64,000 nucleotides of DNA from a virus. The notes under the pieces were generated by a model. That model was not told the origin of the DNA and searched no databases. It worked only from the letters and a program-made list of their open reading frames with translations. This document shows, in pieces, positions 1 through 64,000 of this stretch. Each line of letters opens with the position of its first letter. Position 1 is the stretch's first letter. Position numbers and translations under genes: made by a program. The stretch is taken from the IMG/VR virus record IMGVR_UViG_3300030387_000070, one strand, 5' to 3'.

Positions 1-1
1 G

Positions 2-283
2 ATTGAGTATGCAGAAGAATTAGCCGAGTGCTTTAATGAAAATTTTGATTGTAATGTACCTGAAAACGATGCGTGGAGTAACTGTATCGAAGAAGTATTT
101 AGCTCTCTTGGTAGAGTAGAAAAAATTAAACAAAAGTTGGAACGTAATGGATATTGGGTTGATGAACTTGAAAGCTCTGATGGTGATATTCGTATTTGTT
201 GTAATTGGAGTAGCCTTCCGATGTATTTTAATTCGTGGAAGGAAGTTAAAGAATGGATTGATGAGGTGGAAGGAATTGACTGA
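2..283 (+). CDS. hypothetical protein, 5' truncated at window edge
   Basis: Open frame runs from the window start to TGA at 281-283; acidic, phage-like composition. Confidence 0.4.
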   Translation: MEYAEELAECFNENFDCNVPENDAWSNCIEEVFSSLGRVEKIKQKLERNGYWVDELESSDGDIRICCNWSSLPMYFNSWKEVKEWIDEVEGID

Positions 284-509
284 TCCTTGCCGTTACTGTG
301 TGGCACCAGAGCGTTATCCTGGTTGCCACGACCATTGTGAAAAACTGAAAGCTCATCGTGAAAGTGACGAGTATAAGAAGCTGTGCGAATACAAAGAAAA
401 GTATTTCAGAAATAATATACCGAAGAATACAGTAGCTATCTATCATGATATGCGCCGCAAGAAGCACAAAGGTTTACATATGATGGGCTATAAAGGAATG
501 GGTGTTTGA
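261..509 (+). CDS. Cys/His-rich small protein
   Basis: Track ORF 147..509; start moved to in-frame ATG 261 because the 5' part overlaps the preceding CDS; CxxC and HxxC pairs present. Confidence 0.3.
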   Translation: MRWKELTDPCRYCVAPERYPGCHDHCEKLKAHRESDEYKKLCEYKEKYFRNNIPKNTVAIYHDMRRKKHKGLHMMGYKGMGV

Positions 510-723
510 TATGGACGAGAATATTTTCAATAACATAATGGATTTTTTCGATGAATGGGAAGATACGTTAAATCATCGTATCGACACTACCATTGAAATG
601 ACAAGTGGGAAACCCGAATTAAACAACCATAAAGAAAGAGTTATTAATAAAATTACGGCGCAGAAAAAATTTCTCTGGGAACTAGAAGAATCTTTCTATG
701 ATAGATTTCAAAAAAGCAAATGA
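502..723 (+). CDS. hypothetical protein
   Basis: ORF in a tightly packed same-strand array. Confidence 0.35.
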   Translation: MFDMDENIFNNIMDFFDEWEDTLNHRIDTTIEMTSGKPELNNHKERVINKITAQKKFLWELEESFYDRFQKSK

Positions 724-732
724 GGTGATAAA

Positions 733-954
733 ATGTGGGATTTAATTAAAGATGAATATTCCCCAAAATATGGAATCGGGTGTGCGACCTTTTTCCGTGA
801 CAAACAATTAAAAACAGCGATGGTTATGTATAAATATGACGGTCGTAGTGTTATGTTTTGCTATTCCGAGTACGATAATAAGATTCTATTTGACGGTGAT
901 AAAGACGAAATTGAGATGACTATCAAAAAGAAACTCAACTTTTGGAAGGATTAA
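733..954 (+). CDS. MWDL-start paralog family protein 1
   Basis: RBS GAGGTG upstream; N-terminus MWDLIKDEYSPKYGIG resembles the two following ORFs. Confidence 0.4.
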   Translation: MWDLIKDEYSPKYGIGCATFFRDKQLKTAMVMYKYDGRSVMFCYSEYDNKILFDGDKDEIEMTIKKKLNFWKD

Positions 955-956
955 CT

Positions 957-1193
957 ATGTGGGATTTAATGGGTAACAATTATTCAGAAGTATACGGTAT
1001 TGGATATGCTTTACTGAATGGAATTTCAGCTGGGTTTTATGTAAGTGTCATGTACAAGAATCTTGGAAATGAAATTTACTTCTATTATCTTGATGATGCT
1101 CCTTACGGAGAGCTCGATGATAATACCAAAAATAAAATTGAGGATATTATCTATGATGACCTTAATAAGCGTCATATTTTTGGGGAGGACTGA
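957..1193 (+). CDS. MWDL-start paralog family protein 2
   Basis: RBS GGAAGGA 6 nt before ATG 957; begins MWDLMGNNYSEVYGIGYA. Confidence 0.4.
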   Translation: MWDLMGNNYSEVYGIGYALLNGISAGFYVSVMYKNLGNEIYFYYLDDAPYGELDDNTKNKIEDIIYDDLNKRHIFGED

Positions 1194-1195
1194 TT

Positions 1196-1444
1196 ATGTG
1201 GGATTTAAGAGAAGTTCATGCACTGCACGATGGTGATGGTTGGGTTTGGAATGAATCTTTTCATCACAAGAATGTGTTCGTATGTGAGAATGAAGATCCG
1301 AAAGAAATCTTTTGGCAAGAATGTCAGATGTTCTTCCTTCAGGATTATCTGAATAAATGTGAAGTCGTGGATGATGGCGATATCCTAGAACTTCAGCTGA
1401 AAGATTCCGGTGAACCAGTTCTCGCTATGATTGTGGCAGGGTAA
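1196..1444 (+). CDS. MWDL-start paralog family protein 3
   Basis: RBS GGGGAGG upstream; begins MWDLREVHALHDGDGW. Confidence 0.4.
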   Translation: MWDLREVHALHDGDGWVWNESFHHKNVFVCENEDPKEIFWQECQMFFLQDYLNKCEVVDDGDILELQLKDSGEPVLAMIVAG

Positions 1445-1717
1445 ATGAGAATAGAGATGTTGCTTTTTAATGACGTTCTGGATGACTGCGTAGTAATTAT
1501 CAAAGATGATAATGGCAATAATAGAGTTGTTTCTGGTAGCGCTGATTCGATACTTTATGACTGGTGGCACGAATGCAATTATGTGGCAAGTAATGATTCT
1601 TTGGTTGTTTACGCAGCTTGTTTTGGAGTAGAAGTGAAATGCAAAACGTTCGGAGAATATATGGAAATGATTGATAAGATTGCCGGAAACTGCGATGGAA
1701 TTGAAAGGAAAGAATGA
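1445..1717 (+). CDS. hypothetical protein
   Basis: ORF in array. Confidence 0.35.
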   Translation: MRIEMLLFNDVLDDCVVIIKDDNGNNRVVSGSADSILYDWWHECNYVASNDSLVVYAACFGVEVKCKTFGEYMEMIDKIAGNCDGIERKE

Positions 1718-1720
1718 GTT

Positions 1721-1891
1721 ATGCAACGATATGAAATTGTATTTTACCGCAATGATATTCTTGACGAGTTAATTCCATTTAAGAAAATGAATAAGGAATT
1801 TAATTCATATCAGGAAGCAAGAGTGTGGGCACAGAATGAGTTGTACGACTTGCCTACGGCAGTCGCAATGAATGTGTTTATGGACATTTGA
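1721..1891 (+). CDS. hypothetical small protein (56 aa)
   Basis: RBS GAAAGGAAAG upstream; fills the gap between flanking ORFs. Confidence 0.3.
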   Translation: MQRYEIVFYRNDILDELIPFKKMNKEFNSYQEARVWAQNELYDLPTAVAMNVFMDI

Positions 1892-1900
1892 GGTGAGAAT

Positions 1901-2155
1901 ATGGACGCCTTACATACGATTATGAATGAGCTTAAAAGTGGAAAGATGTTTGGTAAGACCGAGCATGGTACAGTGAGTGATTACTTTCGGTGGAATGTAA
2001 TCAAGAGCGGTACATTTATCAGGTATCGCAACTTTGGACAAAGTTCAGTTGGTTGTAATCTTAAAGATCTTGCATGGGTTATTGAAGTGATTTTTAGGAC
2101 TACGCCAGAGAAGTTTCTTGAAAAGTATGAATGTATTGATTCTTGGGAGGTGTAA
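1901..2155 (+). CDS. hypothetical protein
   Basis: RBS GAGGTGAG upstream. Confidence 0.35.
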   Translation: MDALHTIMNELKSGKMFGKTEHGTVSDYFRWNVIKSGTFIRYRNFGQSSVGCNLKDLAWVIEVIFRTTPEKFLEKYECIDSWEV

Positions 2156-2251
2156 ATATGTTTAACATTGATGGTCGTAATTTCAAAGTTAAAATCTGGT
2201 CTGATTGGTACGCTTTTGAAGAAAAGGAAAGCGCATAAGAAGTGAATAGAT

Positions 2252-2437
2252 ATGAGCGACACTGAAAAGATTATCAATGCGTTAAAAGATGAATATTCTT
2301 ATTGGCAGAATATCGCTTATGAAGCACAAAAAGAAGGCGATGAAGAGGGAATGACATGGTATTATGGCAAAGCAACAGGAATAAAAAAATCTATCGAAAC
2401 AATCAAAAAAATGAAGGATTACGGAATCATTTTATAA
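2252..2437 (+). CDS. hypothetical protein
   Basis: ORF in array. Confidence 0.35.
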   Translation: MSDTEKIINALKDEYSYWQNIAYEAQKEGDEEGMTWYYGKATGIKKSIETIKKMKDYGIIL

Positions 2438-2450
2438 AAGGGATATTGAT

Positions 2451-2639
2451 ATGAATTTACTTACATTTCTTTCTTTGGTCACTGATGGCACAAGCATAGC
2501 TCTTTGGGATGACTACAAGGAGCAAAAAATCAAAGATTATTGTAAACGTGACCAGATTTCAATTTCTGAAGCCAGTCGGTACGAAGTGTCGTTCTTTACG
2601 GCAGAATGCGAAGGTATGATTACAATTTTTGTGCATTAA
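2451..2639 (+). CDS. hypothetical protein
   Basis: ORF in array. Confidence 0.3.
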   Translation: MNLLTFLSLVTDGTSIALWDDYKEQKIKDYCKRDQISISEASRYEVSFFTAECEGMITIFVH

Positions 2640-2668
2640 AAAGATTGATAAAAGGGAGATTTTAGATA

Positions 2669-3534
2669 TGAAAAACCTGTATTGCTATGATAATGAAATC
2701 ATAAAATGGACTTTACGCGACAATCTATATTGTTTGCATATTCAGCACGATGATATTGCGGACAATAATCCTCGTTGGTGGGACGAACATGATTCTGTAA
2801 TGGCCTGTTTTCATTCTCGGTATCGTCTTGGTGATAAGATTGATGCGAGTACGGCAGAAGAGTTTTGGAACAATCTTGTTTACGAGTATTGCTCTGATGA
2901 AGAAATTCTGGATGCACTTTTTAACATGAAGTTGGAAGATACCTGTGTCGTTGTTGATGAGAATTACAGTGACGAAAAACGATATACTATTTGTGGTATC
3001 GGAACTCTTTTTGATAAAAAGGTCTCTAATAATCCAATGTATGTTGGATTAAAGTATAACGAAATTGCTACATATGTTGCTGGTGAATTTTCTATTCGAG
3101 ATTGTCAGATTCTTCTTGATAAGCATATTGCATGGCTTCCTCTTTGGCTGCACGATCACTCTGGTTTATCTATGGATTGTGATACACGGTTCAGAGGTTC
3201 GTTGGATGACAGTAATGTTGGTTGGATTGTGATCGCTATTACGGATGGTTCGGATAATACCAAAAACGAAGCAGAACGAATCATGCGTAACGAGGTAAAG
3301 ACTTACAGCGATTATCTTTCTGGTGAAAACTATGGCTATACGCTTTATAAAGAAGAGCATGGAGAGTGGAAAGAAATTGACAGAGCATTCGGATTTATCG
3401 GTTCCGATGTATTTGAAAACGGTATCACATACAGCGTTGGCTGTGGCCTTGAAACAGCATTAAAGGAAGATCGGTGCCGTATCGGTGATGCAGAGAAGGT
3501 TGTGACCGTCACTTATAACTTTGATAAATGTTGA
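2669..3534 (+). CDS. hypothetical protein (288 aa)
   Basis: RBS AAAGGGAG before ATG 2669, which is internal to track ORF 2629; function not recognised. Confidence 0.5.
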
Positions 3535-3742
3535 GTCCTAAAAGGGGTTGAATAGATATGGCATATAAATACACCGAAGAAGAAGTTTGGGATGCGATTC
3601 ATACACTTTCTGATATGAGAGCTGGATTTAACTGCTTTGACGAAAATGATGTACAGAAGTATGAAGCGTGTTCAATGGGGATTGTTGCATTAAGAACGCT
3701 TGTGGACGCCGATAAAAGTTGAATTTTAGGAGGAAAATAAAG

Positions 3743-4237
3743 ATGGATAACAACATGATGGAACGTCAGATTGCTAATTATATGGTAGAGTATGGTACTA
3801 AGAATACAAATTATGGCACATGGGTGTTTGAGGTTGATGAACTGGCGAAAAAGTTCAATATTACAGAGAAATGGATTCAGGAACATGAAGACGGTATTAT
3901 GTCTGAGCTGTATCTCAGAGAAGAAGTGGCTGACGTTGAACGTGAATTAAGCGGCAATGATATGACTATCACACTTTTTGATGTGAATTTCTACACCGAC
4001 TATTGCCCTAACTACATTGAAGACAAACAGGAAAAGGATGATGACGTAAATCAGTATTGGTTTGCAGAAACACGTTGGTGTACCGATGATATTATTGGTA
4101 TTGCAAAAGACAATGGAATTAAAATGACTCCGCAGCAAGCAGAACAGTGGTGGAAGAAGAATGAAAATTGGTTCAAGAATATCATTGTAGAATATGGTAA
4201 TGAAGTGCTGGAAGATGCAGATTTTAGTGAGGTGTAA
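3743..4237 (+). CDS. hypothetical acidic Trp-rich protein
   Basis: RBS AGGAGG before ATG 3743. Confidence 0.45.
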   Translation: MDNNMMERQIANYMVEYGTKNTNYGTWVFEVDELAKKFNITEKWIQEHEDGIMSELYLREEVADVERELSGNDMTITLFDVNFYTDYCPNYIEDKQEKDDDVNQYWFAETRWCTDDIIGIAKDNGIKMTPQQAEQWWKKNENWFKNIIVEYGNEVLEDADFSEV

Positions 4238-4240
4238 GTT

Positions 4241-4477
4241 ATGTGGTGTGTTGTAGAGTGCAATTGTGACGGCGGAACTATTTTTAGCCCGGATTTTTTT
4301 GATACAAAGGAAGACGCAATTAAATTTATCGAAAATAATGCGAATGAATGCTACGAAAGTGAGTGTGATTTACCGGAAGCAAACATCTATATTGGAAATG
4401 ATGGACTTTCTGCCACAGTAAGCACTGATGAGTACAGTTGGGTATGGCAAGCATTTGATATTTCAAACAAGATTTAA
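4241..4477 (+). CDS. hypothetical protein
   Basis: ORF in array. Confidence 0.35.
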   Translation: MWCVVECNCDGGTIFSPDFFDTKEDAIKFIENNANECYESECDLPEANIYIGNDGLSATVSTDEYSWVWQAFDISNKI

Positions 4478-4492
4478 AAGGAGAGTTTTATT

Positions 4493-4651
4493 ATGAAGTA
4501 TCAGGTAACTGTAGCTCGTACTGGCTATGTTGAAATTGAAGCCGATAATGAACAAGAAGCGATGGATATTGTTGCAAACGATATGAACTCAAAAGATATT
4601 GAATGGACGTGTGATTTTACAGTAACGGATTGTGAAGAGAGTGAGGAATAA
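4493..4651 (+). CDS. hypothetical small protein (52 aa)
   Basis: RBS AAAGGAGAG upstream; not in the ORF track because it is under 60 aa. Confidence 0.3.
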   Translation: MKYQVTVARTGYVEIEADNEQEAMDIVANDMNSKDIEWTCDFTVTDCEESEE

Positions 4652-4654
4652 ATT

Positions 4655-5137
4655 ATGGCTATCGTAAATGGATTTGATACTCAGAAACTGCGGTATATCC
4701 TCTTTGGTGATAAAGGCTATGAGATATACAAGGAAAACGATTTTTACTACCTAAGTAATGGATATGGTTATAAGTATGATGAGAAAGATGGTTGGTCTGA
4801 TTCTGATATTACAATGCTCCACAAATATTTTGAATATGTAAATCCTAGTTGTTGTTCATATTGGGAAAAATTTCATGATATAAAAGAGTTTAGACGAATC
4901 TACTATCAAGAAAACCGAGATGGTTGTTTGTACACTTATCCGTGTATTGTTTGCGAGATGGACAATAGAAATAAGGCTTTACTAAATGAGAAGTATACAA
5001 ACATTCTAGCAAAAGCGAAAAAGTGGGGTTGGTTTGCAGAGTGTAAGGATAGTTTAAGCTGCGTTCACTTTATGAATAAACAGAACACTCTTGAAGCATG
5101 GATTTGTCCGATTCGTTACAAAGAAGGTGCTATCTAA
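4655..5137 (+). CDS. hypothetical Cys-rich protein
   Basis: RBS GAGGAA upstream. Confidence 0.4.
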   Translation: MAIVNGFDTQKLRYILFGDKGYEIYKENDFYYLSNGYGYKYDEKDGWSDSDITMLHKYFEYVNPSCCSYWEKFHDIKEFRRIYYQENRDGCLYTYPCIVCEMDNRNKALLNEKYTNILAKAKKWGWFAECKDSLSCVHFMNKQNTLEAWICPIRYKEGAI

Positions 5138-5331
5138 TGTTCTATCATCTTGAATACTCTGTCAGACACTTTATGTACGGCGATACATATAGAGGGCATG
5201 AAGTCTATCCCACAAAAGAGCTGCGCGATGCAGAACTTGACTGGATGAAAACGTGTTACAGCAAGCCGACAGAGCTTGTCTATACAACATATGAAACCGA
5301 AACACTTAATGAAGATAAGATAATAATATAA
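5137..5331 (+). CDS. hypothetical protein
   Basis: ATG 5137 overlaps the upstream stop (ATGA coupling). Confidence 0.35.
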   Translation: MFYHLEYSVRHFMYGDTYRGHEVYPTKELRDAELDWMKTCYSKPTELVYTTYETETLNEDKIII

Positions 5332-5344
5332 AGGAGAAAGATAT

Positions 5345-5605
5345 ATGTACAATGTTGATGAACATGATTTCAAAGTCAAAATTCATGATGGCTGGCTGAT
5401 TGCTACGGAATCGGCAGATAAAGAAAGCTTTCCGGGGATGGGAATTTTTTACTCTAAAGACGGGGAAACATTTTCATGGGACGATTTGATTACAATTGTT
5501 GAACAGGACGCAGAAAATGATAAGATTCAAACCGACCTGTATAAGAAAGGCTGCGAAGATTGTTGTTATGTTTTTAATTACGAAGATGGAGAATTGAGGA
5601 AGTGA
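5345..5605 (+). CDS. hypothetical protein
   Basis: RBS AAAGGAGAAAG upstream. Confidence 0.35.
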   Translation: MYNVDEHDFKVKIHDGWLIATESADKESFPGMGIFYSKDGETFSWDDLITIVEQDAENDKIQTDLYKKGCEDCCYVFNYEDGELRK

Positions 5606-5613
5606 GTGTTGTG

Positions 5614-5823
5614 ATGAAAAGCTGCTTCAATAGAAATTTCTTTAAATTTAAAACAAAGTCTGGGTACATTATTATTTTGACTTCAACGGATAAAAATGGG
5701 CACATGACTGCATTTGTATTTAGCTCAGTCGATGGAAAAACTTTTCATCCGTGGGATTTGATTAAGGTTTTTGATAACGAGGACGAGCGTATGGCAGATT
5801 TCAATTATGACGACATGAGGTGA
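5614..5823 (+). CDS. hypothetical protein
   Basis: ATG 5614 after GAGGAAGTGAG. Confidence 0.3.
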   Translation: MKSCFNRNFFKFKTKSGYIIILTSTDKNGHMTAFVFSSVDGKTFHPWDLIKVFDNEDERMADFNYDDMR

Positions 5824-5828
5824 GAGTT

Positions 5829-6125
5829 ATGACTAGTCGTGAGATTGCAGAAGATTTCATCAATACAATGAACCCGTCAAGGTGGGCTGGTGTTGGTCAA
5901 AAGCCTGAAAATTTTGACACTAGAATTGTTACATACACTATTGATGGTTTTCCTGAATATGAGCTTGATATTTCTTATGACGAAGACGATGAACTTGGTT
6001 ATATAGCAATGCTTGAACTGAGATGGTCAGATGATGAGGAGTTGATCTACGTCTTTGATGTCCATGAAATCAATTCTGAGGATGAAATTGAATCTTCAAT
6101 CAATTATCTTATTGATGATCTTTAA
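5829..6125 (+). CDS. hypothetical acidic protein
   Basis: RBS GAGGTGAG before ATG 5829. Confidence 0.35.
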   Translation: MTSREIAEDFINTMNPSRWAGVGQKPENFDTRIVTYTIDGFPEYELDISYDEDDELGYIAMLELRWSDDEELIYVFDVHEINSEDEIESSINYLIDDL

Positions 6126-6150
6126 TAGAATAATATAAAGGAGAATGAAT

Positions 6151-6324
6151 ATGACAAAATTTGAGAAACAGACGGTTATTAACGCATTGCATTTTTATAG
6201 CGAATATTGTTGCAACCACAGTGAAAAATCTGCGAATATGATAGCACAGAAATGTACGGCTGAAGGTTTGCTTTATACATTTCAATCTATTCTGGATGAA
6301 AATGCAGGAAGTGTAAAAATCTAA
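6151..6324 (+). CDS. hypothetical small protein (57 aa)
   Basis: RBS AAAGGAGAATG upstream. Confidence 0.3.
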   Translation: MTKFEKQTVINALHFYSEYCCNHSEKSANMIAQKCTAEGLLYTFQSILDENAGSVKI

Positions 6325-6344
6325 ATAGAATCGAGGTTTTAAAA

Positions 6345-6566
6345 ATGATTACAGTTGTTTATGACGATACGATGTGTAATGGTCCTTACCGTGTAGAGCA
6401 CAAAACAATGGAAGATGCGGTAGAGTCTGTTAATAATGATTTTGAGAGCTTGATGAAAGAATTGCGAGATGAAGGTTATGAACCTGAATGGATTCGTGAC
6501 GGTCATCATATGCTTGAGGTTTATGTTCCGAATACGTCTATTAACGCATGGTGGGATTTTGAGTAA
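6345..6566 (+). CDS. hypothetical protein
   Basis: ORF in array. Confidence 0.35.
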   Translation: MITVVYDDTMCNGPYRVEHKTMEDAVESVNNDFESLMKELRDEGYEPEWIRDGHHMLEVYVPNTSINAWWDFE

Positions 6567-6577
6567 GGAGAATTGAA

Positions 6578-6784
6578 ATGGACATTAACGAAATCAAAAT
6601 GTTTGAACAGAAGATGGTTGATAGCGCGTTTATTGACGCTGTTGATTATGATCCGAAGGTGGCTGCACGAGCTGTGGGAGCACGTAAGATGAAAATGAAG
6701 GGTGTGTGCTCCTTTAACGAATACATTGGTTATTTGCAGACGATTACCGGCAACGCAAAGTTGTTCTGGAAGTATCAGTTTTGA
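6578..6784 (+). CDS. hypothetical protein
   Basis: RBS AAGGAGAA upstream. Confidence 0.35.
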   Translation: MDINEIKMFEQKMVDSAFIDAVDYDPKVAARAVGARKMKMKGVCSFNEYIGYLQTITGNAKLFWKYQF

Positions 6785-6793
6785 GGTGATGAT

Positions 6794-7054
6794 ATGGTTT
6801 TGAAGCTTGAATTTACCGATGGTCACGAGCCATGGATATCATTTCCAATGAATAGAGAAGAGGCTTTAAACCTGTGGAATAAGCTGAGTAAGATGCCAAC
6901 GGTACGACCGGAGTTCAGGTTTGGCAAATTGAAGTGTCGCTGTGATTGTCTTGGCAACTGGTATGTTGCTCAGTGGTTTGATGGAATGCACAAGAGTAAG
7001 GAGTTCAGATATCTTGCCAACGCTTTGAAATACATGGAAAAAGAAACGGTTTAA
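6794..7054 (+). CDS. hypothetical protein
   Basis: RBS GAGGTGATG upstream. Confidence 0.35.
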   Translation: MVLKLEFTDGHEPWISFPMNREEALNLWNKLSKMPTVRPEFRFGKLKCRCDCLGNWYVAQWFDGMHKSKEFRYLANALKYMEKETV

Positions 7055-7076
7055 CGAATAGATTGTGAGGGTAAAA

Positions 7077-7337
7077 ATGTTTGTACTTATCAATACTTAT
7101 ATTGCAAAAGGTGAGAATTCATTTCTCCCAGAAGTTGTTTATAAAAAGGGTTTTAATACGATTCTTGAGGCGGAAAATGAAATGAACAAACAAGTGGACG
7201 ATATTCTTGTAAATCATTATTGTAAATATTATAAAGATGAAAGCGGTGAACAGAATTTTAGTGTTTTGCGATTAAAAGGTGATATTCGTATTGATGCTTG
7301 TGACGTATACGATTGGTGGAAAATCGTAGAGATTTGA
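7077..7337 (+). CDS. hypothetical protein
   Basis: RBS TGAGGG 5 nt before ATG 7077. Confidence 0.35.
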   Translation: MFVLINTYIAKGENSFLPEVVYKKGFNTILEAENEMNKQVDDILVNHYCKYYKDESGEQNFSVLRLKGDIRIDACDVYDWWKIVEI

Positions 7338-7365
7338 TAAAACAGTTCTTCTAGGAGGGAATAAT

Positions 7366-7557
7366 ATGATTGATAATAAGACTATGCTTTGCGCAATTGC
7401 AGGCAAACATAATATGGAAGTTCTTGAAGGGGCACTTGATACAGTCAATGAATTTTTGGATTCTGGTGCTGTTATTTATGTGAAAGTAAAAGGAAAAGAT
7501 GGTTTTGTAAAACTCGAAAAAATTGAAACCAGAGTGATGATTATGCCGTTTATTTAA
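7366..7557 (+). CDS. hypothetical protein
   Basis: RBS AGGAGGG upstream. Confidence 0.35.
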   Translation: MIDNKTMLCAIAGKHNMEVLEGALDTVNEFLDSGAVIYVKVKGKDGFVKLEKIETRVMIMPFI

Positions 7558-7579
7558 AAACATAAAGGAGTAAAACAAA

Positions 7580-8896
7580 ATGACTACTAACAATTCTATG
7601 ACCGTAATAACCTCTAAGCCCTTCGGCGCACTGAATGTGGATGTGTACCAGAATGATAAACATCAGTATTATATGACCCGTGAACAGATTGGGCGAGCAC
7701 TGGAATGTAAAGAACCTCGGAAGTACATTGCGAAGATTCATGAGCGTAATGCAGACCGTCTTGACCCGTTGAGCTCGGTCGTCAATTTGACGACTGAGGT
7801 CGGAAATTATACGCAAGAACGTCAAATATATATGTACAGTTTGCGTGGCGTAATGGAAATCTGCCGCCTTTCTCGTCAGCCGAAAGCAGATGCGTTTATG
7901 GATTTCTGCTGGGACATTATGGAATCTTTGATGCGTGGTGATTCCGTTCTTGCTACTCCTCAGATGGATGCTGCACTGAGTAAGGAGTTCATTGATGTAA
8001 GACTTCACGCTCTGTTTGATAGTGTGAAGAATCTTCAGAGTGAGCTTGATTCTACCCGGAAAAATCTTAGTGACCAGATCGAGGAGGCTCGTGCCACCAG
8101 TAATGAGGCACTGAATGTGATTAGCAGCGTATCTCAGTGTGTCCATCAGATTAAGGACAAGCAGATGGATGATGCGATTCGTTCTACCAGAAACTTCACT
8201 CCTCGTAAGGATGTGATGAGCGACTGGCGTAAGAAGATGTATGAACGTATCAATGTGATTGCCGCAATCAATGAAATGAAGGTTCAGGATGTATTTCGTG
8301 ATATTTACGAATATATGAATCGTGTCTATACCTTCGTTATTGAGGAAGAACGCAGAAAGTATTGTGCAAGAACCGGTCGCACTGGTCACATTCCTACGAT
8401 TGATATTGTTGAAGCAAGTACGATGTATAAGTCCATCTTTGGTGCTTTGGTTGAAGATTCGTATACTGAAGCAATCAATAAGAAGAAGGAAGAGACCGCT
8501 GAGCAGAAAGCTCTGCTTGAAGCTAAGGCTGTTGATGCAGCTCCTGAAGTAGATGTCTGTGTTGCTCCTGTGATTGAGGTAGAAGCTAAGGAAGTTGAGC
8601 CTGAACCGATTGTGGAGGAAAAGCCCAAGAAGCAGAGCGAAACGGCAAAAATTCTTTTCCCGATTCTGTTACCTTTGGCAGAAAAGCTTAATGATAAGCC
8701 TCAGTACAAGCACACTTATACTCTGATTTACGAGCGTATTGGCTATAAGAAAATGAATAATTTTTTTGTGGCTTACGAAAAGGCACATGGTAAGGCACCT
8801 CATCCGAAGACTAAGGTGTTTATCGAAAATGAAAAGAATCTCGCGCTGTTTAAGAAGACTGTGAAGCAGTTGATGAAAGAACAGGAGGATAAGTAA
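7580..8896 (+). CDS. phage antirepressor-like protein (Bro-N/ORF6N-like N-terminal domain)
   Basis: RBS AAAGGAG upstream; the N-terminal 120 aa (FGALNVDVYQNDKHQYYMTREQIGRALE...) resemble Bro-N/ORF6N antirepressor domains, with a Lys/Glu-rich C-terminus. Confidence 0.5.
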   Translation: MTTNNSMTVITSKPFGALNVDVYQNDKHQYYMTREQIGRALECKEPRKYIAKIHERNADRLDPLSSVVNLTTEVGNYTQERQIYMYSLRGVMEICRLSRQPKADAFMDFCWDIMESLMRGDSVLATPQMDAALSKEFIDVRLHALFDSVKNLQSELDSTRKNLSDQIEEARATSNEALNVISSVSQCVHQIKDKQMDDAIRSTRNFTPRKDVMSDWRKKMYERINVIAAINEMKVQDVFRDIYEYMNRVYTFVIEEERRKYCARTGRTGHIPTIDIVEASTMYKSIFGALVEDSYTEAINKKKEETAEQKALLEAKAVDAAPEVDVCVAPVIEVEAKEVEPEPIVEEKPKKQSETAKILFPILLPLAEKLNDKPQYKHTYTLIYERIGYKKMNNFFVAYEKAHGKAPHPKTKVFIENEKNLALFKKTVKQLMKEQEDK

Positions 8897-8956
8897 ATGT
8901 ATGTAATATCGAATGGTCACAACTATTGGAAGATTAATGAATTCGAGGTGTGAGTT

Positions 8957-9139
8957 ATGCTCAAATATGGAAATATAACGTGTAAACGTTGTGGTATTAC
9001 ATGGTATGGACCAAAATGCGGAAAGCTTTACTGTGAAGAGTGTCGTAAGGTTGTAAACAACGAGAAGAGTCTCAAATGGTACAGAAGTAATAGAGAGCTT
9101 GTTGCAAGGAATCGTGCAGAGAGAAAGGCAATGAGGTGA
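8957..9139 (+). CDS. zinc-ribbon small protein
   Basis: Contains CxxC...CxxC (CKRCG...CEEC). Confidence 0.35.
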   Translation: MLKYGNITCKRCGITWYGPKCGKLYCEECRKVVNNEKSLKWYRSNRELVARNRAERKAMR

Positions 9140-9144
9140 ATGTG

Positions 9145-9963
9145 ATGAGTGCAGTTGTTGAAAGAAAAGAAGAACAGATATCTAAATTGATCTATTTTAA
9201 TCCGAAGCCTTCTGTTCCGGCTAAAAAACGTGGTGTTACAAAAAGTAAGCAGAAGCGCAAGCGTAATATTTCTCCAATTAGAAGCTTGGATGATGTTCAA
9301 ATGATTTCGGAATACTTCTGGGATAAAAAGCAATATCGCAATTGGTGTCTATTTAATGTAGGTATTGCAACTGGTTTGCGTGCTAGTGATTTGCTCAAAT
9401 TGAAGGTTTCCGATATGTCTTATTGCCTTTATAATGGAAAGATTGAAGTGGTTGAAGACGCTGGAGTTTGCATCGTTGAAGAAAAAACATCTAAATATCG
9501 TGAAATCATTCTTACTCCAGAAGCGAGAGATATCGTTGAAACATACATTAAGATTGCGAATCTTGGATATGACGATTGGATGTTTCCGTCTCGGCAGGGG
9601 AGTTGGAAAAAGTCATTGAGGACAAATGGTGGAGATGGGAAAACTGGTATTCCTCATATTGCAGAACCCAAAAAGGCCGGTGATCCTATTGATGTTGATT
9701 CTTTTGCTCGTATCCTTCGTAATGCTGGCAGAGATTTGGGTCTTAATTACAAGATTGCATCTCATTCTTGCCGTAAGACATTTGGTTATCGTGAGATGTG
9801 TCTTAATAAGGATGACAACCAGGCATTGTCTTGGATTCAGGGTCAGTTGAATCATAGTAGTCAGGACATTACATTACGGTACGTTGGTTTTGATGAGGAT
9901 AAGGCAAAAGAATATTATAAGAAGACTTTTTATGGTGTGAATACACACAGCTTGGAAGACTGA
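9145..9963 (+). CDS. tyrosine site-specific recombinase (phage integrase family catalytic domain)
   Basis: Catalytic residues recognised by eye: Arg box GLRASDLLKLKV, HSCRKTFG (His-x-x-Arg) and LNHSSQDITLRYV (His plus the nucleophilic Tyr). Start is uncertain between GTG 9136, GTG 9142 and ATG 9145. Confidence 0.65.
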   Translation: MSAVVERKEEQISKLIYFNPKPSVPAKKRGVTKSKQKRKRNISPIRSLDDVQMISEYFWDKKQYRNWCLFNVGIATGLRASDLLKLKVSDMSYCLYNGKIEVVEDAGVCIVEEKTSKYREIILTPEARDIVETYIKIANLGYDDWMFPSRQGSWKKSLRTNGGDGKTGIPHIAEPKKAGDPIDVDSFARILRNAGRDLGLNYKIASHSCRKTFGYREMCLNKDDNQALSWIQGQLNHSSQDITLRYVGFDEDKAKEYYKKTFYGVNTHSLED

Positions 9964-9968
9964 GGTGT

Positions 9969-10655
9969 ATGATGGCTGATACTTATATTAAAATCTGGGA
10001 TACTTACGAGAGCTACTTCGAACCCCTTAGTGCTGCTGAGGTGGGGCGTCTGGTACTGGCGATGATGAAATACAAATCGTCTGGAACGGAGCCTGAACTT
10101 AACGGAAATGAGCGGTATGTTTGGCCTGCTGTGAAGAGAGATTTGGATAAAGATGCCGAATACATCGAAGGTAAGAGGATTTCTGGTAAAGCTGGTGGTT
10201 CATCAAGCAAGCGTAAGCAAAACGAAGCAAACGCAAGCAAAACAAAGCTAGAAAAAGAAAAAGAGAAAGAAAAAGATAAGATATCGTCTTCGTCTTGTGA
10301 TGAGATGACAACGACAAAACCTATCGAGGATGTTTTCCGAGAGAATATCGGGAAGCTTGGTGCTACTGGTCAAAAGGCTTTAGCAGAATATGTTAAGCGC
10401 ATGGGTGACGAACTTGTGCTTGCTGTGATTGGTAAGTGTTCTGATCTCGGCGGTAGCACATGGGCTTATGTGCGAAAAGCTCTTGATGAAGCAGAATCTC
10501 TTGGTTGCAAGACTGCTGATGATTATCGCCGGGCTTGTCCGATAGGGAGTGGTCGTAACACGAGAGTGGATAGACAATCTCCCAGTGGGAATGATTGGCT
10601 AAAAAATGCAACGAAACGTCGTTCACTAGTTAAAAGAGAACTGGAAACAGCATGA
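9969..10655 (+). CDS. putative replisome organizer / DnaD-like replication initiation protein
   Basis: The C-terminal region (GKLGATGQKALAEYVKRMGDELVLAVIGKCSDLG...YVRKALDEAESLG) is DnaD-like; a low-complexity Lys/Glu linker is encoded by DNA repeats. Confidence 0.4.
   Translation: MMADTYIKIWDTYESYFEPLSAAEVGRLVLAMMKYKSSGTEPELNGNERYVWPAVKRDLDKDAEYIEGKRISGKAGGSSSKRKQNEANASKTKLEKEKEKEKDKISSSSCDEMTTTKPIEDVFRENIGKLGATGQKALAEYVKRMGDELVLAVIGKCSDLGGSTWAYVRKALDEAESLGCKTADDYRRACPIGSGRNTRVDRQSPSGNDWLKNATKRRSLVKRELETA
10205..10280. repeat. iteron-like short direct repeats (AAGCAAA(A)C x3 plus GAAAAA x4) inside the replication-protein gene
   Basis: Seen directly: gtAAGCAAAACgAAGCAAACgcAAGCAAAACaaagc, then agaaaaagaaaaagagaaagaaaaag. 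Confidence 0.4.
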
Positions 10656-10670
10656 GTGGAGGTTTAAATT

Positions 10671-11072
10671 ATGGGACTGTTACTCGGTTTGGGTTTGCTT
10701 GGTGCAGCGTTTGGTATTGATGCAGTGAAGCAAGCACCGTTTGATAGGGCATATCGCCGTCTGGAAAATGAATGGGGAACTTGTACATCGGAAGAGAGTA
10801 AACGATGTGATGCTCTGAAATATGCCGTACAGAACGGTTTGTGCTTCGAGAATGAAAAGAAGCCTGTGATTGAGTGGCAGAAGCTGAGGGATCTTCAGTG
10901 GAAATATCAGCTGGCTGGCATCTCTTGGCCGAGAGAATCTGCGATTCGAGATGTGTGCCGTCTGGCGGCTCGTGACCGTGGATTTGAGTACAAAGGCTAT
11001 CTGCGAAACACGTTGACGTTTGGTTATATCACTGATCCGAAAAATATTTGCAAGCTTGGCATCGTAGATTGA
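10671..11072 (+). CDS. hypothetical protein
   Basis: RBS GGAGG upstream. Confidence 0.35.
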   Translation: MGLLLGLGLLGAAFGIDAVKQAPFDRAYRRLENEWGTCTSEESKRCDALKYAVQNGLCFENEKKPVIEWQKLRDLQWKYQLAGISWPRESAIRDVCRLAARDRGFEYKGYLRNTLTFGYITDPKNICKLGIVD

Positions 11073-11086
11073 AAGGAGATTTGAAA

Positions 11087-11392
11087 ATGAATAACACTCG
11101 TAGAAAAGCTATTAAGCAGACCATTGACCATTTTTGTTCCATCCGTAAGAAGCTGGAGGAACTTGTATCTGAGGTCGAAAGTGTAAAATCCGATGTTGAG
11201 GATATCCAGTGGGAAGAAGAAGAGTATCGTGATAATATGCCGGAGAACCTACAGGGAAGTGAACGGTATGACAAAGCAGATGAAGCTTGCACAAACCTGT
11301 CCGATGCTGTGGATGCTCTGGATGATATGATTGGTGCGTTGGATTTTGATTTTGGAGATGTGACTACATCTCTTGAGGAAGCAATGGAATGA
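11087..11392 (+). CDS. hypothetical acidic protein
   Basis: RBS AAAGGAGA before ATG 11087. Confidence 0.35.
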   Translation: MNNTRRKAIKQTIDHFCSIRKKLEELVSEVESVKSDVEDIQWEEEEYRDNMPENLQGSERYDKADEACTNLSDAVDALDDMIGALDFDFGDVTTSLEEAME

Positions 11393-11577
11393 TTAACAAA
11401 ACAAATCCATTGAGGAGAAATGCGTGGGCTGTGTTCTTGTACAGAGGTAGGCAAGTTTGTTCATACCTATTGCGTAATAGCAGTCTTGGTGATAAGGAAC
11501 GCATGGTAGAACTGCTGGCACGAAGGTACATGACAGAGCCTGAGAATATTGTTGTAGATATTGAATTTAGAGATTGA
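11389..11577 (+). CDS. hypothetical protein
   Basis: Start overlaps the upstream stop (ATGA). Confidence 0.3.
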   Translation: MINKTNPLRRNAWAVFLYRGRQVCSYLLRNSSLGDKERMVELLARRYMTEPENIVVDIEFRD

Positions 11578-11677
11578 GGTGATAGAGAATGACCGCATTT
11601 GTAATGTTTGCTTTTAATGTGGCACTGATAATAGCAGTGAATAATAGTCCGTTTGCGTTTTAAGTAGAGGCATGAAT

Positions 11678-11905
11678 ATGAAAGAACTGGAAGAAATTTA
11701 CAATCGATTATATGATGAATACATTGACGCTAGACGAGAGCATTTTGAGGCTGCTCTCGATATGAAAAAGAATGGTGACAGAATATATCTACATGGTAAA
11801 GTGCATGGGTTAGAAATTGCTATTAACATCGTCGATGAAGTGCTCGAAAAGGTTAAGGCAGAATATACCAAGGAAGCTTTTGACGTAGACCCATATAAAA
11901 CCTAA
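11678..11905 (+). CDS. hypothetical protein
   Basis: ATG 11678 sits 7 nt after AGAGG. Confidence 0.35.
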   Translation: MKELEEIYNRLYDEYIDARREHFEAALDMKKNGDRIYLHGKVHGLEIAINIVDEVLEKVKAEYTKEAFDVDPYKT

Positions 11906-11924
11906 ATTCTTTGGAGGATGGATA

Positions 11925-12137
11925 ATGAAGATTGAGCTAACTCTTAATGAAGCACGAGTGATTCAAGATGCACTTGATGTGACAAGTCTATGCAGGTCTG
12001 GATGTTATATGGGTTATAAGAGCGGCGACAAGGATTTGTGTTTTAGGCTTGAAAAAGATGGTAATTGGCATTGTAAGCTGATGCGAGAAATTGATTCCAT
12101 CAATGGCAAGCTTGAGGATGCAATGGACGGAAAGTGA
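11925..12137 (+). CDS. hypothetical Cys-containing protein
   Basis: RBS GGAGGATGG upstream. Confidence 0.35.
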   Translation: MKIELTLNEARVIQDALDVTSLCRSGCYMGYKSGDKDLCFRLEKDGNWHCKLMREIDSINGKLEDAMDGK

Positions 12138-12327
12138 TAAAATCCGGGTTCTTGTGGATATTTAACAAAAGGATGTGTGGACCGATGATATAACTATTGA
12201 TGACGTAGGATTATTAGTAAAATTTTGGTAATTTTGATAATTGTGTTGAATAATCTCTTTGTGCGGTGTATGCTTGAGACAACCTCAATACAAGATGGTC
12301 AAGCCAAAAGAATGTGAGGTTAATATA

Positions 12328-12462
12328 ATGTGGATTATGATAATTTTACTTATGGTATTGAATGCTGTGTGCGCATTTGGTCTGTTAGGAGCGCTTTCCG
12401 ACGCAGATGATCAGAGTGAGCGGCTGGAAATGAAACAGGGAAGGAATGGTCGAAATGGATAA
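12328..12462 (+). CDS. hypothetical small membrane peptide (44 aa)
   Basis: RBS TGAGGT upstream; hydrophobic N-terminus. Confidence 0.25.
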   Translation: MWIMIILLMVLNAVCAFGLLGALSDADDQSERLEMKQGRNGRNG

Positions 12463-12685
12463 TTTGAAACCGTGTCCATTCTGCGGTGGAGAAGTTACCA
12501 TAGCAGAGGGCGGTTATCGCCAAACACGATGGATGTATGTTACGAGAGGAAACAAAGAAAATAGGTGCAACTGCTATGTTATCATGGAAAGCAAAACTTA
12601 CGACTTTGATTCCTCTGAAATGGAAAAAGCAAAAATCAAAACCGACCTTATCGAAGCGTGGAATAAACGGATTTATAAAAACTAA
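12446..12685 (+). CDS. Lar-family restriction alleviation protein-like
   Basis: The N-terminal (M)DNLKPCPFCGG...CNC motif is the hallmark of the Lar family. Confidence 0.55.
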   Translation: MVEMDNLKPCPFCGGEVTIAEGGYRQTRWMYVTRGNKENRCNCYVIMESKTYDFDSSEMEKAKIKTDLIEAWNKRIYKN

Positions 12686-12704
12686 GATTTAGAAGGAGAT
12701 AATA

Positions 12705-12857
12705 ATGGGCGTATTAGTAGACCGGGAAACGGCAAAGAAAGTTGAAAGAATCTTTGAACATCCAAACGAAATCTACTCTGTATATCTCAAATCGTCTGAC
12801 GAAGCAGTCTGGCTCCAAGGAAAAGTTGAACTATACAAATATTTAAGAAGCTTGTAA
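12705..12857 (+). CDS. hypothetical small protein (50 aa)
   Basis: RBS AGAAGGAGA upstream. Confidence 0.3.
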   Translation: MGVLVDRETAKKVERIFEHPNEIYSVYLKSSDEAVWLQGKVELYKYLRSL

Positions 12858-12884
12858 AACTAAGTTCTACGGAGGAGATACATT

Positions 12885-13082
12885 ATGAAAAAGTTCGTTG
12901 CTCTTTTTGAAGGTTGGAATGATAAACACGATCATGAATGTATGTGCTATGTTATTGATGTGGATGATGACTTTGAAAGCATTTTGAGTGTTGAAGAACA
13001 GGCAGAGAGGATGGCTCGAAATGAATATCCTCATCTGAAAAGTTTTGAGACGCTTTACATCAAAGAACTGCTTAACAGATAA
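12885..13082 (+). CDS. hypothetical protein
   Basis: RBS GGAGGAGA upstream. Confidence 0.35.
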   Translation: MKKFVALFEGWNDKHDHECMCYVIDVDDDFESILSVEEQAERMARNEYPHLKSFETLYIKELLNR

Positions 13083-13101
13083 AACTAATCTTTTATAGGA
13101 G

Positions 13102-13680
13102 ATGACTTCGGTGATACTAACATTAGGTATCGACAATTTTGATAAAGACAAATTTGAAATTCCTCATAATTCAGAAAAATCACAGTTCTTGAATAAGCCG
13201 GCAGGAGGTTTGTGGGGTTCAACTTTTACTCCAAATTATAATTATGTAAGTGATTGGGCGATGTTTGTTTTTGAAAACGATTTTGCCACTTCTATATACC
13301 GCAATGGAATCGCATACGAGCTAAATTCTAACGCCAGAGTTTTAGACGTTGATACTCGTTATGATTTCGTCAAACTGTTGAAGAACTTTGGGTGCCTTTG
13401 GCTTCCTGGATGTGCTTTAATTTGCATTCAAAACAAACGATTTATAGATTGGGACAAGATTGTTAAGCTTTATGACGCAGTTCATTTTAGTCGAGAAGCG
13501 ATTATATCTTGTCGTTTTATAATGAATGAGGAACGATTGGATAATGGCAAAGTGTTTACTGTGTCCAATTTGTACTCGTATGATTGCGAGAGTTGGGTAG
13601 TGTGTAACCCCGATGTGATTGATATGAAATCGATTCGCAAGATCGAAATAGATAGTGAAGGACGATTGGTGAAAAGCTAA
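13102..13680 (+). CDS. hypothetical protein
   Basis: RBS TAGGAGATG upstream. Confidence 0.4.
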   Translation: MTSVILTLGIDNFDKDKFEIPHNSEKSQFLNKPAGGLWGSTFTPNYNYVSDWAMFVFENDFATSIYRNGIAYELNSNARVLDVDTRYDFVKLLKNFGCLWLPGCALICIQNKRFIDWDKIVKLYDAVHFSREAIISCRFIMNEERLDNGKVFTVSNLYSYDCESWVVCNPDVIDMKSIRKIEIDSEGRLVKS

Positions 13681-13699
13681 GTAAAAGGAGATGGCTACA

Positions 13700-14008
13700 A
13701 TGAAGCGAAGAGTAAATGGAGATAAGTTCAAACGTGCAAAACAGTACATTGACAATAATCTGGGGCCAACTGAATTTTTGGCTTTGTGTTATGACTTGTA
13801 TGATTTTGAGCATGGAGTAAATAATAAGCCGAGTGGTCCATTTAATAAGACTCTGGATGTTCTTGGAATGTGGGATGAAACAGACTCTGTGGCCGCAGCA
13901 ATCATGGACTCTGCACACAAGATGTTTGGAAAAATGGTGTTTATGCTGCTGGAAGACAATGTGACGGAATATCTGGACTATGATGTGGATTGTTTGCACA
14001 GTGATTGA
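13700..14008 (+). CDS. hypothetical protein
   Basis: ATG 13700 sits 9 nt after AAGGAG. Confidence 0.35.
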   Translation: MKRRVNGDKFKRAKQYIDNNLGPTEFLALCYDLYDFEHGVNNKPSGPFNKTLDVLGMWDETDSVAAAIMDSAHKMFGKMVFMLLEDNVTEYLDYDVDCLHSD

Positions 14009-14059
14009 TAAAACCAATATTTTTGAAAGGAAGGGATTCTTATTAACTCTAATTTGTTA

Positions 14060-14653
14060 ATGAATCGTGAGCAAAGTATTGCTATTGTGTGTATAATGTG
14101 CTTGCTGGCAGGGAATTTGATATCGAAGATTAGCCCGGTGAATCAGAACAATTCGTACCTTTATAATAGTAGTCCTCCGGCAATTAGTATTGTGCAACAA
14201 GAGGAAAAGGAACCAGAAGTCATTGTAGAGACTGTTACTGAAACGAAGGTGGTGAACTTTAGTCAGGGTAAACATGAGCTCACTGACGATGAGCGTGCTC
14301 TTGCGGAGCAGATTGTTGCTTGTGAAGCAGGTGCTGATAGTTTGGAAGGCCAAATGGCTGTGGCCCAATGTCTTTATGATTCCGCTGTGCTTGATGGTTT
14401 AACCATTCAGCAGGTCTTTAAGAAGTATGGTTATAGCTCCTTATATAATAGGAAGGTGACGGCAGAGAACGAACTGGCTGTGTCTATGGTATTTGATTAC
14501 GGCGCTAAGATTTCAGACAAACCCATTCAATGGTTTGTGACCCCGGCGTCAGCTCCCGGCAGTTGGCACGAGCGTGGAGCAACCTTTGCTGGACAATTTG
14601 GCGCACACAGGTTTTATTATGACGCGAAGCTGGTTGTGGATGATGCTGAGTAA
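14060..14653 (+). CDS. SleB-domain cell wall hydrolase with N-terminal membrane anchor
   Basis: Hydrophobic N-terminus; the SleB/Hydrolase_2-type core (ALAEQIVACEAGADSLEGQMAVAQCLYDSAVL...) is recognisable by eye. Confidence 0.6.
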   Translation: MNREQSIAIVCIMCLLAGNLISKISPVNQNNSYLYNSSPPAISIVQQEEKEPEVIVETVTETKVVNFSQGKHELTDDERALAEQIVACEAGADSLEGQMAVAQCLYDSAVLDGLTIQQVFKKYGYSSLYNRKVTAENELAVSMVFDYGAKISDKPIQWFVTPASAPGSWHERGATFAGQFGAHRFYYDAKLVVDDAE

Positions 14654-14686
14654 ATGGCATCATCTAAAATTTCGATAAATAATACA

Positions 14687-14738
14687 ACAAAAAGATGTGT
14701 AATATATTGACGAAAACAAAAAGATGTGTATAATATAT
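14687..14738. repeat. tandem 29-bp direct repeat (ACAAAAAGATGTGTA-ATATAT, two copies)
   Basis: Seen directly; overlaps the promoter at 14707-14734. Confidence 0.6.
14707..14734 (+). promoter_or_regulatory. sigma70-type promoter (TTGACG, 16 nt spacer, TATAAT)
   Basis: -35 at 14707-14712 and -10 at 14729-14734, upstream of the CDS at 14777. Confidence 0.45.
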
Positions 14739-14776
14739 CTTGAAAGTTGTTTATGTGAGCGGAAGGCGGTATTTCA

Positions 14777-15103
14777 ATGAGTGAGAAAAAGGTTTTGGAA
14801 ATTATACAGGTTGAGAACTTTTTGAAGTACATAAGAAAAAAGCGAGTGTGGGTTTGTTTTATTTGCAATGGTGTGGATGTTCACATGATCTGCAAAAAGA
14901 TGGATGACATTGGTGTAGAGACACATGGGATTGTCAAAGGCATTGAATTTTTTGGAAACGAAAGTCATGTTGAGTTGCGGCAAGAATGCTACGAAGTAAG
15001 GAGAGTTGAGTTTAGGCCGGGCGATAAAGAGAAAGCGTATGAGATGATCTTCAATAACACCAGCGTGTTTGTGTCAGAGAATCCCGAGTTGTACGGGCAC
15101 TAA
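14777..15103 (+). CDS. hypothetical protein
   Basis: ORF downstream of the promoter. Confidence 0.35.
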   Translation: MSEKKVLEIIQVENFLKYIRKKRVWVCFICNGVDVHMICKKMDDIGVETHGIVKGIEFFGNESHVELRQECYEVRRVEFRPGDKEKAYEMIFNNTSVFVSENPELYGH

Positions 15104-15122
15104 AAATATTTTCAAAAACCTC

Positions 15123-15151
15123 TTGACTTATATGGTTGTATCCTGTATAAT
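15123..15151 (+). promoter_or_regulatory. consensus sigma70 promoter (TTGACT, 17 nt spacer, TATAAT) overlapping an inverted copy of the 21-bp motif
   Basis: -35 at 15123-15128 and -10 at 15146-15151; motif copy GTATCCTGTATAATATAGCTATG at 15138-15160. Confidence 0.6.
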
Positions 15152-15194
15152 ATAGCTATGGAACGGAGCTACACTATTATAGAGGAGAAAGATT

Positions 15195-15614
15195 ATGGAC
15201 AACAATATTGACCCAAAGGTCGGAGAGGTTTGGTTGGTCGATTTGTCAAATGCGACAGGTCATCAGCAGCGCGGTATTCGACCGTTCGTTGTGACGAGCA
15301 ACAATAAGCGCAACTTCTTTAGCCCCACAATCAAAGGGAATCCATTGTCTTCCAGAATATACAAGCGCTCTCCGGTTCATGTTCTACTTTCAAAGGAAGA
15401 TTGTGATTTCTTAGAAGTTGACAGTATCGTTCTTTGTGAAGAGACTGACACGCTTAACAAAGGACAGTTCATCAAAAAACTTGGTGTCTTGTCGGAACGT
15501 CAGATGAATATGATTGCAATGGCAAGATGTAAGGATGAACCGTTTTTGCTCGCAGCATTCCTGAGCGGCGTACAACATACTATGGAATTTCAGAATTTTG
15601 CCGCATTTGCTTGA
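15195..15614 (+). CDS. MazF/PemK-family endoribonuclease toxin-like protein
   Basis: RBS GAGGAGAAAG upstream; the N-terminus VGEVWLVDLSNATGHQQRGIRPFVVTSNN and overall pattern match the PemK/MazF fold; no MazE-like antitoxin seen upstream. Confidence 0.65.
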   Translation: MDNNIDPKVGEVWLVDLSNATGHQQRGIRPFVVTSNNKRNFFSPTIKGNPLSSRIYKRSPVHVLLSKEDCDFLEVDSIVLCEETDTLNKGQFIKKLGVLSERQMNMIAMARCKDEPFLLAAFLSGVQHTMEFQNFAAFA

Positions 15615-15667
15615 TTTTTTATAATGTTTAATGGTACACTACATATAATAAGAAGGAGTGTGCCACT

Positions 15668-16594
15668 ATGCTTACTGAAGAAAAAATCAACGCTTTTGCC
15701 GAAAGGTATTCTGATAAAAGCGGTAAGTTTGTTGTATCGACACTTAACAATGTTATGATCTATGAGGCCGAGTGTGGGTATGAGTTGTTTGATTTTACAA
15801 AAAATGATTTTGTAAAGATGTTTGCAAAATACAATTGGGTGAACTCAAGTCGTTCATTTAGAAATGTGAAATCAATAATCACTGGCTACATCAAAAGTGA
15901 AGATCGTACAAGTTTGTATGACTTGGCTGAATTTTCGGAAAATGACGTAAGTTCAGACGATATGTATGCAGACAAGTATTTTGCATCGGTTGATGAATTT
16001 GTTGACTTATTAAATAAATACGAAGAGCCATATCAGATTCGTATGAACGTGATTGCTGTATTATACTGGATCGGACTTACCGCTGGTGAAATTGTTAATC
16101 TAACAATCAATGATGTTGATTTTGAATCTCGTACTGTTCTCAATAGGACTGGTATTGATGCGAGGTTGATGGATATCATCAAGCAGTGTTATGAAATGAA
16201 ACAATATGATGCTCCCAACATGGGAGGATACAGAACGTTTTATGTCATAAACGGTGATTACATCCTTCGCAAAACAGAGGACAGGACTGGAGCAGACAGT
16301 GACCCAAAGATATCTACAAATACAATTCATACCTATTTTATGAGATTGAATGATATTCTCGAAAAAAGAGGTTGTTCTAAGATTTTGGACCAAAGACATT
16401 TAACAAGAAACAACGAGTATATCAAGGTTTATGACTATTGCAAAACTCATCCAGAATTTAATCTTGTAGAACTTAGCTTCGGAAATGGTAAAGATCCTCT
16501 TGCAGACATTATCGGAAGAAAGTGTAGCAAGGTAGCCTATATTAGCTTCCGGCAAGGATACAAGGGCTGGATTGAGTATTTCCATAAAAATTAA
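15668..16594 (+). CDS. hypothetical protein (308 aa)
   Basis: RBS AAGGAG upstream. Confidence 0.4.
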   Translation: MLTEEKINAFAERYSDKSGKFVVSTLNNVMIYEAECGYELFDFTKNDFVKMFAKYNWVNSSRSFRNVKSIITGYIKSEDRTSLYDLAEFSENDVSSDDMYADKYFASVDEFVDLLNKYEEPYQIRMNVIAVLYWIGLTAGEIVNLTINDVDFESRTVLNRTGIDARLMDIIKQCYEMKQYDAPNMGGYRTFYVINGDYILRKTEDRTGADSDPKISTNTIHTYFMRLNDILEKRGCSKILDQRHLTRNNEYIKVYDYCKTHPEFNLVELSFGNGKDPLADIIGRKCSKVAYISFRQGYKGWIEYFHKN

Positions 16595-16598
16595 AAAT

Positions 16599-16621
16599 AG
16601 GGGCTTCGGCCCCTTAATTTT
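16599..16621 (+). terminator. rho-independent terminator (AGGGGC-TTCG-GCCCCT plus T-run)
   Basis: Perfect 6-bp GC stem with a TTCG loop followed by TAATTTT. Confidence 0.6.
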
Positions 16622-16628
16622 AACACGT

Positions 16629-16649
16629 TAGCTATATAATACAGGATAC
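16629..16649 (+). promoter_or_regulatory. 21-bp promoter-associated motif TAGCTATATAATACAGGATAC, direct copy
   Basis: Contains TATAAT at 16635-16640, about 20 nt before the RBS of the Pnkp-like gene. Confidence 0.5.
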
Positions 16650-16670
16650 TTATTAGAAAGGGAAATGTAG

Positions 16671-18884
16671 ATGAGAACGCTTTTGCTGTTCCGTGGAGCA
16701 CCAGGTTGTGGGAAGTCCACCTATATTAAAGAGCATAATCTTGAGCAGTATGTATTGAATGCTGATACACTTCGACTTATGTGCCAGAGCGCACAGGAAA
16801 CACCTGCCGGGCGGATGGAGATCTCTCCGCAGAATGATGATGTTGTATGGGAGATGCTTTTCAAACTGCTTGAGGTGCGTATGAGTCATGGCGAGTTTAC
16901 CGTGATTGATGCAACGAATTCCAAGACGGTCGAAATGAATCGTTATAAGAATCTTGCAAAACAGTATCGTTATCGGATGTATGTTATTGACATGACGGAC
17001 CTTCCGATTGAGGAATGCAAACGAAGAAACGCTCAGAGAGAATGGCTGAATCGAGTTCCTGAAGCGGCCATTGATAAGATGTACGCTCGGTTTGCTACTC
17101 AAAAAGTTCCTTCTGGTGTGACAGTTCTTCCTTCTACTACGGATGTGATGTCCGATTTGAACTACTGTCCGAATGACTTCAACCAGTGGAAGAAGATCCA
17201 TATCATCGGTGATGTTCATGGCTGTTATACTTGTTTAAGTGAATACCTTGGTGAGATGAAGGACGACGAACTGTATATCTTCGTTGGTGATTATCTCGAT
17301 CGTGGCATCGAAAACGTTGAGGTATTCAAGTTCTTGTGTGATGTTGTAAATAACAACCGCAAGAATGTGATCCTTTTGGAGGGCAATCATGAGTGTTGGC
17401 TAAACAAGTGGGGGCATGATGAACCGGTTCAGAGTGAAGAGTTTGCAAACTACACTCGTCCGCAGCTCTTTAAAGCCGGTATTGACAAGAACACTGCTCG
17501 TAAGATCTATTCCAGAGTAGGCCAATGTGCCTACTTTGAGTATGATGGGAAGCGGTATTTCGTGAGCCACGGTGGTTTGAGTTATCTGCCTTATTTTCTT
17601 CCTTTCGTATCTGCTGATCAGATGATTAAAGGTGTAGGTCGCTATCCTGATATGCTAACCGTGGCTGAGTCTTGGGAAAAATCGATGCCGGATAGCTACA
17701 TTCAGATCTTCGGCCATCGAAATGTGCAGGATGTTCCTATTGATATGGGGCATCGGTGCTACAATCTCGAAGGAAAAATCGAGTTTGGTGGATATCTCCG
17801 TTGCGTTGAACTTGAACACGGTCAGTCAATCAAATGTGTAGAAACCAAGAACGATGTGTTCCGAAAAGAGGAGCCAAAGACTGAAACTGCCGTTGAAATG
17901 AAAACTGAGTTCGATAACGCAGAACTTGTTAGTAAGATGCGTCAAAGCAAATATGTGTTTGAGAAGCGATTCGGAGATATTTCTTCTTTCAACTTCTCTC
18001 GTGAAGCATTTTATAAGAAGCACTGGGATGAGGTTTCTACCAAAGCAAGGGGATTGTTCATTAACACAAAGACGAATAAGATTGTAGCTCGAAGCTATGA
18101 TAAGTTCTTTGCGGTTGATGAGCGGAATGAAACGAGAATTGGAAACCTACAGAACACTTTGAAGTTCCCAGTGACTGCATATCTAAAAGAGAACGGATTT
18201 CTTGGTATCATTTCGTATGATGCAGAACAGGATGGTCTGTTCATTGCAAGTAAATCCACTCCTGAAGGGCCTTTTGCAGATATGTTCCGAAAGATTATTA
18301 TGGATACTACTTCCGATGAAGATCGTAAGAATCTGAAGGAGGTTGCCAAGGAGCATGGCTCCATCATCTTTGAGGTTATTGATCCTGTGAATGATGCTCA
18401 TATCATAGAATACAAGAAACCGCACATTGTTTTGCTGGATGTTGTTGCAAACGATATGAATTTCAGTGTGATAGATTATGATGACTTGAAACGTGTCGCA
18501 GAAAAGTGTCATCTGCAGATTAAGGAGAAGGTTAAAACCTTTGAGAACTGGAGTGAATTCTATCCTTGGTATGAGGAAGTCATGAATGAGAACTATCTGT
18601 ACCATGACATCGAGCATGTTGAAGGCTTTGTTCTGAGAGATAGTAACAACTTTATGTTCAAGTTAAAGCTTCCTTATTATAAGCATTGGAAGTTCCTGCG
18701 TGGTGTTATGAAGAGCGTCCAGAAACGTGGCTATTACGAAAACACCGCCAAGCTGTTTACGGCTGAAGATAATTTGTTCTATGGTTGGATGCGTGAGCAA
18801 CGAGAGAAAGATCAAGAGGCGTTCAGCAAGAAGGGAATCATTCAGCTGCGAAATGAGTTCTATGCAAGTCAGCAGAAGAGTTGA
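16671..18884 (+). CDS. polynucleotide kinase-phosphatase-ligase (Pnkp-like RNA repair enzyme): P-loop kinase, calcineurin-like phosphoesterase and nucleotidyltransferase (ligase-like) domains
   Basis: Walker A GAPGCGKST at the N-terminus; metallophosphoesterase motifs GDVHG, GDYLDRG and GNHE; C-terminal nucleotidyltransferase motifs KENG (KxNG), EGFVLR and KLKLPYYK. Confidence 0.65.
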   Translation: MRTLLLFRGAPGCGKSTYIKEHNLEQYVLNADTLRLMCQSAQETPAGRMEISPQNDDVVWEMLFKLLEVRMSHGEFTVIDATNSKTVEMNRYKNLAKQYRYRMYVIDMTDLPIEECKRRNAQREWLNRVPEAAIDKMYARFATQKVPSGVTVLPSTTDVMSDLNYCPNDFNQWKKIHIIGDVHGCYTCLSEYLGEMKDDELYIFVGDYLDRGIENVEVFKFLCDVVNNNRKNVILLEGNHECWLNKWGHDEPVQSEEFANYTRPQLFKAGIDKNTARKIYSRVGQCAYFEYDGKRYFVSHGGLSYLPYFLPFVSADQMIKGVGRYPDMLTVAESWEKSMPDSYIQIFGHRNVQDVPIDMGHRCYNLEGKIEFGGYLRCVELEHGQSIKCVETKNDVFRKEEPKTETAVEMKTEFDNAELVSKMRQSKYVFEKRFGDISSFNFSREAFYKKHWDEVSTKARGLFINTKTNKIVARSYDKFFAVDERNETRIGNLQNTLKFPVTAYLKENGFLGIISYDAEQDGLFIASKSTPEGPFADMFRKIIMDTTSDEDRKNLKEVAKEHGSIIFEVIDPVNDAHIIEYKKPHIVLLDVVANDMNFSVIDYDDLKRVAEKCHLQIKEKVKTFENWSEFYPWYEEVMNENYLYHDIEHVEGFVLRDSNNFMFKLKLPYYKHWKFLRGVMKSVQKRGYYENTAKLFTAEDNLFYGWMREQREKDQEAFSKKGIIQLRNEFYASQQKS

Positions 18885-19001
18885 GTTAAAATAGACATTT
18901 TATCGTGATTTTCGTTAAAATAATTAACGAAGTATCGTGATATTTATTCCTCCGAAAATGCCATGCGTGGGGCTGACAGCCGGGAAAGACCGGCGATATA
19001 T

Positions 19002-19086
19002 GCCAAGGTGCTGCAAATGGGAGACAGGGCGAGCCCAAACCTCGCTGTGGAAACACATGCGGTTTCGAATACCGTCCTTGGCACCA
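19002..19086 (+). tRNA. tRNA-Leu(CAA), type II, CCA encoded
   Basis: Hand-folded: acceptor GCCAAGG/CCTTGGC, U8, T-loop TTCGAAT, long variable arm, anticodon loop CCCAAAC with an unusual C33, discriminator A73. Confidence 0.55.
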
Positions 19087-19114
19087 GATAATTTTATGAA
19101 GAAAGGATGATTGC

Positions 19115-19798
19115 ATGGTTAATAGGGCAGAAGATCATATTGGTGATGTCTTTGATTTGTTTGAGGTGATTGATGTTATTCGAGATGAAAATAATATTCC
19201 ATCTTACAAATGTCGATGTAAAGAATGTGGATGGACAGGGCTAAAAAATATAGCTCAGGCGAGAGCGGTTAAAGTGTGTCGGCATAAACAATCGAGTGGC
19301 GATTATAGAAATTTTTCTACACGGTGGAAAAACAAAAGAATCGGACGAATCTTTCATGGAATGAAAGCAAGATGCTATGATGTTGATGATAAAAACTATA
19401 TAACGTATGGCATGAAAGGAATTTGTGTTTATCAAGAATGGTTGGATAATCCAAAGTCATTTGAAGAGTGGTCGTTGAAAAATGGATACAAAGATAGTTT
19501 GACAATCGATAGAATTGATTCGACAAAAGATTACTGTCCTGATAATTGCAGATGGATATCATTGGAAGATAATTCAAAATATAAATCCACAACTCGAATG
19601 TTAGAAGTAGATGGTGAAATACATACGGGACGTGATTGGGCGGCAGAATTAGGGCTTGGAACAAACACGATAAATAAATATGTAAGAAGATACGGAGAAG
19701 ATAATACAAAACAATTTATAAGAAGAGTATTAAAGGACCCGGATAAAGTGAATTCTCGACAAGGGAAACAAACTATCTATAATCTTTACATGAACTAA
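19115..19798 (+). CDS. HNH homing endonuclease (HNH_3-type)
   Basis: HNH signature IDRIDSTKDYCPDNCRWISLEDN; low GC relative to neighbours; sits between tRNA genes. Confidence 0.55.
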   Translation: MVNRAEDHIGDVFDLFEVIDVIRDENNIPSYKCRCKECGWTGLKNIAQARAVKVCRHKQSSGDYRNFSTRWKNKRIGRIFHGMKARCYDVDDKNYITYGMKGICVYQEWLDNPKSFEEWSLKNGYKDSLTIDRIDSTKDYCPDNCRWISLEDNSKYKSTTRMLEVDGEIHTGRDWAAELGLGTNTINKYVRRYGEDNTKQFIRRVLKDPDKVNSRQGKQTIYNLYMN

Positions 19799-19805
19799 AT
19801 TGAAA

Positions 19806-19847
19806 TGGCCCAGTGTAAAAACTGAGTACATTGGGCCAAATATTTAT
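19806..19847 (+). terminator. rho-independent terminator (TGGCCCA...TGGGCCA plus AT-rich tail)
   Basis: 7-bp inverted repeat at 19806-19812 and 19832-19838 after the HNH gene. Confidence 0.45.
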
Positions 19848-19851
19848 ATGA

Positions 19852-19935
19852 GCACCCGTGGTGAAATTGGCAACCACGATGGACTTAAAATCCATTCCCG
19901 GTAACGGGTTGCGAGTCCGAGTCTCGCCGGGTGCA
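19852..19935 (+). tRNA. tRNA-Leu(TAA), type II
   Basis: Acceptor GCACCCG/CGGGTGC, anticodon loop CTTAAAA, 15-nt variable arm, A73. Confidence 0.65.
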
Positions 19936-19940
19936 TATTT

Positions 19941-20016
19941 CTGGGCGTAGCGAAGTTGGCATCGCACCTGTTTTGGGAACAGGGGACCGCAAGTTCAAAT
20001 CTTGTCGCTCAGACCA
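19941..20016 (+). tRNA. tRNA-Pro(TGG), CCA encoded
   Basis: Anticodon loop TTTGGGA, T-loop TTCAAAT, acceptor with one G-U pair, ends ACCA. Confidence 0.65.
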
Positions 20017-20023
20017 CTACGAG

Positions 20024-20111
20024 GATTCGCCAAGTTGGTAAGGCAGCGGAATTTGACTCCGCCAGCGCTGAACAAGCGGTCACAGGTTCGAGTCCTGTAT
20101 CCTCGGCTTAT
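20024..20111 (+). tRNA. anomalous type-II tRNA with anticodon TTG (Ser-like G73 body)
   Basis: Acceptor CGAGGAT/ATCCTCG, U8, D-arm GCC-AAGTTGGTAA-GGC, anticodon arm GCGGA-ATTTGAC-TCCGC, 19-nt variable arm, T-loop TTCGAGT, discriminator G. Confidence 0.45.
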
Positions 20112-20113
20112 AT

Positions 20114-20198
20114 GCGGGTATGGTGTAACTGGCAGCCACGTCAGATTTAGGATCTGATGCCGAAAGGCGTGAGGGATCGTGCCCCTCTACCCGTACCA
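20114..20198 (+). tRNA. tRNA-Leu(TAG), type II, CCA encoded
   Basis: Anticodon arm TCAGA-TTTAGGA-TCTGA, 13-nt variable arm, A73, CCA present. Confidence 0.6.
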
Positions 20199-20298
20199 CG
20201 GTCATAGAATGGTTGCGTACCGTTTGTTGATCTCCTTTACTATTATTCCCGGCTCGCCAGTGATGGTGCAGTAGTGCTTTGTAAGCTGGGTTTTCATG

Positions 20299-20372
20299 CA
20301 GCGGTCGTACAACGGCTAGTACATCAGCCTTCCAAGCTGAGGATGAGGTTTCGACTACCTTTCGCTGCTCCA
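20299..20372 (+). tRNA. tRNA-Gly(TCC), CCA encoded
   Basis: Acceptor GCAGCGG/TCGCTGC, anticodon loop CTTCCAA, T-loop TTCGACT, ends TCCA. Confidence 0.6.
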
Positions 20373-20560
20373 ATCTTGTATGGGTAGGATCTTTAGCGGT
20401 CAGATCCAGCCGCGCCTGTGCAAGATACCACCCCGAAAGGGGCGAGATATAGGAAATGTGCATCGCTGTTATTCCTTCCTCGTCTATATGATATAGATGC
20501 AATAGTGTTTTATAAGGAAGGTCCCCAGTTGAATAGTTGCAGCTGTTTGACTGGTAATAT

Positions 20561-20634
20561 GGGATAGTAGCTCAGTTGGTCAGAGCTGGCGGCTCATAAC
20601 CGCTTGGTCGCGAGTTCAAATCTTGCCTGTCCCA
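20561..20634 (+). tRNA. tRNA-Met(CAT), elongator-like
   Basis: Acceptor GGGATAG, D-arm GCTC-AGTTGGTCA-GAGC, anticodon loop CTCATAA, T-loop TTCAAAT; the 1-72 pair is formed, so not an initiator. Confidence 0.6.
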
Positions 20635-20742
20635 CTAACCCGATAGGGTGAATACATAGAATTTGCTAGAAATTTTGTTTTATGGGCGAATAAATAATAT
20701 GACGTTGATACGTCTATTATTTTTCGCTAATTTTTAAAGTTT

Positions 20743-20763
20743 TAGCTATGTAACACAGGATAC
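20743..20763 (+). promoter_or_regulatory. 21-bp promoter-associated motif, direct variant TAGCTATGTAACACAGGATAC
   Basis: Motif copy 3 nt before the AAAGGAGG RBS of the methyltransferase N-terminal part. Confidence 0.45.
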
Positions 20764-20780
20764 GAAAAGGAGGTGGTTTG

Positions 20781-21503
20781 GTGAAACATTATGGAAGTAT
20801 TTGCGAGATTGATGGTTCTAAGATTGAGCCTGTCTCGTGTATCACTGGTGGTTCACCTTGTTAGCCAAGACCTTTCTATTGCCGGCAAGCGGGCAGGTTT
20901 GGCTGGAGAACGGTCTGGTCTATTTATGGAAATGATTCGTGTGATAAAGGAGATGAGGGAGGCCACCAATGGAGAGTATCCAAAATTTGCAATCTGGGAA
21001 AACGTCCCAGGAGCCTTCTCTTCCAACAAAGGAGAAGACTTTAGATGTGTCTTGGAAGAATTTGCACGCATTGTCGAACCAAGTGTTTCAGTTCCTCGAC
21101 CTTCGGGAAGAGAATGTAAGTGGGCAAAAGCTGGAGCAATCGCCGGAAACGGATGGTCCTTGGCGTGGAGATTATTCGACGCTAGTGGTTGGGGTGTTCC
21201 CCAGCGTAGAAAACGTCTCGCGCTTGTCATGGACCTTAGAGGACAATGTGCCGGAAAAGTATTATTTGAGCAAACGGGCGTGTCAGGGGATCTTGATAAG
21301 AGCGTCAAGACGTGGAAAACCATTGCCCGACCTTCTGAAGGATGCACTGCAGGAGATGATTCATTGGTGGGAGATGAAAGATCCTACACTTTGAAGATTC
21401 GTTCTGGCTGCGCAGGGGGGGTAAAGGAGCACTCGTGCAGAATGAATTGAGTGCGACTCTCTCCACTTTGCAAGATCAGACTTTGTTCTGTGTAAAGCAT
21501 TAA
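20781..21503 (+). pseudogene. N-terminal part of a DNA (cytosine-5) methyltransferase (motifs IV, VI, VIII) split across three reading frames
   Basis: GTG 20781 after AAAGGAGG. Frame 0 reads VKHYGSICEIDGSKIEPVSCITGGSPC then TAG at 20853-20855. Frame 1 continues (S)QDLSIAGKR...ENVPG...QRRKRLALV...SYTLKIRSGCAGG. At the G7 run 21415-21421, frame 0 reads GKGALVQNELSATLSTLQDQTLFCVKH and stops at TAA 21501. Confidence 0.55.
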
Positions 21504-21515
21504 GGAGGGAACGGA

Positions 21516-22262
21516 TTGGAAAAAGAAACCAGTTTACATAATTTAAAACAAAATATTTCCACAGCGGTATTTGAAAGCCATAGTCAGGATGCTCGATACA
21601 CTCAGCAAGGTAATACAAGCCCAGCTTGTACAGCTCAATGGGGTACTGGTGGTAATAATATGCCGCTTGTCGCTGAAAAGAAAGCCTTTGCTATGCAGCG
21701 TATTGGCGAATATAAGGAAAGCGAACAGGCCAGCACAATGAAATCTCGTGATTATAAAGATGCAACTGATCTTGTAGTTGAAGAGAAAGAGGTGAAATGT
21801 GCTGGGTTTCCACTTGGATTTAGAGCAGAAAATACGAAATGCTACGATGAAGTGGCTACTACGCTTTGCAATGGTACGCGGCCTGGATTTACTACTGGAT
21901 GTGTTCTCAATTGGATTGTTCGCCGCTTGACTCCTGTTGAGTGTGAACGGTTACAGGGTTTTCCTGATGGATGGACCGATATTGGCGAGTGGGTTGACGA
22001 AAATGGTAAAAAGCACAAGCCAGCCGATTCTCCTCGGTACAAGGCGCTCGGCAATTCGATTGCTTTGCCTCAGTGGTATTGGATTTGCCAGAAGATGAAA
22101 CCGTATATTGGTGAAAATCCTACGCTTGGCAGTCTTTTCGATGGAATCGGTGGCTTTCCGCTTGTCTTTGAAAGTACGTATGGTGATGGTACTGCTATCT
22201 GGGGATCTGAAATTGAATCGTTTTGTGTTGCGGTGACAAAGAAGCATTTTCCAGAAGACTAA
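21516..22262 (+). CDS. C-terminal part of a C5 methyltransferase (TRD, motif IX, motif X) fused to MTase motifs I and II
   Basis: RBS AAGGAGG 7 nt before TTG 21516. Contains RRLTPVECERLQGFPDGWT (motif IX), YKALGNSIALP (motif X), then SLFDGIGGFPL (motif I) and WGSEIE (motif II) before the stop. Confidence 0.55.
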   Translation: MEKETSLHNLKQNISTAVFESHSQDARYTQQGNTSPACTAQWGTGGNNMPLVAEKKAFAMQRIGEYKESEQASTMKSRDYKDATDLVVEEKEVKCAGFPLGFRAENTKCYDEVATTLCNGTRPGFTTGCVLNWIVRRLTPVECERLQGFPDGWTDIGEWVDENGKKHKPADSPRYKALGNSIALPQWYWICQKMKPYIGENPTLGSLFDGIGGFPLVFESTYGDGTAIWGSEIESFCVAVTKKHFPED

Positions 22263-22299
22263 ATCTCATAAAAGGCTAATTCAAATAAGAGGTGACACG

Positions 22300-22506
22300 A
22301 TGAACAGCAAATTTCCTATCAATGCAACCATCGACCCCGGCTCTTTGAATATTCCGGCAAGTCCTATCTTCCAAAAGGAAAAGAATACATATCTTTGTCC
22401 GTTTTGTGTGACGAAGCTGGAGAAGTTCGAGCGTGAATGTTCTGATTGTCATCGCAAGATGGATTGGAGTAGGTTTACTGAAAAGAAGGAGGAGATGTTC
22501 ACTTGA
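22300..22506 (+). CDS. zinc-ribbon small protein
   Basis: RBS AAGAGGTG upstream; CPFC...CSDC. Confidence 0.35.
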   Translation: MNSKFPINATIDPGSLNIPASPIFQKEKNTYLCPFCVTKLEKFERECSDCHRKMDWSRFTEKKEEMFT

Positions 22507-22781
22507 ATATAGATTTCTTCCAACGGCGCAAGACTCAGCTTGAAGATACGCTTCTTTTGAAAAATCAGGCGGTCGATATGCTTGATTATTTAAAGACACA
22601 TTGTATCAACAGCGACCAGTATTGTGCTATTCGAGACTACATTGAAGAAGCTGCGAAGATTCTGGAGAGTGACCTCGAATACGCAAACAACAAGTTGCAG
22701 TCCGCATTCAGACCTAAGTATGGTCGGAATAACAGATTAACTCGTGCTCAATCTAAGATGTTCCGTGATAGAGAATATTAA
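22503..22781 (+). CDS. hypothetical protein
   Basis: TTG start overlapping the upstream stop, preceded by AAGGAGGAG. Confidence 0.35.
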   Translation: MNIDFFQRRKTQLEDTLLLKNQAVDMLDYLKTHCINSDQYCAIRDYIEEAAKILESDLEYANNKLQSAFRPKYGRNNRLTRAQSKMFRDREY

Positions 22782-22798
22782 AAATGGGGTGATGCCAT

Positions 22799-23011
22799 AT
22801 GAACACATGCAAGAAAATATGTAACTGGTGTGGTCGTGAAATCAAGCCGATAGGTAGCGAGCAGGGAATCAGTTTTGAGCATCAATACTCTTATGGTAGC
22901 CAACTTGATGGTTCACTTTTGAGTTTTGATTTGTGTCCTGAGTGTTCAGAACGGTTCCCAGTAGTGCTCGGCGCAATGTTTATACATAATCCATTAAAGG
23001 ACGATTTCTAA
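22799..23011 (+). CDS. zinc-ribbon small protein
   Basis: CNWCG...CPEC. Confidence 0.35.
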   Translation: MNTCKKICNWCGREIKPIGSEQGISFEHQYSYGSQLDGSLLSFDLCPECSERFPVVLGAMFIHNPLKDDF

Positions 23012-23156
23012 CGGCGGGTGCCGTATGAAATATAAGCCATCAATAAACCAGACGGAGGATAATACATAAAATGAATAGTGCATGAATTGATTTAAGACGA
23101 TAACAGGAAACATAAGTGATTATCAATGGAACAAAATTACATAAAGGAGACTTGAT

Positions 23157-24257
23157 ATGGCAGATAGAATTTTTAATCTTCCTCAGACCCGTGGTTCTTT
23201 TGAGATGGCTGGTAAGGTCACCGGCACCCAGCGTAGTAACTTCTATAACGAGAAGGAGACTAAGAGTGGTGCTATGCGCCGTGTCCTGAGCTTTGGCGTT
23301 CAGACTTCCAACGAAAACACTTTCTACGTTGATCTGGCTGGTATGCCTCGTGATAAGGTTTACTTCTTCCGTCGTGCCGATAAGGATAAGGGCATCGAGA
23401 AGGATAAGAAGGAAGTCGCTTGGAAGGATCGTCTGACTTATATTGCACCGGAAGGCTACGACATGATTGGCGTTAAGGTCGGTGTTACTAAGAAGACGAA
23501 TGAGTCTGGTAAGGTCGTCAATGATAACAAGACTCTAACCGACTTCGATGCAGCTAAGGAGATTTCCGAGAACCTGCATGACGGTGACAACGTGTATGTC
23601 CGTGGCAATATCGAGTACAGCACCTATAACGGCAAACACCAGATTCGCTTTGTTCCTACTCAGGTTTCTCTGAGCTCTAAGGAAATCGACTTCGATGCAG
23701 AGGGTTTTGAAGAGCTGGCTCTGTTTACTCAGACCATTGTTTATACTGGTTGCCGTAAGAGCGATGAGTGCGATGAGGTAGTTGTCGATGCAAAGATCGT
23801 GAACTACAACACCATTGAGGATGCAGAGTTCTTCATTGATTATAAGGCAAACGCTCAGAATAAGGTTCTGGCTGATTCTATTCGTAAGCGTCTGAAGCCT
23901 TATACTAGCTTCGAGTGTTTTGGTCCCATCGTTAATCAGCAGAAGGTTGAGGAAGTTGAGACTGAGAATATCTGGGGTGGTCCTAACAAGATGAAGCGTC
24001 AGAGCACTCCGGCAATTCGCAAGCTGTATATCGAGGGTGTTAATCCTGATTCCTTTGATCCGAATCCTGGTGATAAGGACGCGGAGCCCACTTACACTGA
24101 GGACAATATCTCTGAAGCACGGGCAAAAATTGCTGCCAACGCTCAGGCAAAGAAGGACTTCGACGGCAAAGCTGCTGAGAACGACACTTCTTGGTGGGGT
24201 GGTTCTAACAAGTCTACTGCAACTCCTGATGATGAGGAAGATATCAACTGGGGCTAA
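23157..24257 (+). CDS. putative phage single-stranded DNA-binding protein (OB-fold, acidic C-terminal tail)
   Basis: RBS AAAGGAGA upstream; acidic DDEEDINWG C-terminus and a central OB-like segment; call based on synteny and composition only. Confidence 0.4.
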   Translation: MADRIFNLPQTRGSFEMAGKVTGTQRSNFYNEKETKSGAMRRVLSFGVQTSNENTFYVDLAGMPRDKVYFFRRADKDKGIEKDKKEVAWKDRLTYIAPEGYDMIGVKVGVTKKTNESGKVVNDNKTLTDFDAAKEISENLHDGDNVYVRGNIEYSTYNGKHQIRFVPTQVSLSSKEIDFDAEGFEELALFTQTIVYTGCRKSDECDEVVVDAKIVNYNTIEDAEFFIDYKANAQNKVLADSIRKRLKPYTSFECFGPIVNQQKVEEVETENIWGGPNKMKRQSTPAIRKLYIEGVNPDSFDPNPGDKDAEPTYTEDNISEARAKIAANAQAKKDFDGKAAENDTSWWGGSNKSTATPDDEEDINWG

Positions 24258-24270
24258 AATTTTTTAGTTT

Positions 24271-24291
24271 TAGCTAAGTAATACAGGATAC
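24271..24291 (+). promoter_or_regulatory. 21-bp promoter-associated motif, direct variant TAGCTAAGTAATACAGGATAC
   Basis: Copy located 37 nt before ATG 24328. Confidence 0.45.
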
Positions 24292-24327
24292 CGATAAAAG
24301 AAAAGATTTAGAAAGGAATTTACATAT

Positions 24328-25488
24328 ATGGCTATTGTTTGTGATGCATCTGCTATTCGTAAGAAGCTTCGTATGCTTGTGTATGGCGAGCAGGGAACTG
24401 GTAAGTCTCGATTTGCTATGCAGTTCTGCTACATGAAGACTCCTGAAGGTCGTCCGTTCCGTGTTCTGTATCTGGATACTGAGTCTGGTTCTATCGACGA
24501 TTATCGTGAGGAACTGATGGAGAATGGGCTCGACCCGATGAATCTCCGTATCGTTTACACTCAGTCTCTCGCAGAGGTACAGGATTTCATCCATACCGTT
24601 GCAGATAATGAGGACTTCGAGGATGAAGATGGTAACGTTTGGCTGGATGCAGATGGCAAGCCTTTCCGTGCCGATGCTATCGTTGTTGACTCTGCAACTA
24701 TTCTTAATCTAACCACAAAACAGGGCTTGACCAATTTCTCGCAGAAGCGTGCAAAGGTTAAGGCTGCAGCACAGGGTCTGACCGGCGACGAGAAGTCGGT
24801 GAAGATTGAGGGTGCTGGTATGGAGTTGAAGGATTATCAGCAGCTGAACTTTAAGGGTCAGTCCCTGATTCTGGATCTGAATGCAACTGGTGTGAGCTAC
24901 ATCGTTATTTGCCGTGAGAAGGATGAGACTGAAACCAAGCTGGTGAATGGTTCTTCTGTGAGCGTTTCTACCGGTCGCAAGATTCCTGATGGCTTTAAGG
25001 GTCAGGAGTATAATGTCGGCACCGAGTTCCGTATGTACCATCCCGGCGATGATAAGTCTATCAACTTTGCTTATTTTGATAAGGATCGCACCGGTGTTCA
25101 TAATGGCGGTGAGGTTGTCGAAGACCTGACTCTGCTTGAGTATCAGGAGTATCTTGACCGCTCTGCAAAGAACCGTGAGGTCATCATCAAGAATGGTCTG
25201 AATGATGCAGTTAAGACCGAGATGAAGCTTCGTGCTCGTGAACTTGGTCTTGATGACAATGATATCAGTGATGATGCTCCTGCAGAGAACACCTCCGAAT
25301 CTAAGGAGCCTTCTCTGGATGACATTAAGGCAAAGCTGAACGATCTGATTGCTTCCGCTTCTCCTGTAAAGAAGAGTGCAGCACAGAAGGCAGTTAAGGC
25401 GGCTGGCCTGTCTACCGCATTCCGTTCCATGACTGACATCGAGGAACTGAAGAAGGTTGCCGCAATCATGGAGAAGGAACTGGCTTAA
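24328..25488 (+). CDS. RecA-like NTPase of the AAA_24 / Sak4-like recombination family
   Basis: Walker A YGEQGTGKS, followed by a hydrophobic strand ending in aspartate (VLYLDTESG). Confidence 0.5.
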   Translation: MAIVCDASAIRKKLRMLVYGEQGTGKSRFAMQFCYMKTPEGRPFRVLYLDTESGSIDDYREELMENGLDPMNLRIVYTQSLAEVQDFIHTVADNEDFEDEDGNVWLDADGKPFRADAIVVDSATILNLTTKQGLTNFSQKRAKVKAAAQGLTGDEKSVKIEGAGMELKDYQQLNFKGQSLILDLNATGVSYIVICREKDETETKLVNGSSVSVSTGRKIPDGFKGQEYNVGTEFRMYHPGDDKSINFAYFDKDRTGVHNGGEVVEDLTLLEYQEYLDRSAKNREVIIKNGLNDAVKTEMKLRARELGLDDNDISDDAPAENTSESKEPSLDDIKAKLNDLIASASPVKKSAAQKAVKAAGLSTAFRSMTDIEELKKVAAIMEKELA

Positions 25489-26180
25489 TGGAACTTACCC
25501 GTAAATGCAAGATTTGCGGGAAGAACATTTTCATCGAGCGAGACCGTAGCACTTTTTTCTATGACAAGATTGGTTTTTACCATAAGGATTGTTTTGTAGA
25601 GAAAAAGAAAAATCAAAAACGCCCTTGGACAGATGACCTGCTAAGGGCATTTTTTGACAAAGTGAATGACACTACGGATAAAAAGGTCGATGATCTTCTT
25701 TCCAAAAAGAGAGAGCAAGACAAAAATCGTGAGCTTGCTCATATCAAACAGGAAGAGAAAAAGATTCTTTTCGACCATATTCGAGATACATACGCCCCGG
25801 CGGTTGTTCCTGGCAGCTTCTACTCGAAACTTACACAGTTGATTTCCGGTAATTATTACAAATATAGAGGTTCTATTCCTCCGCTAGAACTTTACGATAT
25901 GTGGGTTCTAGCGAAACCCCGACTAGATAAAATAATTGCCGAGAAAGAAGCAAAAGGCTGTGATATGAGTCAGCGATGGAATTACGACTTGGCTGTTTTA
26001 TTGGCTCAATATCCTAGTTATCTCGAACGAAAAGAAAGACTTGCTTCGATTCGCAGTGAAAGCGAAGACAAAACGAAGGAAAATCTGACTGAAACGGTAC
26101 TGAAACGAATGAAAACAGCACCGAAACAGAGTAAAAACGAGAATGAAATTGATATAAATGCAATTCTCGATGAGATATAA
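25488..26180 (+). CDS. hypothetical zinc-finger protein
   Basis: N-terminal CKICG...H..C motif. Confidence 0.35.
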   Translation: MELTRKCKICGKNIFIERDRSTFFYDKIGFYHKDCFVEKKKNQKRPWTDDLLRAFFDKVNDTTDKKVDDLLSKKREQDKNRELAHIKQEEKKILFDHIRDTYAPAVVPGSFYSKLTQLISGNYYKYRGSIPPLELYDMWVLAKPRLDKIIAEKEAKGCDMSQRWNYDLAVLLAQYPSYLERKERLASIRSESEDKTKENLTETVLKRMKTAPKQSKNENEIDINAILDEI

Positions 26181-26193
26181 AAGAGGTTGGTAA

Positions 26194-27409
26194 ATGGATA
26201 ATACAGTTCATGACGCTCAAAGATTGAAGGAGCTTCAGGCACTCCCTCTTGAGCGAAAGATTCAAATCACTCAAAATCGCATCCAGGAATGGTATATGCA
26301 CTATGATGGCGGTGTGTACGTAAGCTTCTCCGGTGGTAAGGATTCTACTGTACTTGCTCATTTGACAAAGCAGCTGTTCCCAGATGTCCCGCTTGTGTTT
26401 AGTAATACAGGCTTGGAATACTCGTCAATCCAGAAATTTGCACGAAACGCAGATGCTGTTTTTGTTTATCCCAAGATGGGATTTAGTGATGTGGTCTCTA
26501 CATATGGTTATCCTCTTATCTCTAAAGAAGTGGCTGAAGCGATTTACTACGCTAGACGAATCAGAAATAGCGGCGCAGCCACCATGAGAGAGAGAGAGAG
26601 TAAGAACAACTCTCAGGAAAAAACAAGAACTTCTGGGTTTAAGGATGAACTGTCTGGGAGGTGTCTTTAGCAACCCGTGGCTTTACGATGAAACAGGAGT
26701 CTTTCAAGGAAACAGACGGACGATTCTACTTGGTAATGAACCGGGAGCTGAAATGCAGGCTGGAACAAAATCCATGTTCAATAAGGAAAAATGGTTGCCA
26801 GCAACACAAGAACTTCCGTTTGCAATTTCTCATTACTGCTGTTCAGTTATGAAAAAAGGTCCGATGAAGAAGTACGCAAGGGCAACCAAGCGTAAACCTA
26901 TTATTGGAACGTTGACTGATGAAAGTCGTGTTCGCAAGCAAGCTTGGATTCGACATGGGTGTAATGCTTTTGATAGCAAGTCTCCAACAAGTCAGCCTAT
27001 GAGTTTTTGGACTGAGCAGGACGTGCTCACTTTCATCAAACAGTCAGGAATTCAAATTGCAGATGTCTATGGCGATATTGTTCCTACGAGTGATAAGCCG
27101 GATGCGCCATTGTGCTGTACTGGGTGTGATCGTACCGGATGCACGTTTTGCGGATTTGGAGCTCACAACAAGAATGACAATAGATTCTCAACTCTTGCAG
27201 AACTTGACCCAAAGAAGTACGAGTATAGTATGAATGGTGGTCAATGGGTAGACAATCCAAAATATGATGCAACTGCACCAGAGTATGATGGTGTATGGAA
27301 GAATTGGAACCCGAAGAAAATCTGGGTGCCAAGCAAAGAAGGTCTTGGACTGAGAAAAGTTTTCGATATGTTTAATGAACTGTATCCAAACAACAAAATT
27401 CAATATTAA
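26194..27409 (+). pseudogene. PAPS reductase-like (PP-loop SGGKDS) phage protein split into two frames at a (GA)7 tract
   Basis: Frame 1 (26194-26670) carries VSFSGGKDSTVLAHL. Frame 2 (open from 26588; track ORF 26645-27409) carries KSMFNKEKW...CCSVMKK...CTGCDRTGCTFCGF. The switch coincides with GAGAGAGAGAGAGAG at 26586-26600. Confidence 0.55.
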
Positions 27410-27432
27410 AAAATATAAAGGGAGGTGGATGA

Positions 27433-28956
27433 GTGGAACTCATTTCAAATATCCCGAACGAAATTTTATTTGTTGGTGCAATTTACAAGCATCCTGACTA
27501 TTTGGTCGAGTATGGGCATTATGTCAAGAGCAAGTACGATTTTGCCGATGAAGCAACAAAATTTTTCTACGATGCAGCGTTAATTATTTATGAAACTCGG
27601 ACTCAAGAATTTAATAAAACGTCTGTTTTAACGTTTATGGCTGAAGACGAGTCCAGATTGTCCCAATATAAGCGGCTGAAGGGCTGGTCAACCATTGAAT
27701 ACTACATGAGTCTTGCGAATGACGATGATATCAAGGGATATTTCAATATCCTGAAGAAATATTCGCTACTTCGTGAGTATCAGAGAAACGGATTTAACAT
27801 TGAAGGAATCTTGAAGCATCGACAGTTTGAAATGTTTGGTGCTCAGGACATTTACAAATTGATTCGTGGCAAGGCAGACAAGATCAATACGGTTATCATT
27901 ACAAACGATGATGCTGAGATTTTGAATAATGGTCTGCTGCCAATGGTCAATGAACGTCTGAGCGTTCCTGATATGGGCTTGCCGTTCCAGTACCCCATCA
28001 TGAACGATTTATTCCGAGGATTGAAGCTGGGCACTGTGATGTTCAATGGTATGCCATCTAACGCTGGCAAGACTAGATACATGATGGCGATTGTTGCCTA
28101 CGTCACATTAGTTCAAAAGCAAAAAGCTCTTTTGCTGCTGAATGAGATGGATCTTGAGTCAGTCCGGTATTGCTTACTGGTTACCGCCATCAACAATCCT
28201 GAATTTCAAGAGTTGCATGGTCATCGCTTCCACAAGGATGAGCGAGAAATCACTCTTGGAATGTACCGGGATGCAAATGGAAACTTCATCTTCCGAAAGC
28301 AAAACGAAGATGGAGAATACATAGAAAGCATTGATGAGTTTACCGCTCGTGTCTACGAAGAAAGCGAAGAGTACCGCAATGTGCTTGATGTTTGCCAGTG
28401 GATTGAGAGCGAATCACAAGGCTTGATTATCGCAAAGGATGTTTCAGCTGATTATAGTGATAAGTCTCTGCGATTTGAAATCCAGAAGGCAGCTCTCACT
28501 CAGGGAGTTAAGTATGTGTTCTACGATACTCTAAAGAACGATATTGCATCTATTGGTGAATGGGCAGCGTTCAAGGTCACGGCCACCGAGCTTGAAGAGA
28601 TTGCGAAAAATCTAAAGATCTTTATCTATGGTAGCATCCAGTTGGCTGAAAATGCCCATGAGTATCTTCCTGATGAGCTGAATTCAAACAACATTGCTGA
28701 GTCAAAAATGATTAAGCATGTTGCTTGGACGATGGTTTTATTCAAGGAGATTCCAAAAGATAAGTTTGCGAAGTATCAATACATCTCTCATGACCCTGAG
28801 TGGGGCGGTGACTGTGCCCATCGGCTAAATCCAGATAAGCGGTATTACGTTGGAAACATCGATAAGAACCGCTTTGGTGAGAAAAAGAAAATCATGTTTG
28901 AAGTGAATTTGAATCAGAATATTTGGAGAGAGGTCGGTGTCTGCACCAGAAAGTAA
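27433..28956 (+). CDS. DnaB-like replicative helicase
   Basis: GTG start after AAAGGGAGGTGG; Walker A GMPSNAGKTRYM; DnaB-like N-terminal region. Confidence 0.55.
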   Translation: MELISNIPNEILFVGAIYKHPDYLVEYGHYVKSKYDFADEATKFFYDAALIIYETRTQEFNKTSVLTFMAEDESRLSQYKRLKGWSTIEYYMSLANDDDIKGYFNILKKYSLLREYQRNGFNIEGILKHRQFEMFGAQDIYKLIRGKADKINTVIITNDDAEILNNGLLPMVNERLSVPDMGLPFQYPIMNDLFRGLKLGTVMFNGMPSNAGKTRYMMAIVAYVTLVQKQKALLLLNEMDLESVRYCLLVTAINNPEFQELHGHRFHKDEREITLGMYRDANGNFIFRKQNEDGEYIESIDEFTARVYEESEEYRNVLDVCQWIESESQGLIIAKDVSADYSDKSLRFEIQKAALTQGVKYVFYDTLKNDIASIGEWAAFKVTATELEEIAKNLKIFIYGSIQLAENAHEYLPDELNSNNIAESKMIKHVAWTMVLFKEIPKDKFAKYQYISHDPEWGGDCAHRLNPDKRYYVGNIDKNRFGEKKKIMFEVNLNQNIWREVGVCTRK

Positions 28957-28965
28957 GGAACTACA

Positions 28966-29988
28966 ATGGTAAATATCGCAGATCTGAAAAATTACATTCT
29001 TGAAGAACAGCAGATTGAACCGATTCTGGAGGAACTTGGTTGTCATCATATCAGTCACAAGACTGGTTATTACCAGTGTGCAAATCCAGATGGTGACAAT
29101 AGAACGGCACTCTGTATCTACGAGAATGAGAATCTTACTGCGGTAGATTACACACGAGATATTGCCAATGGAAAGACCAGTTATGATTTGATTTCTGTCG
29201 TCCAGTTCTTTCTGGAACTGTCTTTCCCAAAAGCCATTAAGCAAATCTGCGAATGGGTTGGTCTTGACTACTATCACAACTTTGAGGAAGACCTTCCTAA
29301 AAGTATGTTGATTCTAAAAGAGCTCATTGCCATGCAAAATGAAGGCGAAGAATACGAGGATGACCGTCCGATAGTCCCCATCTCCGAAGCCATTCTCGGT
29401 TATTACAAACCTTATGTGAACCAGATTTTTGCTGATGATGGGATATCTTATGAGACGCAGCAGGAGTTTGAAATTGGCTTTGATGAATTGACAAATAGAA
29501 TCACGATTCCAATCAGAGACGAAATTGGCACTCTGGTTGGTGTAAAGGGAAGATACTTCGGCAAGCCGCCTGAAGGCGAGATGAAGTACAAGTATATTGA
29601 GCCGTGTGCCAGAAACCGTATTCTGTATGGCCTGTATAAGACAGAGCCGTATATCAAGAATGAAGGTCTGGTATATGTTGGTGAAGCTGAAAAGTCTGTC
29701 ATGCAGATGTGGAACATAGATGTCTGCAACTGTGTGGCGACTGGCGGTAAGAAGGTTTCACAGAATCAAATTGAAATTTTGACACGTCTTTGCGTTGATA
29801 TTTGCTTTGTCTTTGATAAAGACGTTCAGCTTAGTGAGCTTATGGTTCTCGCCAATCGATTCGTCGATGGCGTAAGTGTGTATGCTGTAGTAGATGATAA
29901 AGGGATTCTGGATGAAAAGGAAGCCCCAACTGATAATCCTGAAAAATTTAAGGCATTGATTGAGAATTGTGTTAGGAGAATTAAATGA
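28966..29988 (+). CDS. DNA primase (CHC2 zinc finger plus TOPRIM)
   Basis: CHHISHKTGYYQCANPDG...C zinc finger; YVGEAEKSV / VATGGKK TOPRIM-like segment. Confidence 0.55.
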   Translation: MVNIADLKNYILEEQQIEPILEELGCHHISHKTGYYQCANPDGDNRTALCIYENENLTAVDYTRDIANGKTSYDLISVVQFFLELSFPKAIKQICEWVGLDYYHNFEEDLPKSMLILKELIAMQNEGEEYEDDRPIVPISEAILGYYKPYVNQIFADDGISYETQQEFEIGFDELTNRITIPIRDEIGTLVGVKGRYFGKPPEGEMKYKYIEPCARNRILYGLYKTEPYIKNEGLVYVGEAEKSVMQMWNIDVCNCVATGGKKVSQNQIEILTRLCVDICFVFDKDVQLSELMVLANRFVDGVSVYAVVDDKGILDEKEAPTDNPEKFKALIENCVRRIK

Positions 29989-31709
29989 ATGTAAAACTCT
30001 GGAAGGGGAGTAGGAACGACCTATCAGACCCGATTGGAACGATTATGGAGAACAGAGGGGTTGAGGATTATAAGACCTACATGAACCTAGATGATTCTTG
30101 TCTGAATTCTCCGTGGGAACTGGACAACATGGAAGATGCTGTCATGATGTTGAATAAACACCTTTGGAAAAAGTCTACCATCTCTATCCTTGTAGACTGT
30201 GATGTGGACGGTTTTACAAGTGCTTCGATGATGTTTCAGTATTTGAAGGCGATTGGTTATTTTAGAAAAATCAATGTTCTGTATCATAGTGGCAAGGAAC
30301 ATGGACTCTCTAAAGAAATTGAGGTTCCACCTGAAACTACTTTGCTGATTATTCCTGACGCTGGCAGCAATGATGTTGAGCAGTGTAGGGAACTCCATGA
30401 AAAGGGCATTGATATTTTGATTCTTGATCATCATATCTGCGATAGAGAAAATCCTTACGCGATAATTGTCAACAACCAGAATGGCACATATCCTAACAAG
30501 GAACTGTCCGGTGCGGGTGTTGTGTATAAGTTCCTTCAGGCTGTTGATGAAAGTAATTGGACTGATGTTGCAGACCGATATCTTGATTTGGTGGCGGTCG
30601 GAAATATTGGTGATGTAATGGATATGCACTCGCATGAAACAAAACGGCTTTGTACAAAGGGCTTGGCACGAATTGTGAATCCGATGATTTGTGCTCTGGT
30701 TGAGGCGAATAGCTTCAACATTAAGGGTGACCCTACTATCAATGATGTTCAGTTCTACATTGTCCCGATGATGAATGCACTGATTCGTGTTGGCTCATCT
30801 GAACAAAAGAAGCGGATGTTTCGTGCAATGGTCAGTGAAGAACAGACTTTCCAATACACTCCGACTCGTGGTAAGAATGCTGGTGTCACGATTGATGAAA
30901 CTCTTGCGCAGCATGTGGCTCGTGAGTGTTCCTCTTGTAAGTATCAACAGAATAAAATCAAGGACAAGGCTGTTGGAGAGCTTCAGAAGTTGATTGAAAA
31001 GCACGGTGCAGACCAGAACAAGATTCTTTTCTGCAACTCCACAGGTGTTCTTGATAACACTTTGACTGGTGTTGTGGCAATCAAGCTTGCTGAAATGTAT
31101 GCGAAACCGTGCGTGTTGCTCCGTACTTTTACTGACGAACCGGATTATTATGGTGGTTCGATGAGAAATCCTGACGGTTCTCCGATTGAAAGCCTAAAGG
31201 AATTCTTGATGAGCACCGGAGATTTTGAATCGGTTCTTGGTCATGACAATGCTGCTGGTGTGAAAATCAAGAAAGAAAATGTGTCAAAGGCTATTGCAGA
31301 CTGTGATGAGCTACTTAAAGATGTCACGATGAGTAAGGCAATCGTGGTTGACTTTGATTTTGATTACAATAAATTGAACGTTGCATTGCCGAAAACGATG
31401 TATGAGATGCACAAAATCTGGGCACAGGGTATTTCTGAGCCGTATTTCTACATTAGAAACATTCCGCTTGTTCATAGTGGATGTGCTCCGATGGGCAAAA
31501 ACGGTAATATGTGGAAGTATTCTGATGAAGAAAAAGGCATTGATTTTGTGTGTTTTAATGACAATGGCCGGATGATTGGCTGGATTAACAATGACTTCTA
31601 TGGTGGTCAAGAAGAAAAATACATCAATGCTGTATGCCGGTTGTCTTTGAATCAGTATGGAAACAAGGTGACTCCGCAGGCACAGATTGTTGATTTTGAG
31701 GTGATTTGA
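29985..31709 (+). CDS. DHH-family phosphoesterase, RecJ-like ssDNA exonuclease
   Basis: DHH motifs DCDVDG and ILDHHI. Confidence 0.55.
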   Translation: MNVKLWKGSRNDLSDPIGTIMENRGVEDYKTYMNLDDSCLNSPWELDNMEDAVMMLNKHLWKKSTISILVDCDVDGFTSASMMFQYLKAIGYFRKINVLYHSGKEHGLSKEIEVPPETTLLIIPDAGSNDVEQCRELHEKGIDILILDHHICDRENPYAIIVNNQNGTYPNKELSGAGVVYKFLQAVDESNWTDVADRYLDLVAVGNIGDVMDMHSHETKRLCTKGLARIVNPMICALVEANSFNIKGDPTINDVQFYIVPMMNALIRVGSSEQKKRMFRAMVSEEQTFQYTPTRGKNAGVTIDETLAQHVARECSSCKYQQNKIKDKAVGELQKLIEKHGADQNKILFCNSTGVLDNTLTGVVAIKLAEMYAKPCVLLRTFTDEPDYYGGSMRNPDGSPIESLKEFLMSTGDFESVLGHDNAAGVKIKKENVSKAIADCDELLKDVTMSKAIVVDFDFDYNKLNVALPKTMYEMHKIWAQGISEPYFYIRNIPLVHSGCAPMGKNGNMWKYSDEEKGIDFVCFNDNGRMIGWINNDFYGGQEEKYINAVCRLSLNQYGNKVTPQAQIVDFEVI

Positions 31710-31710
31710 T

Positions 31711-32058
31711 ATGGGAAATCGGAAGCGTGCTATTGCCATCGACTTTGATGGCACTCTCTGTGAGAATAATTATCCCGATATTGGTGAGCCAAACTGGAAT
31801 GTAATTTATGAAGCAATTCAGGAACAGAAGCATGGTGCGGGCTTGATTCTATGGACTTGCCGGGAAGGGAAGCTCTTGTATGACGCAATGGAAGCTTGCT
31901 TCGATTGGGGCATTCAGTTTGATGCAATCAATGAGAGCCTTCCTGAGTGGAAAGAGCATTTTGGCACTGCTCCTAGAAAGGTTGGAGCTGATGAATATTG
32001 GGATGATAAGGCTAAAGTTGTAAAGAATGGAGAGTTGATTGATAATGCTGATGCCTGA
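31711..32058 (+). CDS. HAD-superfamily small phosphatase-like protein
   Basis: Motif I IDFDGTLC. Confidence 0.4.
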   Translation: MGNRKRAIAIDFDGTLCENNYPDIGEPNWNVIYEAIQEQKHGAGLILWTCREGKLLYDAMEACFDWGIQFDAINESLPEWKEHFGTAPRKVGADEYWDDKAKVVKNGELIDNADA

Positions 32059-32230
32059 ACAGTTTGAAGCAGACGTTAAAGAATTTATCGCAGAATGCCA
32101 AAGCCATCCAGTGATAGATTTATCAAAAGATGATCCATGCGAAGGATGTCGCTTTGAGGACTTTTGCGATAGGTTTTATCCGGGCGATGGTAGCACATGG
32201 CATTGGCGAGTTTATGAAGGGGGCGAATGA
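32039..32230 (+). CDS. hypothetical protein
   Basis: ORF; start uncertain between 32039 and 32048. Confidence 0.3.
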   Translation: MIMLMPEQFEADVKEFIAECQSHPVIDLSKDDPCEGCRFEDFCDRFYPGDGSTWHWRVYEGGE

Positions 32231-32989
32231 ATGGTTTACATTACAGGTGATATTCATGGTGATTTTAATCGTCTCTTAAAGCTAAATAAGTTTTGCCATA
32301 AACACAATCTTGGAAGGAATGACTGGATTGTCTGCCTTGGCGATGTCGGTTTGAACTACTACGGCAAGGATGACCCTCGTGAATGGAGTATCAAGACCAT
32401 CGCCGCAGATATTCCTGCAAATCTGTTTTGTATTCATGGCAACCACGAGCGCCGCCCGTCTCGTAAGGATGGTTACAAACTAAGGAAGATTTGTGGTGAT
32501 ATTTGCGGAAGAGTGTGGTATGACCCGCAGTATCCAAACCAGTATTTTGCTATTGATGGTGAGGTTTACCAGATTTCTGCTGATATGGAAATTTTGAACT
32601 GCCTTGTTTGCGGCGGAGCTTATTCCGTAGATAAATATTATCGGTTGGAGCGGGGATATAATTGGTTTCCCGATGAACAGCCGAATGAAAAAATAAAAAA
32701 GAAAGTTGCGCAGCAGGTAAACGATAGTAATATCGATGTTGTGTTAAGTCACACCTGTCCGACACGCTACGTTCCTACAGAGTTGTTTCTTAGTTGTGTT
32801 GATCAAAGCACTGTTGATAGTTCTACGGAAGAGTTTCTTGATGATATTCTTGATATTCTGGAAGAGACTCATATTGGTAAGCCGTTCTGGTATTTTGGTC
32901 ACTTCCATGGAAATAAATACACTGACAATTATGTGATGCTTTTTGATGATGTTATTAAATTTGGAGATAAGGTGAATACGGATGACTAA
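32231..32989 (+). CDS. calcineurin-like metallophosphoesterase
   Basis: Motifs GDIHGD, GDVG and GNHE. Confidence 0.65.
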   Translation: MVYITGDIHGDFNRLLKLNKFCHKHNLGRNDWIVCLGDVGLNYYGKDDPREWSIKTIAADIPANLFCIHGNHERRPSRKDGYKLRKICGDICGRVWYDPQYPNQYFAIDGEVYQISADMEILNCLVCGGAYSVDKYYRLERGYNWFPDEQPNEKIKKKVAQQVNDSNIDVVLSHTCPTRYVPTELFLSCVDQSTVDSSTEEFLDDILDILEETHIGKPFWYFGHFHGNKYTDNYVMLFDDVIKFGDKVNTDD

Positions 32990-33305
32990 AGATAAAAGTT
33001 TACGAGTGCTTGATTATATTGATGGCAAGGAAATCCTCATTCAAATGGGTGAGGAAGGTTCTGAGCTGTCGAAAGCTGCGATAAAGTTTTATCGTGCAAT
33101 TGACATGAAGAACCCAACACCTGTAAGTATCAATGAAGCTTACGAAAATCTCGTAGAAGAATTCGGTGATGTGTTGAACTGTATCTACGCATACTATGAT
33201 GATGACGAGGATTGCATCTTAGCGTTTACATCGAAAGCGAATGAGATTGCTAACGAGAAGCGCAAGCGCTGGATTAAGCGTCTGAAGGAACGCGACCAGT
33301 TTTAA
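32982..33305 (+). CDS. MazG-like nucleotide pyrophosphohydrolase domain protein
   Basis: EEGSELSKA and EEFGDVL motif pair. Confidence 0.45.
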   Translation: MTKDKSLRVLDYIDGKEILIQMGEEGSELSKAAIKFYRAIDMKNPTPVSINEAYENLVEEFGDVLNCIYAYYDDDEDCILAFTSKANEIANEKRKRWIKRLKERDQF

Positions 33306-33323
33306 TGGTGAAAGGAGAATAGA

Positions 33324-36300
33324 ATGCCAAGTAGTCTACACACACACTCGAATTACAGTCTACTAGATGGGTACTCTTCTCCTGAAGAAAATCTAAAAAG
33401 AGCATCAGAACTTGGTTTGAAAGCCATTGCCATTACGGAACATGGTGAGGTAACAAGCTGGCCGTACTATTCTGAACTAAAAGGCAAGTATCCGAATGTC
33501 AAACTTCTTTATGGTATCGAGGCATACGAGTGCGAAGATAGGGAAGTCAAGGACAAGAATAGTAAATATTGGCATTTAATCATTATTGCCAAGAACGAAG
33601 CTGGTCGTCAGGCAGTCAATCGCTTATCTACACTCGGTCATCTTCATGGCTTTTACAGCCGTCCTCGTATCACAAAAGAGGATATCGCTAAGGAAGATAC
33701 GAATAATTTGATTATCCTGTCTGCTTGTTTGGCGAGTAGGCTGTCAAGAACGGATGATTATGACACTTGTGTCAAGCTGGTTCAAGAGTATAAGAGCTTA
33801 TTCCCTCACTATTATCTTGAGGTTCAGGCTCATGCAAACAGTGAACAAGCAAAATATAATCAGAAAATCATGCGGTTGGCAAACGATACTCATACAAAAG
33901 TAGTCGTCACAAACGATGTTCATGCTGCTACCAAAGAGGATCTTTATTATCAAGATTATTTCCTTCGTATCGCTCATGATACGGAAACCGCCACAGAAAT
34001 CTATGAAGGGTGCTACTTCATGTCTCGTGATGAGCAGCATAGAGCCCTTGATAATCAGATTGGATACGATGCGGCAGAATGGTGTATCAATAATACTGAC
34101 GAGGTTGCTGATCTGTGTGATGATGTGGATATGCCTTGGCATGAACCGGAACTTCCCAAAATTGAGATTCCGCCACAGTATTCTAATTCGGCAGCTTATC
34201 TGAAAGACCTTGTAAAAGAGGGATGTAAGAAACGTAGCATTGATAAGTTTGATGTAGAAAAGCAGAAAATCTATCGAAAACGTGTTGATGATGAGCTGTT
34301 TGTCATTGAGAAGAAAGACTTCTGTGACTACTTTTTGATTCTGGTTGATTACATCAACTGGTGTAAGAAAAATGATGTCATTGTTGGCCCTGGTCGTGGT
34401 TCTGCTGCTGGTTCTCTTGTATGTTACCTGATTGGCATTACGCAGCTTGATTCCATCAAGTATGAACTTGACTTCGGACGATTCCTTACCATTGAGCGAA
34501 AAGACCTTCCTGACGTTGATGTTGATGTCAGTGACCGTGCCAAGGTTGTCGAGTATCTGACACAGAAGTATGGAGAAGATCGAGTAGTTCAGGTTATGAA
34601 CATCGTGTACACTACTCCGGTTACTTCAATTCAAGATGTTGGTAAGGTGCTCGGTTTCCCGTATGCCGAGATAAGAAAAATCAGTGAGAAGTTCGTTCAA
34701 AAGACATGGAAAGATTGCCTTGAAGCCAACACAGAAGTAGCTGAGAATCCAAAATATAAGGAACTACTTGATATTGCAAGTCATATCAATGGTCGCCCAC
34801 GAGGATATGGTATCCATGCTGGCGGTGTTATTGTTTGCCGACATCCTTATTACGAGTATATCGGTATCCGGCATGGTACTGACGGAGAGCACGTTATTTC
34901 CGTTGATAAGGTGATGGACGAGAAGATTGGACTTGTTAAGTTTGATATTCTTGGTGTTGCGTCGCTGGTTGCCATTGATGAAGCGAAGCGTGAGGATAAT
35001 ATTCCAGACTGGGAAATTGATATCAACAATCCTGAATTTGAAAACGACAAGGCAACTTACGATTTGATTTGCTCCGGTAAGACAGACAATCTATTCCAGA
35101 TTGAATCGTCCGGCATGAAAGATCTGGTTGCGCAGCTTCAACCTAGGTCGATTGAAGAACTATCCGCTTTGATTGCTCTTTATCGCCCTGATGCAATGCC
35201 GTCCATTCCTACATACGTTGACTGCAAGTATCATCCCGAACACATTCATTATTTCCATCCTGATATGGAACCAATTTTCCGCAGTACCTATGGCGTGAAC
35301 ATCTATCAGGAACAGAGTATGAAGCTCACAAAGGTCTTTGGTGGCCGAAGCGATGCTGGTGCTGATAGAATGCGTAAGTGCTTGGCAAAGAAAAAACCTG
35401 AGAAGGTCAAGGAAGAGGTAGAACTTCTTCACGATGAAATTCTTGCAAATGGATACGATAAAGCAACCGCTGAGTATATTTGTAACGAGTTGTCAACGAA
35501 GGGCGGCTATGGTTTCAATAAGTGTATTTCTGGCAACACGAAGTTGTGGAGAATGAGAAGTGGTCGGTTTGAGCCTACTGTTGCAGAAATGTACAAGATT
35601 CGCAATGATAGGAAGTTTGCTATCTTGACAAATCACACACATCTTAGGGACAAATATAGACGATACGGTTACGGTAGTGCGTTGTCAATGTGTGATGATG
35701 GACGCATTCGGATGAATAAAATTATTGATATCAAGTATTCTGGATATCGAATGCTGTATCGTGTAACAACTGAGACCGGTGCGACCATTGAATGTACAGA
35801 TAATCATAAATTCCCGACAACTGATGGCATTAAGTTGCTTTCTGATATGAGAATTGGTGATGAGTTATATGAGATTGGTGCTTATGAGGTTTGCAGAAAC
35901 AAGTATAATCTGACGGATGGAAATTTCGAAAGCAATTTGCCGAAGCCGGGACAAATGGGGTTCCAGACGAAGGAATTTAGTGCGAATCGTCTGTTTGAAG
36001 AGACGAAAGAAAAGAATAGACTGAAAAGAAGCCCATGTGAAATTTGCGGTAGAGAATATTCCGAAGATGCTCGTTTTGAAGTACACCACAAAGATTTTGA
36101 CCATACGCATAATGTACCTGATAACTATACTTGGTGCTGTGCATCGTGTCACAAGAAACTTCATTACGCTCACGGGCGAGTAAAACAGTATGAAAAGGGC
36201 ATCCCGTCAAAGACCGCTAAGATTATTTCTATTGAGGAAATTGGTTTTGATGATGTCTATGATGTGACAATGGATGCTCCGAATCACAATTTTGTAGTGT

Positions 36301-37340
36301 CAACTGGTATTGTAACTTGCAACTCTCATTCACAAGCCTATGCTGACATCTGTCTCCAGACTGCATATTTGAAAGCCCACCATCCGCTTGCATTCTTTAA
36401 GGCTATGCTGAACCTGAATAAAGCAAAGGTCGGCAAGGTCAACAAGATTATGGTGGATGCACGCAGCTTTGATATTCAGATTCTTCCGCCGAGTATCAAT
36501 CGTTCCGGCATGGACTTTACTGTGTCAAATGGTAAAATCCTGTTTGGCTTATCTGCTATCGGTGGTATTGGCGATACGCTTGCTGAAACTATCATTGCAG
36601 AACGAGATAGAAATGGAAAATTTAAGGGACTTGATGATTTCACGAGTCGTGTTCGTGCAACGAAGGCGCAGATTATTGCATTGGTTAAATCCGGTGCGAT
36701 TCCTACAAAGAACAAACGAATATTCTTGGAAAAGTACATTACCAGCGGTCTGGAACAATCTGAGTTTAAGCCAGTCAGTACACTTCCTACCAAGGCAGTT
36801 TTGCTGAGTAAGTGGGGTATTGATACAGAGCATTATAAGGTTGGTAAAAAGGTTGACAAAGAAACCGTCTTACGGATCTATAATGAAAAGCGCCGTGTCG
36901 TACATGAAACCGAGAAGCTGAAAAAGAAAGAAGCGTATATGGACGAGCAGACCACAAAATATCTACAAGATGAAGAACTTTGGGAGTTCCAGACTTTGCA
37001 GACCTTTATCAGTGACCCGAATCCTTTCGAGAAGGCATTTACTTATATCAAGGATTTCTCTGAAATCGAAGAAGGTGATTCTTGTGTACTGGTTGGTATT
37101 ATCGCAAAGATTCAGAAGAAGAAAACGAAGACTGGTATGCAGTTTGCATTTGTAAATCTGTATTCTGGCGATGGTATTATTGAGCTGACCGTATGGCCGA
37201 GAGTCTTGTCGGATTATCAGGATTTGATTGTAAAGGGAAGTCAGGTGGCTGTGCTTGGAAAGAAGGAAGATGAATCGCACGTTATTGCAAGCAACTTCAA
37301 ACCTTACAAGCAGTGGTTGCATGATAGAGAGATAGCGTAA
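33324..37340 (+). CDS. dnaE: DNA polymerase III alpha (DnaE-family) with in-frame intein
   Basis: PHP domain HTHSNYSLLDG at the N-terminus; the GYGFNK-SHSQAYA catalytic motif is interrupted by an insert. Confidence 0.75.
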   Translation: MPSSLHTHSNYSLLDGYSSPEENLKRASELGLKAIAITEHGEVTSWPYYSELKGKYPNVKLLYGIEAYECEDREVKDKNSKYWHLIIIAKNEAGRQAVNRLSTLGHLHGFYSRPRITKEDIAKEDTNNLIILSACLASRLSRTDDYDTCVKLVQEYKSLFPHYYLEVQAHANSEQAKYNQKIMRLANDTHTKVVVTNDVHAATKEDLYYQDYFLRIAHDTETATEIYEGCYFMSRDEQHRALDNQIGYDAAEWCINNTDEVADLCDDVDMPWHEPELPKIEIPPQYSNSAAYLKDLVKEGCKKRSIDKFDVEKQKIYRKRVDDELFVIEKKDFCDYFLILVDYINWCKKNDVIVGPGRGSAAGSLVCYLIGITQLDSIKYELDFGRFLTIERKDLPDVDVDVSDRAKVVEYLTQKYGEDRVVQVMNIVYTTPVTSIQDVGKVLGFPYAEIRKISEKFVQKTWKDCLEANTEVAENPKYKELLDIASHINGRPRGYGIHAGGVIVCRHPYYEYIGIRHGTDGEHVISVDKVMDEKIGLVKFDILGVASLVAIDEAKREDNIPDWEIDINNPEFENDKATYDLICSGKTDNLFQIESSGMKDLVAQLQPRSIEELSALIALYRPDAMPSIPTYVDCKYHPEHIHYFHPDMEPIFRSTYGVNIYQEQSMKLTKVFGGRSDAGADRMRKCLAKKKPEKVKEEVELLHDEILANGYDKATAEYICNELSTKGGYGFNKCISGNTKLWRMRSGRFEPTVAEMYKIRNDRKFAILTNHTHLRDKYRRYGYGSALSMCDDGRIRMNKIIDIKYSGYRMLYRVTTETGATIECTDNHKFPTTDGIKLLSDMRIGDELYEIGAYEVCRNKYNLTDGNFESNLPKPGQMGFQTKEFSANRLFEETKEKNRLKRSPCEICGREYSEDARFEVHHKDFDHTHNVPDNYTWCCASCHKKLHYAHGRVKQYEKGIPSKTAKIISIEEIGFDDVYDVTMDAPNHNFVVSTGIVTCNSHSQAYADICLQTAYLKAHHPLAFFKAMLNLNKAKVGKVNKIMVDARSFDIQILPPSINRSGMDFTVSNGKILFGLSAIGGIGDTLAETIIAERDRNGKFKGLDDFTSRVRATKAQIIALVKSGAIPTKNKRIFLEKYITSGLEQSEFKPVSTLPTKAVLLSKWGIDTEHYKVGKKVDKETVLRIYNEKRRVVHETEKLKKKEAYMDEQTTKYLQDEELWEFQTLQTFISDPNPFEKAFTYIKDFSEIEEGDSCVLVGIIAKIQKKKTKTGMQFAFVNLYSGDGIIELTVWPRVLSDYQDLIVKGSQVAVLGKKEDESHVIASNFKPYKQWLHDREIA
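35523..36323 (+). mobile_element. intein (267 aa) with HNH homing-endonuclease domain inside dnaE
   Basis: The insert starts with Cys after GYGFNK and ends ...IVTCN before Ser (SHSQAYA); internal HNH motif CEICG...HHKDFDHTHN...CCASCH. Confidence 0.7.
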
Positions 37341-37352
37341 GAGGGTTATAAA

Positions 37353-39683
37353 GTGGCAGATAAGAAATTTAATGAAAATATGATCCGTTGCTACATTAGG
37401 ATAAAACGAGTCTTTTATCCGAAAGATGGGAAGGAGGTGGAGCCCGGCGGCTTCGCCACTTTCTCTGCCGAAGTGATAAAAGTCAAGCAGGGGAACCCCA
37501 TTATGAGCCGATACAGTGACCTCCGACTGAAAGGCAACGTCCCTAGCCTTGATATGAATAAGACTTATTCGTTCTGTGGTGAGTATGTTCACCATGAAAA
37601 GTTTGGGGACCAGTATAAAATCGTCTATATGAACGAGTTCCAAGAGATTACTGACCCAGAAGAACAGAAAAGTTTTCTCCATTTTATCTTAACAGAACAT
37701 CAGTTTGAGATGCTTTACGAAGCATTTGATAATCCGTATGAGATCATCAAGAACGGTGATATCAAGTCTCTTTGCACTGTTAGTGGTATCACAGAAGGTC
37801 GAGCACAGAAAATTATCGATGCCTTTGAAAATAACATTGATAACAGCGAAGCATACACGAAGCTGATTGAGTATGGTTTGACTCCAAGTGCAATCGGAAA
37901 ACTTGTTCATCAATATCACGGTGCAGACACTCTTGTGAAGAAAATTGAAGAGAATCCTTATGTTCTGATTGACGATGTATATGGGATTGGATGGAAGAAA
38001 GCTGACGCTCTTGCTTTGAATATGGGATTGAAGCCAAACTCTCAGTTCCGAATTGAAGCTTACGTCATGCATTTTCTTGCTGATCGTGCCGAAGAAGGCA
38101 ATTCTATCATCCCGGCAAACCAGACAATCAATAGTTGCATTAAGGAACTTGGCTTGGATGAGGGTGACCAAGAGGTTATCAAGAGAGCACTTTTCCATCT
38201 GCACGATGTCCGCGAAACGCTTTGGTGGAGTGATGATCGTCAGGAATTTGCTTTAACAAGAGTGTGGAATCTGGAAAATAAGATTTCAAAGGAAATTAAG
38301 CGTCTGGCGGATGCACCTGTCGAGCCGATTGGTCGAAACATGGATGCTGCAATCGACGAAGCAGAACATGCTCTTGGCATCGAGTACACTGAGGAGCAGA
38401 GAGATGCTATTAAAAAGGTATGCTCTAGCAACATCTGTATCTTAACAGGCTACGGCGGAACTGGTAAAAGTACCGTTGTCGCTGGTGTTCTAAAGGTTCT
38501 TCGTGGTAAGTCTTTTGCTCAGACTGCACTTTCTGGTCGTGCCGCAGCTCGTATGCAGGAGATTACTGGTCAGGATGGAAAGACCATTCACCGTCTTCTT
38601 GGCTACGACATCGAGAACGGTGGGTTTGTTCACGATAAGGACAATCCTCTGGAAGAAGACATTATCATTCTGGATGAGACCTCTATGGTTGGAGCTCAGT
38701 TGTTCTATGACTTGATTCAGGCTATCGAGACCGGAAAGCGATTCATCATGATTGGCGATGACGGCCAGCTTGAGAGTATTGGTATGTGCAACATCTTCAA
38801 GGATATGCTTGCCTCCAAGGTTGTTCCGGTTGCTCGCTTGACGAAGATTCACCGTCAGGCTGCTAAGTCAGCGATTATCACAGAGAGCATCAAGGTTCGT
38901 AATGCCACGCAGTTGGTTCCTTACGGTTGGGCTGGTAATGAGATTCGTGGTGAGCTGCGTGATTTGGAGCTAGATATCTACAAGGATGCAGGCGAGTCGT
39001 TTAACCACATCATCAATCAATACCGTACCTTATATAATAAGGTAGGGAATGACAGCGCAAAGATTCAGATTGTACTTCCGCAGAAGCTCCGTGGTAGCAT
39101 TTGCACCTACGAGGTGAATAACGCCATTCAGGAAATTGTAAATCCGAGTCGTGGTCAGGCAGAAGCAAAGGTCACAATCTACGGTGATGGCAAGGATAGA
39201 GTGTACACTCTGCGTGAGGGCGATCAGGTCATTATCAACAAGAATAACTATGAGCTTCATACATACAATCTCAAGACAAAGAAAAAGGAAGAGAAGTGTC
39301 CGGTGTTCAACGGAAACCGTGGCATTATCCGAAAGATTGAGAGTAGTTTTATTCTGGTTGACTTTGACCAGTGGGGAACTATCTTCATTCCTCATTATTT
39401 TGGTGGGAACAACATCTGGGCAACACTTGAACTCGCTTATGCTTTGAGTTGTCATAAACTGCAAGGTAGCGAAGCTCCGTATGTAATTGTCGGCATGGAC
39501 AACTCTGCATACCTGATGTTGACGAGAGAATGGCTCTATACGGCCATCACTCGTGCCAAGAAGTATTGTGTGATTTGCGCCGAAACTCATGCTCTTGATC
39601 GGGCTGTAAAGACTTCAAGAGTGCCATATAAGCGGACGTTCTTGAAGGAATTTTTACGGAAAGAATTTTCAGAAAAGCGTTGA
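37353..39683 (+). CDS. RecD2-like SF1 DNA helicase with N-terminal HhH region
   Basis: GTG start after GAGGGT; Walker A GYGGTGKST; HhH-like GITEGRAQKIIDAF and GIGWKKADAL. Confidence 0.65.
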   Translation: MADKKFNENMIRCYIRIKRVFYPKDGKEVEPGGFATFSAEVIKVKQGNPIMSRYSDLRLKGNVPSLDMNKTYSFCGEYVHHEKFGDQYKIVYMNEFQEITDPEEQKSFLHFILTEHQFEMLYEAFDNPYEIIKNGDIKSLCTVSGITEGRAQKIIDAFENNIDNSEAYTKLIEYGLTPSAIGKLVHQYHGADTLVKKIEENPYVLIDDVYGIGWKKADALALNMGLKPNSQFRIEAYVMHFLADRAEEGNSIIPANQTINSCIKELGLDEGDQEVIKRALFHLHDVRETLWWSDDRQEFALTRVWNLENKISKEIKRLADAPVEPIGRNMDAAIDEAEHALGIEYTEEQRDAIKKVCSSNICILTGYGGTGKSTVVAGVLKVLRGKSFAQTALSGRAAARMQEITGQDGKTIHRLLGYDIENGGFVHDKDNPLEEDIIILDETSMVGAQLFYDLIQAIETGKRFIMIGDDGQLESIGMCNIFKDMLASKVVPVARLTKIHRQAAKSAIITESIKVRNATQLVPYGWAGNEIRGELRDLELDIYKDAGESFNHIINQYRTLYNKVGNDSAKIQIVLPQKLRGSICTYEVNNAIQEIVNPSRGQAEAKVTIYGDGKDRVYTLREGDQVIINKNNYELHTYNLKTKKKEEKCPVFNGNRGIIRKIESSFILVDFDQWGTIFIPHYFGGNNIWATLELAYALSCHKLQGSEAPYVIVGMDNSAYLMLTREWLYTAITRAKKYCVICAETHALDRAVKTSRVPYKRTFLKEFLRKEFSEKR

Positions 39684-39708
39684 CAATCATGTTCGTATCC
39701 TGTATAAT
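39680..39708 (+). promoter_or_regulatory. consensus sigma70 promoter (TTGACA, 17 nt spacer, TATAAT) overlapping an inverted 21-bp motif copy (39695-39717)
   Basis: -35 at 39680-39685 and -10 at 39703-39708. Confidence 0.6.
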
Positions 39709-39754
39709 ATAGCTATGAAAAGTCTCCATCTCGGAGGCTTAAAATTCTCTCTTT

Positions 39755-39774
39755 AACTATATAATACAGGATAC
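39755..39774 (+). promoter_or_regulatory. 21-bp motif, direct copy AACTATATAATACAGGATAC
   Basis: Followed by the hairpin and the MACS mini-ORF. Confidence 0.45.
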
Positions 39775-39776
39775 GG

Positions 39777-39816
39777 GAAAGGAATGGCTTGCTCGTAATG
39801 GCAAGCCTTTCTTTAT
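39777..39816 (+). terminator. hairpin GAAAGG-AAT-GGCTTGC-TCGTAAT-GCAAGCC-TTTC plus T-rich tail (terminator or attenuator)
   Basis: Complementarity seen directly; the 4-codon ORF ATG GCT TGC TCG TAA (39784-39798) lies inside the stem. Confidence 0.4.
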
Positions 39817-39823
39817 TCATTAC

Positions 39824-39843
39824 AACTATATAACACAGGATAC
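39824..39843 (+). promoter_or_regulatory. 21-bp motif, direct copy AACTATATAACACAGGATAC
   Basis: Ends 6 nt before the AAGGAGG RBS of the ligase gene. Confidence 0.45.
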
Positions 39844-39856
39844 GCAAGGAGGCTTT

Positions 39857-41188
39857 ATGACAGATAAAGAGCTCATAGGTAAGCTCGATGCGATGGTAAA
39901 GGCATTGCAGAGCACGAAGAAAAAGACAGATAAGACCCGCATTTTGCTGGATGAACGAAAGGATTTTGGGGCTGAAGCTGACGAGTTGATGGCCTTCTTC
40001 CGATTCTTGCTTGATCCGGCAATCGTAACTGGACTGTCGGATGCAAAAATCAATAAGCAGGTGAGTGCCAAGCCTGAAATTGATATCCAGTATCTCAGTT
40101 GTGGATACCTTTATATTATGGGTGCTGGTCACAACACTGGTTCTGACGCATCCATCGCAACAATTCAAAATTATTTACATAAAAATCCTGAAAATGAAGA
40201 GTTTCTGAAGCGGCTGTTTACCAAAAATCTTCCGATTGGCGTTGAGGCAGCTGCCATCAATAAGGTATATGGCGAGGAAATTATTCCTGTCTGGGAAGTC
40301 CAGCAGGGATATCCAATCGATAAGGTGAAGTTGAAACCCGGCACATGGTTTAGTCTGAGTCAGAAGATGAACGGCAATAGGGGCACAATGTATCGTGGAG
40401 ATTTAATTTCTCGTCAAGCGCAGAAGTTTGAAGGACTCGATCATATTAAGAATGATCTGCTCGCTCTATATGATGGAGGTGTGGAGAGGCGAGATTCTTT
40501 GGTGTTTGATGGCGAACTCATTTATAAGAACCCTGAAGGAATGTCGGACGGAGAGGCGTTTCGTTTCGGCACTGGCCTACTTAATTCTGACAGCAAGAAC
40601 AAGACTGGAATTAAATTTGTGATTTTTGATGTAATTCCTGTTGTAGAGTTCGACTGTGAAAAGTGTGCTGTCCAGTATCAAACCCGCCGGGAATGGCTAA
40701 ATTGTCTTCGTGCGGAGATTGCTCGTAAGAATCTTGAAAACATCGAAATTGTTCCAATGGTATACGAAGGTACTGACCAGAGTGTGATTCCGAAGTGGCT
40801 TGATTATGCTGTGGCACATGATTGGGAGGGTTTGATGTTGAACACCAATGTTCCTTATCAGCGTAAGCGTCATACCGGCTGTCTCAAAATTAAGCGTTTT
40901 TACACTGTTGACCTGCGAATCACCGCGATTGAAGAGGGTCAGAATCGTCTGGCTGGTACGATGGGCGCTCTGGTTGTGGACTACAAGGGCAACGAGCTTC
41001 GTGTCGGCTCTGGTTTTGATGATGCTACGAGAGCTGCTGTGTGGGCAAATCCTGATAATTACATCGGCAAGATCGTTGAATGTAAGTACAAAGAGGTCAC
41101 GATGGATAAAAAGACCGGTCTTGAGTCTCTGCAATTCCCGACCTTTGTAAGATTTAGAGATGACAAGAATGAGGTGTCTTATGGCTGA
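39857..41188 (+). CDS. ATP-dependent DNA ligase
   Basis: Nucleotidyltransferase motifs KMNGNRG (motif I), FDGELI (III), EGLMLN (IV) and LKIKR (V). Confidence 0.65.
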   Translation: MTDKELIGKLDAMVKALQSTKKKTDKTRILLDERKDFGAEADELMAFFRFLLDPAIVTGLSDAKINKQVSAKPEIDIQYLSCGYLYIMGAGHNTGSDASIATIQNYLHKNPENEEFLKRLFTKNLPIGVEAAAINKVYGEEIIPVWEVQQGYPIDKVKLKPGTWFSLSQKMNGNRGTMYRGDLISRQAQKFEGLDHIKNDLLALYDGGVERRDSLVFDGELIYKNPEGMSDGEAFRFGTGLLNSDSKNKTGIKFVIFDVIPVVEFDCEKCAVQYQTRREWLNCLRAEIARKNLENIEIVPMVYEGTDQSVIPKWLDYAVAHDWEGLMLNTNVPYQRKRHTGCLKIKRFYTVDLRITAIEEGQNRLAGTMGALVVDYKGNELRVGSGFDDATRAAVWANPDNYIGKIVECKYKEVTMDKKTGLESLQFPTFVRFRDDKNEVSYG

Positions 41189-41528
41189 TGTTAGATTGAT
41201 TGACTCAAATAAGGCTGAAAAGGAATTTGAATCTTGCTTAAATCTTCTTTGTAAAAATCCTATAACAAGTAACACGTATGAAATGAGTTTTAGTAGGCAG
41301 ATTTGTAACGCAGCTTTACGAACTTTGCAGAACACTCCGACCATCGACCCGGAAACGCTGCGACCGGTGGCACACTGGGAGGAAATTCCAGGCTCCTATG
41401 TGAGCTGTGCTGGGAAAAACTCATGGTGTGAACCAGCAACCCGTTGCTCGAACCCAGAATGTAGAGAGGTGAACCCGTGTGGCCTCAAAACGCCATTTTG
41501 CCCGATGTGTGGTGCAAAGATGGAGTGA
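41181..41528 (+). CDS. hypothetical Cys-rich protein
   Basis: ATG 41181 after GAGGTG; C-terminal CxxC cluster. Confidence 0.35.
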   Translation: MADVRLIDSNKAEKEFESCLNLLCKNPITSNTYEMSFSRQICNAALRTLQNTPTIDPETLRPVAHWEEIPGSYVSCAGKNSWCEPATRCSNPECREVNPCGLKTPFCPMCGAKME

Positions 41529-41531
41529 ATC

Positions 41532-41843
41532 ATGGCTAAAAACAAGTTAAAAGATTCCTTTTATTGGATGGGTAAGAATGGGCAAGAATGCAATGTTGAT
41601 TTGTCGTCCGAGCGTGTAAGCCGTTATATCAATGAAGCTAAAAATAATCTAAAGAAGATCCCGAAGGGCAAAGGAGATTTTTGCTATGTTGCTGGCAAAG
41701 AGGCACTTGTTATTGGAACGGTAAATAAAGAAGGAGAACGTTCAATCTTTGTTGCAAGAGACTATTTTGAAGCGGATTACGTTCCGGGATGCGGGTGGAT
41801 AAAAGTGGAGGATGAAGATGAATCTTTCAAAGAAGACGATTAA
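41532..41843 (+). CDS. hypothetical protein
   Basis: ORF in array. Confidence 0.35.
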   Translation: MAKNKLKDSFYWMGKNGQECNVDLSSERVSRYINEAKNNLKKIPKGKGDFCYVAGKEALVIGTVNKEGERSIFVARDYFEADYVPGCGWIKVEDEDESFKEDD

Positions 41844-42090
41844 GCATATCCTTCGGATTCTGGATAATAAATGTATCGAGGTTCCTACGAAGACATCCGC
41901 TTATAGCAGCGGTGGACGTAGAATTTTGACTCGTGATTTTGAGCCAAAGGAGTCACACGGAATGAATGGCTGGCAACGAATCGTCTATGTACCGTCCGAA
42001 GGATATTTCTACGGAATTTATAACGGAAAATCGGAAGAAGATTGGGACATTCCAGATATCTGGTCTCCTGCCCAGCTTGCTGATTTATGA
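41818..42090 (+). CDS. hypothetical protein
   Basis: ATG 41818 after GTGGAGG. Confidence 0.3.
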   Translation: MNLSKKTIKHILRILDNKCIEVPTKTSAYSSGGRRILTRDFEPKESHGMNGWQRIVYVPSEGYFYGIYNGKSEEDWDIPDIWSPAQLADL

Positions 42091-42100
42091 GGTTTTTAAA

Positions 42101-42313
42101 ATGCTACTTTTAACGCTAGATGGAGAGATTATAAATCTTGACCGCATGGCAATCATTGATACCGCAAGCCTTAATGTTTATGCAAGGCAGGGCATGGGTG
42201 AGCGTGGAATTGTTCTTGGCAGCTATAACTCCGAAAGTAGATGCTATGACGTTATTGCAAATATTTTTGACTGCTATCGAAAAAATGAGAAAGCATACAT
42301 AATGCCAAAATGA
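42101..42313 (+). CDS. hypothetical protein
   Basis: ATG 42101 after TGAGGT. Confidence 0.3.
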   Translation: MLLLTLDGEIINLDRMAIIDTASLNVYARQGMGERGIVLGSYNSESRCYDVIANIFDCYRKNEKAYIMPK

Positions 42314-42549
42314 ATGATTTTAAAAAACTAGCTATCCCAAAGAAAGAACGACTTGAAGTTCAACTTACGGATGGCACAGAAGAGCACAATATATTGTACA
42401 TAATCACATCTCTAGCCACTATTAAAGGTGCTGAGATTTTTAAAAATTTTCGTTTGTATTCTGTAGGCTCCGCCGGGGAGCTCAACTTATTAGAGAAGCG
42501 AGACGGCGATCCCTACTTTGATAAGCTGAAAGGAACAGAATATGAGTAA
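42310..42549 (+). CDS. hypothetical protein
   Basis: ORF in array. Confidence 0.3.
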   Translation: MNDFKKLAIPKKERLEVQLTDGTEEHNILYIITSLATIKGAEIFKNFRLYSVGSAGELNLLEKRDGDPYFDKLKGTEYE

Positions 42550-42889
42550 TTCGATGAATCGAGAAGACCGGCGCAGAGAGCAGCGTAAGGCACGAATCCT
42601 TGCCCGGCGAATCAAAAAGGCCGGTGGTCCCGACTTTCTGGCTGGAATGCCCGCAGAGGAATGGGAGCCAAAGATTGGTGATGAGGTCACTATTAAGGTA
42701 AAGAGGATTCAGGGTAAGAAGGATTTCTTCAAGATGAGTCCTCAGTATCAGGACTTTATCAATAGCCTTGAAGACGGAAAGCCTTACAAGATTACCAGTA
42801 CCGGCATGAAGGGTCAGGTTTACGGCATTGACGCACATCCTTATTTCCAGATTTGGAAGGGTGATATGGAACCCTACAAGGAGTCCTAA
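42542..42889 (+). CDS. hypothetical basic protein
   Basis: RBS AAAGGAACAG upstream. Confidence 0.35.
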   Translation: MSNSMNREDRRREQRKARILARRIKKAGGPDFLAGMPAEEWEPKIGDEVTIKVKRIQGKKDFFKMSPQYQDFINSLEDGKPYKITSTGMKGQVYGIDAHPYFQIWKGDMEPYKES

Positions 42890-43134
42890 TGAGGATGTAC
42901 TTCAGGACGGACTATTATGCAGATGTTGGCATAGATGAAGTCGTTCGGCTTCAAAGAGGAACTACATGCGAAGTAGTTTCAGAAACTGAATTTTTTTATT
43001 TTATCGTAACTGATAATGAATCATTCAGGAAAATGTTAAACATTGTCATGATTCCAAAAGAAGACCTTGAAGATGATGTATATGTCGTGACTGGTAAGAG
43101 CGAAAAACTTGAGGAAGGAGGTGGGGTGATATGA
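42889..43134 (+). CDS. hypothetical protein
   Basis: ORF in array. Confidence 0.3.
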   Translation: MRMYFRTDYYADVGIDEVVRLQRGTTCEVVSETEFFYFIVTDNESFRKMLNIVMIPKEDLEDDVYVVTGKSEKLEEGGGVI

Positions 43135-43334
43135 TTGGTATTGACCATCGTGAGCAGGGTCGTAAGAAACGAGCCCTTGCAGAGTATTATAGGACCTTAG
43201 CTCGATATCCTGTCGAGTGTGGAGAGCCGATTACATATCAGTTGTCAGAAGAGCAGCTTAAACAGGTTCTCTGTGGAGAGGTTACTGTTGATGAGTTGAT
43301 TGAAAAAGGTGAGGTAAATGAGAGACAGAATTAA
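43131..43334 (+). CDS. hypothetical protein
   Basis: ORF in array. Confidence 0.3.
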   Translation: MIGIDHREQGRKKRALAEYYRTLARYPVECGEPITYQLSEEQLKQVLCGEVTVDELIEKGEVNERQN

Positions 43335-43482
43335 GATGTGGATCGCTTTCATTAAGATTTTTAAGGATTATCTTATTGCGGTCGGAATCATGATTGCGTT
43401 GTGGCTGTTGTCTTGCCTTATCAAATATGGGATTTCAGTATCCAACTTCCCAGATTGGTTTAAGTTTGCACTTCTAAAATAA
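43318..43482 (+). CDS. hypothetical small membrane protein (54 aa)
   Basis: RBS AAAGGTGAGG upstream; one TM helix. Confidence 0.3.
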   Translation: MRDRIKMWIAFIKIFKDYLIAVGIMIALWLLSCLIKYGISVSNFPDWFKFALLK

Positions 43483-43493
43483 AGGAGGATTAA

Positions 43494-43718
43494 ATGGTAA
43501 CCGATATTCTTAATAGAGAGATTCATGTTGGCGACACAGTTCTTAGAGCTAGAACTCGAAATGGTCGCGGAGTTCTTTGGAGCATTCGTAAAGTTGTCTC
43601 AATTATGAACGTAATGATTAAAGTTCAAGACGGAAAGTACACAACGAATGTTGCACCCAGGAATTGTATCGTAATTGACGAGAGTGACATTCCTGAAAAC
43701 TGGCAGGACGAATATTAA
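43494..43718 (+). CDS. hypothetical protein
   Basis: RBS AAAGGAGG upstream. Confidence 0.35.
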   Translation: MVTDILNREIHVGDTVLRARTRNGRGVLWSIRKVVSIMNVMIKVQDGKYTTNVAPRNCIVIDESDIPENWQDEY

Positions 43719-43728
43719 GGAGAGTTGA

Positions 43729-44445
43729 ATGACTGTTGATTTGATCGCGTACACACAGCGAGTTGTTCCTACAAGTGATAAGAATCCTTTAGATATTGTG
43801 GAGGAAGCTGCGAGTATTTGTTACGATTCTTCAATGACTGACGATTATAAGATTGCCAAGGGATGTAAGGCAAGCGGTCACTATTCTGTGCTTGAGCACA
43901 TCAATTTTACGTTTTACGTCAAAGATGTAAGCCGAGCACTTCTGGCGCAGATTAGTCGTCATCGACATATTAGCATGAGCTGCCGCAGCCAGCGTTATTG
44001 CAGCGAGGATGGATTCAAGTATGTGAACCCGTTTACCGGTGAAGATGCTGATGTTTTCGATAATATGATGTCGGACATTGATACCGATTATCAGATTCTC
44101 AAGAAGTATCACAACGCCAAAAACGAAGATGCCCGTGCAGTTCTGCCAAATGCTTGCTGTACAGAGTTTTACATTACGATGAACGCTCGTGCTTTGATTG
44201 AGATGAGTCATCTTCGACTTTGTTCTAGGGCTCAAAAAGAAATCCGCGAGATGTTTACAGAAATGAAGAAGGAAGTTACACAGATTTGTCCTGAAGTAGC
44301 AAACTGGATGGTTCCTTCCTGCGAGGCTAATCCGAAGTATCCGTTCTGCCCAGAGGGTCGTGGTTGCTGTGGCCGTCATCCTCGGTTGGCAGATGTTTAT
44401 AAGCCTATTGAAAAAAACAAGGAGGTTATTGATGCAAACACTTGA
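43729..44445 (+). CDS. thyX: flavin-dependent thymidylate synthase ThyX
   Basis: ThyX signature ISRHRHISMSCRSQRY (RHRxxxxxxxSxR). Confidence 0.8.
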   Translation: MTVDLIAYTQRVVPTSDKNPLDIVEEAASICYDSSMTDDYKIAKGCKASGHYSVLEHINFTFYVKDVSRALLAQISRHRHISMSCRSQRYCSEDGFKYVNPFTGEDADVFDNMMSDIDTDYQILKKYHNAKNEDARAVLPNACCTEFYITMNARALIEMSHLRLCSRAQKEIREMFTEMKKEVTQICPEVANWMVPSCEANPKYPFCPEGRGCCGRHPRLADVYKPIEKNKEVIDANT

Positions 44446-44926
44446 CGAAATTAAGAAGAACGTAGACCATCCAGTCCATTACGGCGGTGCAGACAATCCC
44501 TACGAAGCCATTAAAGTGTTGCGAGAGTGGCAGCTGGATAAAGATGCTTACCTTTGGAATGTTGGTAAGTATCTGAGCCGTGCAGGTCACAAAGATGGCA
44601 ATTCTCAGCTTCAAGATTTGACGAAGGCACGTTGGTATTTGGACTATAAAATCCGGCTTTTAGAGGAACAACAGAAGATTACTGAAAGTGTCGTAGATAC
44701 GCTAAAGAAGATTCCTGATGAGGCTAATGATAAGCTGACTACGATGCCGGATTGCGGAGACGTTTATATTCCTACTATTGGAAAGACAGTAAAAGAATGC
44801 GTTCAGTATGTTCCTCGTCATGCAAAGCCTGACTATACGGATGATTTGGTTTTCCGTCCAGAAATCCATGCTCCAAGCATTGAAACTGCCGTGGTTCCTG
44901 ATTGCGCCGATGAAGTCAAGTTTTAA
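44432..44926 (+). CDS. DUF3310-like phage protein
   Basis: RBS AAGGAGG 6 nt before ATG 44432; HYGGADNPYEAIKVL...GKYLSRAGHK pattern typical of DUF3310. Confidence 0.5.
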   Translation: MQTLDEIKKNVDHPVHYGGADNPYEAIKVLREWQLDKDAYLWNVGKYLSRAGHKDGNSQLQDLTKARWYLDYKIRLLEEQQKITESVVDTLKKIPDEANDKLTTMPDCGDVYIPTIGKTVKECVQYVPRHAKPDYTDDLVFRPEIHAPSIETAVVPDCADEVKF

Positions 44927-44939
44927 GAGGTTTACATAA

Positions 44940-45497
44940 ATGAGATACAACTGGAAGTTACCTATTATCGTTATTTGTGTCGTGCTGATTTCCATTCTTG
45001 GCATGACCTTTATTGTGCAGGGGCCTAAGAACACGGCCATCTCTTATGAAGAGCAGATTCAGGAAGCTAAGTCTGGCATTGAGATTCAGGAGAAGCGCAG
45101 AGCTGATCTGATTCCAAATCTGGTTGAAACCGTCAAGGCTTATGACCAACATGAGTATCAGACTTTGATGGATGTTGTGAATGCTCGTGGCACTTCCGGC
45201 CAGACCGCTCAAGAAATTACGACTCAGATTGCAGCTATTGCGGAAGCATATCCTGAACTGAAGTCTAGCGACAACTACAAGGAGCTTATGAATGAGTTAT
45301 CCGTCACTGAAAATTTGATTGCAAACTATCGTGGCGATTACAATCGCGTCGTGAAGGAATATAAGCAGAGCGTTCGTAAGTTTCCGAACTCCTTTCTGCT
45401 GGGTCTGACTGGATATGAGGTTCAGAATTATGAGTATCTGTCCTATGAGGGGAATGAGGCGGCACCGGCAGTCGGTAACCTTTTTGGAAATCTGTAA
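44940..45497 (+). CDS. lemA: LemA family membrane protein
   Basis: N-terminal TM helix; LemA-like core ELMNELSVTENLIANYRGDYNRVVKEYKQSVRKFPNSFL. Confidence 0.7.
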   Translation: MRYNWKLPIIVICVVLISILGMTFIVQGPKNTAISYEEQIQEAKSGIEIQEKRRADLIPNLVETVKAYDQHEYQTLMDVVNARGTSGQTAQEITTQIAAIAEAYPELKSSDNYKELMNELSVTENLIANYRGDYNRVVKEYKQSVRKFPNSFLLGLTGYEVQNYEYLSYEGNEAAPAVGNLFGNL

Positions 45498-45519
45498 TGC
45501 CGAAATTACTTATCGTGAA

Positions 45520-46221
45520 TTGATCGTCAGTGTTGGTATTGTGTTCATTATGCTGATACTTGGTAGCGTTATCGCTGGAAATATCACCAGAGATTCACTT
45601 GAGCAGAAAAAAGAATATAATACAGCAATTTCGATTGAGTCCGAAAATATGTTCGATTATGGAATGAGAACCAACGTAGGTAATGCTTTTTGCCAAGGCG
45701 CACTAGAAGCAGTAGATACCGTAAGCGATCCACGTATCGACGGTCAGTGGATGTATATCTATTGCGAAGAAAAGCATTACACGATGCATACACGAACTGT
45801 CACTACTACGGATAGCAAAGGCCATACAAAAACAAGAGTCGAAACGTACTGGACTTGGGACTATTACAGCTCAGAAGAGCATAGCTCCAAAAATGTAACG
45901 TTTCTGGGTAAAGAATTTAAGTATGGTGACATCAAAATGCCATCCAGCAAGTACCTGACAACTGTACAAGTCAGTTCTCATGTGAAATTCGAGTTTTATG
46001 TCAAAGATGTTCGTTATGATGGTACATTATACGCGAATTTGAGCGATAAAAGTATACATAATGCACAGTTCATTAAAAACAAAAACATTGAAGAAGCACG
46101 AGATTATATGATTTCTGCAGCTGGTACACGAGTGGTTTGGTTTTATATATTCTGGATCGCATTGATTGTAGCTGTGGTCGGAGTTTTTTATGTGGCCGAA
46201 AATCGTTGGTTGGAAGATTAA
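45520..46221 (+). CDS. hypothetical membrane protein (N- and C-terminal TM helices)
   Basis: Long open frame downstream of lemA; start uncertain (TTG 45520 or an internal ATG). Confidence 0.35.
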   Translation: MIVSVGIVFIMLILGSVIAGNITRDSLEQKKEYNTAISIESENMFDYGMRTNVGNAFCQGALEAVDTVSDPRIDGQWMYIYCEEKHYTMHTRTVTTTDSKGHTKTRVETYWTWDYYSSEEHSSKNVTFLGKEFKYGDIKMPSSKYLTTVQVSSHVKFEFYVKDVRYDGTLYANLSDKSIHNAQFIKNKNIEEARDYMISAAGTRVVWFYIFWIALIVAVVGVFYVAENRWLED

Positions 46222-46232
46222 GAGGTGATTGC

Positions 46233-48428
46233 ATGAAATGTGTGATTAAACGCGATGGAACGAAAGTTCCTTTTGATAAGAGTAAGATTGTAAATGCGAT
46301 TGAGAAGGCGATGACGAATACGACTGGGGGAGTTGATTCTCGCGTGTCTAACGCTATTGCAGACTACATCGCAGACATTCCTGATACGATGTCTGTAGAG
46401 CAGATTCAGGATGTGGTTATTGGTCAGTTGAAAAATAGCCCTCTTTCGGATGTGGCTGACGCTTATAGTCACTGGCGTATTCTTCGGCAGGAGATTCGTG
46501 AGAAGCAGCGAGCGTATGGCGAAATTCTCTCCATCTGTGATGTAGATAACGAGAAGGTCAAGCAGGAGAACAGCAACAAAAATCCTGTTGTGAATAGCGT
46601 GCAGCGCGACTATATGGCTGGCGAAGTCTCCAAAGATCTGAGCTTTAATCTGCTTCTCCCGAAAGATATTGTGGATGCTCACTATGATGGCCGAATTCAT
46701 TTCCACGATTCCGACTATTTTGCTCAGCACATGTTTAACTGCTCGTTGGTCAATCTGGAAGATATGTTGCAGAACGGCACTGTGATTTCTGGTACTGGCA
46801 TTGATAAACCCCACAGCTTTTCTACCGCCTGCAACATTGCCACACAGATCATTGCGCAGGTGGCATCCAATCAGTACGGCGGCCAGAGCATTACGTTGTC
46901 TCATCTGGCTCCTTTTGTGGATGTCTCCCGAAAGAAGATTGCGGGTGAAGTCCATGAGGAGTTTTACGACATGATTCAAAACAATGAGATTGATAAAATG
47001 CCAAATCAGGAGACTATCAATCGAATTGTAGAGAAGCGTTTACATAAAGAAATCGTTGCAGGTGTTCAGACTATTCAGTATCAGGTCATTACTTTGATGA
47101 CCACAAACGGGCAGGCTCCTTTTATTACCATTTTTATGTACCTAGATGAAGTTCCTGAAGGCCAGACCCGTGATGACCTTGCAATTATCATTGAAGAAGT
47201 TCTTCGTCAGCGCATTAAAGGTGTGAAAAATGAAACTGGTGCATGGATTACTCCGGCTTTCCCAAAATTGATTTATGTGCTGGAAGAAGACAACATTCGA
47301 GATAATTCTAAGTATTACTATCTGACTGAACTGGCAGCTAAATGTACTGCCAAGAGATTCGTACCTGACTACATTTCTGAGAAGAAGATGTTTGAGTACA
47401 AAGGTGCTTGCTACCCCTGTATGGGATGTCGCAGCTTCCTGACTCCTGATCGAACCACCGAGAATATTTCTGGTGCCATGAATTGGGAGAAGGGCCACAA
47501 GTATTATGGTCGCTTTAATGCCGGTGTTGTCACCATCAATCTGGTAGATGTTGCTTGTAGCTCTAAGAAGGATATTTCTGAGTTTTGGAAAATTTTTGAT
47601 GAGCGTCTTGAACTGTGCCATCGAGCACTTCAGATTCGGTATAAGCGATTGATGGGTACGCCTTCTGATGTTAGTCCAATTCATTTTCAGCATGGTGCAA
47701 TCGCACGTTTGAAGAAGGGCGAGAAGATTGATAAATTGCTGTTTGACGGATATGCAACCATCAGTTTAGGTTACGCAGGTCTGTATGAATGTGTAAAGTA
47801 TATGACCGGTAAGAGCCATACTGATGATAAGGCAAAACCTTTTGCTCTTGAGATTATGCAACATATGAACGACAAGTGCAGTGAGTGGAAGGTAGCAGAA
47901 AATATTGATTACAGTCTCTACGGCACCCCGCTGGAATCCACCACCTACAAGTTCGCCAAGTGCCTGCAAAAGCGGTTTGGCATCATTCCAGATGTAACCG
48001 ACCATGATTACATCACCAATAGCTATCATGTCGTGGTTCGTGAGCATATTGATGCATTCAAGAAGCTGAAGTTTGAGTCTGAGTTTCAGCAGCTGTCTCC
48101 CGGCGGAGCCATCTCGTATATCGAGTGCCCTAATATGACCAACAACATTCCTGCTGTGATGAGTGTCATCAAATACATCTACGACACTATTATCTACGCA
48201 GAGCTGAACATCAAGTCTGATTATTGTCAGGTTTGTGGTTATGACGGCGAGATTAAGATTGTCGAGGACAATGGTAAGCTTGTTTGGGAATGCCCAAATT
48301 GTGGTAATCGAGACCAGAATAAACTGAATGTTGCACGACGTACCTGCGGATTTATTGGGACTCAGTTTTGGAATCAGGGGCGGACGCAAGAGATTCGAGA
48401 TCGAGTAGTTCATCTGAGCGATAACTAA
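46233..48428 (+). CDS. nrdD: anaerobic ribonucleoside-triphosphate reductase NrdD (class III RNR)
   Basis: N-terminal ATP-cone (VIKRDGTKVPFDKSKI); C-terminal zinc-ribbon cysteines (CQVCGY...CPNCGNRDQ) followed by the glycyl-radical motif RRTCGFIG. Confidence 0.8.
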   Translation: MKCVIKRDGTKVPFDKSKIVNAIEKAMTNTTGGVDSRVSNAIADYIADIPDTMSVEQIQDVVIGQLKNSPLSDVADAYSHWRILRQEIREKQRAYGEILSICDVDNEKVKQENSNKNPVVNSVQRDYMAGEVSKDLSFNLLLPKDIVDAHYDGRIHFHDSDYFAQHMFNCSLVNLEDMLQNGTVISGTGIDKPHSFSTACNIATQIIAQVASNQYGGQSITLSHLAPFVDVSRKKIAGEVHEEFYDMIQNNEIDKMPNQETINRIVEKRLHKEIVAGVQTIQYQVITLMTTNGQAPFITIFMYLDEVPEGQTRDDLAIIIEEVLRQRIKGVKNETGAWITPAFPKLIYVLEEDNIRDNSKYYYLTELAAKCTAKRFVPDYISEKKMFEYKGACYPCMGCRSFLTPDRTTENISGAMNWEKGHKYYGRFNAGVVTINLVDVACSSKKDISEFWKIFDERLELCHRALQIRYKRLMGTPSDVSPIHFQHGAIARLKKGEKIDKLLFDGYATISLGYAGLYECVKYMTGKSHTDDKAKPFALEIMQHMNDKCSEWKVAENIDYSLYGTPLESTTYKFAKCLQKRFGIIPDVTDHDYITNSYHVVVREHIDAFKKLKFESEFQQLSPGGAISYIECPNMTNNIPAVMSVIKYIYDTIIYAELNIKSDYCQVCGYDGEIKIVEDNGKLVWECPNCGNRDQNKLNVARRTCGFIGTQFWNQGRTQEIRDRVVHLSDN

Positions 48429-48442
48429 ACAAAGGATGAAAT

Positions 48443-48775
48443 ATGGATACTACACAACAGATTTTAGAGCGAGATTGGGATAATGATTTTGTTAAAAAGA
48501 TGCAGAATCGTATTTTGGTATCTCATTATAAATATGGTTGGATGAATCAGACATATCCAGATTTGGCTCAAGCTGTAAAGGAAATTTATCCAAGAGTCAA
48601 AAAGTATTTAGAGACAGGAAATACAGAATGGCTCATTGATGTTGCTAATTTTGCAATGATTGAATATTTGCATCCTAGCGTTGTTGGAGCGCATTTCAAA
48701 GGAACAGATAGTGAAGAGTCTCCGGGACTGACAAGTGGAATCAGCTACAAAGAACTCGAAGAGAGTATGAAGTAA
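48443..48775 (+). CDS. hypothetical protein
   Basis: ORF. Confidence 0.35.
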   Translation: MDTTQQILERDWDNDFVKKMQNRILVSHYKYGWMNQTYPDLAQAVKEIYPRVKKYLETGNTEWLIDVANFAMIEYLHPSVVGAHFKGTDSEESPGLTSGISYKELEESMK

Positions 48776-48899
48776 AATTTGAATATAAGTGGTGGGTTGG
48801 TGGGATTACATATGAAAGAAATCATTGTTTTCTTCGTGATTGTATGGGTTATCGCCTATTACATTCTGAAAGACAACTATAAAGATTAAGGAGATATTT

Positions 48900-49751
48900 A
48901 TGAAGAAATTTATGGCAATTTTTGTTGCATTCCTCGTTGCAGTTGGCGCAGTGCTTTGTACCGAGCGGGTACATACTGGTTATGTTGGTGTTGTTTATTC
49001 CGCGAATGGGGTCGAGCAGCAGACTATTTCTCAGGGCTGGCACTTTATGAGTCCTCTGAAGCATGTATCTGAGTTCCCGATTATTCAGCAGCGAGTGGTA
49101 TTTTCTAACGCTCCGTCTGATTATGGCGCAAAGGAACACGCAGATTGGCACATTGATGCTCCTGCTAATGGTGGTACGATTGCAATCAACTTGACTGTCA
49201 ATTATAACTTCCTGCCGGAGCATGTTGTTGAACTGTATACCAAGTTTGGTGGCATGGATGGTGAGAGCCTGATGGAGAGCAAAATCCAGAACGACATTAT
49301 TGCTTATGTTAAGGAAGTCACTCCTCAGTTCAGTGTCATGCAGATTTATTCTGATGATCGCGCAGGTGTTAATACTGCAATCACCAACTATCTGAATGAG
49401 AAGCTGACCGCAGAGTATGGAATCAATGTCTCTTCTGCGCTGATTGTTGACGCACAGCCTGACGATACCCTGATGCAGAAGATTCGTGCCAAGGAGCAGG
49501 CGAAGCAGGATGCAGAGATTGCAGAGCTGAATAAGCAGACCGCTCTAGCTCAGGCGGAGACTGACAAGGTTAAGGCGCAGACGGAAGCTGACGTTAAGAT
49601 GATTGAAGCACAGGCCGAGGCTGATGCAAATAAGGTGCTTTCCGAGTCTATTACTCCTGAGCTGATCCAGATGAAGGAAGCAGAAGCTCGTCTGAAGCAT
49701 GGTTGGATCACCGTTCAGGGTGCAGATACAGTCGTTACCAAGGGTGAGTAA
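48900..49751 (+). CDS. SPFH/band-7 (prohibitin/HflC-like) domain membrane protein
   Basis: N-terminal TM helix; SPFH-like core and a C-terminal coiled coil (AKEQAKQDAEIAELNKQ...). Confidence 0.6.
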   Translation: MKKFMAIFVAFLVAVGAVLCTERVHTGYVGVVYSANGVEQQTISQGWHFMSPLKHVSEFPIIQQRVVFSNAPSDYGAKEHADWHIDAPANGGTIAINLTVNYNFLPEHVVELYTKFGGMDGESLMESKIQNDIIAYVKEVTPQFSVMQIYSDDRAGVNTAITNYLNEKLTAEYGINVSSALIVDAQPDDTLMQKIRAKEQAKQDAEIAELNKQTALAQAETDKVKAQTEADVKMIEAQAEADANKVLSESITPELIQMKEAEARLKHGWITVQGADTVVTKGE

Positions 49752-49784
49752 ATAAGAATTACGATAAAGATTGGAGTCTATAAA

Positions 49785-50045
49785 ATGAAACGAATGTTTG
49801 GCATGATGCCCAGTAGTGAAGTTGAATTGCGTGAAAGTTACAAAGATAATTTTGGACTGACCGTAAGAATTGAAGCTGGCAAGCATGGATGGACTATTAT
49901 GTGGGCAGATGGTGATTCTGATTACAAGGATGTCGATGCAGAATCCGCTATTGAAAATTTTAATGAAGCATTTGAGACTGCACAGAATAGGATTGGAAAA
50001 CTCGTAAAAGTGCGTTGTTGTGGTGAATGTTGCGGTGAGTGCTAA
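49785..50045 (+). CDS. hypothetical protein with C-terminal CCGECCGEC
   Basis: ORF. Confidence 0.35.
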   Translation: MKRMFGMMPSSEVELRESYKDNFGLTVRIEAGKHGWTIMWADGDSDYKDVDAESAIENFNEAFETAQNRIGKLVKVRCCGECCGEC

Positions 50046-50078
50046 GAGGTCTTATAAAATGAAAATTTTTGAAAGAAG

Positions 50079-50306
50079 GTGATTAACATAAACGCATGGA
50101 AGAAATTCTTTAAGGCACTTGGTTCTTTTCTTGGAATTGTTCTTATTCTGGTGGCTACATATTTTATCTCGTGGATTACCACGATCGGTATTATCTGGCT
50201 GATTTTTAAGCTGCTGAATATTACGTTTACCATCAAGGTCGCAACAGGTATTTGGTTGGCACTTATTTTACTTGAATGTTTCATTAAGGGCAATCGAAGT
50301 AAATAA
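50079..50306 (+). CDS. hypothetical two-TM membrane protein
   Basis: GTG start; hydrophobic. Confidence 0.3.
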   Translation: MININAWKKFFKALGSFLGIVLILVATYFISWITTIGIIWLIFKLLNITFTIKVATGIWLALILLECFIKGNRSK

Positions 50307-50346
50307 ATCAACTAGTAGGGTGGGCGTGGTGGCATGAAAGGAGCTA

Positions 50347-50526
50347 TATGGATTATTGGTCTGTTGAAGTAATGTATTACGATGACGGGCATCAGGCGTT
50401 CAATACATATATGGTAAAAGCACAGGATCAAAATGACGCCATGAACAAAGCACATCATCGTTTTGAAAAATCTCATCCCGGTACGAGCTGCATGATTCAG
50501 AATGTAGAAAAGGCAGGTGGCTGAGA
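50347..50526 (+). CDS. hypothetical small protein (59 aa)
   Basis: RBS GAAAGGAG upstream. Confidence 0.3.
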
Positions 50527-50738
50527 TGGAAGACGAAAATATCGTTTATGAAAACATCAATTCAAAAGACGATGATGAAAAATTTGTTCTAGCGCCTTGG
50601 GGTTGCCTTAATTGTGCATTCAAGGATTTCGGTTTAGAACTTCCTAAAATCTCTAGAAAGATGGCAGAAGCTTTAATGGATGATTTCTTTGAAATTATGG
50701 AAATGGCTGGCATTATAGAGAGGGAAAATGAATCTTGA
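50517..50738 (+). CDS. hypothetical acidic protein
   Basis: ORF. Confidence 0.3.
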   Translation: MAEMEDENIVYENINSKDDDEKFVLAPWGCLNCAFKDFGLELPKISRKMAEALMDDFFEIMEMAGIIERENES

Positions 50739-50808
50739 TAAAAGTGCCGTTCTATCGTGAAATTTCATCAAATTTATAACGTAGATATGTTAAATAATAG
50801 GAGGCAAA

Positions 50809-51207
50809 ATGAAGAAGTGGACAGGAAGGCTGCTCAAAGCAGAAGGCTACGAAATCCGAAATGCAGAAATCAGAAATGTTAGTCTTAGTATGGCAGATCA
50901 TGGAGTTTTGACTTCCTATTTGACATTGGATGGTCACGAATGGGGCGTTTGCTATGGCGGCTATGTTCTCGGTAAGGGATATGTCGGGAGTAAGACTTTT
51001 GAAGGATATGCTTCTGGCATGGAGGCCATTATGCGAATCATGGATACTGTTGGTTGCGACAAGTACGAAAGTATGAAAGGCAAGTATGTCCGTGTAGCAA
51101 CCAAGGGATGGGGTAGTACGGTAAAAATTATCGGCAATATTCTTGAGGATAAGTGGTTTGATTATGGATCTTTCTTTGATGACAAAGAGAAAGAGGAGGC
51201 TGGCTAA
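50809..51207 (+). CDS. hypothetical protein
   Basis: RBS TAGGAGG upstream. Confidence 0.4.
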   Translation: MKKWTGRLLKAEGYEIRNAEIRNVSLSMADHGVLTSYLTLDGHEWGVCYGGYVLGKGYVGSKTFEGYASGMEAIMRIMDTVGCDKYESMKGKYVRVATKGWGSTVKIIGNILEDKWFDYGSFFDDKEKEEAG

Positions 51208-51208
51208 T

Positions 51209-51577
51209 ATGGATGCGGATGAGTTCATTATTAACGTAATTGCAAAGAAAAACAACGGAACAATTGAACTTTCTGTTCCTGATGATGTATTCAATCAGGC
51301 TGAACGTATTCTTTTGAAAAACGAACAATGCGTATTCTGCAAGACTCTCCCAGCGGAAGCCTTTGGCAGTGATTCGTGGATTAGCGTAAAAGAAGATTTG
51401 CCCAAAACTAATCCAAAGACTTGTGAAAGCGAGCCTGTTCTTGCTTATGACCCAGAAATGGGGAAGGCGGTAGTATTTTATCACGAGGATGGGCACTGGT
51501 ATGATATTGTTGACCGTAATTGGTGTCGTGTAGAGCCAACTCATTGGATGCTTTTGCCAGATGACCCACAGGAGTAA
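51209..51577 (+). CDS. DUF551-like phage protein
   Basis: RBS AAGAGGAGG upstream; C-terminal WISVKEDLP ... VEPTHWMLLPDDP matches DUF551 hallmarks. Confidence 0.55.
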   Translation: MDADEFIINVIAKKNNGTIELSVPDDVFNQAERILLKNEQCVFCKTLPAEAFGSDSWISVKEDLPKTNPKTCESEPVLAYDPEMGKAVVFYHEDGHWYDIVDRNWCRVEPTHWMLLPDDPQE

Positions 51578-51582
51578 TTGAC

Positions 51583-51837
51583 ATGGAAAAGAAATACGTA
51601 AAAATCTTTAAATGCCGTGGATGCAATCGCGATATCATTAAAAATGATGTTGATTTATCTATTGCTGAGAAATGGACTCTTTCAGGAATGTTTCAAGATG
51701 GGTGTAAACCCGTTGAAGTGTCTGGCGGTTCTAGGCTCTCTGGACAGAATAAATTCCTGCTTCATCGGTGTGATCCAGAGAAGCTTTGTATTTGTGATTT
51801 CATTGGATGGAAAGAAATCGAGGCTAAAAATGATTAA
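51583..51837 (+). CDS. hypothetical Cys-containing protein
   Basis: ORF. Confidence 0.3.
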   Translation: MEKKYVKIFKCRGCNRDIIKNDVDLSIAEKWTLSGMFQDGCKPVEVSGGSRLSGQNKFLLHRCDPEKLCICDFIGWKEIEAKND

Positions 51838-52168
51838 CGATCCTTTTGTAGAAGATGGTATCATTTCCTGCCAGTGCTGTGGAAGTGGTGAATATCTCTT
51901 TAATGAAGATGGTAACCGAAATAACTACTGCGGCCAGTGTGGTTCTAAGATTGACTGGGTAGAAGACGAAGACGGCTGGAAGAGTAAAAATACTGACCTG
52001 CCAAAATATGGAGCGTTGTGTCAAATTAAATATAAAGATGGCCGAGAAGATACGGCTGTTTTAAATTCTTATGTTGGATGGCATACTGAAGGCGTATTTA
52101 ATACACTCAAGGAGCCAGATTATTGGCGTTATTTTACGGAGGATAACGATGAAAAAAGTGACTCTTGA
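51830..52168 (+). CDS. DUF551-like paralog (divergent)
   Basis: C-terminal ...KEPDYWRYFTEDNDEK resembles its neighbours. Confidence 0.4.
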   Translation: MINDPFVEDGIISCQCCGSGEYLFNEDGNRNNYCGQCGSKIDWVEDEDGWKSKNTDLPKYGALCQIKYKDGREDTAVLNSYVGWHTEGVFNTLKEPDYWRYFTEDNDEKSDS

Positions 52169-52496
52169 ACTTCTGGTTGATGAAAACGGAGACGAAGATA
52201 TCAACCCTATTAAAAGTGAGATCGAGAGCGCTCTTCAACGCTGTTACCACGATATGAAGTTGGTTTCATACGAAGAAGAGAAGCTCGATGTACGATGGTT
52301 TTGTGCAAAAGACGTAACTCCTCCTGTCCCAGAGTATGGTATGTGTTCTGAAGATGTCATCGTAAAATACAAGGATGGCACAGAAAGCGTTGCGTGCATC
52401 ACATTTAATGGAGTGTGGTACGATACTGATTACAATGAAGTTGCAGATGCAATAGTGTATTGGCGATACATGACGGATGACGAAAAGCCAGATTAA
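52149..52496 (+). CDS. DUF551-like paralog (divergent)
   Basis: RBS GGAGGATAAC upstream; C-terminal ...AIVYWRYMTDDEKPD. Confidence 0.4.
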   Translation: MKKVTLELLVDENGDEDINPIKSEIESALQRCYHDMKLVSYEEEKLDVRWFCAKDVTPPVPEYGMCSEDVIVKYKDGTESVACITFNGVWYDTDYNEVADAIVYWRYMTDDEKPD

Positions 52497-52531
52497 CAAA
52501 TAAAATTCCGCTTTTAACAGAAAGGAAAGGC

Positions 52532-52840
52532 ATGTTTAAGACTTTTAAAAATACTGCTGTATGCGTCCTTCTGGCAGCGATTATGCTGACTGGATGCAGT
52601 GCAAGTGTGAAAGACTCAGTAGGAAATGTAGCTGTAGAGAATGGCTGGTTCTATCGTATCAGTGATACTCCTATGGTATACGACAAAGATACACACATTA
52701 TGTATTACTTATTCTCTAAATGTACAGGCAATCAAGGCTACGGTTATATGTCTCCTTATTATAATGAGCACGGTCAGATGTGCTACTACGTTGATGGTCA
52801 GGTTATTCCAATCGAGGAGGTGCTAATCGATGCTGACTGA
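52532..52840 (+). CDS. putative lipoprotein
   Basis: Signal peptide with lipobox LTGCSAS. Confidence 0.45.
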   Translation: MFKTFKNTAVCVLLAAIMLTGCSASVKDSVGNVAVENGWFYRISDTPMVYDKDTHIMYYLFSKCTGNQGYGYMSPYYNEHGQMCYYVDGQVIPIEEVLIDAD

Positions 52841-53036
52841 GATTGTTTGGATGCTTGTTAAATCGTATATCGTTTTGATTCTTACAGCCGCAATTATCCG
52901 CTCTGAAGAAATTCTATACGATTTCTTACGTAATACTGTAATGTATGACATCAAACTTAAATATGTAAAGTGGACTGTCGTTGCACTGAATATTCTTATT
53001 ATCGTATGTGTGAGTCTATGGACAAAGGTGATTTAA
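52830..53036 (+). CDS. hypothetical membrane protein
   Basis: Two TM helices. Confidence 0.3.
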   Translation: MLTEIVWMLVKSYIVLILTAAIIRSEEILYDFLRNTVMYDIKLKYVKWTVVALNILIIVCVSLWTKVI

Positions 53037-53037
53037 A

Positions 53038-53475
53038 ATGGATACTAGCTTTAATTTAAAGCACGTTCCCGGAAGCTTTGCATGGATTATTGAGCGAGAG
53101 AATGCCGACAAAAACTGTAATAAATGTGATACCAACGGAAATGTGAATATAACATTCTTTGACGGTACTCAGAAAAAGTGGCGTTGCCCAATTTGCCTTG
53201 GATACAAAAAGGTTGTAAAAGACGTATATCGAATCAAAAAATGTAAAATCAAGAGAGTAAACATCGGAGCAAGGATTAACGAAGATGGCAATTTAACGGT
53301 AGAAGAAGAATCTATTCAACTAGAAGGAACTAACATAAGGGACAATATCGATCCTGATTTTGAGTATTACATTCGTAATATTTATGACACAGAAAGTGAT
53401 GCGAAAATTGCGGCAAACGAAATCAATAAAGCACGAGGGAACACTGATGAATTATATGAAGATTGTCCCATGTGA
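53038..53475 (+). CDS. hypothetical Cys-containing protein
   Basis: ORF; CNKCD...CPIC. Confidence 0.35.
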   Translation: MDTSFNLKHVPGSFAWIIERENADKNCNKCDTNGNVNITFFDGTQKKWRCPICLGYKKVVKDVYRIKKCKIKRVNIGARINEDGNLTVEEESIQLEGTNIRDNIDPDFEYYIRNIYDTESDAKIAANEINKARGNTDELYEDCPM

Positions 53476-54001
53476 TATAGCGAATGGTCCGGGCGTAAGA
53501 GTCACGTTATTCTGTGCTGGTTGCAATCACCATTGCCCCGGTTGCCAGAATCCTACTACATGGGACCCGAATGGTGGTCAGCCATTCACAGATGAAACGC
53601 TTGATAAAATTGTAGATTTACTTCGACCTGATTATATTCAGGGGCTTACGCTTACTGGTGGAGACCCACTGTATCCAGAGAACAGGGAGATGATTTGCAA
53701 AATTCTAATAAGAGTCAGACACGAGTTTGAAGGAAGCAAAGACATTTGGATGTGGACTGGATATACATGGGAAGAATTGATTCAACAGGCGGCAGAAGAA
53801 TTGAAATATCAAACTATTCCGACAACGGTAACAATTATTCGAAACATAAACGTGCTAGTCGATGGTCCATATATCGAATCTAAACGAGATATCTCTTTGC
53901 CGTACATGGGGAGTTCCAATCAACGTGTAATCGGCTGTAATAAGAGTTTTGCTTTACGAAGACCAGTCCTTTGGTGGACTCCAGAAGAGAAAGGAAAATA
54001 A
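53447..54001 (+). CDS. nrdG: anaerobic ribonucleotide reductase activating protein NrdG (radical SAM)
   Basis: N-terminus MNYMKIVPCDIANGPGVRVTLFCAGCNHHCPGCQN carries the NrdG-type cysteine cluster; GGDPL motif present. Confidence 0.7.
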   Translation: MNYMKIVPCDIANGPGVRVTLFCAGCNHHCPGCQNPTTWDPNGGQPFTDETLDKIVDLLRPDYIQGLTLTGGDPLYPENREMICKILIRVRHEFEGSKDIWMWTGYTWEELIQQAAEELKYQTIPTTVTIIRNINVLVDGPYIESKRDISLPYMGSSNQRVIGCNKSFALRRPVLWWTPEEKGK

Positions 54002-54002
54002 T

Positions 54003-54551
54003 ATGGATTTAGGAAACGTAACTAAGTATTTTTATGGGCATCACGGAACTGTAGAGGCTTGTTCCAGTGTTTATCGTCCAAACATCAAAATCAATAAACT
54101 GCACGAAGATGCTTATCTGCCGACTTATGGTTCTAAAAATGCTGCTTGCGCAGACCTTTATGCCTATATCGGTTTTGATGACGCAACGATGGTAAACAAG
54201 AATGGCGATCGCTGCATTATGATTCAGCCGGGTGAGACAGTTAAGGTACATACCGGTTTGCGGATGGCTCCGCCTGAAGGTTGGTATGTCGCTATTTATG
54301 CTCGCAGCGGTTTAGCAACAAAGCAGGGTTTGGCTCCTGCGAATAAAACAGGGATTTGTGATCAGGATTACCGTGGAGAATATATTGTGGCACTACATAA
54401 TCATTCTAATATCCCTCAAATGATTACTCATGGCGACCGTATTGCTCAGATGGCAGTTGTTCCGTTCTGGCAGGCTGATTTTGAAGAAGTTTCCAAATTG
54501 GACGAAACTGAGCGTGGAGCGGGCGGGTTTGGATCTACTGGAAAACAGTAA
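54003..54551 (+). CDS. dut: dUTP diphosphatase (dUTPase)
   Basis: dUTPase motifs ARSGL, GICDQDYRGE and GDRIAQM. Confidence 0.8.
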   Translation: MDLGNVTKYFYGHHGTVEACSSVYRPNIKINKLHEDAYLPTYGSKNAACADLYAYIGFDDATMVNKNGDRCIMIQPGETVKVHTGLRMAPPEGWYVAIYARSGLATKQGLAPANKTGICDQDYRGEYIVALHNHSNIPQMITHGDRIAQMAVVPFWQADFEEVSKLDETERGAGGFGSTGKQ

Positions 54552-55024
54552 TGGAGAGAATTATGGGAAAGACAATTGATACATCCGAGCTTTTATATCG
54601 GATGGGCAAGTATGCAGAAATCGATGTTGGAGAAGAAGAACATAACGCGTTTATGCATTTCATGCTTCTTTTGACTCGCACAATTGAGAAGATGCCGAAT
54701 GCTGCATTGACTCATAAAAATCCGATTGATGATGAGATTATGGAAAATCAGTACAAGTTGGTGAACGCAATCTCACTTGTGACTGGTCGCACTAGAAACG
54801 ACGGCTGGTATCTTACTTGGATTGGCATGACCATGAAGATTGTACGGTTGAAGAGTGGAGAATCAGCTGGTTTCCGGTACATCAAAGATAATGAGGGGCA
54901 TGATTATCCGGGCGCAATGCACACATCTTGTGTTGTTGATTATTACATCTCAAGTGACAAGAAAAATATTATTGTCCAGACTGAGAACACTATTTATAAA
55001 TTTGAAAAAATTGAGGAGGACTAA
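54551..55024 (+). CDS. hypothetical protein
   Basis: ORF. Confidence 0.35.
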   Translation: MERIMGKTIDTSELLYRMGKYAEIDVGEEEHNAFMHFMLLLTRTIEKMPNAALTHKNPIDDEIMENQYKLVNAISLVTGRTRNDGWYLTWIGMTMKIVRLKSGESAGFRYIKDNEGHDYPGAMHTSCVVDYYISSDKKNIIVQTENTIYKFEKIEED

Positions 55025-55027
55025 ATT

Positions 55028-55333
55028 ATGGCTAAGTATTTTTATGTTTACAATATCGCCGGTGTCGAGGATTCTATTGTAAAGATGTTCAACACTGATA
55101 CTGGCGTAATGGGTGAGAAAAGCGTCAAGAAGGATCGTATGGATGGGTTTATTGATGGTATCAAGACGAGTGGCTTTGTTTTGAACAAAGAGCTGGCAGA
55201 AGCTGACGTTGCAGAGGCCGAAGCAAAGCGTGTTCTGGCAGAGAAAATGACAGCTTATCAGGCAGCTCGCGATGACTATCACAACAAGAGTGAGACTCTG
55301 AAGAAGGTCAAGGCCAAGTACGGTATTAAATAA
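55028..55333 (+). CDS. hypothetical protein
   Basis: ORF. Confidence 0.35.
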   Translation: MAKYFYVYNIAGVEDSIVKMFNTDTGVMGEKSVKKDRMDGFIDGIKTSGFVLNKELAEADVAEAEAKRVLAEKMTAYQAARDDYHNKSETLKKVKAKYGIK

Positions 55334-55345
55334 GGAGAACACATA

Positions 55346-55657
55346 ATGAAGTATTATACGGTTGAATCTCATGCTGAGAAAGAAGCTCCATTTGGAATTG
55401 CATGGCAAGTAAAGCTGTTTGACGAGCATACTCTTTTGGAGGAATACGACCATATCTTTTATAACGAGATTGCTGGCTACTGCAAGTGTCTTGAAGATAT
55501 AGGATTCGTGGATGAGCGATGGACTTTTAAAAGGCCACAGGACGAAGACATCCATGACTTTGTTAAAATGTGCATAAAGAAAAAGGAGAATGCACTTCAG
55601 ACGGAGTGGTATGAAATGACCGGTAACTGGCCGAATGGCGCAGTGACTCTCGATTAA
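55346..55657 (+). CDS. hypothetical protein
   Basis: RBS AAGGAGAACAC upstream. Confidence 0.35.
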   Translation: MKYYTVESHAEKEAPFGIAWQVKLFDEHTLLEEYDHIFYNEIAGYCKCLEDIGFVDERWTFKRPQDEDIHDFVKMCIKKKENALQTEWYEMTGNWPNGAVTLD

Positions 55658-55686
55658 AAGGTAAATTTTACGGAGGAAGTGATTCT

Positions 55687-56019
55687 ATGGCATACGCAGG
55701 CAAAAATGGATACGATAAAGACACGGATATTTTATTTCCGATAGCTACTAATATTATTGGATGGGTAGGTAAAACAGATAGAGAAGAGATTCTTGATCTC
55801 AGTTTTGAACGAATTTCCCTTTATCAAGTAGGGAAGATCCTTGAAAAACTTGGCTATCAGAATATTGATATGAGCGAAAACGGATGGGAAATGGATTACT
55901 GGTGGGAGTACGAACTTGCCAATAACGCCAATGATATTCCAAACCTTCCTTGTCGAGTTCAAATTAAAGGAAGTTGCGCAGAGGGCACAATGATGCTTAA
56001 TGTTTTAGATAACGAATAA
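55687..56019 (+). CDS. hypothetical protein
   Basis: RBS GGAGGAAGTG upstream. Confidence 0.35.
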   Translation: MAYAGKNGYDKDTDILFPIATNIIGWVGKTDREEILDLSFERISLYQVGKILEKLGYQNIDMSENGWEMDYWWEYELANNANDIPNLPCRVQIKGSCAEGTMMLNVLDNE

Positions 56020-56045
56020 CTCTAATAGTAGTGGTGGGTGGGAGG

Positions 56046-56300
56046 AATAAATGTATGAAACGGAATATCACAATAAAACAGACTTGCAATTGTAATGGTG
56101 ATAACTGTACTCAAATTGGAATCATTCGCAACGATGAAGTATATGTCATGCAAACAAGTTCTCCGAAAAGAGAAGACCCAGCGGAATTTACGTGCAGTAT
56201 GCCTGAACAGAAACATTGTTTAAAAAATATCCTTTATAAGATTGTAGAAAAACTAAATAGTCTTATTGGATGGATTATAGATACGTTTAACGATATTTGA
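56046..56300 (+). CDS. hypothetical Cys-rich protein
   Basis: ATG 56046 after GGGAGGA. Confidence 0.3.
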   Translation, partial: NKCMKRNITIKQTCNCNGDNCTQIGIIRNDEVYVMQTSSPKREDPAEFTCSMPEQKHCLKNILYKIVEKLNSLIGWIIDTFNDI

Positions 56301-56313
56301 TCAAGGAGATTGT

Positions 56314-56532
56314 ATGAAAGCACATATTCGAGAAGAAAAGAAAACAACTCCATTAAAACTTGGTGAGGGAATATTACTTCAAGAGAAAGATGGAAAAATT
56401 TACAAGGTTTGCGATACAGTAGAATATGATGAGACGCATACCGACGATGAAGTTATAAAGGTTGCTTTATCTGAAGAAAATATGATTGTTGGATCGAACT
56501 TTTTTAATACATCGTTTGTGTTTACAGATTGA
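56314..56532 (+). CDS. hypothetical protein
   Basis: RBS AAGGAGA upstream. Confidence 0.35.
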   Translation: MKAHIREEKKTTPLKLGEGILLQEKDGKIYKVCDTVEYDETHTDDEVIKVALSEENMIVGSNFFNTSFVFTD

Positions 56533-56541
56533 GGTGTAGAT

Positions 56542-56772
56542 ATGCACAAGACTGATAGTTTGAAAAATCCGGTAATCGTATTTCCATGTAAGAATTGCGG
56601 TTGCACAACTAAGATTCGAGTGGCTTCTTTTGAAAATCCTGATTTGGACATTCCTGAGAATAATGTGATTGCGTGCTATAGATGTAGAGCGGAAGTTGCT
56701 GGGTCTGAGTTTATTTCTTGGAAAGAAGCAACTAAAACTATTTTTACCGTGGAGGTGCCAGATGGCGATTAA
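56542..56772 (+). CDS. zinc-ribbon paralog 1
   Basis: CKNCGC...CYRC. Confidence 0.35.
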   Translation: MHKTDSLKNPVIVFPCKNCGCTTKIRVASFENPDLDIPENNVIACYRCRAEVAGSEFISWKEATKTIFTVEVPDGD

Positions 56773-56995
56773 GATTATTGAACACAAACATGAGCGAAAG
56801 AAAATAAGATATGCCGTTAAATTCCTTTGTAAATGTGGATGCGTATTTTGGGCTGATGACGAAGATACGAAAATTCCAAAAGAATTTGATTGGACTGAAT
56901 ACTCACCGGTTAAACAGGCGATTTGCCCAGAATGCAACACAGAAGTTTCATCTTGTTTATCTGCAGTTCCAAGAGAAAAGATTTTTGTGGATTGA
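56762..56995 (+). CDS. zinc-ribbon paralog 2
   Basis: MAIKIIEHKHERKKIRYAVKFLCKCGCVFWADD...CPEC. Confidence 0.4.
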   Translation: MAIKIIEHKHERKKIRYAVKFLCKCGCVFWADDEDTKIPKEFDWTEYSPVKQAICPECNTEVSSCLSAVPREKIFVD

Positions 56996-57003
56996 GGTGC
57001 CAA

Positions 57004-57303
57004 ATGGCTATACGAATTGAAGTCCATGGTAAAGAAAGAGAAAAAACAAAATACTCAGTAGAGTTTAGATGTTCTAGCTGCGGTTGCGAGTTTTGGGTTG
57101 ATGCAGATTCTCTTGGAGAGTTCAAGCCAGCCAATTATTGTGATTTAAAGTATAACTGTCCTGAATGTGATTCTAGTTCTTATCCGGTTGATATTATGGA
57201 GAACAGCCGTATCTTTAATGAGCACAAATGGAAACCTGTATTTTGGCAGATTATCGAATCTCCATTTCATCGGTATTGTAGAATTTGCGATAAAGAAAAA
57301 TAA
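57004..57303 (+). CDS. zinc-ribbon paralog 3
   Basis: MAIRIEVHGKEREKTKYSVEFRCSSCGCEFWVDAD...CPEC. Confidence 0.4.
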   Translation: MAIRIEVHGKEREKTKYSVEFRCSSCGCEFWVDADSLGEFKPANYCDLKYNCPECDSSSYPVDIMENSRIFNEHKWKPVFWQIIESPFHRYCRICDKEK

Positions 57304-57358
57304 TATGCTAAAGCAAGCTTATTTTTAAGAATGTATGTTTTAAAGTGTGGTGAACGTA

Positions 57359-57757
57359 ATGGAAGTTTGGGAACTAAATCTTCTGCATGATGGGGATATA
57401 GAACAAATATGTATGTGCTCTGATGAACAACCACTATTTGAAATGGCAGTCGATAGGGCATTTAATTTATTTGCAAAAATAAATGAGTGGCCTCTCAAAC
57501 AAGAAAATTGTCATGCTTCCGTAAGTGTAAACGACAAGCTTCATTCTATTTTAGTGAAGATTAGCACACAAGACGATAATACAGTTGAACTTTGGGAGTA
57601 TAAATGGGAATGTATTTATAAAGAACCTCATGAAGACAAGTCTAGTGACACCTTACTTCAGGAAGTTGTTTCTCGTGTACGAAACATTCCAAAACTATTT
57701 TATGATTGGGCAGAGAATTTCTGCTGGAAAGCGAGAAAAAATGGCTATTTGCAGTAA
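57359..57757 (+). CDS. hypothetical protein
   Basis: ATG 57359 after GTGGTGA. Confidence 0.3.
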   Translation: MEVWELNLLHDGDIEQICMCSDEQPLFEMAVDRAFNLFAKINEWPLKQENCHASVSVNDKLHSILVKISTQDDNTVELWEYKWECIYKEPHEDKSSDTLLQEVVSRVRNIPKLFYDWAENFCWKARKNGYLQ

Positions 57758-58085
57758 ATGTCTACATAAAGAAGTATGCGCTTTTAGGAAGCAAACAAAA
57801 GATAGTTGCGCCGAATTTTGCGAAGACTTCCTCGGTTGGGTCAAGGTCATGGATGAGCGTCCGATTCCTTTAAAAGACAACATTATAATAAGCGATTATG
57901 GTAATTCATTTATCGGATATTACGATTACGATAAGCGAGATCGAGAGTACTTTTACGATGTAAACGCCCTCGAAAAAATTTATGAATGTCCATCTTACTG
58001 GCTGAAAGGACTTAATTTGCATGAGCAGGAAAAAATCGCTAACAGAGAATACAAGTGTAGGAAATCCAATATGGGACAAGTATGA
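57741..58085 (+). CDS. hypothetical Cys-rich protein
   Basis: ATG 57741 within track ORF 57585. Confidence 0.3.
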   Translation: MAICSKCLHKEVCAFRKQTKDSCAEFCEDFLGWVKVMDERPIPLKDNIIISDYGNSFIGYYDYDKRDREYFYDVNALEKIYECPSYWLKGLNLHEQEKIANREYKCRKSNMGQV

Positions 58086-58389
58086 GATTGTGGGAGTCTC
58101 TTTTGACACATCAAATAATCCAAACAAGAAGTTCTTCAAGCCGGTTTACATAATGCCGGATGGAGATGTCGTAGCTTGCGATGGGACTCACGATTTCAAT
58201 TATGATCCTAACAAAGAAATTCAAATTGTTCCAAAGGAATCTATCCCATTTTATGGCAAGCCAACAGAGCCTGCTGTTTATTGTGATGATGATGGCAACT
58301 GTGTGGATGTTGACGGTAATCCTCTCGGTATGAAATGGGACGACTCTATGGAGAAACAGTTCCGAACGGTAAAAACTAGACTTTTATGA
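58021..58389 (+). CDS. hypothetical protein
   Basis: ORF; start uncertain. Confidence 0.3.
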   Translation: MSRKKSLTENTSVGNPIWDKYEIVGVSFDTSNNPNKKFFKPVYIMPDGDVVACDGTHDFNYDPNKEIQIVPKESIPFYGKPTEPAVYCDDDGNCVDVDGNPLGMKWDDSMEKQFRTVKTRLL

Positions 58390-58399
58390 GGTAGATTGA

Positions 58400-58861
58400 A
58401 TGGACGATAGATTTTCAATCGAAAAGAATCACTGGGAAATACAAAATCCAGAATGGGAAAGCTATTCTCATTTCATCTGCACTAAAGACCATTATTGGAC
58501 TGGTGTACACGGTATCAGCAACTATTTTCTTCAATATAAGAATTTTGGCAGAAGTAAACCAGTCGAACGATTTTCTGTAGAATGGCCGAACTTCGTAGAG
58601 CACATGTGGTTTATCCATTGGCGTGGCCCATGGGATTATATTTTTGCTTCATATAAATTATCCGAAATCAAACGATTTTTAGAACTTGATATTGATGCTA
58701 TTAAAAAGAACCATTGGCCGGATGGCCGCTGCACTTGCTACAGTGTTTATGACTACGTGACGAAAAAATGGTACTATTTTAAAATCGAAAATTTGGGAAC
58801 ATTTTATGGATGCGCGTGGCCGTTGGGTGATGATACAGGGGAGGTGATTAAATGTGACTAA
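58400..58861 (+). CDS. hypothetical Trp-rich protein
   Basis: ORF. Confidence 0.35.
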   Translation: MDDRFSIEKNHWEIQNPEWESYSHFICTKDHYWTGVHGISNYFLQYKNFGRSKPVERFSVEWPNFVEHMWFIHWRGPWDYIFASYKLSEIKRFLELDIDAIKKNHWPDGRCTCYSVYDYVTKKWYYFKIENLGTFYGCAWPLGDDTGEVIKCD

Positions 58862-59345
58862 ACAAATAGGCTATTATAAATCCGACTGGTATATTATGGG
58901 CATCGACGGTAAATACAACAACGCCTGTATCTCACATACAGAATCGCAGCTTCGATATACAGTTCCAAGGTCGCCAGAATGGACCATCAATGGATTGGGT
59001 TTTGCTTACATTAGAGAACATGGATTTGAAGATTATCCTGAACTCTATGGTATTGTATTCTATGATATGGAGTGGTGGCGACGAAAACGCTATCAGGGTG
59101 ACTTTTATGTAGAGATACCAATTTGCGATTTATGTGCAGATACCTTTCATTTAAAATGGCGTTATAAGGAATTTCGTGTACATCAGTGGTCCAACTTGAG
59201 AAAAGAAACAAAGTGGGTGAAAGGCAGAAGCAACTACACTATTTGTGAGCTCGCCCATAAATTACCACATGAAGAGTTTATTGAGTATTTGAAAGACAAC
59301 GGCATCTATATTGTAAACGAAAGTGGTGTTGAACTTGGATGGTAA
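58854..59345 (+). CDS. hypothetical Trp-rich protein
   Basis: GTG start 7 nt after GGGGAGGTG. Confidence 0.35.
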   Translation: MTKQIGYYKSDWYIMGIDGKYNNACISHTESQLRYTVPRSPEWTINGLGFAYIREHGFEDYPELYGIVFYDMEWWRRKRYQGDFYVEIPICDLCADTFHLKWRYKEFRVHQWSNLRKETKWVKGRSNYTICELAHKLPHEEFIEYLKDNGIYIVNESGVELGW

Positions 59346-59376
59346 AGATGTAAAGCTTTCTCTTGGTGAGAAAATC

Positions 59377-59742
59377 TTGTTATCAATCATTGTTATATTC
59401 GCAATTCTCTTCATTGGATATTTTGTATGGGTGATTGGCGACGGTATCTATCGTCATTATAATCCGATTGAGTGGACTGCCACTATTGAAGAACTGGAAT
59501 CTGGCATCTACGGATATACATCTACTATGGTATCTAATGTCCCAGCAGAAAATTATGAGATGCTTACGGTTCTTTGTAATGGCACTTATATGAATATCAA
59601 AGGACATGTAAAAATTGTATATGATAGCAACGCTCCATATATCGAATATAAGTCAACCAATACTGTTAATACTGACTCTGTAATAATTCATGTTCAAAAA
59701 GGACAGATTAAAAATAATGGAGTTAGTACAGTAACGAGGTGA
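59377..59742 (+). CDS. hypothetical membrane-anchored protein
   Basis: TTG 59377 after GGTGAG, or GTG 59323; N-terminal TM helix. Confidence 0.3.
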   Translation: MLSIIVIFAILFIGYFVWVIGDGIYRHYNPIEWTATIEELESGIYGYTSTMVSNVPAENYEMLTVLCNGTYMNIKGHVKIVYDSNAPYIEYKSTNTVNTDSVIIHVQKGQIKNNGVSTVTR

Positions 59743-59782
59743 TTCTTATGGAAGAATTAGGGTTTTATAAAGGAGGGCGCTA

Positions 59783-59953
59783 ATGAAGGATTTTAACTTT
59801 TATAGAGCAAAGTATATTCGTGATGGGAAATGGCGAATTGAGTTTTTCGATAAAGACGAAAAGTATGTTGGTTCTATTTATAAAGTAGGGTCGGACGGCG
59901 TCCGTGGGTATTGCCAGTGTTTAAATGATCTTGGCTACAAAGCAATTTTATAA
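59783..59953 (+). CDS. hypothetical small protein (56 aa)
   Basis: RBS AAAGGAGGG upstream. Confidence 0.3.
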   Translation: MKDFNFYRAKYIRDGKWRIEFFDKDEKYVGSIYKVGSDGVRGYCQCLNDLGYKAIL

Positions 59954-59982
59954 AACTTGGATTCTTATAAAGGAGGTTCACA

Positions 59983-60810
59983 ATGATTATTGATTGCAAA
60001 TCTATTGCACAAGATATCAAAGATAAAATCAAGAATATTATCGCAGAGGCCGATTACACTCCTGTTTTACATATTTATCAAGTAGGGGATAATCCTGCGT
60101 CTAATGCTTATATTAGAGGTAAATTGCGTGACTGTGAAGAGGTGGGGATCGAAGTAGAACTTATTAAACTGCCAGAAAATATTACTGAAGATGAATTGAA
60201 TAACAAGATCTTAGAAGATTATAATTGGGAATATGTGAACGGTATCATTGTTCAGCTTCCGTTGCCAAAACATATCAATCCTAAAAATATCTACATTCCA
60301 GACGCAGTTGATGTTGATGGATTTAATTCTACATCCAAATTTCAGCCTTGCACTCCGCTGGGCGTTATGAAGATTTTTGACTCCATCGGTTACGATCTGG
60401 ATGGCAAGAATGTGCTTGTGTGTGGTCAATCTGATATCGTAGGTCGTCCGTTGGTCAATATGCTGATTAAGCGGCACTGTAATGTAATCTCTGTGAATAG
60501 TACGGGTTCCGCCATGAAAGCCACTGCCATCGGATTTGGAATAGTCAATGTTATTATTTCCGCCGTTGGTAAGCGTGACTTTATTTCGACGTTTGATTTA
60601 TTTGATACGGATGTTTGCATCGACGTTGGTATCAACTATGACGAGAACGGAAAGCAGCACGGCGATTGTACTGATGCTGTTTATGATATGAAGGATGTCA
60701 AAGTAACACCTCGTATCGGCGGAGTTGGCCTTATGACTCGCGCTATGCTCTTATATAATGTATGTGTGGCGAAATACGGGGCAGAGAAGATGGAAGAGGT
60801 GATTGAATGA
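59983..60810 (+). CDS. folD: bifunctional methylenetetrahydrofolate dehydrogenase/cyclohydrolase FolD
   Basis: RBS AAAGGAGG upstream; FolD pattern VQLPLPKHI...DAVDVDGF...QPCTPLGV...GKNVLVCGQSDIVGRPL...NVISVNSTGS. Confidence 0.8.
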   Translation: MIIDCKSIAQDIKDKIKNIIAEADYTPVLHIYQVGDNPASNAYIRGKLRDCEEVGIEVELIKLPENITEDELNNKILEDYNWEYVNGIIVQLPLPKHINPKNIYIPDAVDVDGFNSTSKFQPCTPLGVMKIFDSIGYDLDGKNVLVCGQSDIVGRPLVNMLIKRHCNVISVNSTGSAMKATAIGFGIVNVIISAVGKRDFISTFDLFDTDVCIDVGINYDENGKQHGDCTDAVYDMKDVKVTPRIGGVGLMTRAMLLYNVCVAKYGAEKMEEVIE

Positions 60811-61037
60811 AAGAACAGAAAATTCCGCTTGAACAGCAACTTATATATAACGTAGAAGAAGTAGCAACCCTCTTGAAAACTACACGCCCTGTGGTATACT
60901 CTTTAATAGAAAAGGGTTATCTTCCGAGCATTGTTCTTGGCAGACGGAAAGTGACGAGGAAGGCACTACTTACATTTCTTGATAAGAACGAGAACACTAA
61001 TTTTAGCCAAATCTTGAAATCAAAACAACTATCGTAA
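60807..61037 (+). CDS. excisionase-family HTH DNA-binding protein (Xis-like)
   Basis: Helix-turn-helix YNVEEVATLLKTTRPVVYSLIEKGYLPSIVLGRR; last phage gene before the GC shift. Confidence 0.5.
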   Translation: MKEQKIPLEQQLIYNVEEVATLLKTTRPVVYSLIEKGYLPSIVLGRRKVTRKALLTFLDKNENTNFSQILKSKQLS

Positions 61038-61049
61038 GCCATTTGGTCG

Positions 61050-61100
61050 TGCCCACAAAATTGCCCACATTTTATTTTCTGTGGGCAAACCGTGGGCAAA
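61050..61100. repeat. paired inverted repeats at the prophage right boundary: TGCCCACA x2 (61050, 61062) facing GTGGGCAAA x2 (61081, 61092)
   Basis: Seen directly; 11-12 bp spacing between direct copies. Confidence 0.55.
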
Positions 61101-61149
61101 TCGACAATTTGTTTCCAAAGAATGACGTACACACGTCAAAACTTTATAG

Positions 61150-61224
61150 ATGGCAAAGGACGAAGCCCGTCACGGCCGTGGCTTCGAGGGCCTGCTGAAG
61201 CGCTACTTCAACACCGAAGTCTGA
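61150..61224 (+). other. 24-codon ORF MAKDEARHGRGFEGLLKRYFNTEV, possible displaced 3' end of the host integration-target gene
   Basis: High GC, and followed directly by a strong host-type terminator. Confidence 0.3.
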
Positions 61225-61261
61225 TAAGGGTTCCCCGGTTATCTATGCTGCCCGCTGCAAG

Positions 61262-61300
61262 GACATTCCGCCTTGCAGCGGGCTTTTTGTGTTTCAATCG
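61262..61300 (+). terminator. rho-independent terminator (CCCGCTGCAAGG...CCTTGCAGCGGG plus TTTTT)
   Basis: 12-bp GC-rich stem followed by a T5 run. Confidence 0.65.
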
Positions 61301-61390
61301 TGGTGACGACTTCTTTCGTAAAAATGGAATCCTAAAGATGCGCAAAGCGAACGCGGTGCGCATTTAAAATCGTCCCGCTAAAAGAGGCAG

Positions 61391-61431
61391 CTGCGCAGAA
61401 TTTCGCACAGCTGCCTCTTTTGTGGTGGCTG
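61391..61431 (-). terminator. rho-independent terminator for copA (bidirectional hairpin AGAGGCAGCTGCGC...GCACAGCTGCCTCT)
   Basis: Stem and T-run immediately 3' of the copA stop on the minus strand. Confidence 0.6.
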
Positions 61432-61435
61432 AACC

Positions 61436-63994
61436 TTACTGGATGCCGGTAACAGGATAATCCTGTGCTTCCACGGCCTTCTTCAGCACCTCATCGTCCA
61501 CTTCGGCGTTCAGGGTAACGATGGCGGTACCGGCTTCGTGGCTGACAACAGCCTCGTCCACCTGCGGCAGAGCCTCCAAAGCCTTCTTGACGCGGGCTTC
61601 ACAGTGATGGCACATCATACCTTCTACGGTCAGGGTCTTTTTCATAGCAATCTTCTCCTTGTAAGTTGTATCTTCCTCCGCTGCGGGCTGCACAAGGGCA
61701 GCGGGCAGGGCAGGGACGTGTTTGGGCGGGTGGTCATGTTTTGCGCTGTGCAGGTCAAACAGGTTCAGCCGCAAGGCGTTGCTCACCACGCAGAAGCTGG
61801 AAAGGCTCATGGCAGCTGCGCCGAACATGGGGTTCAGCGTCAGTCCCAATGGAATGAACACACCGGCTGCCAGCGGGATGCCGATGATGTTATAGATGAA
61901 CGCCCAGAACAGGTTTTCGTGGATGTTGCGCAGGGCAGCACGGCTCAGCCGGATGGCGGCGGGCACGTCCGACAGCTTGGAGTTCATCAGTACCACGTCT
62001 GCAGCGTCAATGGCTACGTCTGTGCCTGCGCCAATGGCAATGCCGGTGTCAGCGCGGGTCAGGGCAGGAGCATCGTTGATGCCGTCGCCCACCATAGCTA
62101 CCTTGCCGTACTTTTGCAGCTGCCGGATGACGGCCTCCTTGCCCTCGGGCAGCACTCCCGCGATCACCTCGTCCACCCCGGCCTGTCGGCCAATGGCCTC
62201 GGCAGTGCGCTGGTTGTCGCCGGTCAGCATCACGACCCGGATACCCATATTTCGCAGCTCCCGGATGGCCTGCGGGCTGTCCTCCTTGATGGTATCTGCC
62301 ACTGCGATAACGCCCAGCAAACGACCTGCGCCACCAAAGAACAGGGGCGTCTTACCCTGTGCAGCCAGCGCGGCGGCTTCGGCTTGCAGCGCAGCGGGGA
62401 TGGCGACCTTTGCGCCGATAAAGGCCGCATTGCCGCCAAAGATCTCCTTGCCTTCCAGCGTGGCGGTAAGGCCGTTGCCCGGCAGGGCGGTAAAATCGGT
62501 AACAGAGGGCAGCTCCAGCTGCTTTTCCTCCGCATAGGCCAGCACTGCCCGCGCCAACGGGTGCTCGCTGCGGCCCTCCAGCGCGGCGGCCAGCGTGAGC
62601 AGCTCGGTCTCAGTCACGCCCGCAGCGGGCAGAAGGTCGGTGACGGTAGGTTCGCCGCAGGTGATTGTGCCGGTCTTGTCCAGCGCTACGATGCGGGTGC
62701 GTCCGGCTTCTTCCAGCGCCGCAGCGGTCTTGAACAGGATGCCGTTCTTCGCACCAAGGCCGTTGCCCACCATAATAGCCACCGGCGTTGCCAGACCCAG
62801 CGCACAGGGGCAGCTGATGACCAGCACCGAGATGCCCCGCGCCAGCGCGTAGCCCACATCCCGCCCCAGCAGCAGCCAGACAAGGGTGGTGACCACCGCA
62901 ATGCTGATGACCGCAGGCACGAAAAAGCCGGATACGGTATCTGCGATCTTTGCAATGGGGGCTTTGGTGGCGGCGGCATCGCTGACCATGCGGATGATCT
63001 GCGCCAGCGTGGTGTCCTCGCCTACGCGGGTAGCGCGGCACTGCAAATAGCCGGACTGGTTGGTGGTGGCGGCGCTTACCTTATCGCCCACGGCCTTGTC
63101 CACCGGGATGCTTTCGCCGGTCAGGGCGCTCTCGTTCACGGCGCTGCTGCCCTCCAGCACAATGCCGTCCACCGGGATGTTCTCGCCCGGACGCACCACA
63201 AAGATGTCCTCTTTCTGCACCTGCTCAATGGGCACGGTCACCTCGGCACCGTCCCGCAGCAGGGTGGCGGTTTTGGGGGCTAGCTTCATCAGGCTTTTGA
63301 GCGCATCGGTGGTCTTGCCCTTGGAGCGTGCCTCCAGCATTTTGCCCACCGTGATGAGGGTCAAAATCATGGCGGCAGACTCAAAATAGAACTCCATCAT
63401 GTAGTGCATGACTAGTTCCTCGTTGCCGTGTAGCTGCGCATCGGTCATGGCAAACAGGGCGTAGGTGCTCCATACAAAGCTTGCCATCGAGCCCATAGCC
63501 ACCAGCGTATCCATGTTGGGGGAGCGGTGCACCAGCCCCTTGAAGCCGTTGATGAAAAATTTCTGGTTGATCACCATCACGATGCCCGCCAGCAGCAGCT
63601 GTACCAGCCCCATGGCAATGTGGTTGCCGTCAAACCAGCGGGGCAGCGGCCAGCCCCACATCATGTGCCCCATGGAAAAGTACATCAGCACCAGCAAAAA
63701 GCCCAGCGAGGCGATAAGCCGCCGCTTTAGCTTGGGTGTTTCGTGGTCGGCCAGTGCGTCCAGCTCTGCGCTGGTACTGGCAGCGGCAGCAGCGGTCTTT
63801 TTAGGGCTTGCACCGTAACCGGCCTGCTCTACGGCACGGATAATGGCGGAATCTTCTGCTGTGCCCTCCACCCCCATGGAGTTTGTCAGCAGGCTTACCG
63901 AACAGCCGGTAACGCCCGGCACGCTCTTTACGGCCTTTTCTACCCGGGCAGAGCAGGCCGCGCAGCTCATGCCGGTAACGTTGAATTGTTCCAT
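61436..63994 (-). CDS. copA: copper-translocating P-type ATPase CopA (heavy-metal-binding domains at both termini)
   Basis: [13 protein letters not shown] and [12 protein letters not shown] metal-binding sites; CPC transduction motif [11 protein letters not shown]; DKTGT phosphorylation site; GDGINDAP; about 65% GC. Confidence 0.85.
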
Positions 63995-64000
63995 TGTTGT

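Follow-up and report, generated by a model that had tools for sequence, protein, structure and literature searches.

RESULTS

A gene for a predicted exported hydrolase in the early arm of a gut prophage

The window, by which we mean the whole stretch of 64,000 nucleotides that was analyzed, corresponds to the early/replication arm of an SPbeta-like prophage of ~134 kb. This prophage is described as very common in the gut and is inserted in a rubrerythrin gene of a host with ~57% GC. Two other descriptions of the element were rejected: a serine-recombinase prophage, because the integrase is of the Tn916 tyrosine type, and a phage-plasmid, which had been prompted by PemK and 'MrpR', because the window ends in the host chromosome, with the host flank at 61148-64000, and MrpR belongs to the SPbeta repressor family. 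The open reading frames of the window consist of early, replication and nucleotide-metabolism genes only. Among them is a gene for a predicted exported hydrolase, which is followed by a hairpin, a direct repeat overlapping a promoter, and three further genes. The parts of the hydrolase gene are as follows.

14060..14653, + strand: predicted CDS of an exported Hydrolase_2-superfamily (SleB/CwlJ-like) peptidoglycan hydrolase, 197 aa from the ATG
14078..14122, + strand: N-terminal hydrophobic segment, a predicted signal-anchor or an uncleaved or cleavable signal peptide (residues 7-21)
14135..14269, + strand: low-complexity linker rich in Pro, Ser, Gln and Glu, predicted to be disordered (residues 26-70, pLDDT 53-75)
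14273..14629, + strand: predicted SleB-fold catalytic domain (residues 72-190, pLDDT >90)
14324..14326, + strand: codon of Glu89, aligned with the first Glu of SleB 'GESRGE' in the alignment to 4f55

The open reading frame was listed at 14054..14653 (+) and would encode 199 aa if the TTG at 14054 were the start codon. Hydrolase relatives have a GTG start 9 codons 5′, at a codon that reads GGG in the 14060..14653 allele, and in this allele no Shine-Dalgarno sequence was found at a normal distance from either the ATG or the TTG. The reading frame is real and conserved. The genes for the hydrolase, for a 108-aa protein (p108), for a MazF-like toxin and for a 308-aa protein were present in every one of 80 relatives, and their spacing was constant. 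The pN/pS ratio, calculated from 80 alleles, was 0.068 for the catalytic domain, as compared with 0.34 for the anchor and 0.48 for the linker, and the hydrolase is under strong purifying selection.

The hydrolase is a divergent relative of SleB

The sequence-only reading had assigned a SleB/Hydrolase_2 domain to this protein, whose residues 80-111 are ALAEQIVACEAGADSLEGQMAVAQCLYDSAVL. A direct HMMER comparison did not bear this out, as PF07486 gave no match to the hydrolase itself even at E ≤ 1. Pfam, NCBIfam, PADLOC and PDB sequence searches with the hydrolase alone yielded nothing useful, the precomputed Pfam entry was '-' for 120/120 close homologues among the matches listed, and megablast of the 13-16 kb region found no match among annotated phages. 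The superfamily part of the assignment stood when relatives and structure were used. PF07486 was matched by 98 of 107 hydrolase relatives (best E 5.5e-12), and a profile of the family retrieved the SleB crystal structures 4f55 and 4fet (E 4e-8; 4.4e-8). An AF2 model of the hydrolase had a pLDDT of 84 overall and >90 in the catalytic domain. When this model was compared with the PDB by Foldseek, the only matches at E<1e-3 were the SleB catalytic domains 4fet and 4f55 (probability 1.0, target TM-score 0.72-0.74). Its structural neighbours in BFVD were phage 'cell wall hydrolase SleB' proteins. Because no other family claims the hydrolase, the domain search did not place it in a different family.

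The more specific label 'SleB-type cortex-lytic' went too far. The SleB equivalog TIGR02869 has a cut-off of 236.5 bits; relatives reached 34-46 bits with this model, the hydrolase itself had no match to it, and PG_binding_1 was not matched in the hydrolase by Pfam. Since the protein has neither the peptidoglycan-binding domain nor the equivalog score of SleB, it is by transitive and structural evidence a predicted divergent Hydrolase_2-superfamily hydrolase and not SleB. The comparison with Bacillus SleB/CwlJ (PF07486; 4F55, 4FET) points the same way. The catalytic fold is shared, the glutamate motif CEAGADSLEGQMAVAQC aligns against GESRGEPYLGQVAVAAV, and a C-terminal HRF(F/Y) strand is present in both. 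In contrast, the identity is 15-17%, the N-terminal PG_binding_1 domain is replaced by a membrane anchor and linker, and the hydrolase gene belongs to an early operon of a phage. Glu89 was invariant in the 107 family members and the 80 alleles, as were Gly97 and His170. The SleB residue with which Glu89 aligns is the one that we take to be the catalytic Glu.

A cortex-specific lytic enzyme, with which the phage would disturb sporulation or trigger germination of lysogenic spores, had been one of two roles offered for the gene. It gained no support here, and we consider it very unlikely. The role would be in keeping with the germination enzymes SleB as the sole solved structural relatives, with the Spore_YtfJ gene in the host flank of the prophage, and with the enrichment of K01449 (cwlJ/sleB) homologues in gut phages of spore-formers (PMC10294663). 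Specificity for muramic lactam would also account for an early exported hydrolase that causes no premature lysis. However, the family scores far under the SleB equivalog threshold and lacks the peptidoglycan-binding domain. YpeB was not matched among the neighbours by Pfam or PHROGs (for the short ORF at 12705-12857, the scan covered PADLOC only), nor was any other germination protein matched among the Pfam-scanned neighbours, and no sporulation-type promoter was identified. Moreover, SleB-like genes are common in phages of Gram-negative hosts too, and homologues lie in the early modules of a Roseburia phage and, at the same position, of a phage of Faecalibacterium prausnitzii. To our knowledge, the latter bacterium is non-sporulating.

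Predicted membrane anchor and linker

An N-terminal anchor had been proposed from the sequence, and a hydrophobic stretch is indeed present at residues 6-24 (SIAIVCIMCLLAGNLISKI, mean Kyte-Doolittle 2.06). The AF2 model has a helix over residues 3-21, and 100 of the 107 family members carry a hydrophobic segment ahead of the domain. The stretch is ~15 residues long and could be a cleaved signal peptide, in which case the enzyme would be released rather than tethered. A lipoprotein reading was rejected because no Cys follows LLAG. By pN/pS, the linker was the least constrained part of the hydrolase.

The same segment bears on a second role, that of an auxiliary or alternative endolysin of the SAR or secreted kind, which would accumulate in the membrane and act once the holin collapses the membrane potential. 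We regard this as unlikely. The segment IAIVCIMCLLAGNLI (Kyte-Doolittle 2.06) has ~40% small or polar residues, and a moderately hydrophobic 15-residue N-terminal segment with Cys, Ala, Gly and Asn before a muralytic fold would suit a SAR endolysin. Hydrolase_2 is among the catalytic domains recognised in lysins (PMC8223927), and Schwartz et al. propose that phage cwlJ/sleB homologues could be repurposed as endolysins (PMC10294663). However, in many family members the anchor is strongly hydrophobic and the cytoplasmic N-terminus is long, unlike in SAR domains, and the genomic position of the gene is a further argument against a role in lysis.

The gene lies apart from the lysis cassette

The sequence-only reading had described the gene as far from any lysis cassette and without an obvious holin. 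This was confirmed, as no structural gene, lysis gene or holin was found near the hydrolase or among the scanned ORFs of the window. The remoteness and the lack of a holin speak against the endolysin that the same reading had offered as an option. The lineage also has an endolysin of another type: a relative (contig ..._112762) with a 92%-identical hydrolase carries an endolysin with Peptidase_M15_3 and PG_binding_1 domains together with Holin_LLH, beside the tail fibres. On the prophage map, this holin/endolysin cassette lies ~80 kb from the hydrolase, on the opposite transcription arm.

The neighbours that recurred around the hydrolase in 40 diverse loci were an RNase_T exonuclease, SSB, a DnaC-like loader, ERF and RecU. 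Faecalibacterium phage FP_Lagaffe and Roseburia phage Shimadzu carry distant homologues within early recombination/replication modules, and their endolysins are encoded separately. Because the cassette of the lineage is separate and these homologues lie in early modules apart from the endolysins, the hydrolase is most likely an accessory early wall hydrolase and not the main endolysin. We infer its early timing from the position of the gene.

A hairpin, a direct repeat and a promoter follow the hydrolase gene

The control elements and the genes of the next operon are listed below, together with a third copy of the repeated box that lies further 5′.

12163..12180, + strand: third box TAACAAAAGGATGTGTGG, in the conserved intergenic block ~12138-12327
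14637..14666, + strand: conserved 11-bp hairpin spanning the stop codon and then UAAAAUUU, a probable intrinsic terminator (dG -17.2 kcal/mol, z -3.96)
14686..14707, + strand: direct repeat copy 1 with the box core AACAAAAAGATGTGT, just 5′ of and touching the -35 hexamer
14707..14734, + strand: sigma-70-type promoter TTGACG-16-TATAAT of the next operon (11/12 positions)
14715..14736, + strand: direct repeat copy 2, core as in copy 1, over the spacer and the -10 hexamer
14777..15103, + strand: p108, 108-aa protein, first gene 3′ of the repeat promoter (80/80 relatives)
15195..15614, + strand: MazF/PemK-like toxin gene (PF02452, E 2e-19; phrog_1936)
15668..16594, + strand: 308-aa protein, putatively of the MrpR/YopR/SroF family, with a predicted tyrosine-recombinase fold, candidate box-binding repressor

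The hairpin was found as an inverted repeat, and the same hairpin folds in a relative; the hydrolase operon probably ends there. Beyond it, a 29-bp unit had been reported as duplicated in tandem. A repeat with a 29-nt period is present, and its unit is a 22-nt direct repeat rather than the full 29 bp: the two copies are 91% identical without gaps, with a start-to-start distance of 29 nt. Both copies contain the 15-mer ACAAAAAGATGTGTA without a mismatch, and with ≤2 mismatches it was found three times in the window versus 0.28 expected. Tandem Repeats Finder reported nothing here because there are only two partial copies.

The TTGACG-16-TATAAT promoter that had been seen to overlap the repeat is present, and both of its hexamers are conserved in relatives. 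It is assigned to the next operon and not to the hydrolase. The MazF-like gene of that operon has a promoter-like site of its own at 15123-15151. As a class, promoter-like sites were not enriched (59 found versus 64 expected in 1-20000). Copy 1 of the repeat was considered as a second promoter and rejected, because it has no -35 element and its -10-like part drifts among relatives. A Sigma-H or sporulation-sigma promoter at the boxes was also rejected, because the required bases are lost in variants, as judged by eye.

A third copy of the box lies 5′ of the hydrolase operon

The box core, ACAAAA-N-G-N-TGTG, occurred three times versus 0.04 expected. Across 45 sequence variants the core was kept in both copies of the repeat, and drift was seen at the N positions and over the 3′ half of the first copy. 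The third box lies within a conserved intergenic block in most relatives, and this block is 5′ of a variable gene block whose last gene is the hydrolase. All three boxes (~12163, ~14685 and ~14714) are in direct orientation and non-palindromic, and each lies over or next to promoter elements. A putative cis-element is shared in this way by the hydrolase operon and the operon of the candidate SPbeta-type repressor. A weight matrix detected no further strong box in ~120 kb, comprising the window, ~57 kb of a relative and 10 kb of the left arm.

We weighed these observations against a neutral origin, in which the direct repeat would be a local promoter duplication or an A-rich UP-like element rather than an operator. 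Such an origin is a minor though real possibility. Box conservation is weak evidence, because all of the relatives compared are closely related; they are 80-100% identical in the hydrolase, so that the repeat could have been kept by kinship. The drift in the 3′ half of copy 1 fits a neutral repeat, as does the 29-nt spacing, which is no integral number of helical turns, so that the copies would face different sides of the helix. The small number of boxes in ~120 kb and the lack of overall enrichment of promoter-like sites are also in its favour. On the other side, the constrained and the free positions were identical between the copies across the 45 variants, and an independent third copy, where 0.04 occurrences were expected by chance, lies in another conserved promoter region. 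In addition, all three boxes are on or beside core promoter elements, and the operon that follows the repeat encodes a putative member of a repressor family whose monomers recognise long asymmetric boxes. We conclude that the direct repeat is probably a repressor operator. The suggestion of a duplicated operator was thus a good reading of the sequence, given the core kept in 45 variants, the third copy and the putative MrpR/SroF-family gene downstream.

The downstream operon encodes a candidate repressor

The first gene of this operon, p108, had no family match in Pfam, PHROGs, PADLOC or NCBIfam. In the 308-aa protein, the first catalytic Arg is replaced by Thr (GLTAGE versus GLRISE). Its match to PF22822 (E 7.4e-4, 20.6 bits) was under the 27-bit gathering threshold, and PF22823 is recorded on nearly all of its orthologues. 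The top Foldseek matches of its model, a low-confidence one with a pLDDT of 59.5, were 9rd5, 8bpz, 8bj6 and 8a0a (SroF-DNA, YopR, MrpR). A profile of the 308-aa orthologues found no match among PDB sequences. SroF/MrpR repressors act as monomers on long non-palindromic boxes at early promoters, and the repressor gene is the last of its own operon (PMC10516654; bioRxiv 10.1101/2025.11.27.690993).

DISCUSSION

The explanation that we favour, with moderate confidence, is that the gene encodes an exported accessory SleB-fold hydrolase in an early operon, and that the boxes serve as operators shared between two operons. The product would be exported with a short N-terminal anchor, a flexible linker of ~45 residues and a C-terminal SleB/CwlJ-fold domain. 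By homology to SleB, it may cut glycan strands as a lytic transglycosylase, and a tethered enzyme would reach no further than the wall layers closest to the membrane. Its gene would be the last of an operon that extends from the promoter region at ~12.16-12.3 kb to the hairpin at 14637-14666. The enzyme could thus be made early in lytic growth for accessory wall remodelling, and lysis would be carried out by the late-arm M15 peptidase/PG-binding endolysin and the LLH holin. The three boxes would most likely be operators, through which both operons would be co-regulated by a repressor of the SroF/MrpR type that binds as a monomer, or by some other regulator of the phage. That the 308-aa protein is the one that binds them is suggested by its predicted family and by its place in the operon behind the repeat.

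Phage proteins annotated as 'cell wall hydrolase SleB' (PHROG 18750, Shimadzu orf40, FP_Lagaffe AUV56394 and UniProt A0A8S5VDW9) belong to the same anchored Hydrolase_2-like subfamily, and their genes likewise lie within early recombination/replication modules, at a distance from the endolysin gene. They come from 45-48-kb phages, whereas the hydrolase described here lies beside an MrpR-like repressor operon in a ~134-kb SPbeta-like prophage. In the literature that we found, no phage SleB protein of this subfamily is characterised and no role is described. A0A8S5VDW9, which is 90% identical to the hydrolase, is already named 'Spore cortex-lytic enzyme, lytic transglycosylase', and there is therefore little new in the hydrolase gene itself. 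In the T5-like phage AKFV33, ORF81 is an extra SleB-type hydrolase among the early genes of a phage with its own lysozyme and holin (PMC3326045). This phage differs in having a Gram-negative host, and ORF81 is likened to the hydrolase by its description.

The downstream operon resembles those of SPbeta MrpR (YopR) and phi3T SroF in several respects. The 308-aa protein has the predicted tyrosine-recombinase fold with a lost catalytic residue, its gene is the last in an operon with non-palindromic boxes at the promoter, and a further box is found at another early promoter. The systems also differ. The phi3T box sequence is unrelated to the boxes here, SPbeta has ~10 SPBRE sites as compared with three boxes in two promoters here (~120 kb), the SPbeta repressor operon has six genes versus three, and no arbitrium genes were identified here.

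A broader proposal, to which we give little credence at present, is that anchored SleB-fold hydrolases serve a conserved early function of Clostridia phages that is distinct from lysis. This function might be the degradation of nascent cortex, or a re-shaping of the wall against dormancy or division escape, and it would here be wired to the lysogeny switch through the boxes shared with the MrpR/SroF-like repressor operon.

Taken alone, the hydrolase is an ordinary annotation, as phage genomes commonly encode SleB-like 'cell wall hydrolases'. It is mildly useful that the anchored subfamily is placed consistently in early recombination/replication modules of unrelated Clostridia phages, that the hydrolase is strongly constrained, and that its operon has a putative cis-element in common with the operon of a candidate SPbeta-type repressor. 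If the enzyme were cortex-specific, it would offer a concrete case in which to test a hypothesis from the literature, namely that phages of the gut manipulate the sporulation of their hosts. The pair of box and repressor, if true, would extend the SroF/MrpR system from Bacillus to a Bacillota gut host of ~57% GC.

The hydrolase is a predicted wall enzyme of the Hydrolase_2 fold

The open reading frame and the peptide quoted for it in the sequence-only reading were both present in the sequence:

14054/14060-14653, plus strand, hydrolase ORF, 199 or 197 aa by the start chosen

The SleB/Hydrolase_2 domain proposed for this protein was not recovered by a direct Pfam search, in which the hydrolase alone matched only TM2 (E 0.04) and not PF07486, but was upheld by relatives, a family profile and the AlphaFold2 fold. 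NCBIfam, PADLOC and PDB sequence searches with the hydrolase alone returned nothing useful, and its PHROGs match (phrog_18750, E 4e-17) is of unknown function. The family is large, with 812 representatives at 50% clustering (E<=1e-3). Pfam Hydrolase_2 was matched by 98 of 107 aligned members (best E 5.5e-12), and the alignment profile matched the SleB catalytic-domain structures 4f55 and 4fet (E 4-5e-8). These two structures were also the only PDB matches at E<1e-3 of the AlphaFold2 model (mean pLDDT 84, >90 across residues 72-190; TM-score on target 0.72-0.74), which in a viral structure library matched proteins named cell wall hydrolase or SleB. A0A8S5VDW9, 90% identical to the hydrolase, is named 'Spore cortex-lytic enzyme, lytic transglycosylase'. 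Glu89 aligned to the Glu of the SleB GESRGE motif and was invariant in the family alignment and in 80 alleles of the phage lineage. The pN/pS ratio was 0.068 in the domain, 0.34 in the anchor and 0.48 in the linker; purifying selection is strong on the domain and weaker on the other two parts. The protein is very probably an exported murein hydrolase of the Hydrolase_2 fold, both its activity and its export being predicted.

The term 'SleB-type' did not hold in its strict sense. Relatives of the hydrolase scored 34-46 bits against the SleB equivalog, whose cut-off is 236.5 bits, the PG_binding_1 domain of SleB had no match in the hydrolase, and YpeB had none among the scanned neighbours. By these sequence comparisons, the hydrolase falls outside SleB proper.

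The N-terminal anchor was confirmed as a hydrophobic segment at residues 6-24 (mean Kyte-Doolittle 2.06), and such a segment precedes the domain in 100 of 107 family members. Because some members carry 50-140 cytoplasmic residues ahead of it, at family level the segment counts as an anchor rather than just a signal peptide. In relatives, the position of ATG 14060 reads ATA or ACA and the frame is open and conserved 9 codons further upstream, to a GTG. This GTG is GGG in the window, and alleles with GGG carry the ATG (region 14027-14062). The window allele thus looks, from its sequence, like a start-codon switch in which an ATG was gained; no good Shine-Dalgarno sequence precedes that ATG.

The gene lies in the rightward arm of an SPbeta-like prophage

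Rather than being the genome of a free phage, the window crosses a prophage-host junction near 61147/61148. The features on either side of it are:

60807-61037, HTH_17 protein, 76 aa, E 8e-10, last phage gene of the window
61436-63994, minus strand, Cu-exporting P-type ATPase, host flank

In the host chromosome (61148-64000), the final 25 codons of a rubrerythrin gene come first and the ATPase gene next. This stretch matches, at 99.9% identity, host contigs that lack the prophage at this site; tuf, fusA, rpoC, scpAB and a Spore_YtfJ gene are among the genes nearby in those contigs. GC content was 40.8% in the phage, about 57% in the host flank and 61.5% in the ATPase gene, an unusually large phage-host gap. 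By its sequence match the 76-aa protein is likely an excisionase; in a circular relative, a Tn916-type tyrosine integrase (L368 11030-12250) comes after its gene. Another gene of the tyrosine-recombinase family (Phage_integrase, E 1e-15), distinct from both the terminal integrase and the MrpR-like gene described below, lies mid early region at 9136-9963.

IMG/VR relatives measure 125-140 kb. The window's rightward arm holds early genes, a DnaE-type polymerase, helicase, primase, ligase, NrdD, ThyX and dUTPase. The arm outside the window is transcribed leftward and carries ClpP and PhoH genes beside the following gene:

L288 (a sequence outside the window) 4078-6861, minus strand, 927-aa protein, Pfam RdRP E 2e-14

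A YonO-like single-subunit RNA polymerase, which the sequence suggests this protein to be, would be expected to give such an RdRP match. With ClpP and PhoH, the gene marks where the leftward arm begins and supports the SPbeta-like classification. The two-arm layout, as read from gene content, is SPbeta-like, and among cultured phages the nearest polymerase belongs to Brevibacillus phage Sundance (32% identity).

A 737-aa fusion of kinase, phosphatase and RNA ligase (16671-18884), which by sequence resembles tRNA-repair enzymes of the Pnkp/Rnl type, is closely followed by seven tRNA genes at 19002-20635 (Leu x3, Pro, Gln, Gly, Met). These genes may be tied to the GC gap between phage and host or to anticodon-nuclease defence.

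The hydrolase is placed with early genes, away from the lysis cassette

The sequence-only reading had placed the gene far from any lysis cassette and seen no obvious holin with it. Among the window ORFs that were scanned, none was recognised as a lysis or structural gene. In contig ..._112762, a circularly permuted relative with a 92%-identical hydrolase, the order across the attachment site was Tn916-type integrase, type I dehydroquinase, a 215-aa Peptidase_M15_3 + PG_binding_1 protein, Holin_LLH, two more membrane proteins and tail fibres. By domain content the M15_3 + PG_binding_1/Holin_LLH set is a canonical lysis cassette, and it maps about 80 kb from the hydrolase. The 3-dehydroquinase gene (L368 12734-13486, minus strand, E 2e-70), between integrase and endolysin of the relative, may be metabolic cargo.

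Faecalibacterium phage FP_Lagaffe and Roseburia phage Shimadzu encode hydrolase homologues (34-37% identity) flanked by exonuclease or methylase and Erf/SSB. Each has a separate endolysin downstream of its tail genes, adjoined in FP_Lagaffe by an annotated holin, and these gene orders independently support that the hydrolase is not the endolysin. Among 40 diverse homologue loci (38 GTDB genomes, mostly Clostridia, plus the two phages), recurring same-strand neighbours were RNase_T exonuclease (13), DnaC/IstB-like loader (13), SSB (12), ERF (6) and RecU (6), indicating that early-gene placement is a property of the hydrolase subfamily. Within the phage lineage, the block of hydrolase, 108-aa protein, MazF-like protein and 308-aa protein kept fixed spacing in 80/80 relatives anchored on the 308-aa gene, and the genes upstream of the hydrolase varied. 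In one relative (L004, ENA NODE_113, 11.3 kb), a two-component system, ABC transporter, sigma-70 region 4 protein and large serine recombinase (188-8610) directly precede the hydrolase block and look like a mobile cassette inserted in this variable region.

The hydrolase is therefore probably an accessory early-arm enzyme and not the endolysin. In the reading we favour, it would remodel the wall locally, working from its membrane side, in the course of lytic development. That it serves instead as a SAR-type auxiliary lysin appears unlikely. Interference with sporulation or germination appears less likely still, being weakened by the homologues in a Faecalibacterium phage, by SleB-like genes in phages of Gram-negative hosts and by the failed SleB membership tests.

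Direct repeats overlap a promoter-like site after the hydrolase gene

Downstream of the hydrolase, a 29-bp tandem unit over a TTGACG-16-TATAAT promoter had been proposed. The repeat, its 29-nt spacing and the promoter-like site stood, as a 22-nt direct repeat (14686-14707 and 14715-14736, start to start 29 nt; an exact 15-mer within both copies) overlapping a site at 14707-14734 that matches 11/12 positions. The full tandem unit was a slight overstatement, since Tandem Repeats Finder did not call it. Promoter-like sites as a class were not enriched in 1-20000 (59 found, 64 expected). A conserved 11-bp hairpin across the hydrolase stop codon (dG -17 kcal/mol, z -4), followed by a U-rich run, indicates that the promoter belongs to the next transcription unit.

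In 45 distinct intergenic sequence variants, ACAAAA-N-G-N-TGT(G) was kept in both copies while the two N positions varied independently per copy; the 3' half drifted in copy 1 and was fixed in copy 2, where it is the -10 hexamer. A third core copy at 12165-12177 (3 matches, 0.04 expected) lies in a ~190-nt intergenic block (about 12138-12327) that is conserved despite differing flanking genes and stands upstream of the gene block ending in the hydrolase. An extended -10-like element, TGATATAAC, was seen by eye in it. After this block, the operon that ends in the hydrolase opens with:

12328-12462, 44-aa single-pass membrane protein, no family match

Scanned with a weight matrix, the window, ~57 kb of a relative and 10 kb of the left arm yielded no further strong site. 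On balance, the boxes are more likely than not operators.

A candidate box-binding protein is encoded after the repeat promoter

The last gene after the repeat promoter is:

15668-16594, 308-aa protein

It matched Pfam MrpR_N_CB weakly (E 7e-4), and MrpR_C_cat was found on nearly all of its orthologues. Where tyrosine recombinases have their first catalytic Arg, this protein has Thr (GLTAGE versus GLRISE). In a low-confidence AlphaFold2 model (pLDDT 59.5), phi3T SroF-DNA, YopR and MrpR ranked above Cre and other recombinases. MrpR family membership is borderline.

MrpR/SroF is the SPbeta master repressor, with SPBRE at about ten early promoters, its own operon's included (PMC10516654), and binds a long non-palindromic box as a monomer (bioRxiv 10.1101/2025.11.27.690993). 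The boxes here fit this mode in being direct, asymmetric and over promoter elements; however, only three were found in the sequence scanned, compared with about ten in SPbeta, and they are unlike the phi3T box. By this analogy the MrpR-like protein is a possible, still tentative, candidate for binding the boxes.

The MazF/PemK-like gene has its own near-consensus promoter (15123-15151, within 14777-15614). No antitoxin was recognisable for it, and the conserved 108-aa protein upstream belongs to no family found. The repressor operon and arbitrium system of SPbeta and phi3T act via the host MazEF system, and by analogy a phage-borne MazF beside an MrpR-like gene may be related.

Phage cwlJ/sleB homologues in gut viromes have been published, with function untested (PMC10294663), and Hydrolase_2 is a listed lysin domain (PMC8223927). 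With the near-identical A0A8S5VDW9 also annotated, this kind of hydrolase is already known. What goes beyond this are two side observations, the conserved early-module placement and the box common with the SroF-like operon.

Follow-up and report, generated by a model that had tools for sequence, protein, structure and literature searches.

The window, by which we mean the whole 64,000-nt stretch of DNA analysed, represents the right arm of a ~130-kb SPbeta-like prophage integrated in its host. The right prophage/host junction lies at 61038..61435, where the GC content changes from ~0.40 to 0.62 across a bidirectional terminator, and the prophage ends near 61.4 kb. An HTH_17 (excisionase-type) gene ends at 61037, adjoining the prophage end, and a host heavy-metal P-type ATPase gene (CopA-like, 61436..63994, minus strand) follows outside the phage, which establishes that the element is integrated. 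The junction, the host gene at 62% GC and the excisionase-type gene near the end together indicate a temperate lifestyle. The host is a gut bacterium of 62% GC and not a Bacillus. In the replication region, the Sak4-like, primase, RecJ and DnaE genes are ordered as in yorG-yorL of phage phi3T.

A 21-bp motif, TAGCTATATAATACAGGATAC, has exactly seven matches in the window at up to three mismatches and none in 100 dinucleotide-preserving shuffles, the chance expectation being none; a k-mer census identified it as the sole strongly repeated element of the 64 kb. Its consensus has the layout TAGCTA-N6-ACAGGATAC, and the ACAGGATAC part is unchanged in all seven copies. Our preliminary description had reported seven copies in both orientations, and this count holds, as do five of the coordinates; the two copies placed at 39755 and 39824 begin one base earlier, at 39754 and 39823.

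The first copy (15138..15158, minus strand, reverse to gene direction; the plus strand reads GTATCCTGTATAATATAGCTA) covers the -10 hexamer of a plus-strand sigmaA-type promoter, TTGACT-17-TATAAT (15123..15151). The operon behind this promoter begins with a PemK/MazF-like toxin gene (15195..15614, plus strand; PF02452, E 2e-19) and continues with a 308-aa ORF (15668..16594, plus strand) for an integrase-fold protein of the MrpR/YopR/SroF family, the proposed master repressor. An intrinsic terminator consisting of AGGGGCTTCGGCCCCT and a T-rich tail (16599..16614, plus strand), which is kept in relatives, lies behind the repressor gene. The second copy (16629..16649, plus strand), an exact consensus, is situated between this terminator and the RBS of a Pnkp/RNA-ligase gene (16671-18884), so that the 308-aa ORF is flanked by two copies. 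Further downstream, a terminator-like hairpin behind a tRNA array (20701..20714, plus strand) is just 5' of copy 3 (TAGCTATGTAACACAGGATAC, 20743..20763, plus strand), which is 3 nt ahead of the RBS of a C5 DNA methyltransferase gene. Copy 4 (TAGCTAAGTAATACAGGATAC, 24271..24291, plus strand) is operon-internal, following a 366-aa gene with a weak SSB match and preceding the Sak4-like gene that opens a 15-kb replication operon (24328-39683).

The last three copies are found together ahead of the ligase region. A plus-strand sigmaA-type promoter, TTGACA-17-TATAAT (39680..39708; 12/12 positions), is the only strong intergenic plus-strand promoter match in 20-40 kb, and its -10 hexamer is covered by copy 5 (39695..39715, minus strand). 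Copies 5 and 6 (the latter at 39754..39774, forward, plus strand) form an outward-facing pair with a 38-nt spacer containing a hairpin (39719..39740, plus strand), which we interpret as a weak terminator or as the stem-loop of a 5' leader. A strong terminator-like hairpin of 8 pairs followed by TTTCTTTATT (39786..39807, plus strand) separates copy 6 from copy 7 (39823..39843, forward, plus strand), which is 3 nt ahead of the RBS of the DNA ligase gene (39857-41188).

The two orientations thus occupy different settings. Both reverse copies sit within textbook promoters, as described before, and of 103 reverse copies in relatives, 94 have TTGAC[AT] at a spacing of exactly 17 bp, the sigma-critical -10 positions being retained (TATAAT, TATTAT, TATTCT); this is the classical operator-over-promoter geometry. 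Forward copies are always co-oriented with the next start codon and end 13-36 nt before it, each start codon having a strong RBS. The exception to the earlier statement on RBS proximity is copy 39754, which is separated from the ligase start by 82 nt holding a terminator and copy 39823. Nor do the forward copies mark operon starts of their own with sigma70 promoters: two come after terminators, and copy 24271 lies directly behind a gene inside an operon. The split in orientation, reverse where a promoter is overlapped and forward otherwise, counts against an operator.

The motif had been taken as a TATAAT-centred promoter element. One possibility is a special class of host sigmaA promoters in which the -10 and its conserved flanks act as a discriminator or extended element, and a phage factor might remove the -35 requirement. 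The TATAAT centre of the consensus faces the gene in both orientations, the reverse copies are perfect sigmaA promoters and T-rich tracts precede the forward copies. However, sequence inspection found neither a -35 element nor a TGn extended -10 at any forward copy, and their central hexamer deviates at sigma-critical positions (TGTAAC, AGTAAT, TATAAC), so the forward copies cannot be upheld as promoters of this kind. Many conserved copies carry C in place of the -7 T, and others have G or C instead of the -11 A (TATAAC, TGTAAC, AGTAAT, TCTAAT). No sigma or AsiA-like factor was detected in the scanned loci of relatives or among the scanned ORFs of the window, which were mainly the larger ones; the suggested search for a phage sigma factor or regulator did bring up an MrpR-family repressor. 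We regard sigmaA promoters of a special class as very unlikely.

In a genome-wide map of ~37 relatives, box copies are confined to the upstream region of an RNA polymerase gene, the divergent control region and the early/replication arm, and none is present in the late arm; this equals the distribution reported for SPBRE, the repeated element bound by the SPbeta repressor MrpR. In relatives the conserved block is sharply 21 bp (1.1-2.0 bits inside, <1 bit at most flanking positions). Their polymerase, 930 aa long, is homologous to YonO (Pfam RdRP PF05183, E 9e-15; metal motif GADFDGD; E 5e-19 in tblastn against SPbeta yonO), and a forward box copy lies 30 nt upstream of its gene.

The main alternative is that the 21-bp element serves as promoter for a phage-encoded single-subunit RNA polymerase of the YonO type. 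Forward copies would then start middle-gene transcripts, and reverse copies would allow this polymerase to occlude host promoters or to prime transcription leftward. Besides the polymerase gene itself, this would suit a contiguous 21-bp block without a -35, co-oriented with genes 13-36 nt before their start codons and often behind terminators, a central hexamer that violates sigmaA rules, and the two copies facing outward at the divergent control region of relatives. It would also suit the 20.7-39.7 kb interval, a 19-kb replication region with no convincing intergenic sigmaA promoter besides the box sites. As the promoter sequence of YonO is still undefined (PMC5467207), the motif sequence itself is contradicted by nothing. 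In SPbeta, however, YonO transcribes the late operon only, from one start upstream of yonK (PMC5467207), and the alternative is weakened because at 76 loci the stretch from the polymerase gene to the YonK homologue or the late genes contains no copy. The reverse copies would moreover drive antisense transcription into ORF 14777-15103 and the 15-kb replication operon. Phage PMBT24, with a polymerase 38% identical, lacks a multi-copy promoter-like family and has a single repeat, located upstream of the -35 of sigmaA promoters. A polymerase promoter is in our view unlikely, also in light of the co-variation described below.

Over its full length, the 308-aa ORF is homologous to MrpR/YopR/SroF, the master repressor of SPbeta and phi3T. 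A profile of the protein and its homologues matched the PDB entries 8A0A, 8BJ6 and 8BJV (MrpR/YopR) over the full length (E 1.5e-18), hhalign against phi3T SroF gave a probability of 97.4% (E 1e-11), and Pfam MrpR_N_CB was matched by 28 of 44 homologues. For the AF2 model (pLDDT 90), the seven best PDB fold matches are all SroF, YopR or MrpR, the first being SroF bound to DNA; the top matches include 9RD5, 9RGL, 8BPZ, 8BJ6 and 8A0A. Members of this family have an integrase fold without recombination. Ten promoter regions of SPbeta carry an SPBRE bound by MrpR; among them are yonP upstream of yonO and the operon of the MrpR gene itself (PMC10516654). SroF is a monomer that reads 24 of the 26 bp of an asymmetric box (bioRxiv 10.1101/2025.11.27.690993); in phi3T it clamps around this long box.

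A recombinase fold in the proposed binding protein raises the question of DNA transactions rather than transcription control, such as an origin of replication with priming by divergent promoters, or leftover core sites of the recombination type. The outward-facing pairs could be seen in this way: the spacer is 38-40 nt in all 96 pairs at three unrelated loci, convergent pairs are absent, and one pair is part of the replication module, where it stands between the RecD2 and ligase genes. Most copies are nevertheless single, and the arms flank promoters and RBSs with no crossover spacer. The first conserved active-site Arg motif of the 308-aa protein is GLTAGE and not GLR, as expected for the non-recombining MrpR family (PMC10516654). 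A role in DNA transactions is thus highly improbable. The fixed spacer is also not predicted by a monomeric repressor.

Five heteroimmune relatives (contigs L209-L213) encode MazF-like and Pnkp proteins 91-94% and 89-96% identical to those of the window, whereas their repressor is merely 34-38% identical. At every site that a contig covers, a different ~21-bp box stands where the window has its own and points the same way: within the sigmaA promoter the reverse box becomes GAAATTCTGTATACTATACTTA (L210-L212), and behind the terminator the forward box is exchanged for GTAGTATAGTAAACAGAATTT or a variant of it (L209-L213). The change leaves the -35, -10, terminator and RBS intact. These contigs are short and the polymerase gene is outside them, the co-variation being scored against the repressor allele and the MazF-like/Pnkp neighbours, so that the box could conceivably co-vary with the polymerase as well. 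A box that changes with the repressor allele while neighbour genes remain ~90% identical argues against a polymerase promoter; flanks that co-vary with this allele, and variant forward boxes that are often not -10-like at all, argue against special sigmaA promoters. Judged by sequence, the repressor gene and its boxes constitute a putative heteroimmune repressor/operator module.

The 21-bp motif is therefore most likely the operator box of the prophage master repressor, the functional counterpart of SPBRE and the SroF box. Of the roles proposed earlier (regulator, sigma-factor discriminator or operator), the regulator and operator are borne out by the SroF/MrpR-family gene among the copies and by the co-variation, and the discriminator is not, forward copies having no -35 and often no -7 T. 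From the direct results, namely the repeats, their geometry, the repressor homology, the prophage status and the box/repressor-allele co-variation, we infer binding of the repressor to the boxes, a roadblock role of the forward copies and autoregulation. In the lysogen, each box would be bound by one repressor molecule and the prophage kept silent. Reverse copies would block host RNA polymerase by covering the -10 hexamer of canonical sigmaA promoters, copy 5 ahead of the ligase region and copy 1, a proposed autoregulatory operator, at the promoter of the mazF-like and repressor genes. Forward copies may serve as roadblocks: placed behind a terminator or a preceding gene and ahead of the RBS of a lytic gene (Pnkp/RNA ligase, DNA methyltransferase, the Sak4-like replication operon, DNA ligase and, in relatives, the YonO-like polymerase), they would stop read-through from the modules expressed in the lysogen, namely the repressor operon and the tRNA genes. 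In our own reading of the phi3T sequence, boxes stand directly before the RBS inside operons at yonP and yorF, a precedent for boxes without their own promoter. With no convincing intergenic sigmaA promoter besides the box sites in 19 kb, this model would leave essential replication genes reliant on terminator read-through, a point against it. A pure roadblock does not obviously need gene co-orientation or the spacing given above.

Compared with known systems, the motif resembles promoters of T7-class single-subunit RNA polymerases and YonO in being contiguous (~20 bp), directional and immediately 5' of genes, without a -35 and often behind a terminator, with a YonO homologue in relatives. It differs in its absence from the late arm, the arm that YonO serves in SPbeta, in its antisense position inside host promoters at three conserved loci and in its co-variation with the repressor allele. 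As in lambdoid immunity regions, the repressor gene and flanking operators are replaced together between nearly identical flanking genes, but the repressor is a monomeric integrase-fold protein and not a helix-turn-helix dimer, and the operators are asymmetric and dispersed over >55 kb and not clustered at two divergent promoters. SPbeta and phi3T share the large prophage size (~130 kb), the replication-gene order, a YonO-type polymerase and a repressor of the same integrase fold. In both systems the boxes are long, asymmetric and non-palindromic; they number about ten and stand only in regulatory regions, namely those of the early arm, the divergent control region and upstream of the polymerase gene, with one at the promoter of the repressor operon. 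In both, too, heteroimmune relatives exchange repressor and box jointly. The box itself shows no sequence similarity to the A-tract box of phi3T (CAGTAATTTTATTTTTATTCTTAATG) and is 21 bp long against 15-26 bp. Promoter-overlapping boxes here cover the -10 in reverse orientation, whereas phi3T boxes all point the same way with respect to transcription and lie mostly upstream of or within sigmaA promoters (-35/spacer). Many boxes here abut an RBS without a promoter, the spacer of outward-facing pairs is fixed at 38-40 nt, and a MazF-like toxin gene lies directly 5' of the repressor gene. An SPbeta-type repressor-box system, until now known only from Bacillus phages, would thus occur in a large prophage of a gut bacterium of 62% GC.

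A motif search for TAGCTATATAATACAGGATAC allowing up to three mismatches returned exactly seven sites in the window, at 15138 (-), 16629 (+), 20743 (+), 24271 (+), 39695 (-), 39754 (+) and 39823 (+), and no match in 100 dinucleotide-preserving shuffles. The seven copies in both orientations reported in the preliminary description are thereby borne out, two of its coordinates being one base off and all others agreeing. In a k-mer census this box was the sole strongly repeated element of the 64 kb, and its 3' nonamer, ACAGGATAC, was identical in all seven copies. Searches with Rfam and ARAGORN yielded tRNAs only and no RNA family at the motif.

More than 118 stretches of IMG/VR contigs, most of them from collection 3300045988, contain the exact 18-mer of the motif; these relatives are mostly 125-139 kb long and share loci with the window. 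Near and distant DNA searches of annotated phages gave no relative, only tRNA-sized and 39-nt matches. Five genome contigs matching the 18-mer, including a Faecalibacterium MAG, were considered as a lead to the host; none of the five was similar to the window and hence they were discarded as chance matches. From the Sak4-like gene to DnaE, the genes follow the order of yorG-yorL in phi3T, and the window and its relatives form a family of SPbeta-like phages. Among the relatives the conserved block of the box is sharply 21 bp, a long, asymmetric and non-palindromic element with about 12 sites per genome, all of them intergenic. It is bipartite, with TAGCTA and ACAGGATAC nearly invariant around a central hexamer that drifts (TATAAT, TACAAT, TAAAAT, TGAAAT, AGTAAC and others).

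The phage genes of the window are all on the plus strand, and those for replication and nucleotide metabolism include a MazF-like toxin, Pnkp/RNA ligase, seven tRNAs, a C5 methyltransferase, a Sak4-like ATPase, primase, RecJ, DnaE with an intein, RecD2, DNA ligase and NrdD. The last of the phage genes are a FolD-like gene (59983-60810) and an excisionase-type HTH_17 gene (60807-61037) just inside the junction region (61038-63994), in which GC content rises from about 0.40 to 0.62 at about 61.4 kb next to a bidirectional terminator (about 61380-61420). The last gene of the window, beyond the junction and on the minus strand, encodes a host heavy-metal P-type ATPase (CopA-like). The GC jump, this host gene and the excisionase-type gene together indicate an integrated prophage, of which the window includes the right end.

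The intein of the DnaE-type polymerase III alpha gene (33324-37340) shows as an Intein_splicing domain at residues 747-998. The C5 cytosine methyltransferase is encoded in two separate ORFs, 20791-21450 and 21516-22262, which match the N- and C-terminal parts of PF00145, and its counterpart in the related contig L210 is a single 460-aa gene; the division could point to a pseudogene, to an intervening element or to a split enzyme. A PAPS-reductase domain is spread, one part after the other, over the overlapping ORFs 26194-26670 and 26645-27409, which may represent a frameshift or a programmed split. The seven tRNA genes (Leu x3, Pro, Gln, Gly and Met; 19002-20635 and 20199-20560) leave two unassigned gaps of 99 and 188 nt between them and have a 1.2-kb counterpart in L210, and this region may hold further small RNAs. 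Three consecutive small genes at 733-1444 (starts at 733, 957 and 1196) open with the same 13 nt, ATGTGGGATTTAA, and look like a tandem paralogue family of the early region.

The box copies fall into two classes by orientation. Both reverse copies lie inside canonical promoters, TTGACT-17-TATAAT at 15123-15151 and TTGACA-17-TATAAT at 39680-39708. Among the relatives, TTGAC[AT] stands at exactly 17 bp in 94 of 103 reverse copies, the -10 reads TATAAT (54), TATTAT (39) or TATTCT (9), and A at -11 and T at -7 in the direction of the genes are always kept. The forward copies are followed, 13-36 nt beyond the end of the box, by a start codon with a strong ribosome site, the exception being copy 39754, which lies 82 nt from the ligase start. 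None of the forward copies in the window has a -35 element, and C at -7 or G/C at -11 is frequent in this class; no recognizable sigmaA promoter was found at forward copies, including the copy before the polymerase gene of the relatives. Because the forward copies often break the -7 and -11 positions, the centre of the box is taken as a -10 element in the reverse class only. The earlier framing of the motif as a TATAAT-centred promoter or discriminator thus holds for the two reverse copies and fails for the forward ones.

The forward boxes come after a terminator or a gene and ahead of the ribosome sites of Pnkp, the methyltransferase, the replication operon and the ligase, and antisense copies are present at three conserved loci. 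In the divergent control region of the relatives, the boxes are at sigmaA promoter(s), as are the two reverse copies of the window. Outward-facing pairs, a reverse copy followed by a forward one, occur at three unrelated loci with a spacer of 38-40 nt in 96 of 96 cases, and no convergent pair was seen among the mapped box pairs. At two of these loci the spacer contains a hairpin, and at the other one a sigmaA promoter that points leftward. The idea that a reverse and a forward copy pair into an RNA hairpin or RNase III site was rejected, given that the sigmaA start falls within the reverse copy and that most copies have no partner. A MazF-type RNA cleavage site was set aside in view of the antisense copies and of the forward copies directly behind terminators.

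Two other sequence features were observed near promoters and ribosome sites. A direct repeat, ACAAAAAGATGTGTAATATAT / ACAAAAAGATGTGTATAATATAT, flanks a strong promoter-like TTGACG-16-TATAAT (14707-14734) that precedes ORF 14777-15103, in a site (14654-14776) that is partly conserved in L210; the repeat may be an additional operator, distinct from the box, or a duplicated -10, and the ORF could encode an antitoxin to the MazF-like toxin. A small palindromic hairpin of type TAACGTAGATACGTTA, followed by an A/T-rich tract and a ribosome site, recurs at 945-1022, 11030-11060, 15090-15120 and 16643-16720 in L210 and at 18900-18935 and 20701-20714 in the window, and could be a weak terminator family or a second regulatory site.

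The proposed reader of the box is the product of ORF 15668-16594 (308 aa), located between copies 15138 and 16629. By itself, this protein matched MrpR_N_CB below threshold only. A profile of 44 members built with distant homologues, 28 of which match MrpR_N_CB, aligned over residues 1-306 with the MrpR/YopR structures 8A0A, 8BJ6 and 8BJV (E = 1.5e-18) and with SroF of phi3T at 97.4% probability. An AF2 model reached a pLDDT of 32 from the single sequence and 90.3 from the deep alignment; its seven best PDB matches were SroF-DNA, SroF-Sar, YopR and MrpR entries, with true recombinases ranking lower. At the first catalytic arginine (GLRxxE), the only catalytic motif compared, the protein reads GLTAGE. 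The C-terminal tyrosine Y298 is invariant in its alignment, and MrpR likewise keeps Tyr304. On the profile and the modelled fold, the window phage encodes a full-length integrase-fold protein of the MrpR/YopR/SroF family. A promoter-like match at 15598-15625, in the 3' end of mazF, was considered as the repressor's own promoter and rejected because L210 does not conserve its -10; we favour transcription of the repressor gene together with mazF from the boxed promoter at 15123.

The contigs L209-L213, which were found among the distant repressor homologues, carry variant repressor alleles at the same locus in closely related phages. Compared with the window, their MazF-like protein is 91-94% and their Pnkp 89-96% identical, whereas the repressor is only 34-38% identical and is the only strongly diverged gene of the exchanged segment. 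The box is replaced in situ at exactly the two window-copy positions that these contigs cover: the reverse box that covers the mazF promoter's -10 becomes GAAATTCTGTATACTATACTTA in L210-L212, and the forward box behind the repressor-gene terminator becomes GTAGTATAGTAAACAGAATTT, TAAGAGTAGTAAACAGAATTT, TTAGTATGGTATTCAGAATTT or TATGAGTGGTAAACAGAATTT in L209-L213. The variants still have the -35, the -10 character, the terminator and the ribosome site. As read from these alignments, the joint exchange of repressor and box is the signature of a putative heteroimmune repressor/operator cassette, and the co-variation of box and allele is the strongest evidence for the predicted reading of the box by the 308-aa protein. 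The suggestion in the preliminary description that the motif is an operator common to a regulon proves right in substance, an SroF-family gene being flanked by boxes that are replaced to match its allele. The co-variation concerns short contigs, with the polymerase gene outside them. Relatives of the variant allele P0079 were not found in IMG/VR or JGI metagenomes, a search of IMG/VR with the variant box pattern gave chance sites only, and all 80 of the 80 polymerase loci carry window-type boxes.

The relatives encode a 930-aa homologue of YonO, the single-chain, two-barrel RNA polymerase of SPbeta (1340-4132 (-) in the relative L006; also L119-L198), with a Pfam RdRP match (E = 9e-15), the GADFDGD motif and a tblastn match to yonO (E = 5e-19). 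Its identity is 40% with a protein of Clostridium phage c-st, 38% with proteins of Enterocloster phages and 25% with YonO of SPbeta. The gene is absent from the window, which lacks that arm, and was found in relatives sharing the window loci. The motif might accordingly be read as the promoter of the phage's own polymerase: in the relatives a copy precedes the polymerase gene by 30 nt, two copies face outward in the divergent control region, and forward copies have terminators before and ribosome sites after them; moreover, the promoter of YonO was never defined (PMC5467207). We nevertheless consider this unlikely. In about 37 genomes, copies lie only at 0, +3-4, +8-12, +29-32, +34-41 and +49-57 kb from the polymerase gene, that is, in the control region and the early/replication arm, with none mapped to the late arm. 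Transcription by YonO in SPbeta starts precisely upstream of yonK (PMC5467207), and yet in 76 loci the stretch from the polymerase gene to the YonK homologue is free of copies. Reverse copies acting as promoters would, in addition, fire antisense into the 15-kb replication operon. In SPbeta itself, the yonN-yonK region contains no sequence like the motif.

The genes downstream of the relatives' polymerase encode a 261-aa ORF, ClpP-like and PhoH-like proteins, the YonK homologue and a metallophosphatase. The 261-aa gene is followed by a long, imperfect hairpin ending in a T-tail, and the region of this hairpin is a candidate for the real late promoter region. To the right of the divergent control region, about 1.9 kb of L006 (7125-8970) is without ORFs and contains GC-rich tracts (gtgtgcgcgtgcgcacacacacgcc) and three GGACTAGACG repeats. 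It resembles the 1.7-kb non-coding stretch between yonN and yonK of SPbeta (L199) and is possibly a non-coding RNA, attachment or packaging region.

With the box as operator, each copy in the lysogen would be clamped by one repressor monomer. At 15123-15151 the repressor would silence the operon of the mazF-like gene and its own gene, giving autoregulation, and at 39680-39708 it would block the promoter ahead of the ligase region. The forward boxes could serve as roadblocks behind the terminators at 16599-16614 and 20701-20714, keeping transcription of the repressor operon and the tRNA genes out of lytic genes. The promoter-like matches of the tRNA genes at 18892 and 19756 are without a box copy. 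In phi3T, by our own reading of the sequence, boxes abut ribosome sites inside operons (yonP, yorF). The operator model leaves unexplained the strict co-orientation of forward boxes and genes and the fixed spacing of the pairs, and it does not account for the lack of a convincing sigmaA promoter over the 19 kb from 20.7 to 39.7 kb. Because these three features remain, the polymerase promoter is kept as an alternative together with a dual function, in which forward copies are both repressor boxes and promoters of the YonO-like polymerase, a combination we hold to be improbable. If it were true, the master repressor would be in direct competition with the phage polymerase, and the 21-bp consensus would be the first defined promoter of the YonO-class two-barrel single-chain polymerases.

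Enterocloster phage PMBT24, whose polymerase is 38% identical, was also examined and rejected; its XerD-like protein is no MrpR homologue. The only repeat in PMBT24 is TTCAATTCGTAAAGTAAAA, in six copies (1078, 2162, 5034, 73406, 73601 and 87072 in L200/L201). It lies about 21 nt upstream of a sigmaA-type -35 in all three copies checked (5034, 73406 and 87072), and the same hairpin follows the copies at 1078 and 73406; it is probably the phage's own regulator box.

The window system, with the box as operator, is predicted to belong with the MrpR/SroF-SPBRE repressors and operators, since the homology of the repressor, the type and number of the boxes, integration as a prophage and the co-variation of box with allele all agree with this placement. 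Until now, master repressors of the integrase fold that act through dispersed asymmetric operators had been reported from Bacillus SPbeta-like phages only; the same logic is indicated here in a family of about 125-140 kb phages whose contigs number well above one hundred. A mode of repression described only recently would extend to what appears to be a large phage family, rather than a new kind of element having been found. The analysis yields a 21-bp candidate operator, one or more variant groups of heteroimmune repressor and operator, and testable pairs, which could be used as orthogonal regulatory parts, and maps a likely silenced regulon that covers replication, modification of DNA, repair of RNA and the phage polymerase.

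In SPbeta, the SPBRE operator is bound by MrpR (YopR) at ten promoter regions, including yonP-yonO and mrpR's own operon (PMC10516654), and in phi3T, SroF is an integrase-fold monomer that encircles a 26-bp asymmetric box, reading 24 base pairs (bioRxiv 10.1101/2025.11.27.690993). The SPBRE at the promoter of the yopM-yopR operon parallels the window box at the promoter of the mazF-like gene and the repressor. The window system differs from these Bacillus systems in its box sequence and its host. Its boxes cover the -10 in reverse or stand promoter-less before ribosome sites, and its family has an outward-facing paired geometry; this layout of reverse -10 boxes, promoter-less boxes and 38-40 nt pairs raises the question of how a monomeric clamp repressor blocks transcription.

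Follow-up and report, generated by a model that had tools for sequence, protein, structure and literature searches.

The DNA analysed here, a 64-kb window, belongs to an SPbeta-like temperate gut phage of about 135 kb. The window is syntenic with SPbeta: a YopP-like integrase and a repressor are followed by an accessory region and then by YorF, YorG, YorI, YorJ, YorK and YorL, the YorK protein being 35% identical to its SPbeta counterpart (E 4e-109). The features in and around the interval 15195–18884 are collected in Table 1. All the sequence features named in a preliminary description of this interval were found in place, including the consensus promoter in front of mazF and the RNA repair gene (pnkp below), while the interpretation built on them could be upheld only in part.

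Table 1. Features of the mazF–repressor region and positions of the 21-nt element in the window
Feature	Position	Strand	Remarks
Two direct repeats AACAAAAAGATGTGTAWWATAT, 29 bp apart	14686..14736	+	overlap the -35 and -10 of the promoter of ORF 14777
ORF 14777, small and fast-evolving, 108 aa	14777..15103	+	predicted fold a PH/YojF-type beta sandwich, not MazE-like
mazF promoter TTGACT-17-TATAAT (11/12 consensus), sigma-A/sigma-70-type	15123..15151	+	invariant in 80 relatives
21-nt element, copy 1, GTATCCTGTATAATATAGCTA	15138..15158	+	overlaps the -10 and +1 of the mazF promoter
MazF/PemK-family endoribonuclease, 139 aa	15195..15614	+	Pfam, PHROG and PDB matches
Weaker promoter-like site TTGCCG-16-TATAAT	15598..15625	+	in the junction of mazF and the MrpR-like gene
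MrpR/YopR/SroF-like master repressor, 308 aa, tyrosine-recombinase fold	15668..16594	+	profile, fold, synteny
Intrinsic-terminator-like hairpin AGGGGCTTCGGCCCCT, then T-rich tail	16599..16614	+	closes the mazF/MrpR-like unit
21-nt element, copy 2, inverted	16629..16649	-	opens the variable accessory slot, 5' of whichever cassette is present
Trifunctional RNA repair enzyme, 737 aa (5'-kinase/metallophosphoesterase/RNA ligase)	16671..18884	+	domains, motifs
tRNA array, 7 genes	19002..20635	+	Leu-CAA, Leu-UAA, Pro-UGG, Gln-UUG, Leu-UAG, Gly-UCC, Met-CAU
HNH endonuclease gene	19115-19798		interrupts the tRNA array
21-nt element, copy 3	20743..20763	-	5' of DNA methyltransferase ORFs
21-nt element, copy 4	24271..24291	-	5' of the YorG/Sak4-like gene
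21-nt element, copies 5-7	39695, 39754, 39823 (span 39695..39843)	+, -, -	upstream of gene 39857

The assignment of the first gene to the MazF/PemK family was confirmed. Residues 8–109 of its product match the PemK_toxin profile (PF02452; E 2.1e-19, 70 bits against a cut-off of 23.1), the protein also matches phrog_1936 ('MazF-like growth inhibitor'), and the solved MazF structures of S. aureus and B. subtilis are matched at E 5e-14 to 5e-11. The catalytic Arg29 is kept and a serine stands at the position of the catalytic threonine; in 18 homologues R29 never varies and position 52 holds Ser or Thr. Purifying selection on mazF is the strongest in the neighbourhood (dN/dS 0.024; the genes on either side have 0.09 to 0.13, the repair gene 0.047), and although 124 of its 417 nucleotide positions vary, the proteins are 97–100% identical. 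Thus mazF is a real gene under constraint, and its product is probably active. As had been noted before, no MazE-like antitoxin was detectable anywhere in the 64-kb window.

The gene directly downstream had been regarded as an uncharacterised candidate partner of MazF. It is the invariant neighbour of mazF, and by profile and fold its product is an SPbeta-type master repressor of the MrpR/YopR/SroF family. When a profile of 11 homologues was searched against the PDB, the top matches were the SPbeta YopR/MrpR structures (E 6e-4), above true recombinases, and hhalign of the family against SPbeta YopR gave E 2e-5 over 233 columns. In addition, all 11 members are matched by PF22822 (E 4e-8 at best), most homologues have a precomputed PF22823 (MrpR_C_cat) assignment, and the top Foldseek matches were MrpR, YopR and SroF, weakly and with a poor AlphaFold model (pLDDT 59). 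The match to MrpR is remote: on its own the protein reaches 20.6 bits, below the cut-off of 27, and it shares only about 15–18% identity with YopR. With the solved members of the family (PDB 8A0A, 8BJ6, 9RGL) it shares an N-terminal core-binding domain, a degenerate catalytic domain and the genomic position. The first catalytic arginine (Arg-I) is replaced by G136-L137-T138, which indicates a catalytically dead recombinase fold; the same residue is lost at the same G-x-x position in the known repressors, MrpR having G136-V137-S138 at the matching site (PMC10516654).

No terminator was predicted between mazF and the repressor gene, and consensus scans suggest that the two are co-transcribed and that the unit is negatively autoregulated. 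A candidate for the operator is the 21-nt element, which occurs seven times in the window against 0.01 expected. It is asymmetric, present in both orientations and exclusively intergenic; apart from the copy at the mazF promoter, it precedes early and replication genes, and copy 5 sits within a perfect TTGACA-17-TATAAT promoter. In relatives whose repressor is 27–32% identical, a different element is found at the same positions; in the lineages L160 and L163 the replacing element lies at the mazF promoter and upstream of pnkp, and L160 has it in front of the YorG-like gene as well. For MrpR, binding to SPBRE is described at about ten promoters, among them the one driving its own operon, and SroF is reported to bind, as a monomer, a long asymmetric operator at many distant sites. 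The 21-nt element resembles this system in being a long asymmetric repeat at multiple distant promoters, including that of the repressor's own operon, and we infer that it is a candidate operator of the MrpR-like repressor and the counterpart of SPBRE, although the sequences differ (GTATCCTGTATWAYATAGCTA here, A-rich...ATATGTATA in SPBRE). Alternatively, it could be an element that promoters or 5'-UTRs have in common, and not a repressor operator.

In all 80 loci anchored on MazF and all 79 anchored on Pnkp, mazF lies directly 5' of the MrpR-like gene, and the same adjacency was seen in all seven diverged lineages, whose MazF is 60–71% identical. This constant association points to lysis-lysogeny control and not to an RNA arms race. 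The closest comparison is with phi3T and SPbeta, where host MazF is co-opted: in phi3T it promotes lysogeny, and YopM/phi3T_93, a product of the repressor operon, releases MazF from MazE (PMC10769878; bioRxiv 10.1101/2023.04.27.537455). Inhibition of MazF by AimX and YosL is also described, and the sroF operon is said to be spared by MazF. Our phage shares with these the SPbeta-like architecture, the same kind of master repressor (SroF/MrpR) and a MazF-family RNase with a functional tie to the repressor operon, which is putative here. MazF is host-encoded in phi3T and SPbeta, whereas here it is phage-encoded, directly 5' of the repressor gene, where SPbeta has yopQ/sroE, and the repressor operon consists of two genes, mazF and that of the repressor, instead of six. 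Homologues of MazE, AimX, YosL, YopM, AimR and AimP were not found in the window. The B. subtilis MazF motif UACAU is not depleted in the mazF–repressor unit (2.4 per kb, background 1.6 per kb) and a k-mer avoidance scan revealed no convincingly avoided k-mer, so the idea that MazF spares its own operon is without support here.

We propose that the segment from about 15123 to 16614 would act as a lysogeny-control unit, in which MazF and then the repressor are expressed from one consensus promoter. During infection this strong promoter would yield both proteins together; MazF would cut phage and/or host transcripts and tilt the decision to lysogeny, as host MazF does for phi3T and SPbeta, and the accumulating repressor would shut its own promoter. 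With the promoter closed by the repressor, MazF synthesis would be a pulse followed by a low level in the lysogen, which could explain why a classical antitoxin is not needed. Additional inhibition might come from the product of the syntenic ORF 14777 or from an AimX/YosL-like lytic-phase protein. A toxin co-expressed with a repressor in a lysogen normally needs an antitoxin, and none was identified.

ORF 14777 had been considered unrelated. Its product has no Pfam, PHROG or PADLOC match and a predicted fold that is not MazE-like; it is a candidate non-canonical partner or inhibitor of MazF. MazF could belong to a non-canonical toxin-antitoxin or exclusion module, in which it is neutralised by this product or another inhibitor and expressed in the lysogen with the repressor, like rexAB with lambda cI; its role would then be abortive infection, superinfection exclusion or prophage stabilisation, not the lysis-lysogeny decision. 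Abortive infection is an established role of MazF-family toxins. An ORF of 100–127 aa lies immediately 5' of mazF in every lineage examined, in the position normally held by mazE; ORF 14777 evolves fast, like an antitoxin (76–100% identity where MazF stays at 97–100%; dN/dS 0.126), and the upstream ORFs of different lineages have a weak collinear similarity (hhalign P 0.007–0.02). However, ORF 14777 matched no antitoxin family and 1.8 billion cluster representatives include no more than 8 relatives, and PADLOC found no defence-system model. In addition, it is separated from mazF by 92 nt and each gene has its own promoter, unlike a translationally coupled toxin-antitoxin pair. The promoter of ORF 14777 is TTGACG-16-TATAAT, and the AACAAAAAGATGTGTAWWATAT repeats that overlap it match the SPBRE operator sequence of SPbeta at 13 of 16 positions. 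Overall, we consider such a toxin-antitoxin or exclusion module rather unlikely.

The protein encoded beyond the terminator has the kinase-phosphoesterase-ligase order previously described, with intact motifs: an AAA_33 kinase domain (residues 4–142, E 5e-23), a Metallophos domain (residues 175–353, E 1e-15) and an RNA_lig_T4_1 domain (residues 458–670, E 1e-39). It had been likened to bacterial Pnkp. This holds for the order of kinase, binuclear metallophosphoesterase and ligase, which it shares with the Clostridium thermocellum Pnkp-Hen1 system, and the best solved relative of its kinase domain is the C. thermocellum Pnkp kinase (4GP7, E 2e-6). The ligase differs, being of Rnl1/Trl1 type (PF09511) with no Pnkp ligase structure matched up to E 10, and a Hen1 partner is absent here, as already stated in the preliminary description. 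Motifs I (K506-E-N-G, with the ligase lysine), IV (EGFVLR) and V (FKLK) and the C-terminal domain align with solved fungal Trl1 ligase domains (9QW7, E 1e-16) and with T4 Rnl1 (E 5e-7), and the three motifs are invariant in homologues at 45–54% identity. By its domains, the protein is a Pnkp-type P-loop kinase joined to a binuclear metallophosphoesterase and an Rnl1/Trl1-type ATP-dependent ligase. Domain identity suggests the same heal-and-seal chemistry as in T4 Pnkp plus Rnl1 and in fungal and plant Trl1, here with all three activities in one polypeptide and with a lambda-phosphatase-type metalloenzyme as the 3' end-healing domain, in contrast to the DxDxT phosphatase of T4 and the 2H cyclic phosphodiesterase of Trl1. 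Full-length homologues of the same architecture make up phrog_8238 (38–44% identity over 99% of the length; 130 records from Bacillus SPbeta-like, Twort-like Staphylococcus, Lactobacillus, Brochothrix and Fusobacterium phages), of which the protein is another member. As far as we could establish, the literature contains no biochemically characterised member of phrog_8238.

The preliminary description had combined MazF, this enzyme and the tRNA array into one module or self-immunity pair, with MazF damaging RNA as a host shut-off factor or toxin and the enzyme reversing its cuts. The chemistry is compatible, MazF products being substrates for heal-and-seal enzymes, and the 21-nt element is common to the mazF promoter and the pnkp slot, so the two are probably co-regulated. 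RNA-repair-type genes also recur downstream of mazF and the repressor: L160 and L163 have the full enzyme, L177 a kinase-phosphatase without ligase and L178 an Rnl2-type ligase. The same enzyme is also encoded about 4 kb 3' of yopR in the SPbeta-like phages of Bacillus, which make use of host MazF. Nevertheless, pnkp is a dispensable gene. About 20 of the 80 close relatives lack it while keeping an identical MazF, their slot being filled by an unrelated two-gene cassette (phrog_1735 and phrog_2018), and it is missing or truncated in four of the six diverged lineages readable downstream, being absent after the mazF–repressor pair in L162 and L179. The terminator splits it from the mazF unit, the 21-nt element goes with the slot and not with pnkp, and the tRNA arrays vary independently of pnkp and are absent from the loci of lineages that have it. 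Finally, about 100 strictly lytic Twort-like staphylococcal phages, and other phages too, have members of the enzyme family at 38% identity, while no staphylococcal group is among the commonest organisms of the 76 phage records matched by MazF. A joint cleavage-and-repair module therefore seems quite improbable.

Those 76 records, among whose leading hits there were no Bacillus SPbeta-like phages, show that solitary MazF-like genes without an annotated MazE are common in phages. The solitary phrog_1936 genes that we examined are only 29–40% identical to this clade and sit in replication or structural modules, some of them of Enterocloster and Lachnospiraceae phages, whereas this clade is fixed beside the master repressor. 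Such genes and the strong constitutive-type promoter would suit a nuclease for host shut-off in the lytic phase, which could do without an antitoxin in a doomed cell and which is placed beside the repressor for historical reasons only, but this is very improbable, since adjacency in seven of seven lineages despite 27–32% repressor identity and turnover of neighbouring genes argues against chance placement, and since the phage is temperate (homologues are carried on contigs of up to 784 kb) and mazF must be tolerated in lysogens.

Returning to lysogeny control, we give an even chance to the view that the interval 15195–18884 consists of two independent units of an SPbeta-like phage, the MazF/repressor unit and an accessory slot. 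The slot begins at the inverted 21-nt copy past the terminator, and the repair enzyme is an optional, swappable cassette. The RNA breaks that it mends would most likely come from host anticodon nucleases, cuts by MazF being a possible substrate and not a required one. For this lineage the comparative evidence would mean, in a judgement that we hold to be evenly balanced, that MazF has been internalised into the repressor unit, so that the phage itself carries the nuclease which Bacillus SPbeta phages take from the host to choose lysogeny.

The 139-aa protein that the preliminary description had taken for a MazF/PemK toxin was matched in a profile search by PF02452 with 70.1 bits (E 2.1e-19, profile positions 1-103 of 109; curated cut-off, 23.1 bits), and phrog_1936, 'MazF-like growth inhibitor', matched it with an E-value of 7.5e-22. 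Solved MazF structures from S. aureus (E 5e-14) and B. subtilis (E 5e-11) were also found, and in the alignment to them Arg29 corresponds to the arginine of G-V-R-P and Ser52 to the threonine of A-I-T. These two residues are R25 and T48 in B. subtilis MazF, where they are catalytic. R29 was invariant throughout 18 aligned MazF homologues with identities down to 41%, and position 52 was always Ser or Thr. Judged from its sequence, the protein is a PemK/MazF family member in which the catalytic Arg and Ser/Thr are kept, and endoribonuclease activity is predicted. Its C-terminal tail was considered as a fused antitoxin and rejected, since the conserved DEPFL..AFL aligns to the normal last MazF helix; only about 14 residues are extra, much as in S. 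aureus MazF.

Positions of the genes and repeated elements of the window
Feature	Position	Strand	Remarks
YopP-like tyrosine-recombinase gene	9136-9963		first in SPbeta-type order, then repressor, then accessory early region
GTATCCTGTRTWAYRTAGCTA copy	15138, 21 nt		MazF promoter
MazF/PemK-family protein, 139 aa	15195-15614	+	PF02452, phrog_1936, PDB matches
MrpR/YopR/SroF-like protein, 308 aa	15668-16594	+	weak matches to PF22822 and Phage_integrase
GTATCCTGTRTWAYRTAGCTA copy	16629, 21 nt		just past repressor terminator, before repair enzyme
Kinase/phosphoesterase/ligase (repair enzyme), 737 aa	16671-18884	+	AAA_33 P-loop kinase, calcineurin-type phosphoesterase, RNA_lig_T4_1
Seven tRNA genes	19002-20635		after repair enzyme
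GTATCCTGTRTWAYRTAGCTA copy	20743, 21 nt		before methyltransferase ORFs
YorF-like gene	start 23157		SPbeta-type order
GTATCCTGTRTWAYRTAGCTA copy	24271, 21 nt		before YorG-like gene
YorG/Sak4-like gene	start 24328		SPbeta-type order
YorI DnaB helicase	start 27433		SPbeta-type order
YorJ	start 28966		SPbeta-type order
YorK RecJ-like	start 29985		35% identical to SPbeta YorK, E 4e-109
YorL DnaE-type polymerase	start 33324		SPbeta-type order
GTATCCTGTRTWAYRTAGCTA copies	39695, 39754, 39823, 21 nt each		three sites before gene 39857

The gene downstream of MazF had been described as an uncharacterised candidate partner; it always lies next to MazF, and its product now reads as an MrpR-like repressor. 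Taken alone, the protein scored 20.6 bits against PF22822 (MrpR_N_CB, the N-terminal core-binding domain), below the cut-off of 27. A family profile was built from 11 members, three of them from diverged phages at 24-28% identity; PF22822 matched all 11 (best E 4e-8), and precomputed matches to the C-terminal PF22823 (MrpR_C_cat), marked as weak, exist for most of the database homologues. When the family profile was compared with the PDB, the crystal structures of SPbeta YopR/MrpR came out best (E 6e-4), whereas genuine recombinases had E-values of at least 0.03, and hhalign against SPbeta YopR gave an E-value of 2.4e-5 with 76% probability over 233 collinear columns. The fold is that of tyrosine recombinases with the catalytic Arg-I lost: in the motif G-L-R-x-x-E the arginine is replaced (G136-L137-T138), and GLT(A/S)xE is invariant in the family. 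MrpR, which is no longer active as a recombinase and serves SPbeta as its master repressor, reads G136-V137-S138 at this point (PMC10516654). The AlphaFold model was poor (pLDDT 59, from a shallow alignment), its C-terminal half too poor to place the other catalytic positions, so the Foldseek ranking, in which MrpR, YopR and the SroF-Sar complex were the best matches, is only suggestive. The gene also lies where an SPbeta-type genome would have it, ahead of the accessory early region and of the replication genes yorF-yorL. On the strength of the profile and hhalign matches, the PF22822 and PF22823 hits and the loss of Arg-I, we read the protein, by remote homology, as this phage's master repressor of lysogeny.

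Relatives of MazF were found on 141 IMG/VR stretches and relatives of the repair enzyme on 123; 80 of each, 88-100% identical and mostly on contigs of about 110-140 kb, were kept, and five genes were compared over 80 loci anchored on MazF and 79 anchored on the repair enzyme. One related locus comes from an isolate genome (IMG). MazF, the small ORF upstream of it (14777-15103, 108 aa) and the MrpR-like gene were present and adjacent in 80/80 and 79/79 of these loci, with identities of 97-100% for MazF, 76-100% for the upstream ORF and 79-100% for the repressor. MazF had a dN/dS ratio of 0.024, which places this protein under constraint; the repair enzyme had 0.047, the repressor 0.090 and the upstream ORF 0.126. 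As many as 124 of the 417 nucleotide positions of the MazF gene were variable, so the protein has been kept by selection and not by a shortage of time. In seven more lineages, whose MazF is 60-71% identical, a 100-127-aa ORF, MazF and a 319-348-aa ORF always followed one another in this order; PF22822 matched the downstream ORF in six of the seven, and the order was kept even though the repressor had diverged to 27-32% identity. Only two genes are constant companions of MazF, that of the repressor and the small ORF before it.

A classical antitoxin was not found. Neither of the ORFs flanking MazF matched an antitoxin or defence family in Pfam, PHROG or PADLOC, none of the 74 small ORFs of the window matched the MazE, PemI, AbrB, RHH or Phd families, and BLAST found no MazE-, YosL-, AimX- or YopM-like protein in the window. 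A regular expression of the GY[ML]E[ML] type picked out only a doubtful 52-aa acidic ORF (4493-4651), which weakly resembles DpnD/PcfM instead. The earlier remark that MazF lacks a MazE-like partner is thus borne out, and as far as its surroundings can be read this is a MazF outside the type II mazEF arrangement, since no adjacent, co-transcribed antitoxin of the MazE/PemI type, with its DNA-binding domain of the AbrB or RHH kind, was found. Solitary MazF genes with no annotated antitoxin are common in other phage records. The best match from an isolated phage, 38% identical, was in Psychrobacillus phage Perkons (genome, 137 kb), which we rejected as an independent case of a MazF-MrpR pair, as the nearby 328-aa ORF is CoiA_N-like and not MrpR-like.

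The model predicted for the small upstream ORF is PH/YojF-like, and the ORF is a near-orphan with eight relatives among 1.8 billion cluster representatives. It evolves fast, its position is kept in every lineage, and the upstream ORFs of different lineages have a weak collinear similarity to one another (P 0.007-0.02), for which reasons it stays a candidate non-canonical partner of MazF. The locus could then be a non-canonical toxin-antitoxin or exclusion module expressed in the lysogen; given the candidate partner on one side and the lack of any defence-family match in the flanking ORFs on the other, we regard this as rather doubtful.

The phage is of a very common human-gut type of about 125-150 kb, and it is temperate, near-identical genes being present within contigs of 200-784 kb. 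The genes of the region are all on the + strand and their order copies that of Bacillus phage SPbeta. BLASTP of the SPbeta proteins against the ORFs of the 64-kb window, a part of the roughly 135-kb genome, gave no match for the AimR receptor or the AimP peptide of the arbitrium system, and no homologue of the SPbeta RNA polymerase YonO was detectable in the window, including in the 852-aa ORF 61436-63994. The latter is the sole long minus-strand ORF of the window and overlaps + strand ORFs at 61538-63283. No host was matched in two scans of species-representative genomes, and a search of phage records gave tRNA matches only. Two neighbouring ORFs, 20791-21450 (219 aa, phrog_116) and 21516-22262 (248 aa, phrog_16427), each had a partial match to a DNA methyltransferase family, and the gene looks split, frameshifted or interrupted. 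One of the 74 small ORFs of the window matched the restriction-alleviation protein Lar (PF14354, E 5e-10), and the same family was seen in a 76-aa ORF (7221-7451) of the related locus L172. In the diverged relative L160, a set of NAD salvage and synthesis genes (isochorismatase/nicotinamidase, NAMPT/NAPRTase and NAD synthase; 588-7361) lies just upstream of the MazF block and may counter NAD-depleting defences.

Within 12 kb, the top three promoter matches on the + strand were located before the small upstream ORF, MazF and the tRNA block, and a slightly weaker one in the junction between MazF and the repressor. No terminator was predicted between these two genes. Beyond the repressor gene lies a GC-rich hairpin with T-rich sequence behind it (16599-16614). 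The -35 and -10 hexamers of MazF and the sequence GTATCCTGTATAAT(A/G)TAGCTA were invariant in 80 relatives, while the spacer varied. A 21-nt element, GTATCCTGTRTWAYRTAGCTA, occurred seven times in the window against 0.01 expected; the copies were always intergenic, in both orientations, not palindromic, and at or just upstream of gene starts. Where an alternative cassette occupied the accessory slot after the repressor terminator, GTATCCTGTRTWAYRTAGCTA still preceded it, and where both cassettes were present it preceded the first only, so the element belongs to the slot and not to the repair enzyme. Two diverged relatives, L160 and L163, had a different element, TTTGTTAKTATATAT, at the MazF promoter and, inverted, upstream of the repair-enzyme gene, and in L160 additionally upstream of the YorG-like gene. 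The element changes along with the repressor, the repressors of these two relatives being only 27-32% identical to that of the window.

For SPbeta phages it is reported that MrpR binds the operator repeats called SPBRE at about ten promoters, that of its own operon included, and that SroF, acting as a monomer, occupies asymmetric 24-bp operators dispersed over the genome. The pattern of GTATCCTGTRTWAYRTAGCTA in the window agrees with these reports. We infer that GTATCCTGTRTWAYRTAGCTA is the putative operator to which the MrpR-like repressor would bind; if so, the unit formed by MazF and the repressor (~15123-16614) would be negatively autoregulated. Two direct repeats of another sequence, AACAAAAAGATGTGTAWWATAT, at 14686-14707 and 14715-14736, cover the -35 and -10 regions of the promoter before the small upstream ORF and match SPBRE as extracted from SPbeta (ACAAAAAATATGTATA) at 13/16 positions. 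They could be a second type of operator or a chance AT-rich match, and because the sequence is AT-rich this likeness is only a lead. A LexA box was not found near the MazF-repressor unit. That oppositely oriented copies of the 21-nt element bound a cassette able to invert or move was also considered and rejected: there are seven copies over 25 kb, the recombinase-fold protein is without Arg-I, and in none of about 160 related loci was the segment inverted.

The preliminary description had assigned a kinase, a phosphoesterase and a ligase to the 737-aa repair enzyme, and the profile matches agree with all three. It is matched end to end by phrog_8238 (E 1e-224). In homologues at 45-54% identity, the kinase motifs GxPGxGK(S/T), D32 and R35, the phosphoesterase motifs GDxHG, GDxxDRG, GNH, HGG and GHR, and the ligase motifs K506-x-N-G, FEV568, EGxV654 and K664-L-K666 were all invariant; the metallophosphoesterase PF00149 matched with an E-value of 1e-15 and the ligase PF09511 with 1e-39 over profile positions 1-227 of 227. 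The kinase region had 4GP7/4JST as its best PDB match (E 2e-6), chains that we take to be the C. thermocellum Pnkp kinase domain, followed by Pnkp1 (4XRP) and T4 Pnk. For the ligase region, PDB matches were restricted to the ligase domains of fungal Trl1 (9QW7, E 1.6e-16) and to T4 Rnl1, with no bacterial Pnkp ligase structure at E-values up to 10; the Trl1-LIG alignment, with the C-terminal domain of that family, extends through residue 731. As had been said, there is no Hen1-like gene adjacent to it, the nearby methyltransferase ORFs being of the DNA MTase type. The proposed likeness to bacterial Pnkp of the C. thermocellum type therefore stands for the kinase and the binuclear metallophosphoesterase domains and fails for the ligase: bacterial Pnkp has a ligase of its own clade that a Hen1 partner activates, whereas the present ligase is of the Rnl1/Trl1 type and is without Hen1. 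Classing the enzyme with the bacterial Pnkp proteins would be wrong. Its family spans 130 phage records, including Bacillus SPbeta-like phages SPbetaL2, Goe11 and Goe12 (44% identity) and Twort-like staphylococcal phages (38%); no biochemical characterisation of phrog_8238 was found in the searchable literature.

The slot after the repressor held the repair enzyme alone in 53 of the 80 MazF-anchored loci, an unrelated pair of genes in about 19 and both in six. The pair encodes phrog_1735 (690 aa) and phrog_2018 (127 aa, coiled-coil-like), at 7486-9558 and 9573-9956 in the related locus L001, where it occupies the slot equivalent to 16650-18900 of the window; neither protein matched Pfam or PADLOC. 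Among the diverged lineages readable downstream, L160 and L163 had the full repair enzyme, and no gene of this type was present in L162, L178 and L179. In L177, a 408-aa kinase and metallophosphoesterase without the ligase domain lies downstream of the repressor (6587-7813), and L178 has a separate Rnl2-type RNA ligase (PF09414) 4 kb away, at 9529-10432. SPFH/Band_7 genes, too, were met repeatedly behind the repressor gene of diverged relatives. The tRNA cluster reported beside the repair enzyme was confirmed, with seven genes, so that what the preliminary description had observed holds in all its details. The cluster is interrupted at 19115-19798 by a gene for an endonuclease of the HNH homing type (phrog_3377, E 1e-37), which lies between tRNA-Leu(CAA) (19002-19086) and the other six tRNAs (19852-20635); only 3/80 relatives have it, so it is a mobile insertion. 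Genes for tRNA were not present in the fetched loci of L160 and L163, both with the repair enzyme, and were present in L001, without it. From these distributions it follows that MazF, the repair enzyme and the tRNA array assort independently, and the arms-race module that the preliminary description had made of the three has to be downgraded. A pairing in which the repair enzyme mends what MazF cleaves gains something from the recurrence of RNA-repair genes in the accessory region and from the Bacillus SPbeta-like phages, which exploit the host MazF and carry the repair enzyme about 4 kb downstream of yopR; with the independent assortment, we now think it quite improbable.

It has been reported that the host MazF promotes lysogeny in phi3T and SPbeta, that AimX and YosL are MazE-like phage inhibitors which permit lysis, that the repressor operon begins with the gene for YopM/phi3T_93, a protein that releases MazF from MazE, and that the sroF operon is exempt while MazF degrades most phage mRNAs (PMC10769878; bioRxiv 10.1101/2023.04.27.537455; bioRxiv 10.1101/2025.11.27.690993). 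In the 61 unique variants of the MazF-repressor unit we saw no convincing avoidance of any k-mer; those missing from all 61 were rare and GC-rich, and UACAU was not depleted. The density of UACAU, a motif of B. subtilis MazF that may not be that of the present protein, was 1.6 per kb in the window, as expected by chance, and 2.4 per kb in the unit. These counts lend a role of MazF in lysogeny no support, nor do they speak against one.

The SPbeta architecture, the MrpR/SroF-type repressor, the invariant adjacency of MazF and the apparently common promoter and candidate operator together make one reading the best supported: a MazF of the phage's own would be part of the lysogeny unit in this lineage. 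In our judgement this stands about an even chance of being right. MazF would be produced along with the repressor at the decision point, and the repressor would then throttle it. A bolder version, which we hold to be unlikely, is that the small ORF, MazF and the repressor together make up a complete, toxin-based switch between lysis and lysogeny, in which MazF would enforce lysogeny by destroying lytic transcripts. In place of a MazE, the master repressor itself or the PH-like small protein would neutralise the toxin. If this were true, inactivation of the repressor at induction would de-repress the lytic genes and alter MazF activity simultaneously, a circuit resembling a toxin-antitoxin system would be the core decision device in a large family of abundant human-gut phages, and the role of MazF in lysogeny would be ancestral to the SPbeta lineage and not a peculiarity of Bacillus. 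Plain lytic shut-off of the host by MazF, for which the solitary MazF genes of other phages might speak and the constant company of a repressor gene might not, is very improbable.

Taken singly, MazF, MrpR/SroF and the repair enzyme belong to kinds already known; for a phage-encoded MazF fixed to an SroF/MrpR-type repressor gene over diverged gut phages we found no description, and none of the papers searched places MazF beside MrpR/SroF. The pairing bears directly on how MazF promotes lysogeny. If the reading of an own MazF in the lysogeny unit is right, no more than two or three genes and a candidate operator make up the module, and the mechanism would therefore be testable without the genetics of host MazEF. 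A phage 'toxin without antitoxin' would then not have to be an orphan or a shut-off weapon, and the repair enzyme would be best regarded as an independent, swappable counter-defence cassette of the widespread phrog_8238 family. A distant and very abundant gut branch of the SPbeta architecture would have its own MazF bolted to the gene of the master repressor, and the tie of MazF to lysogeny would go far back and hold generally for these phages, beyond those of Bacillus.
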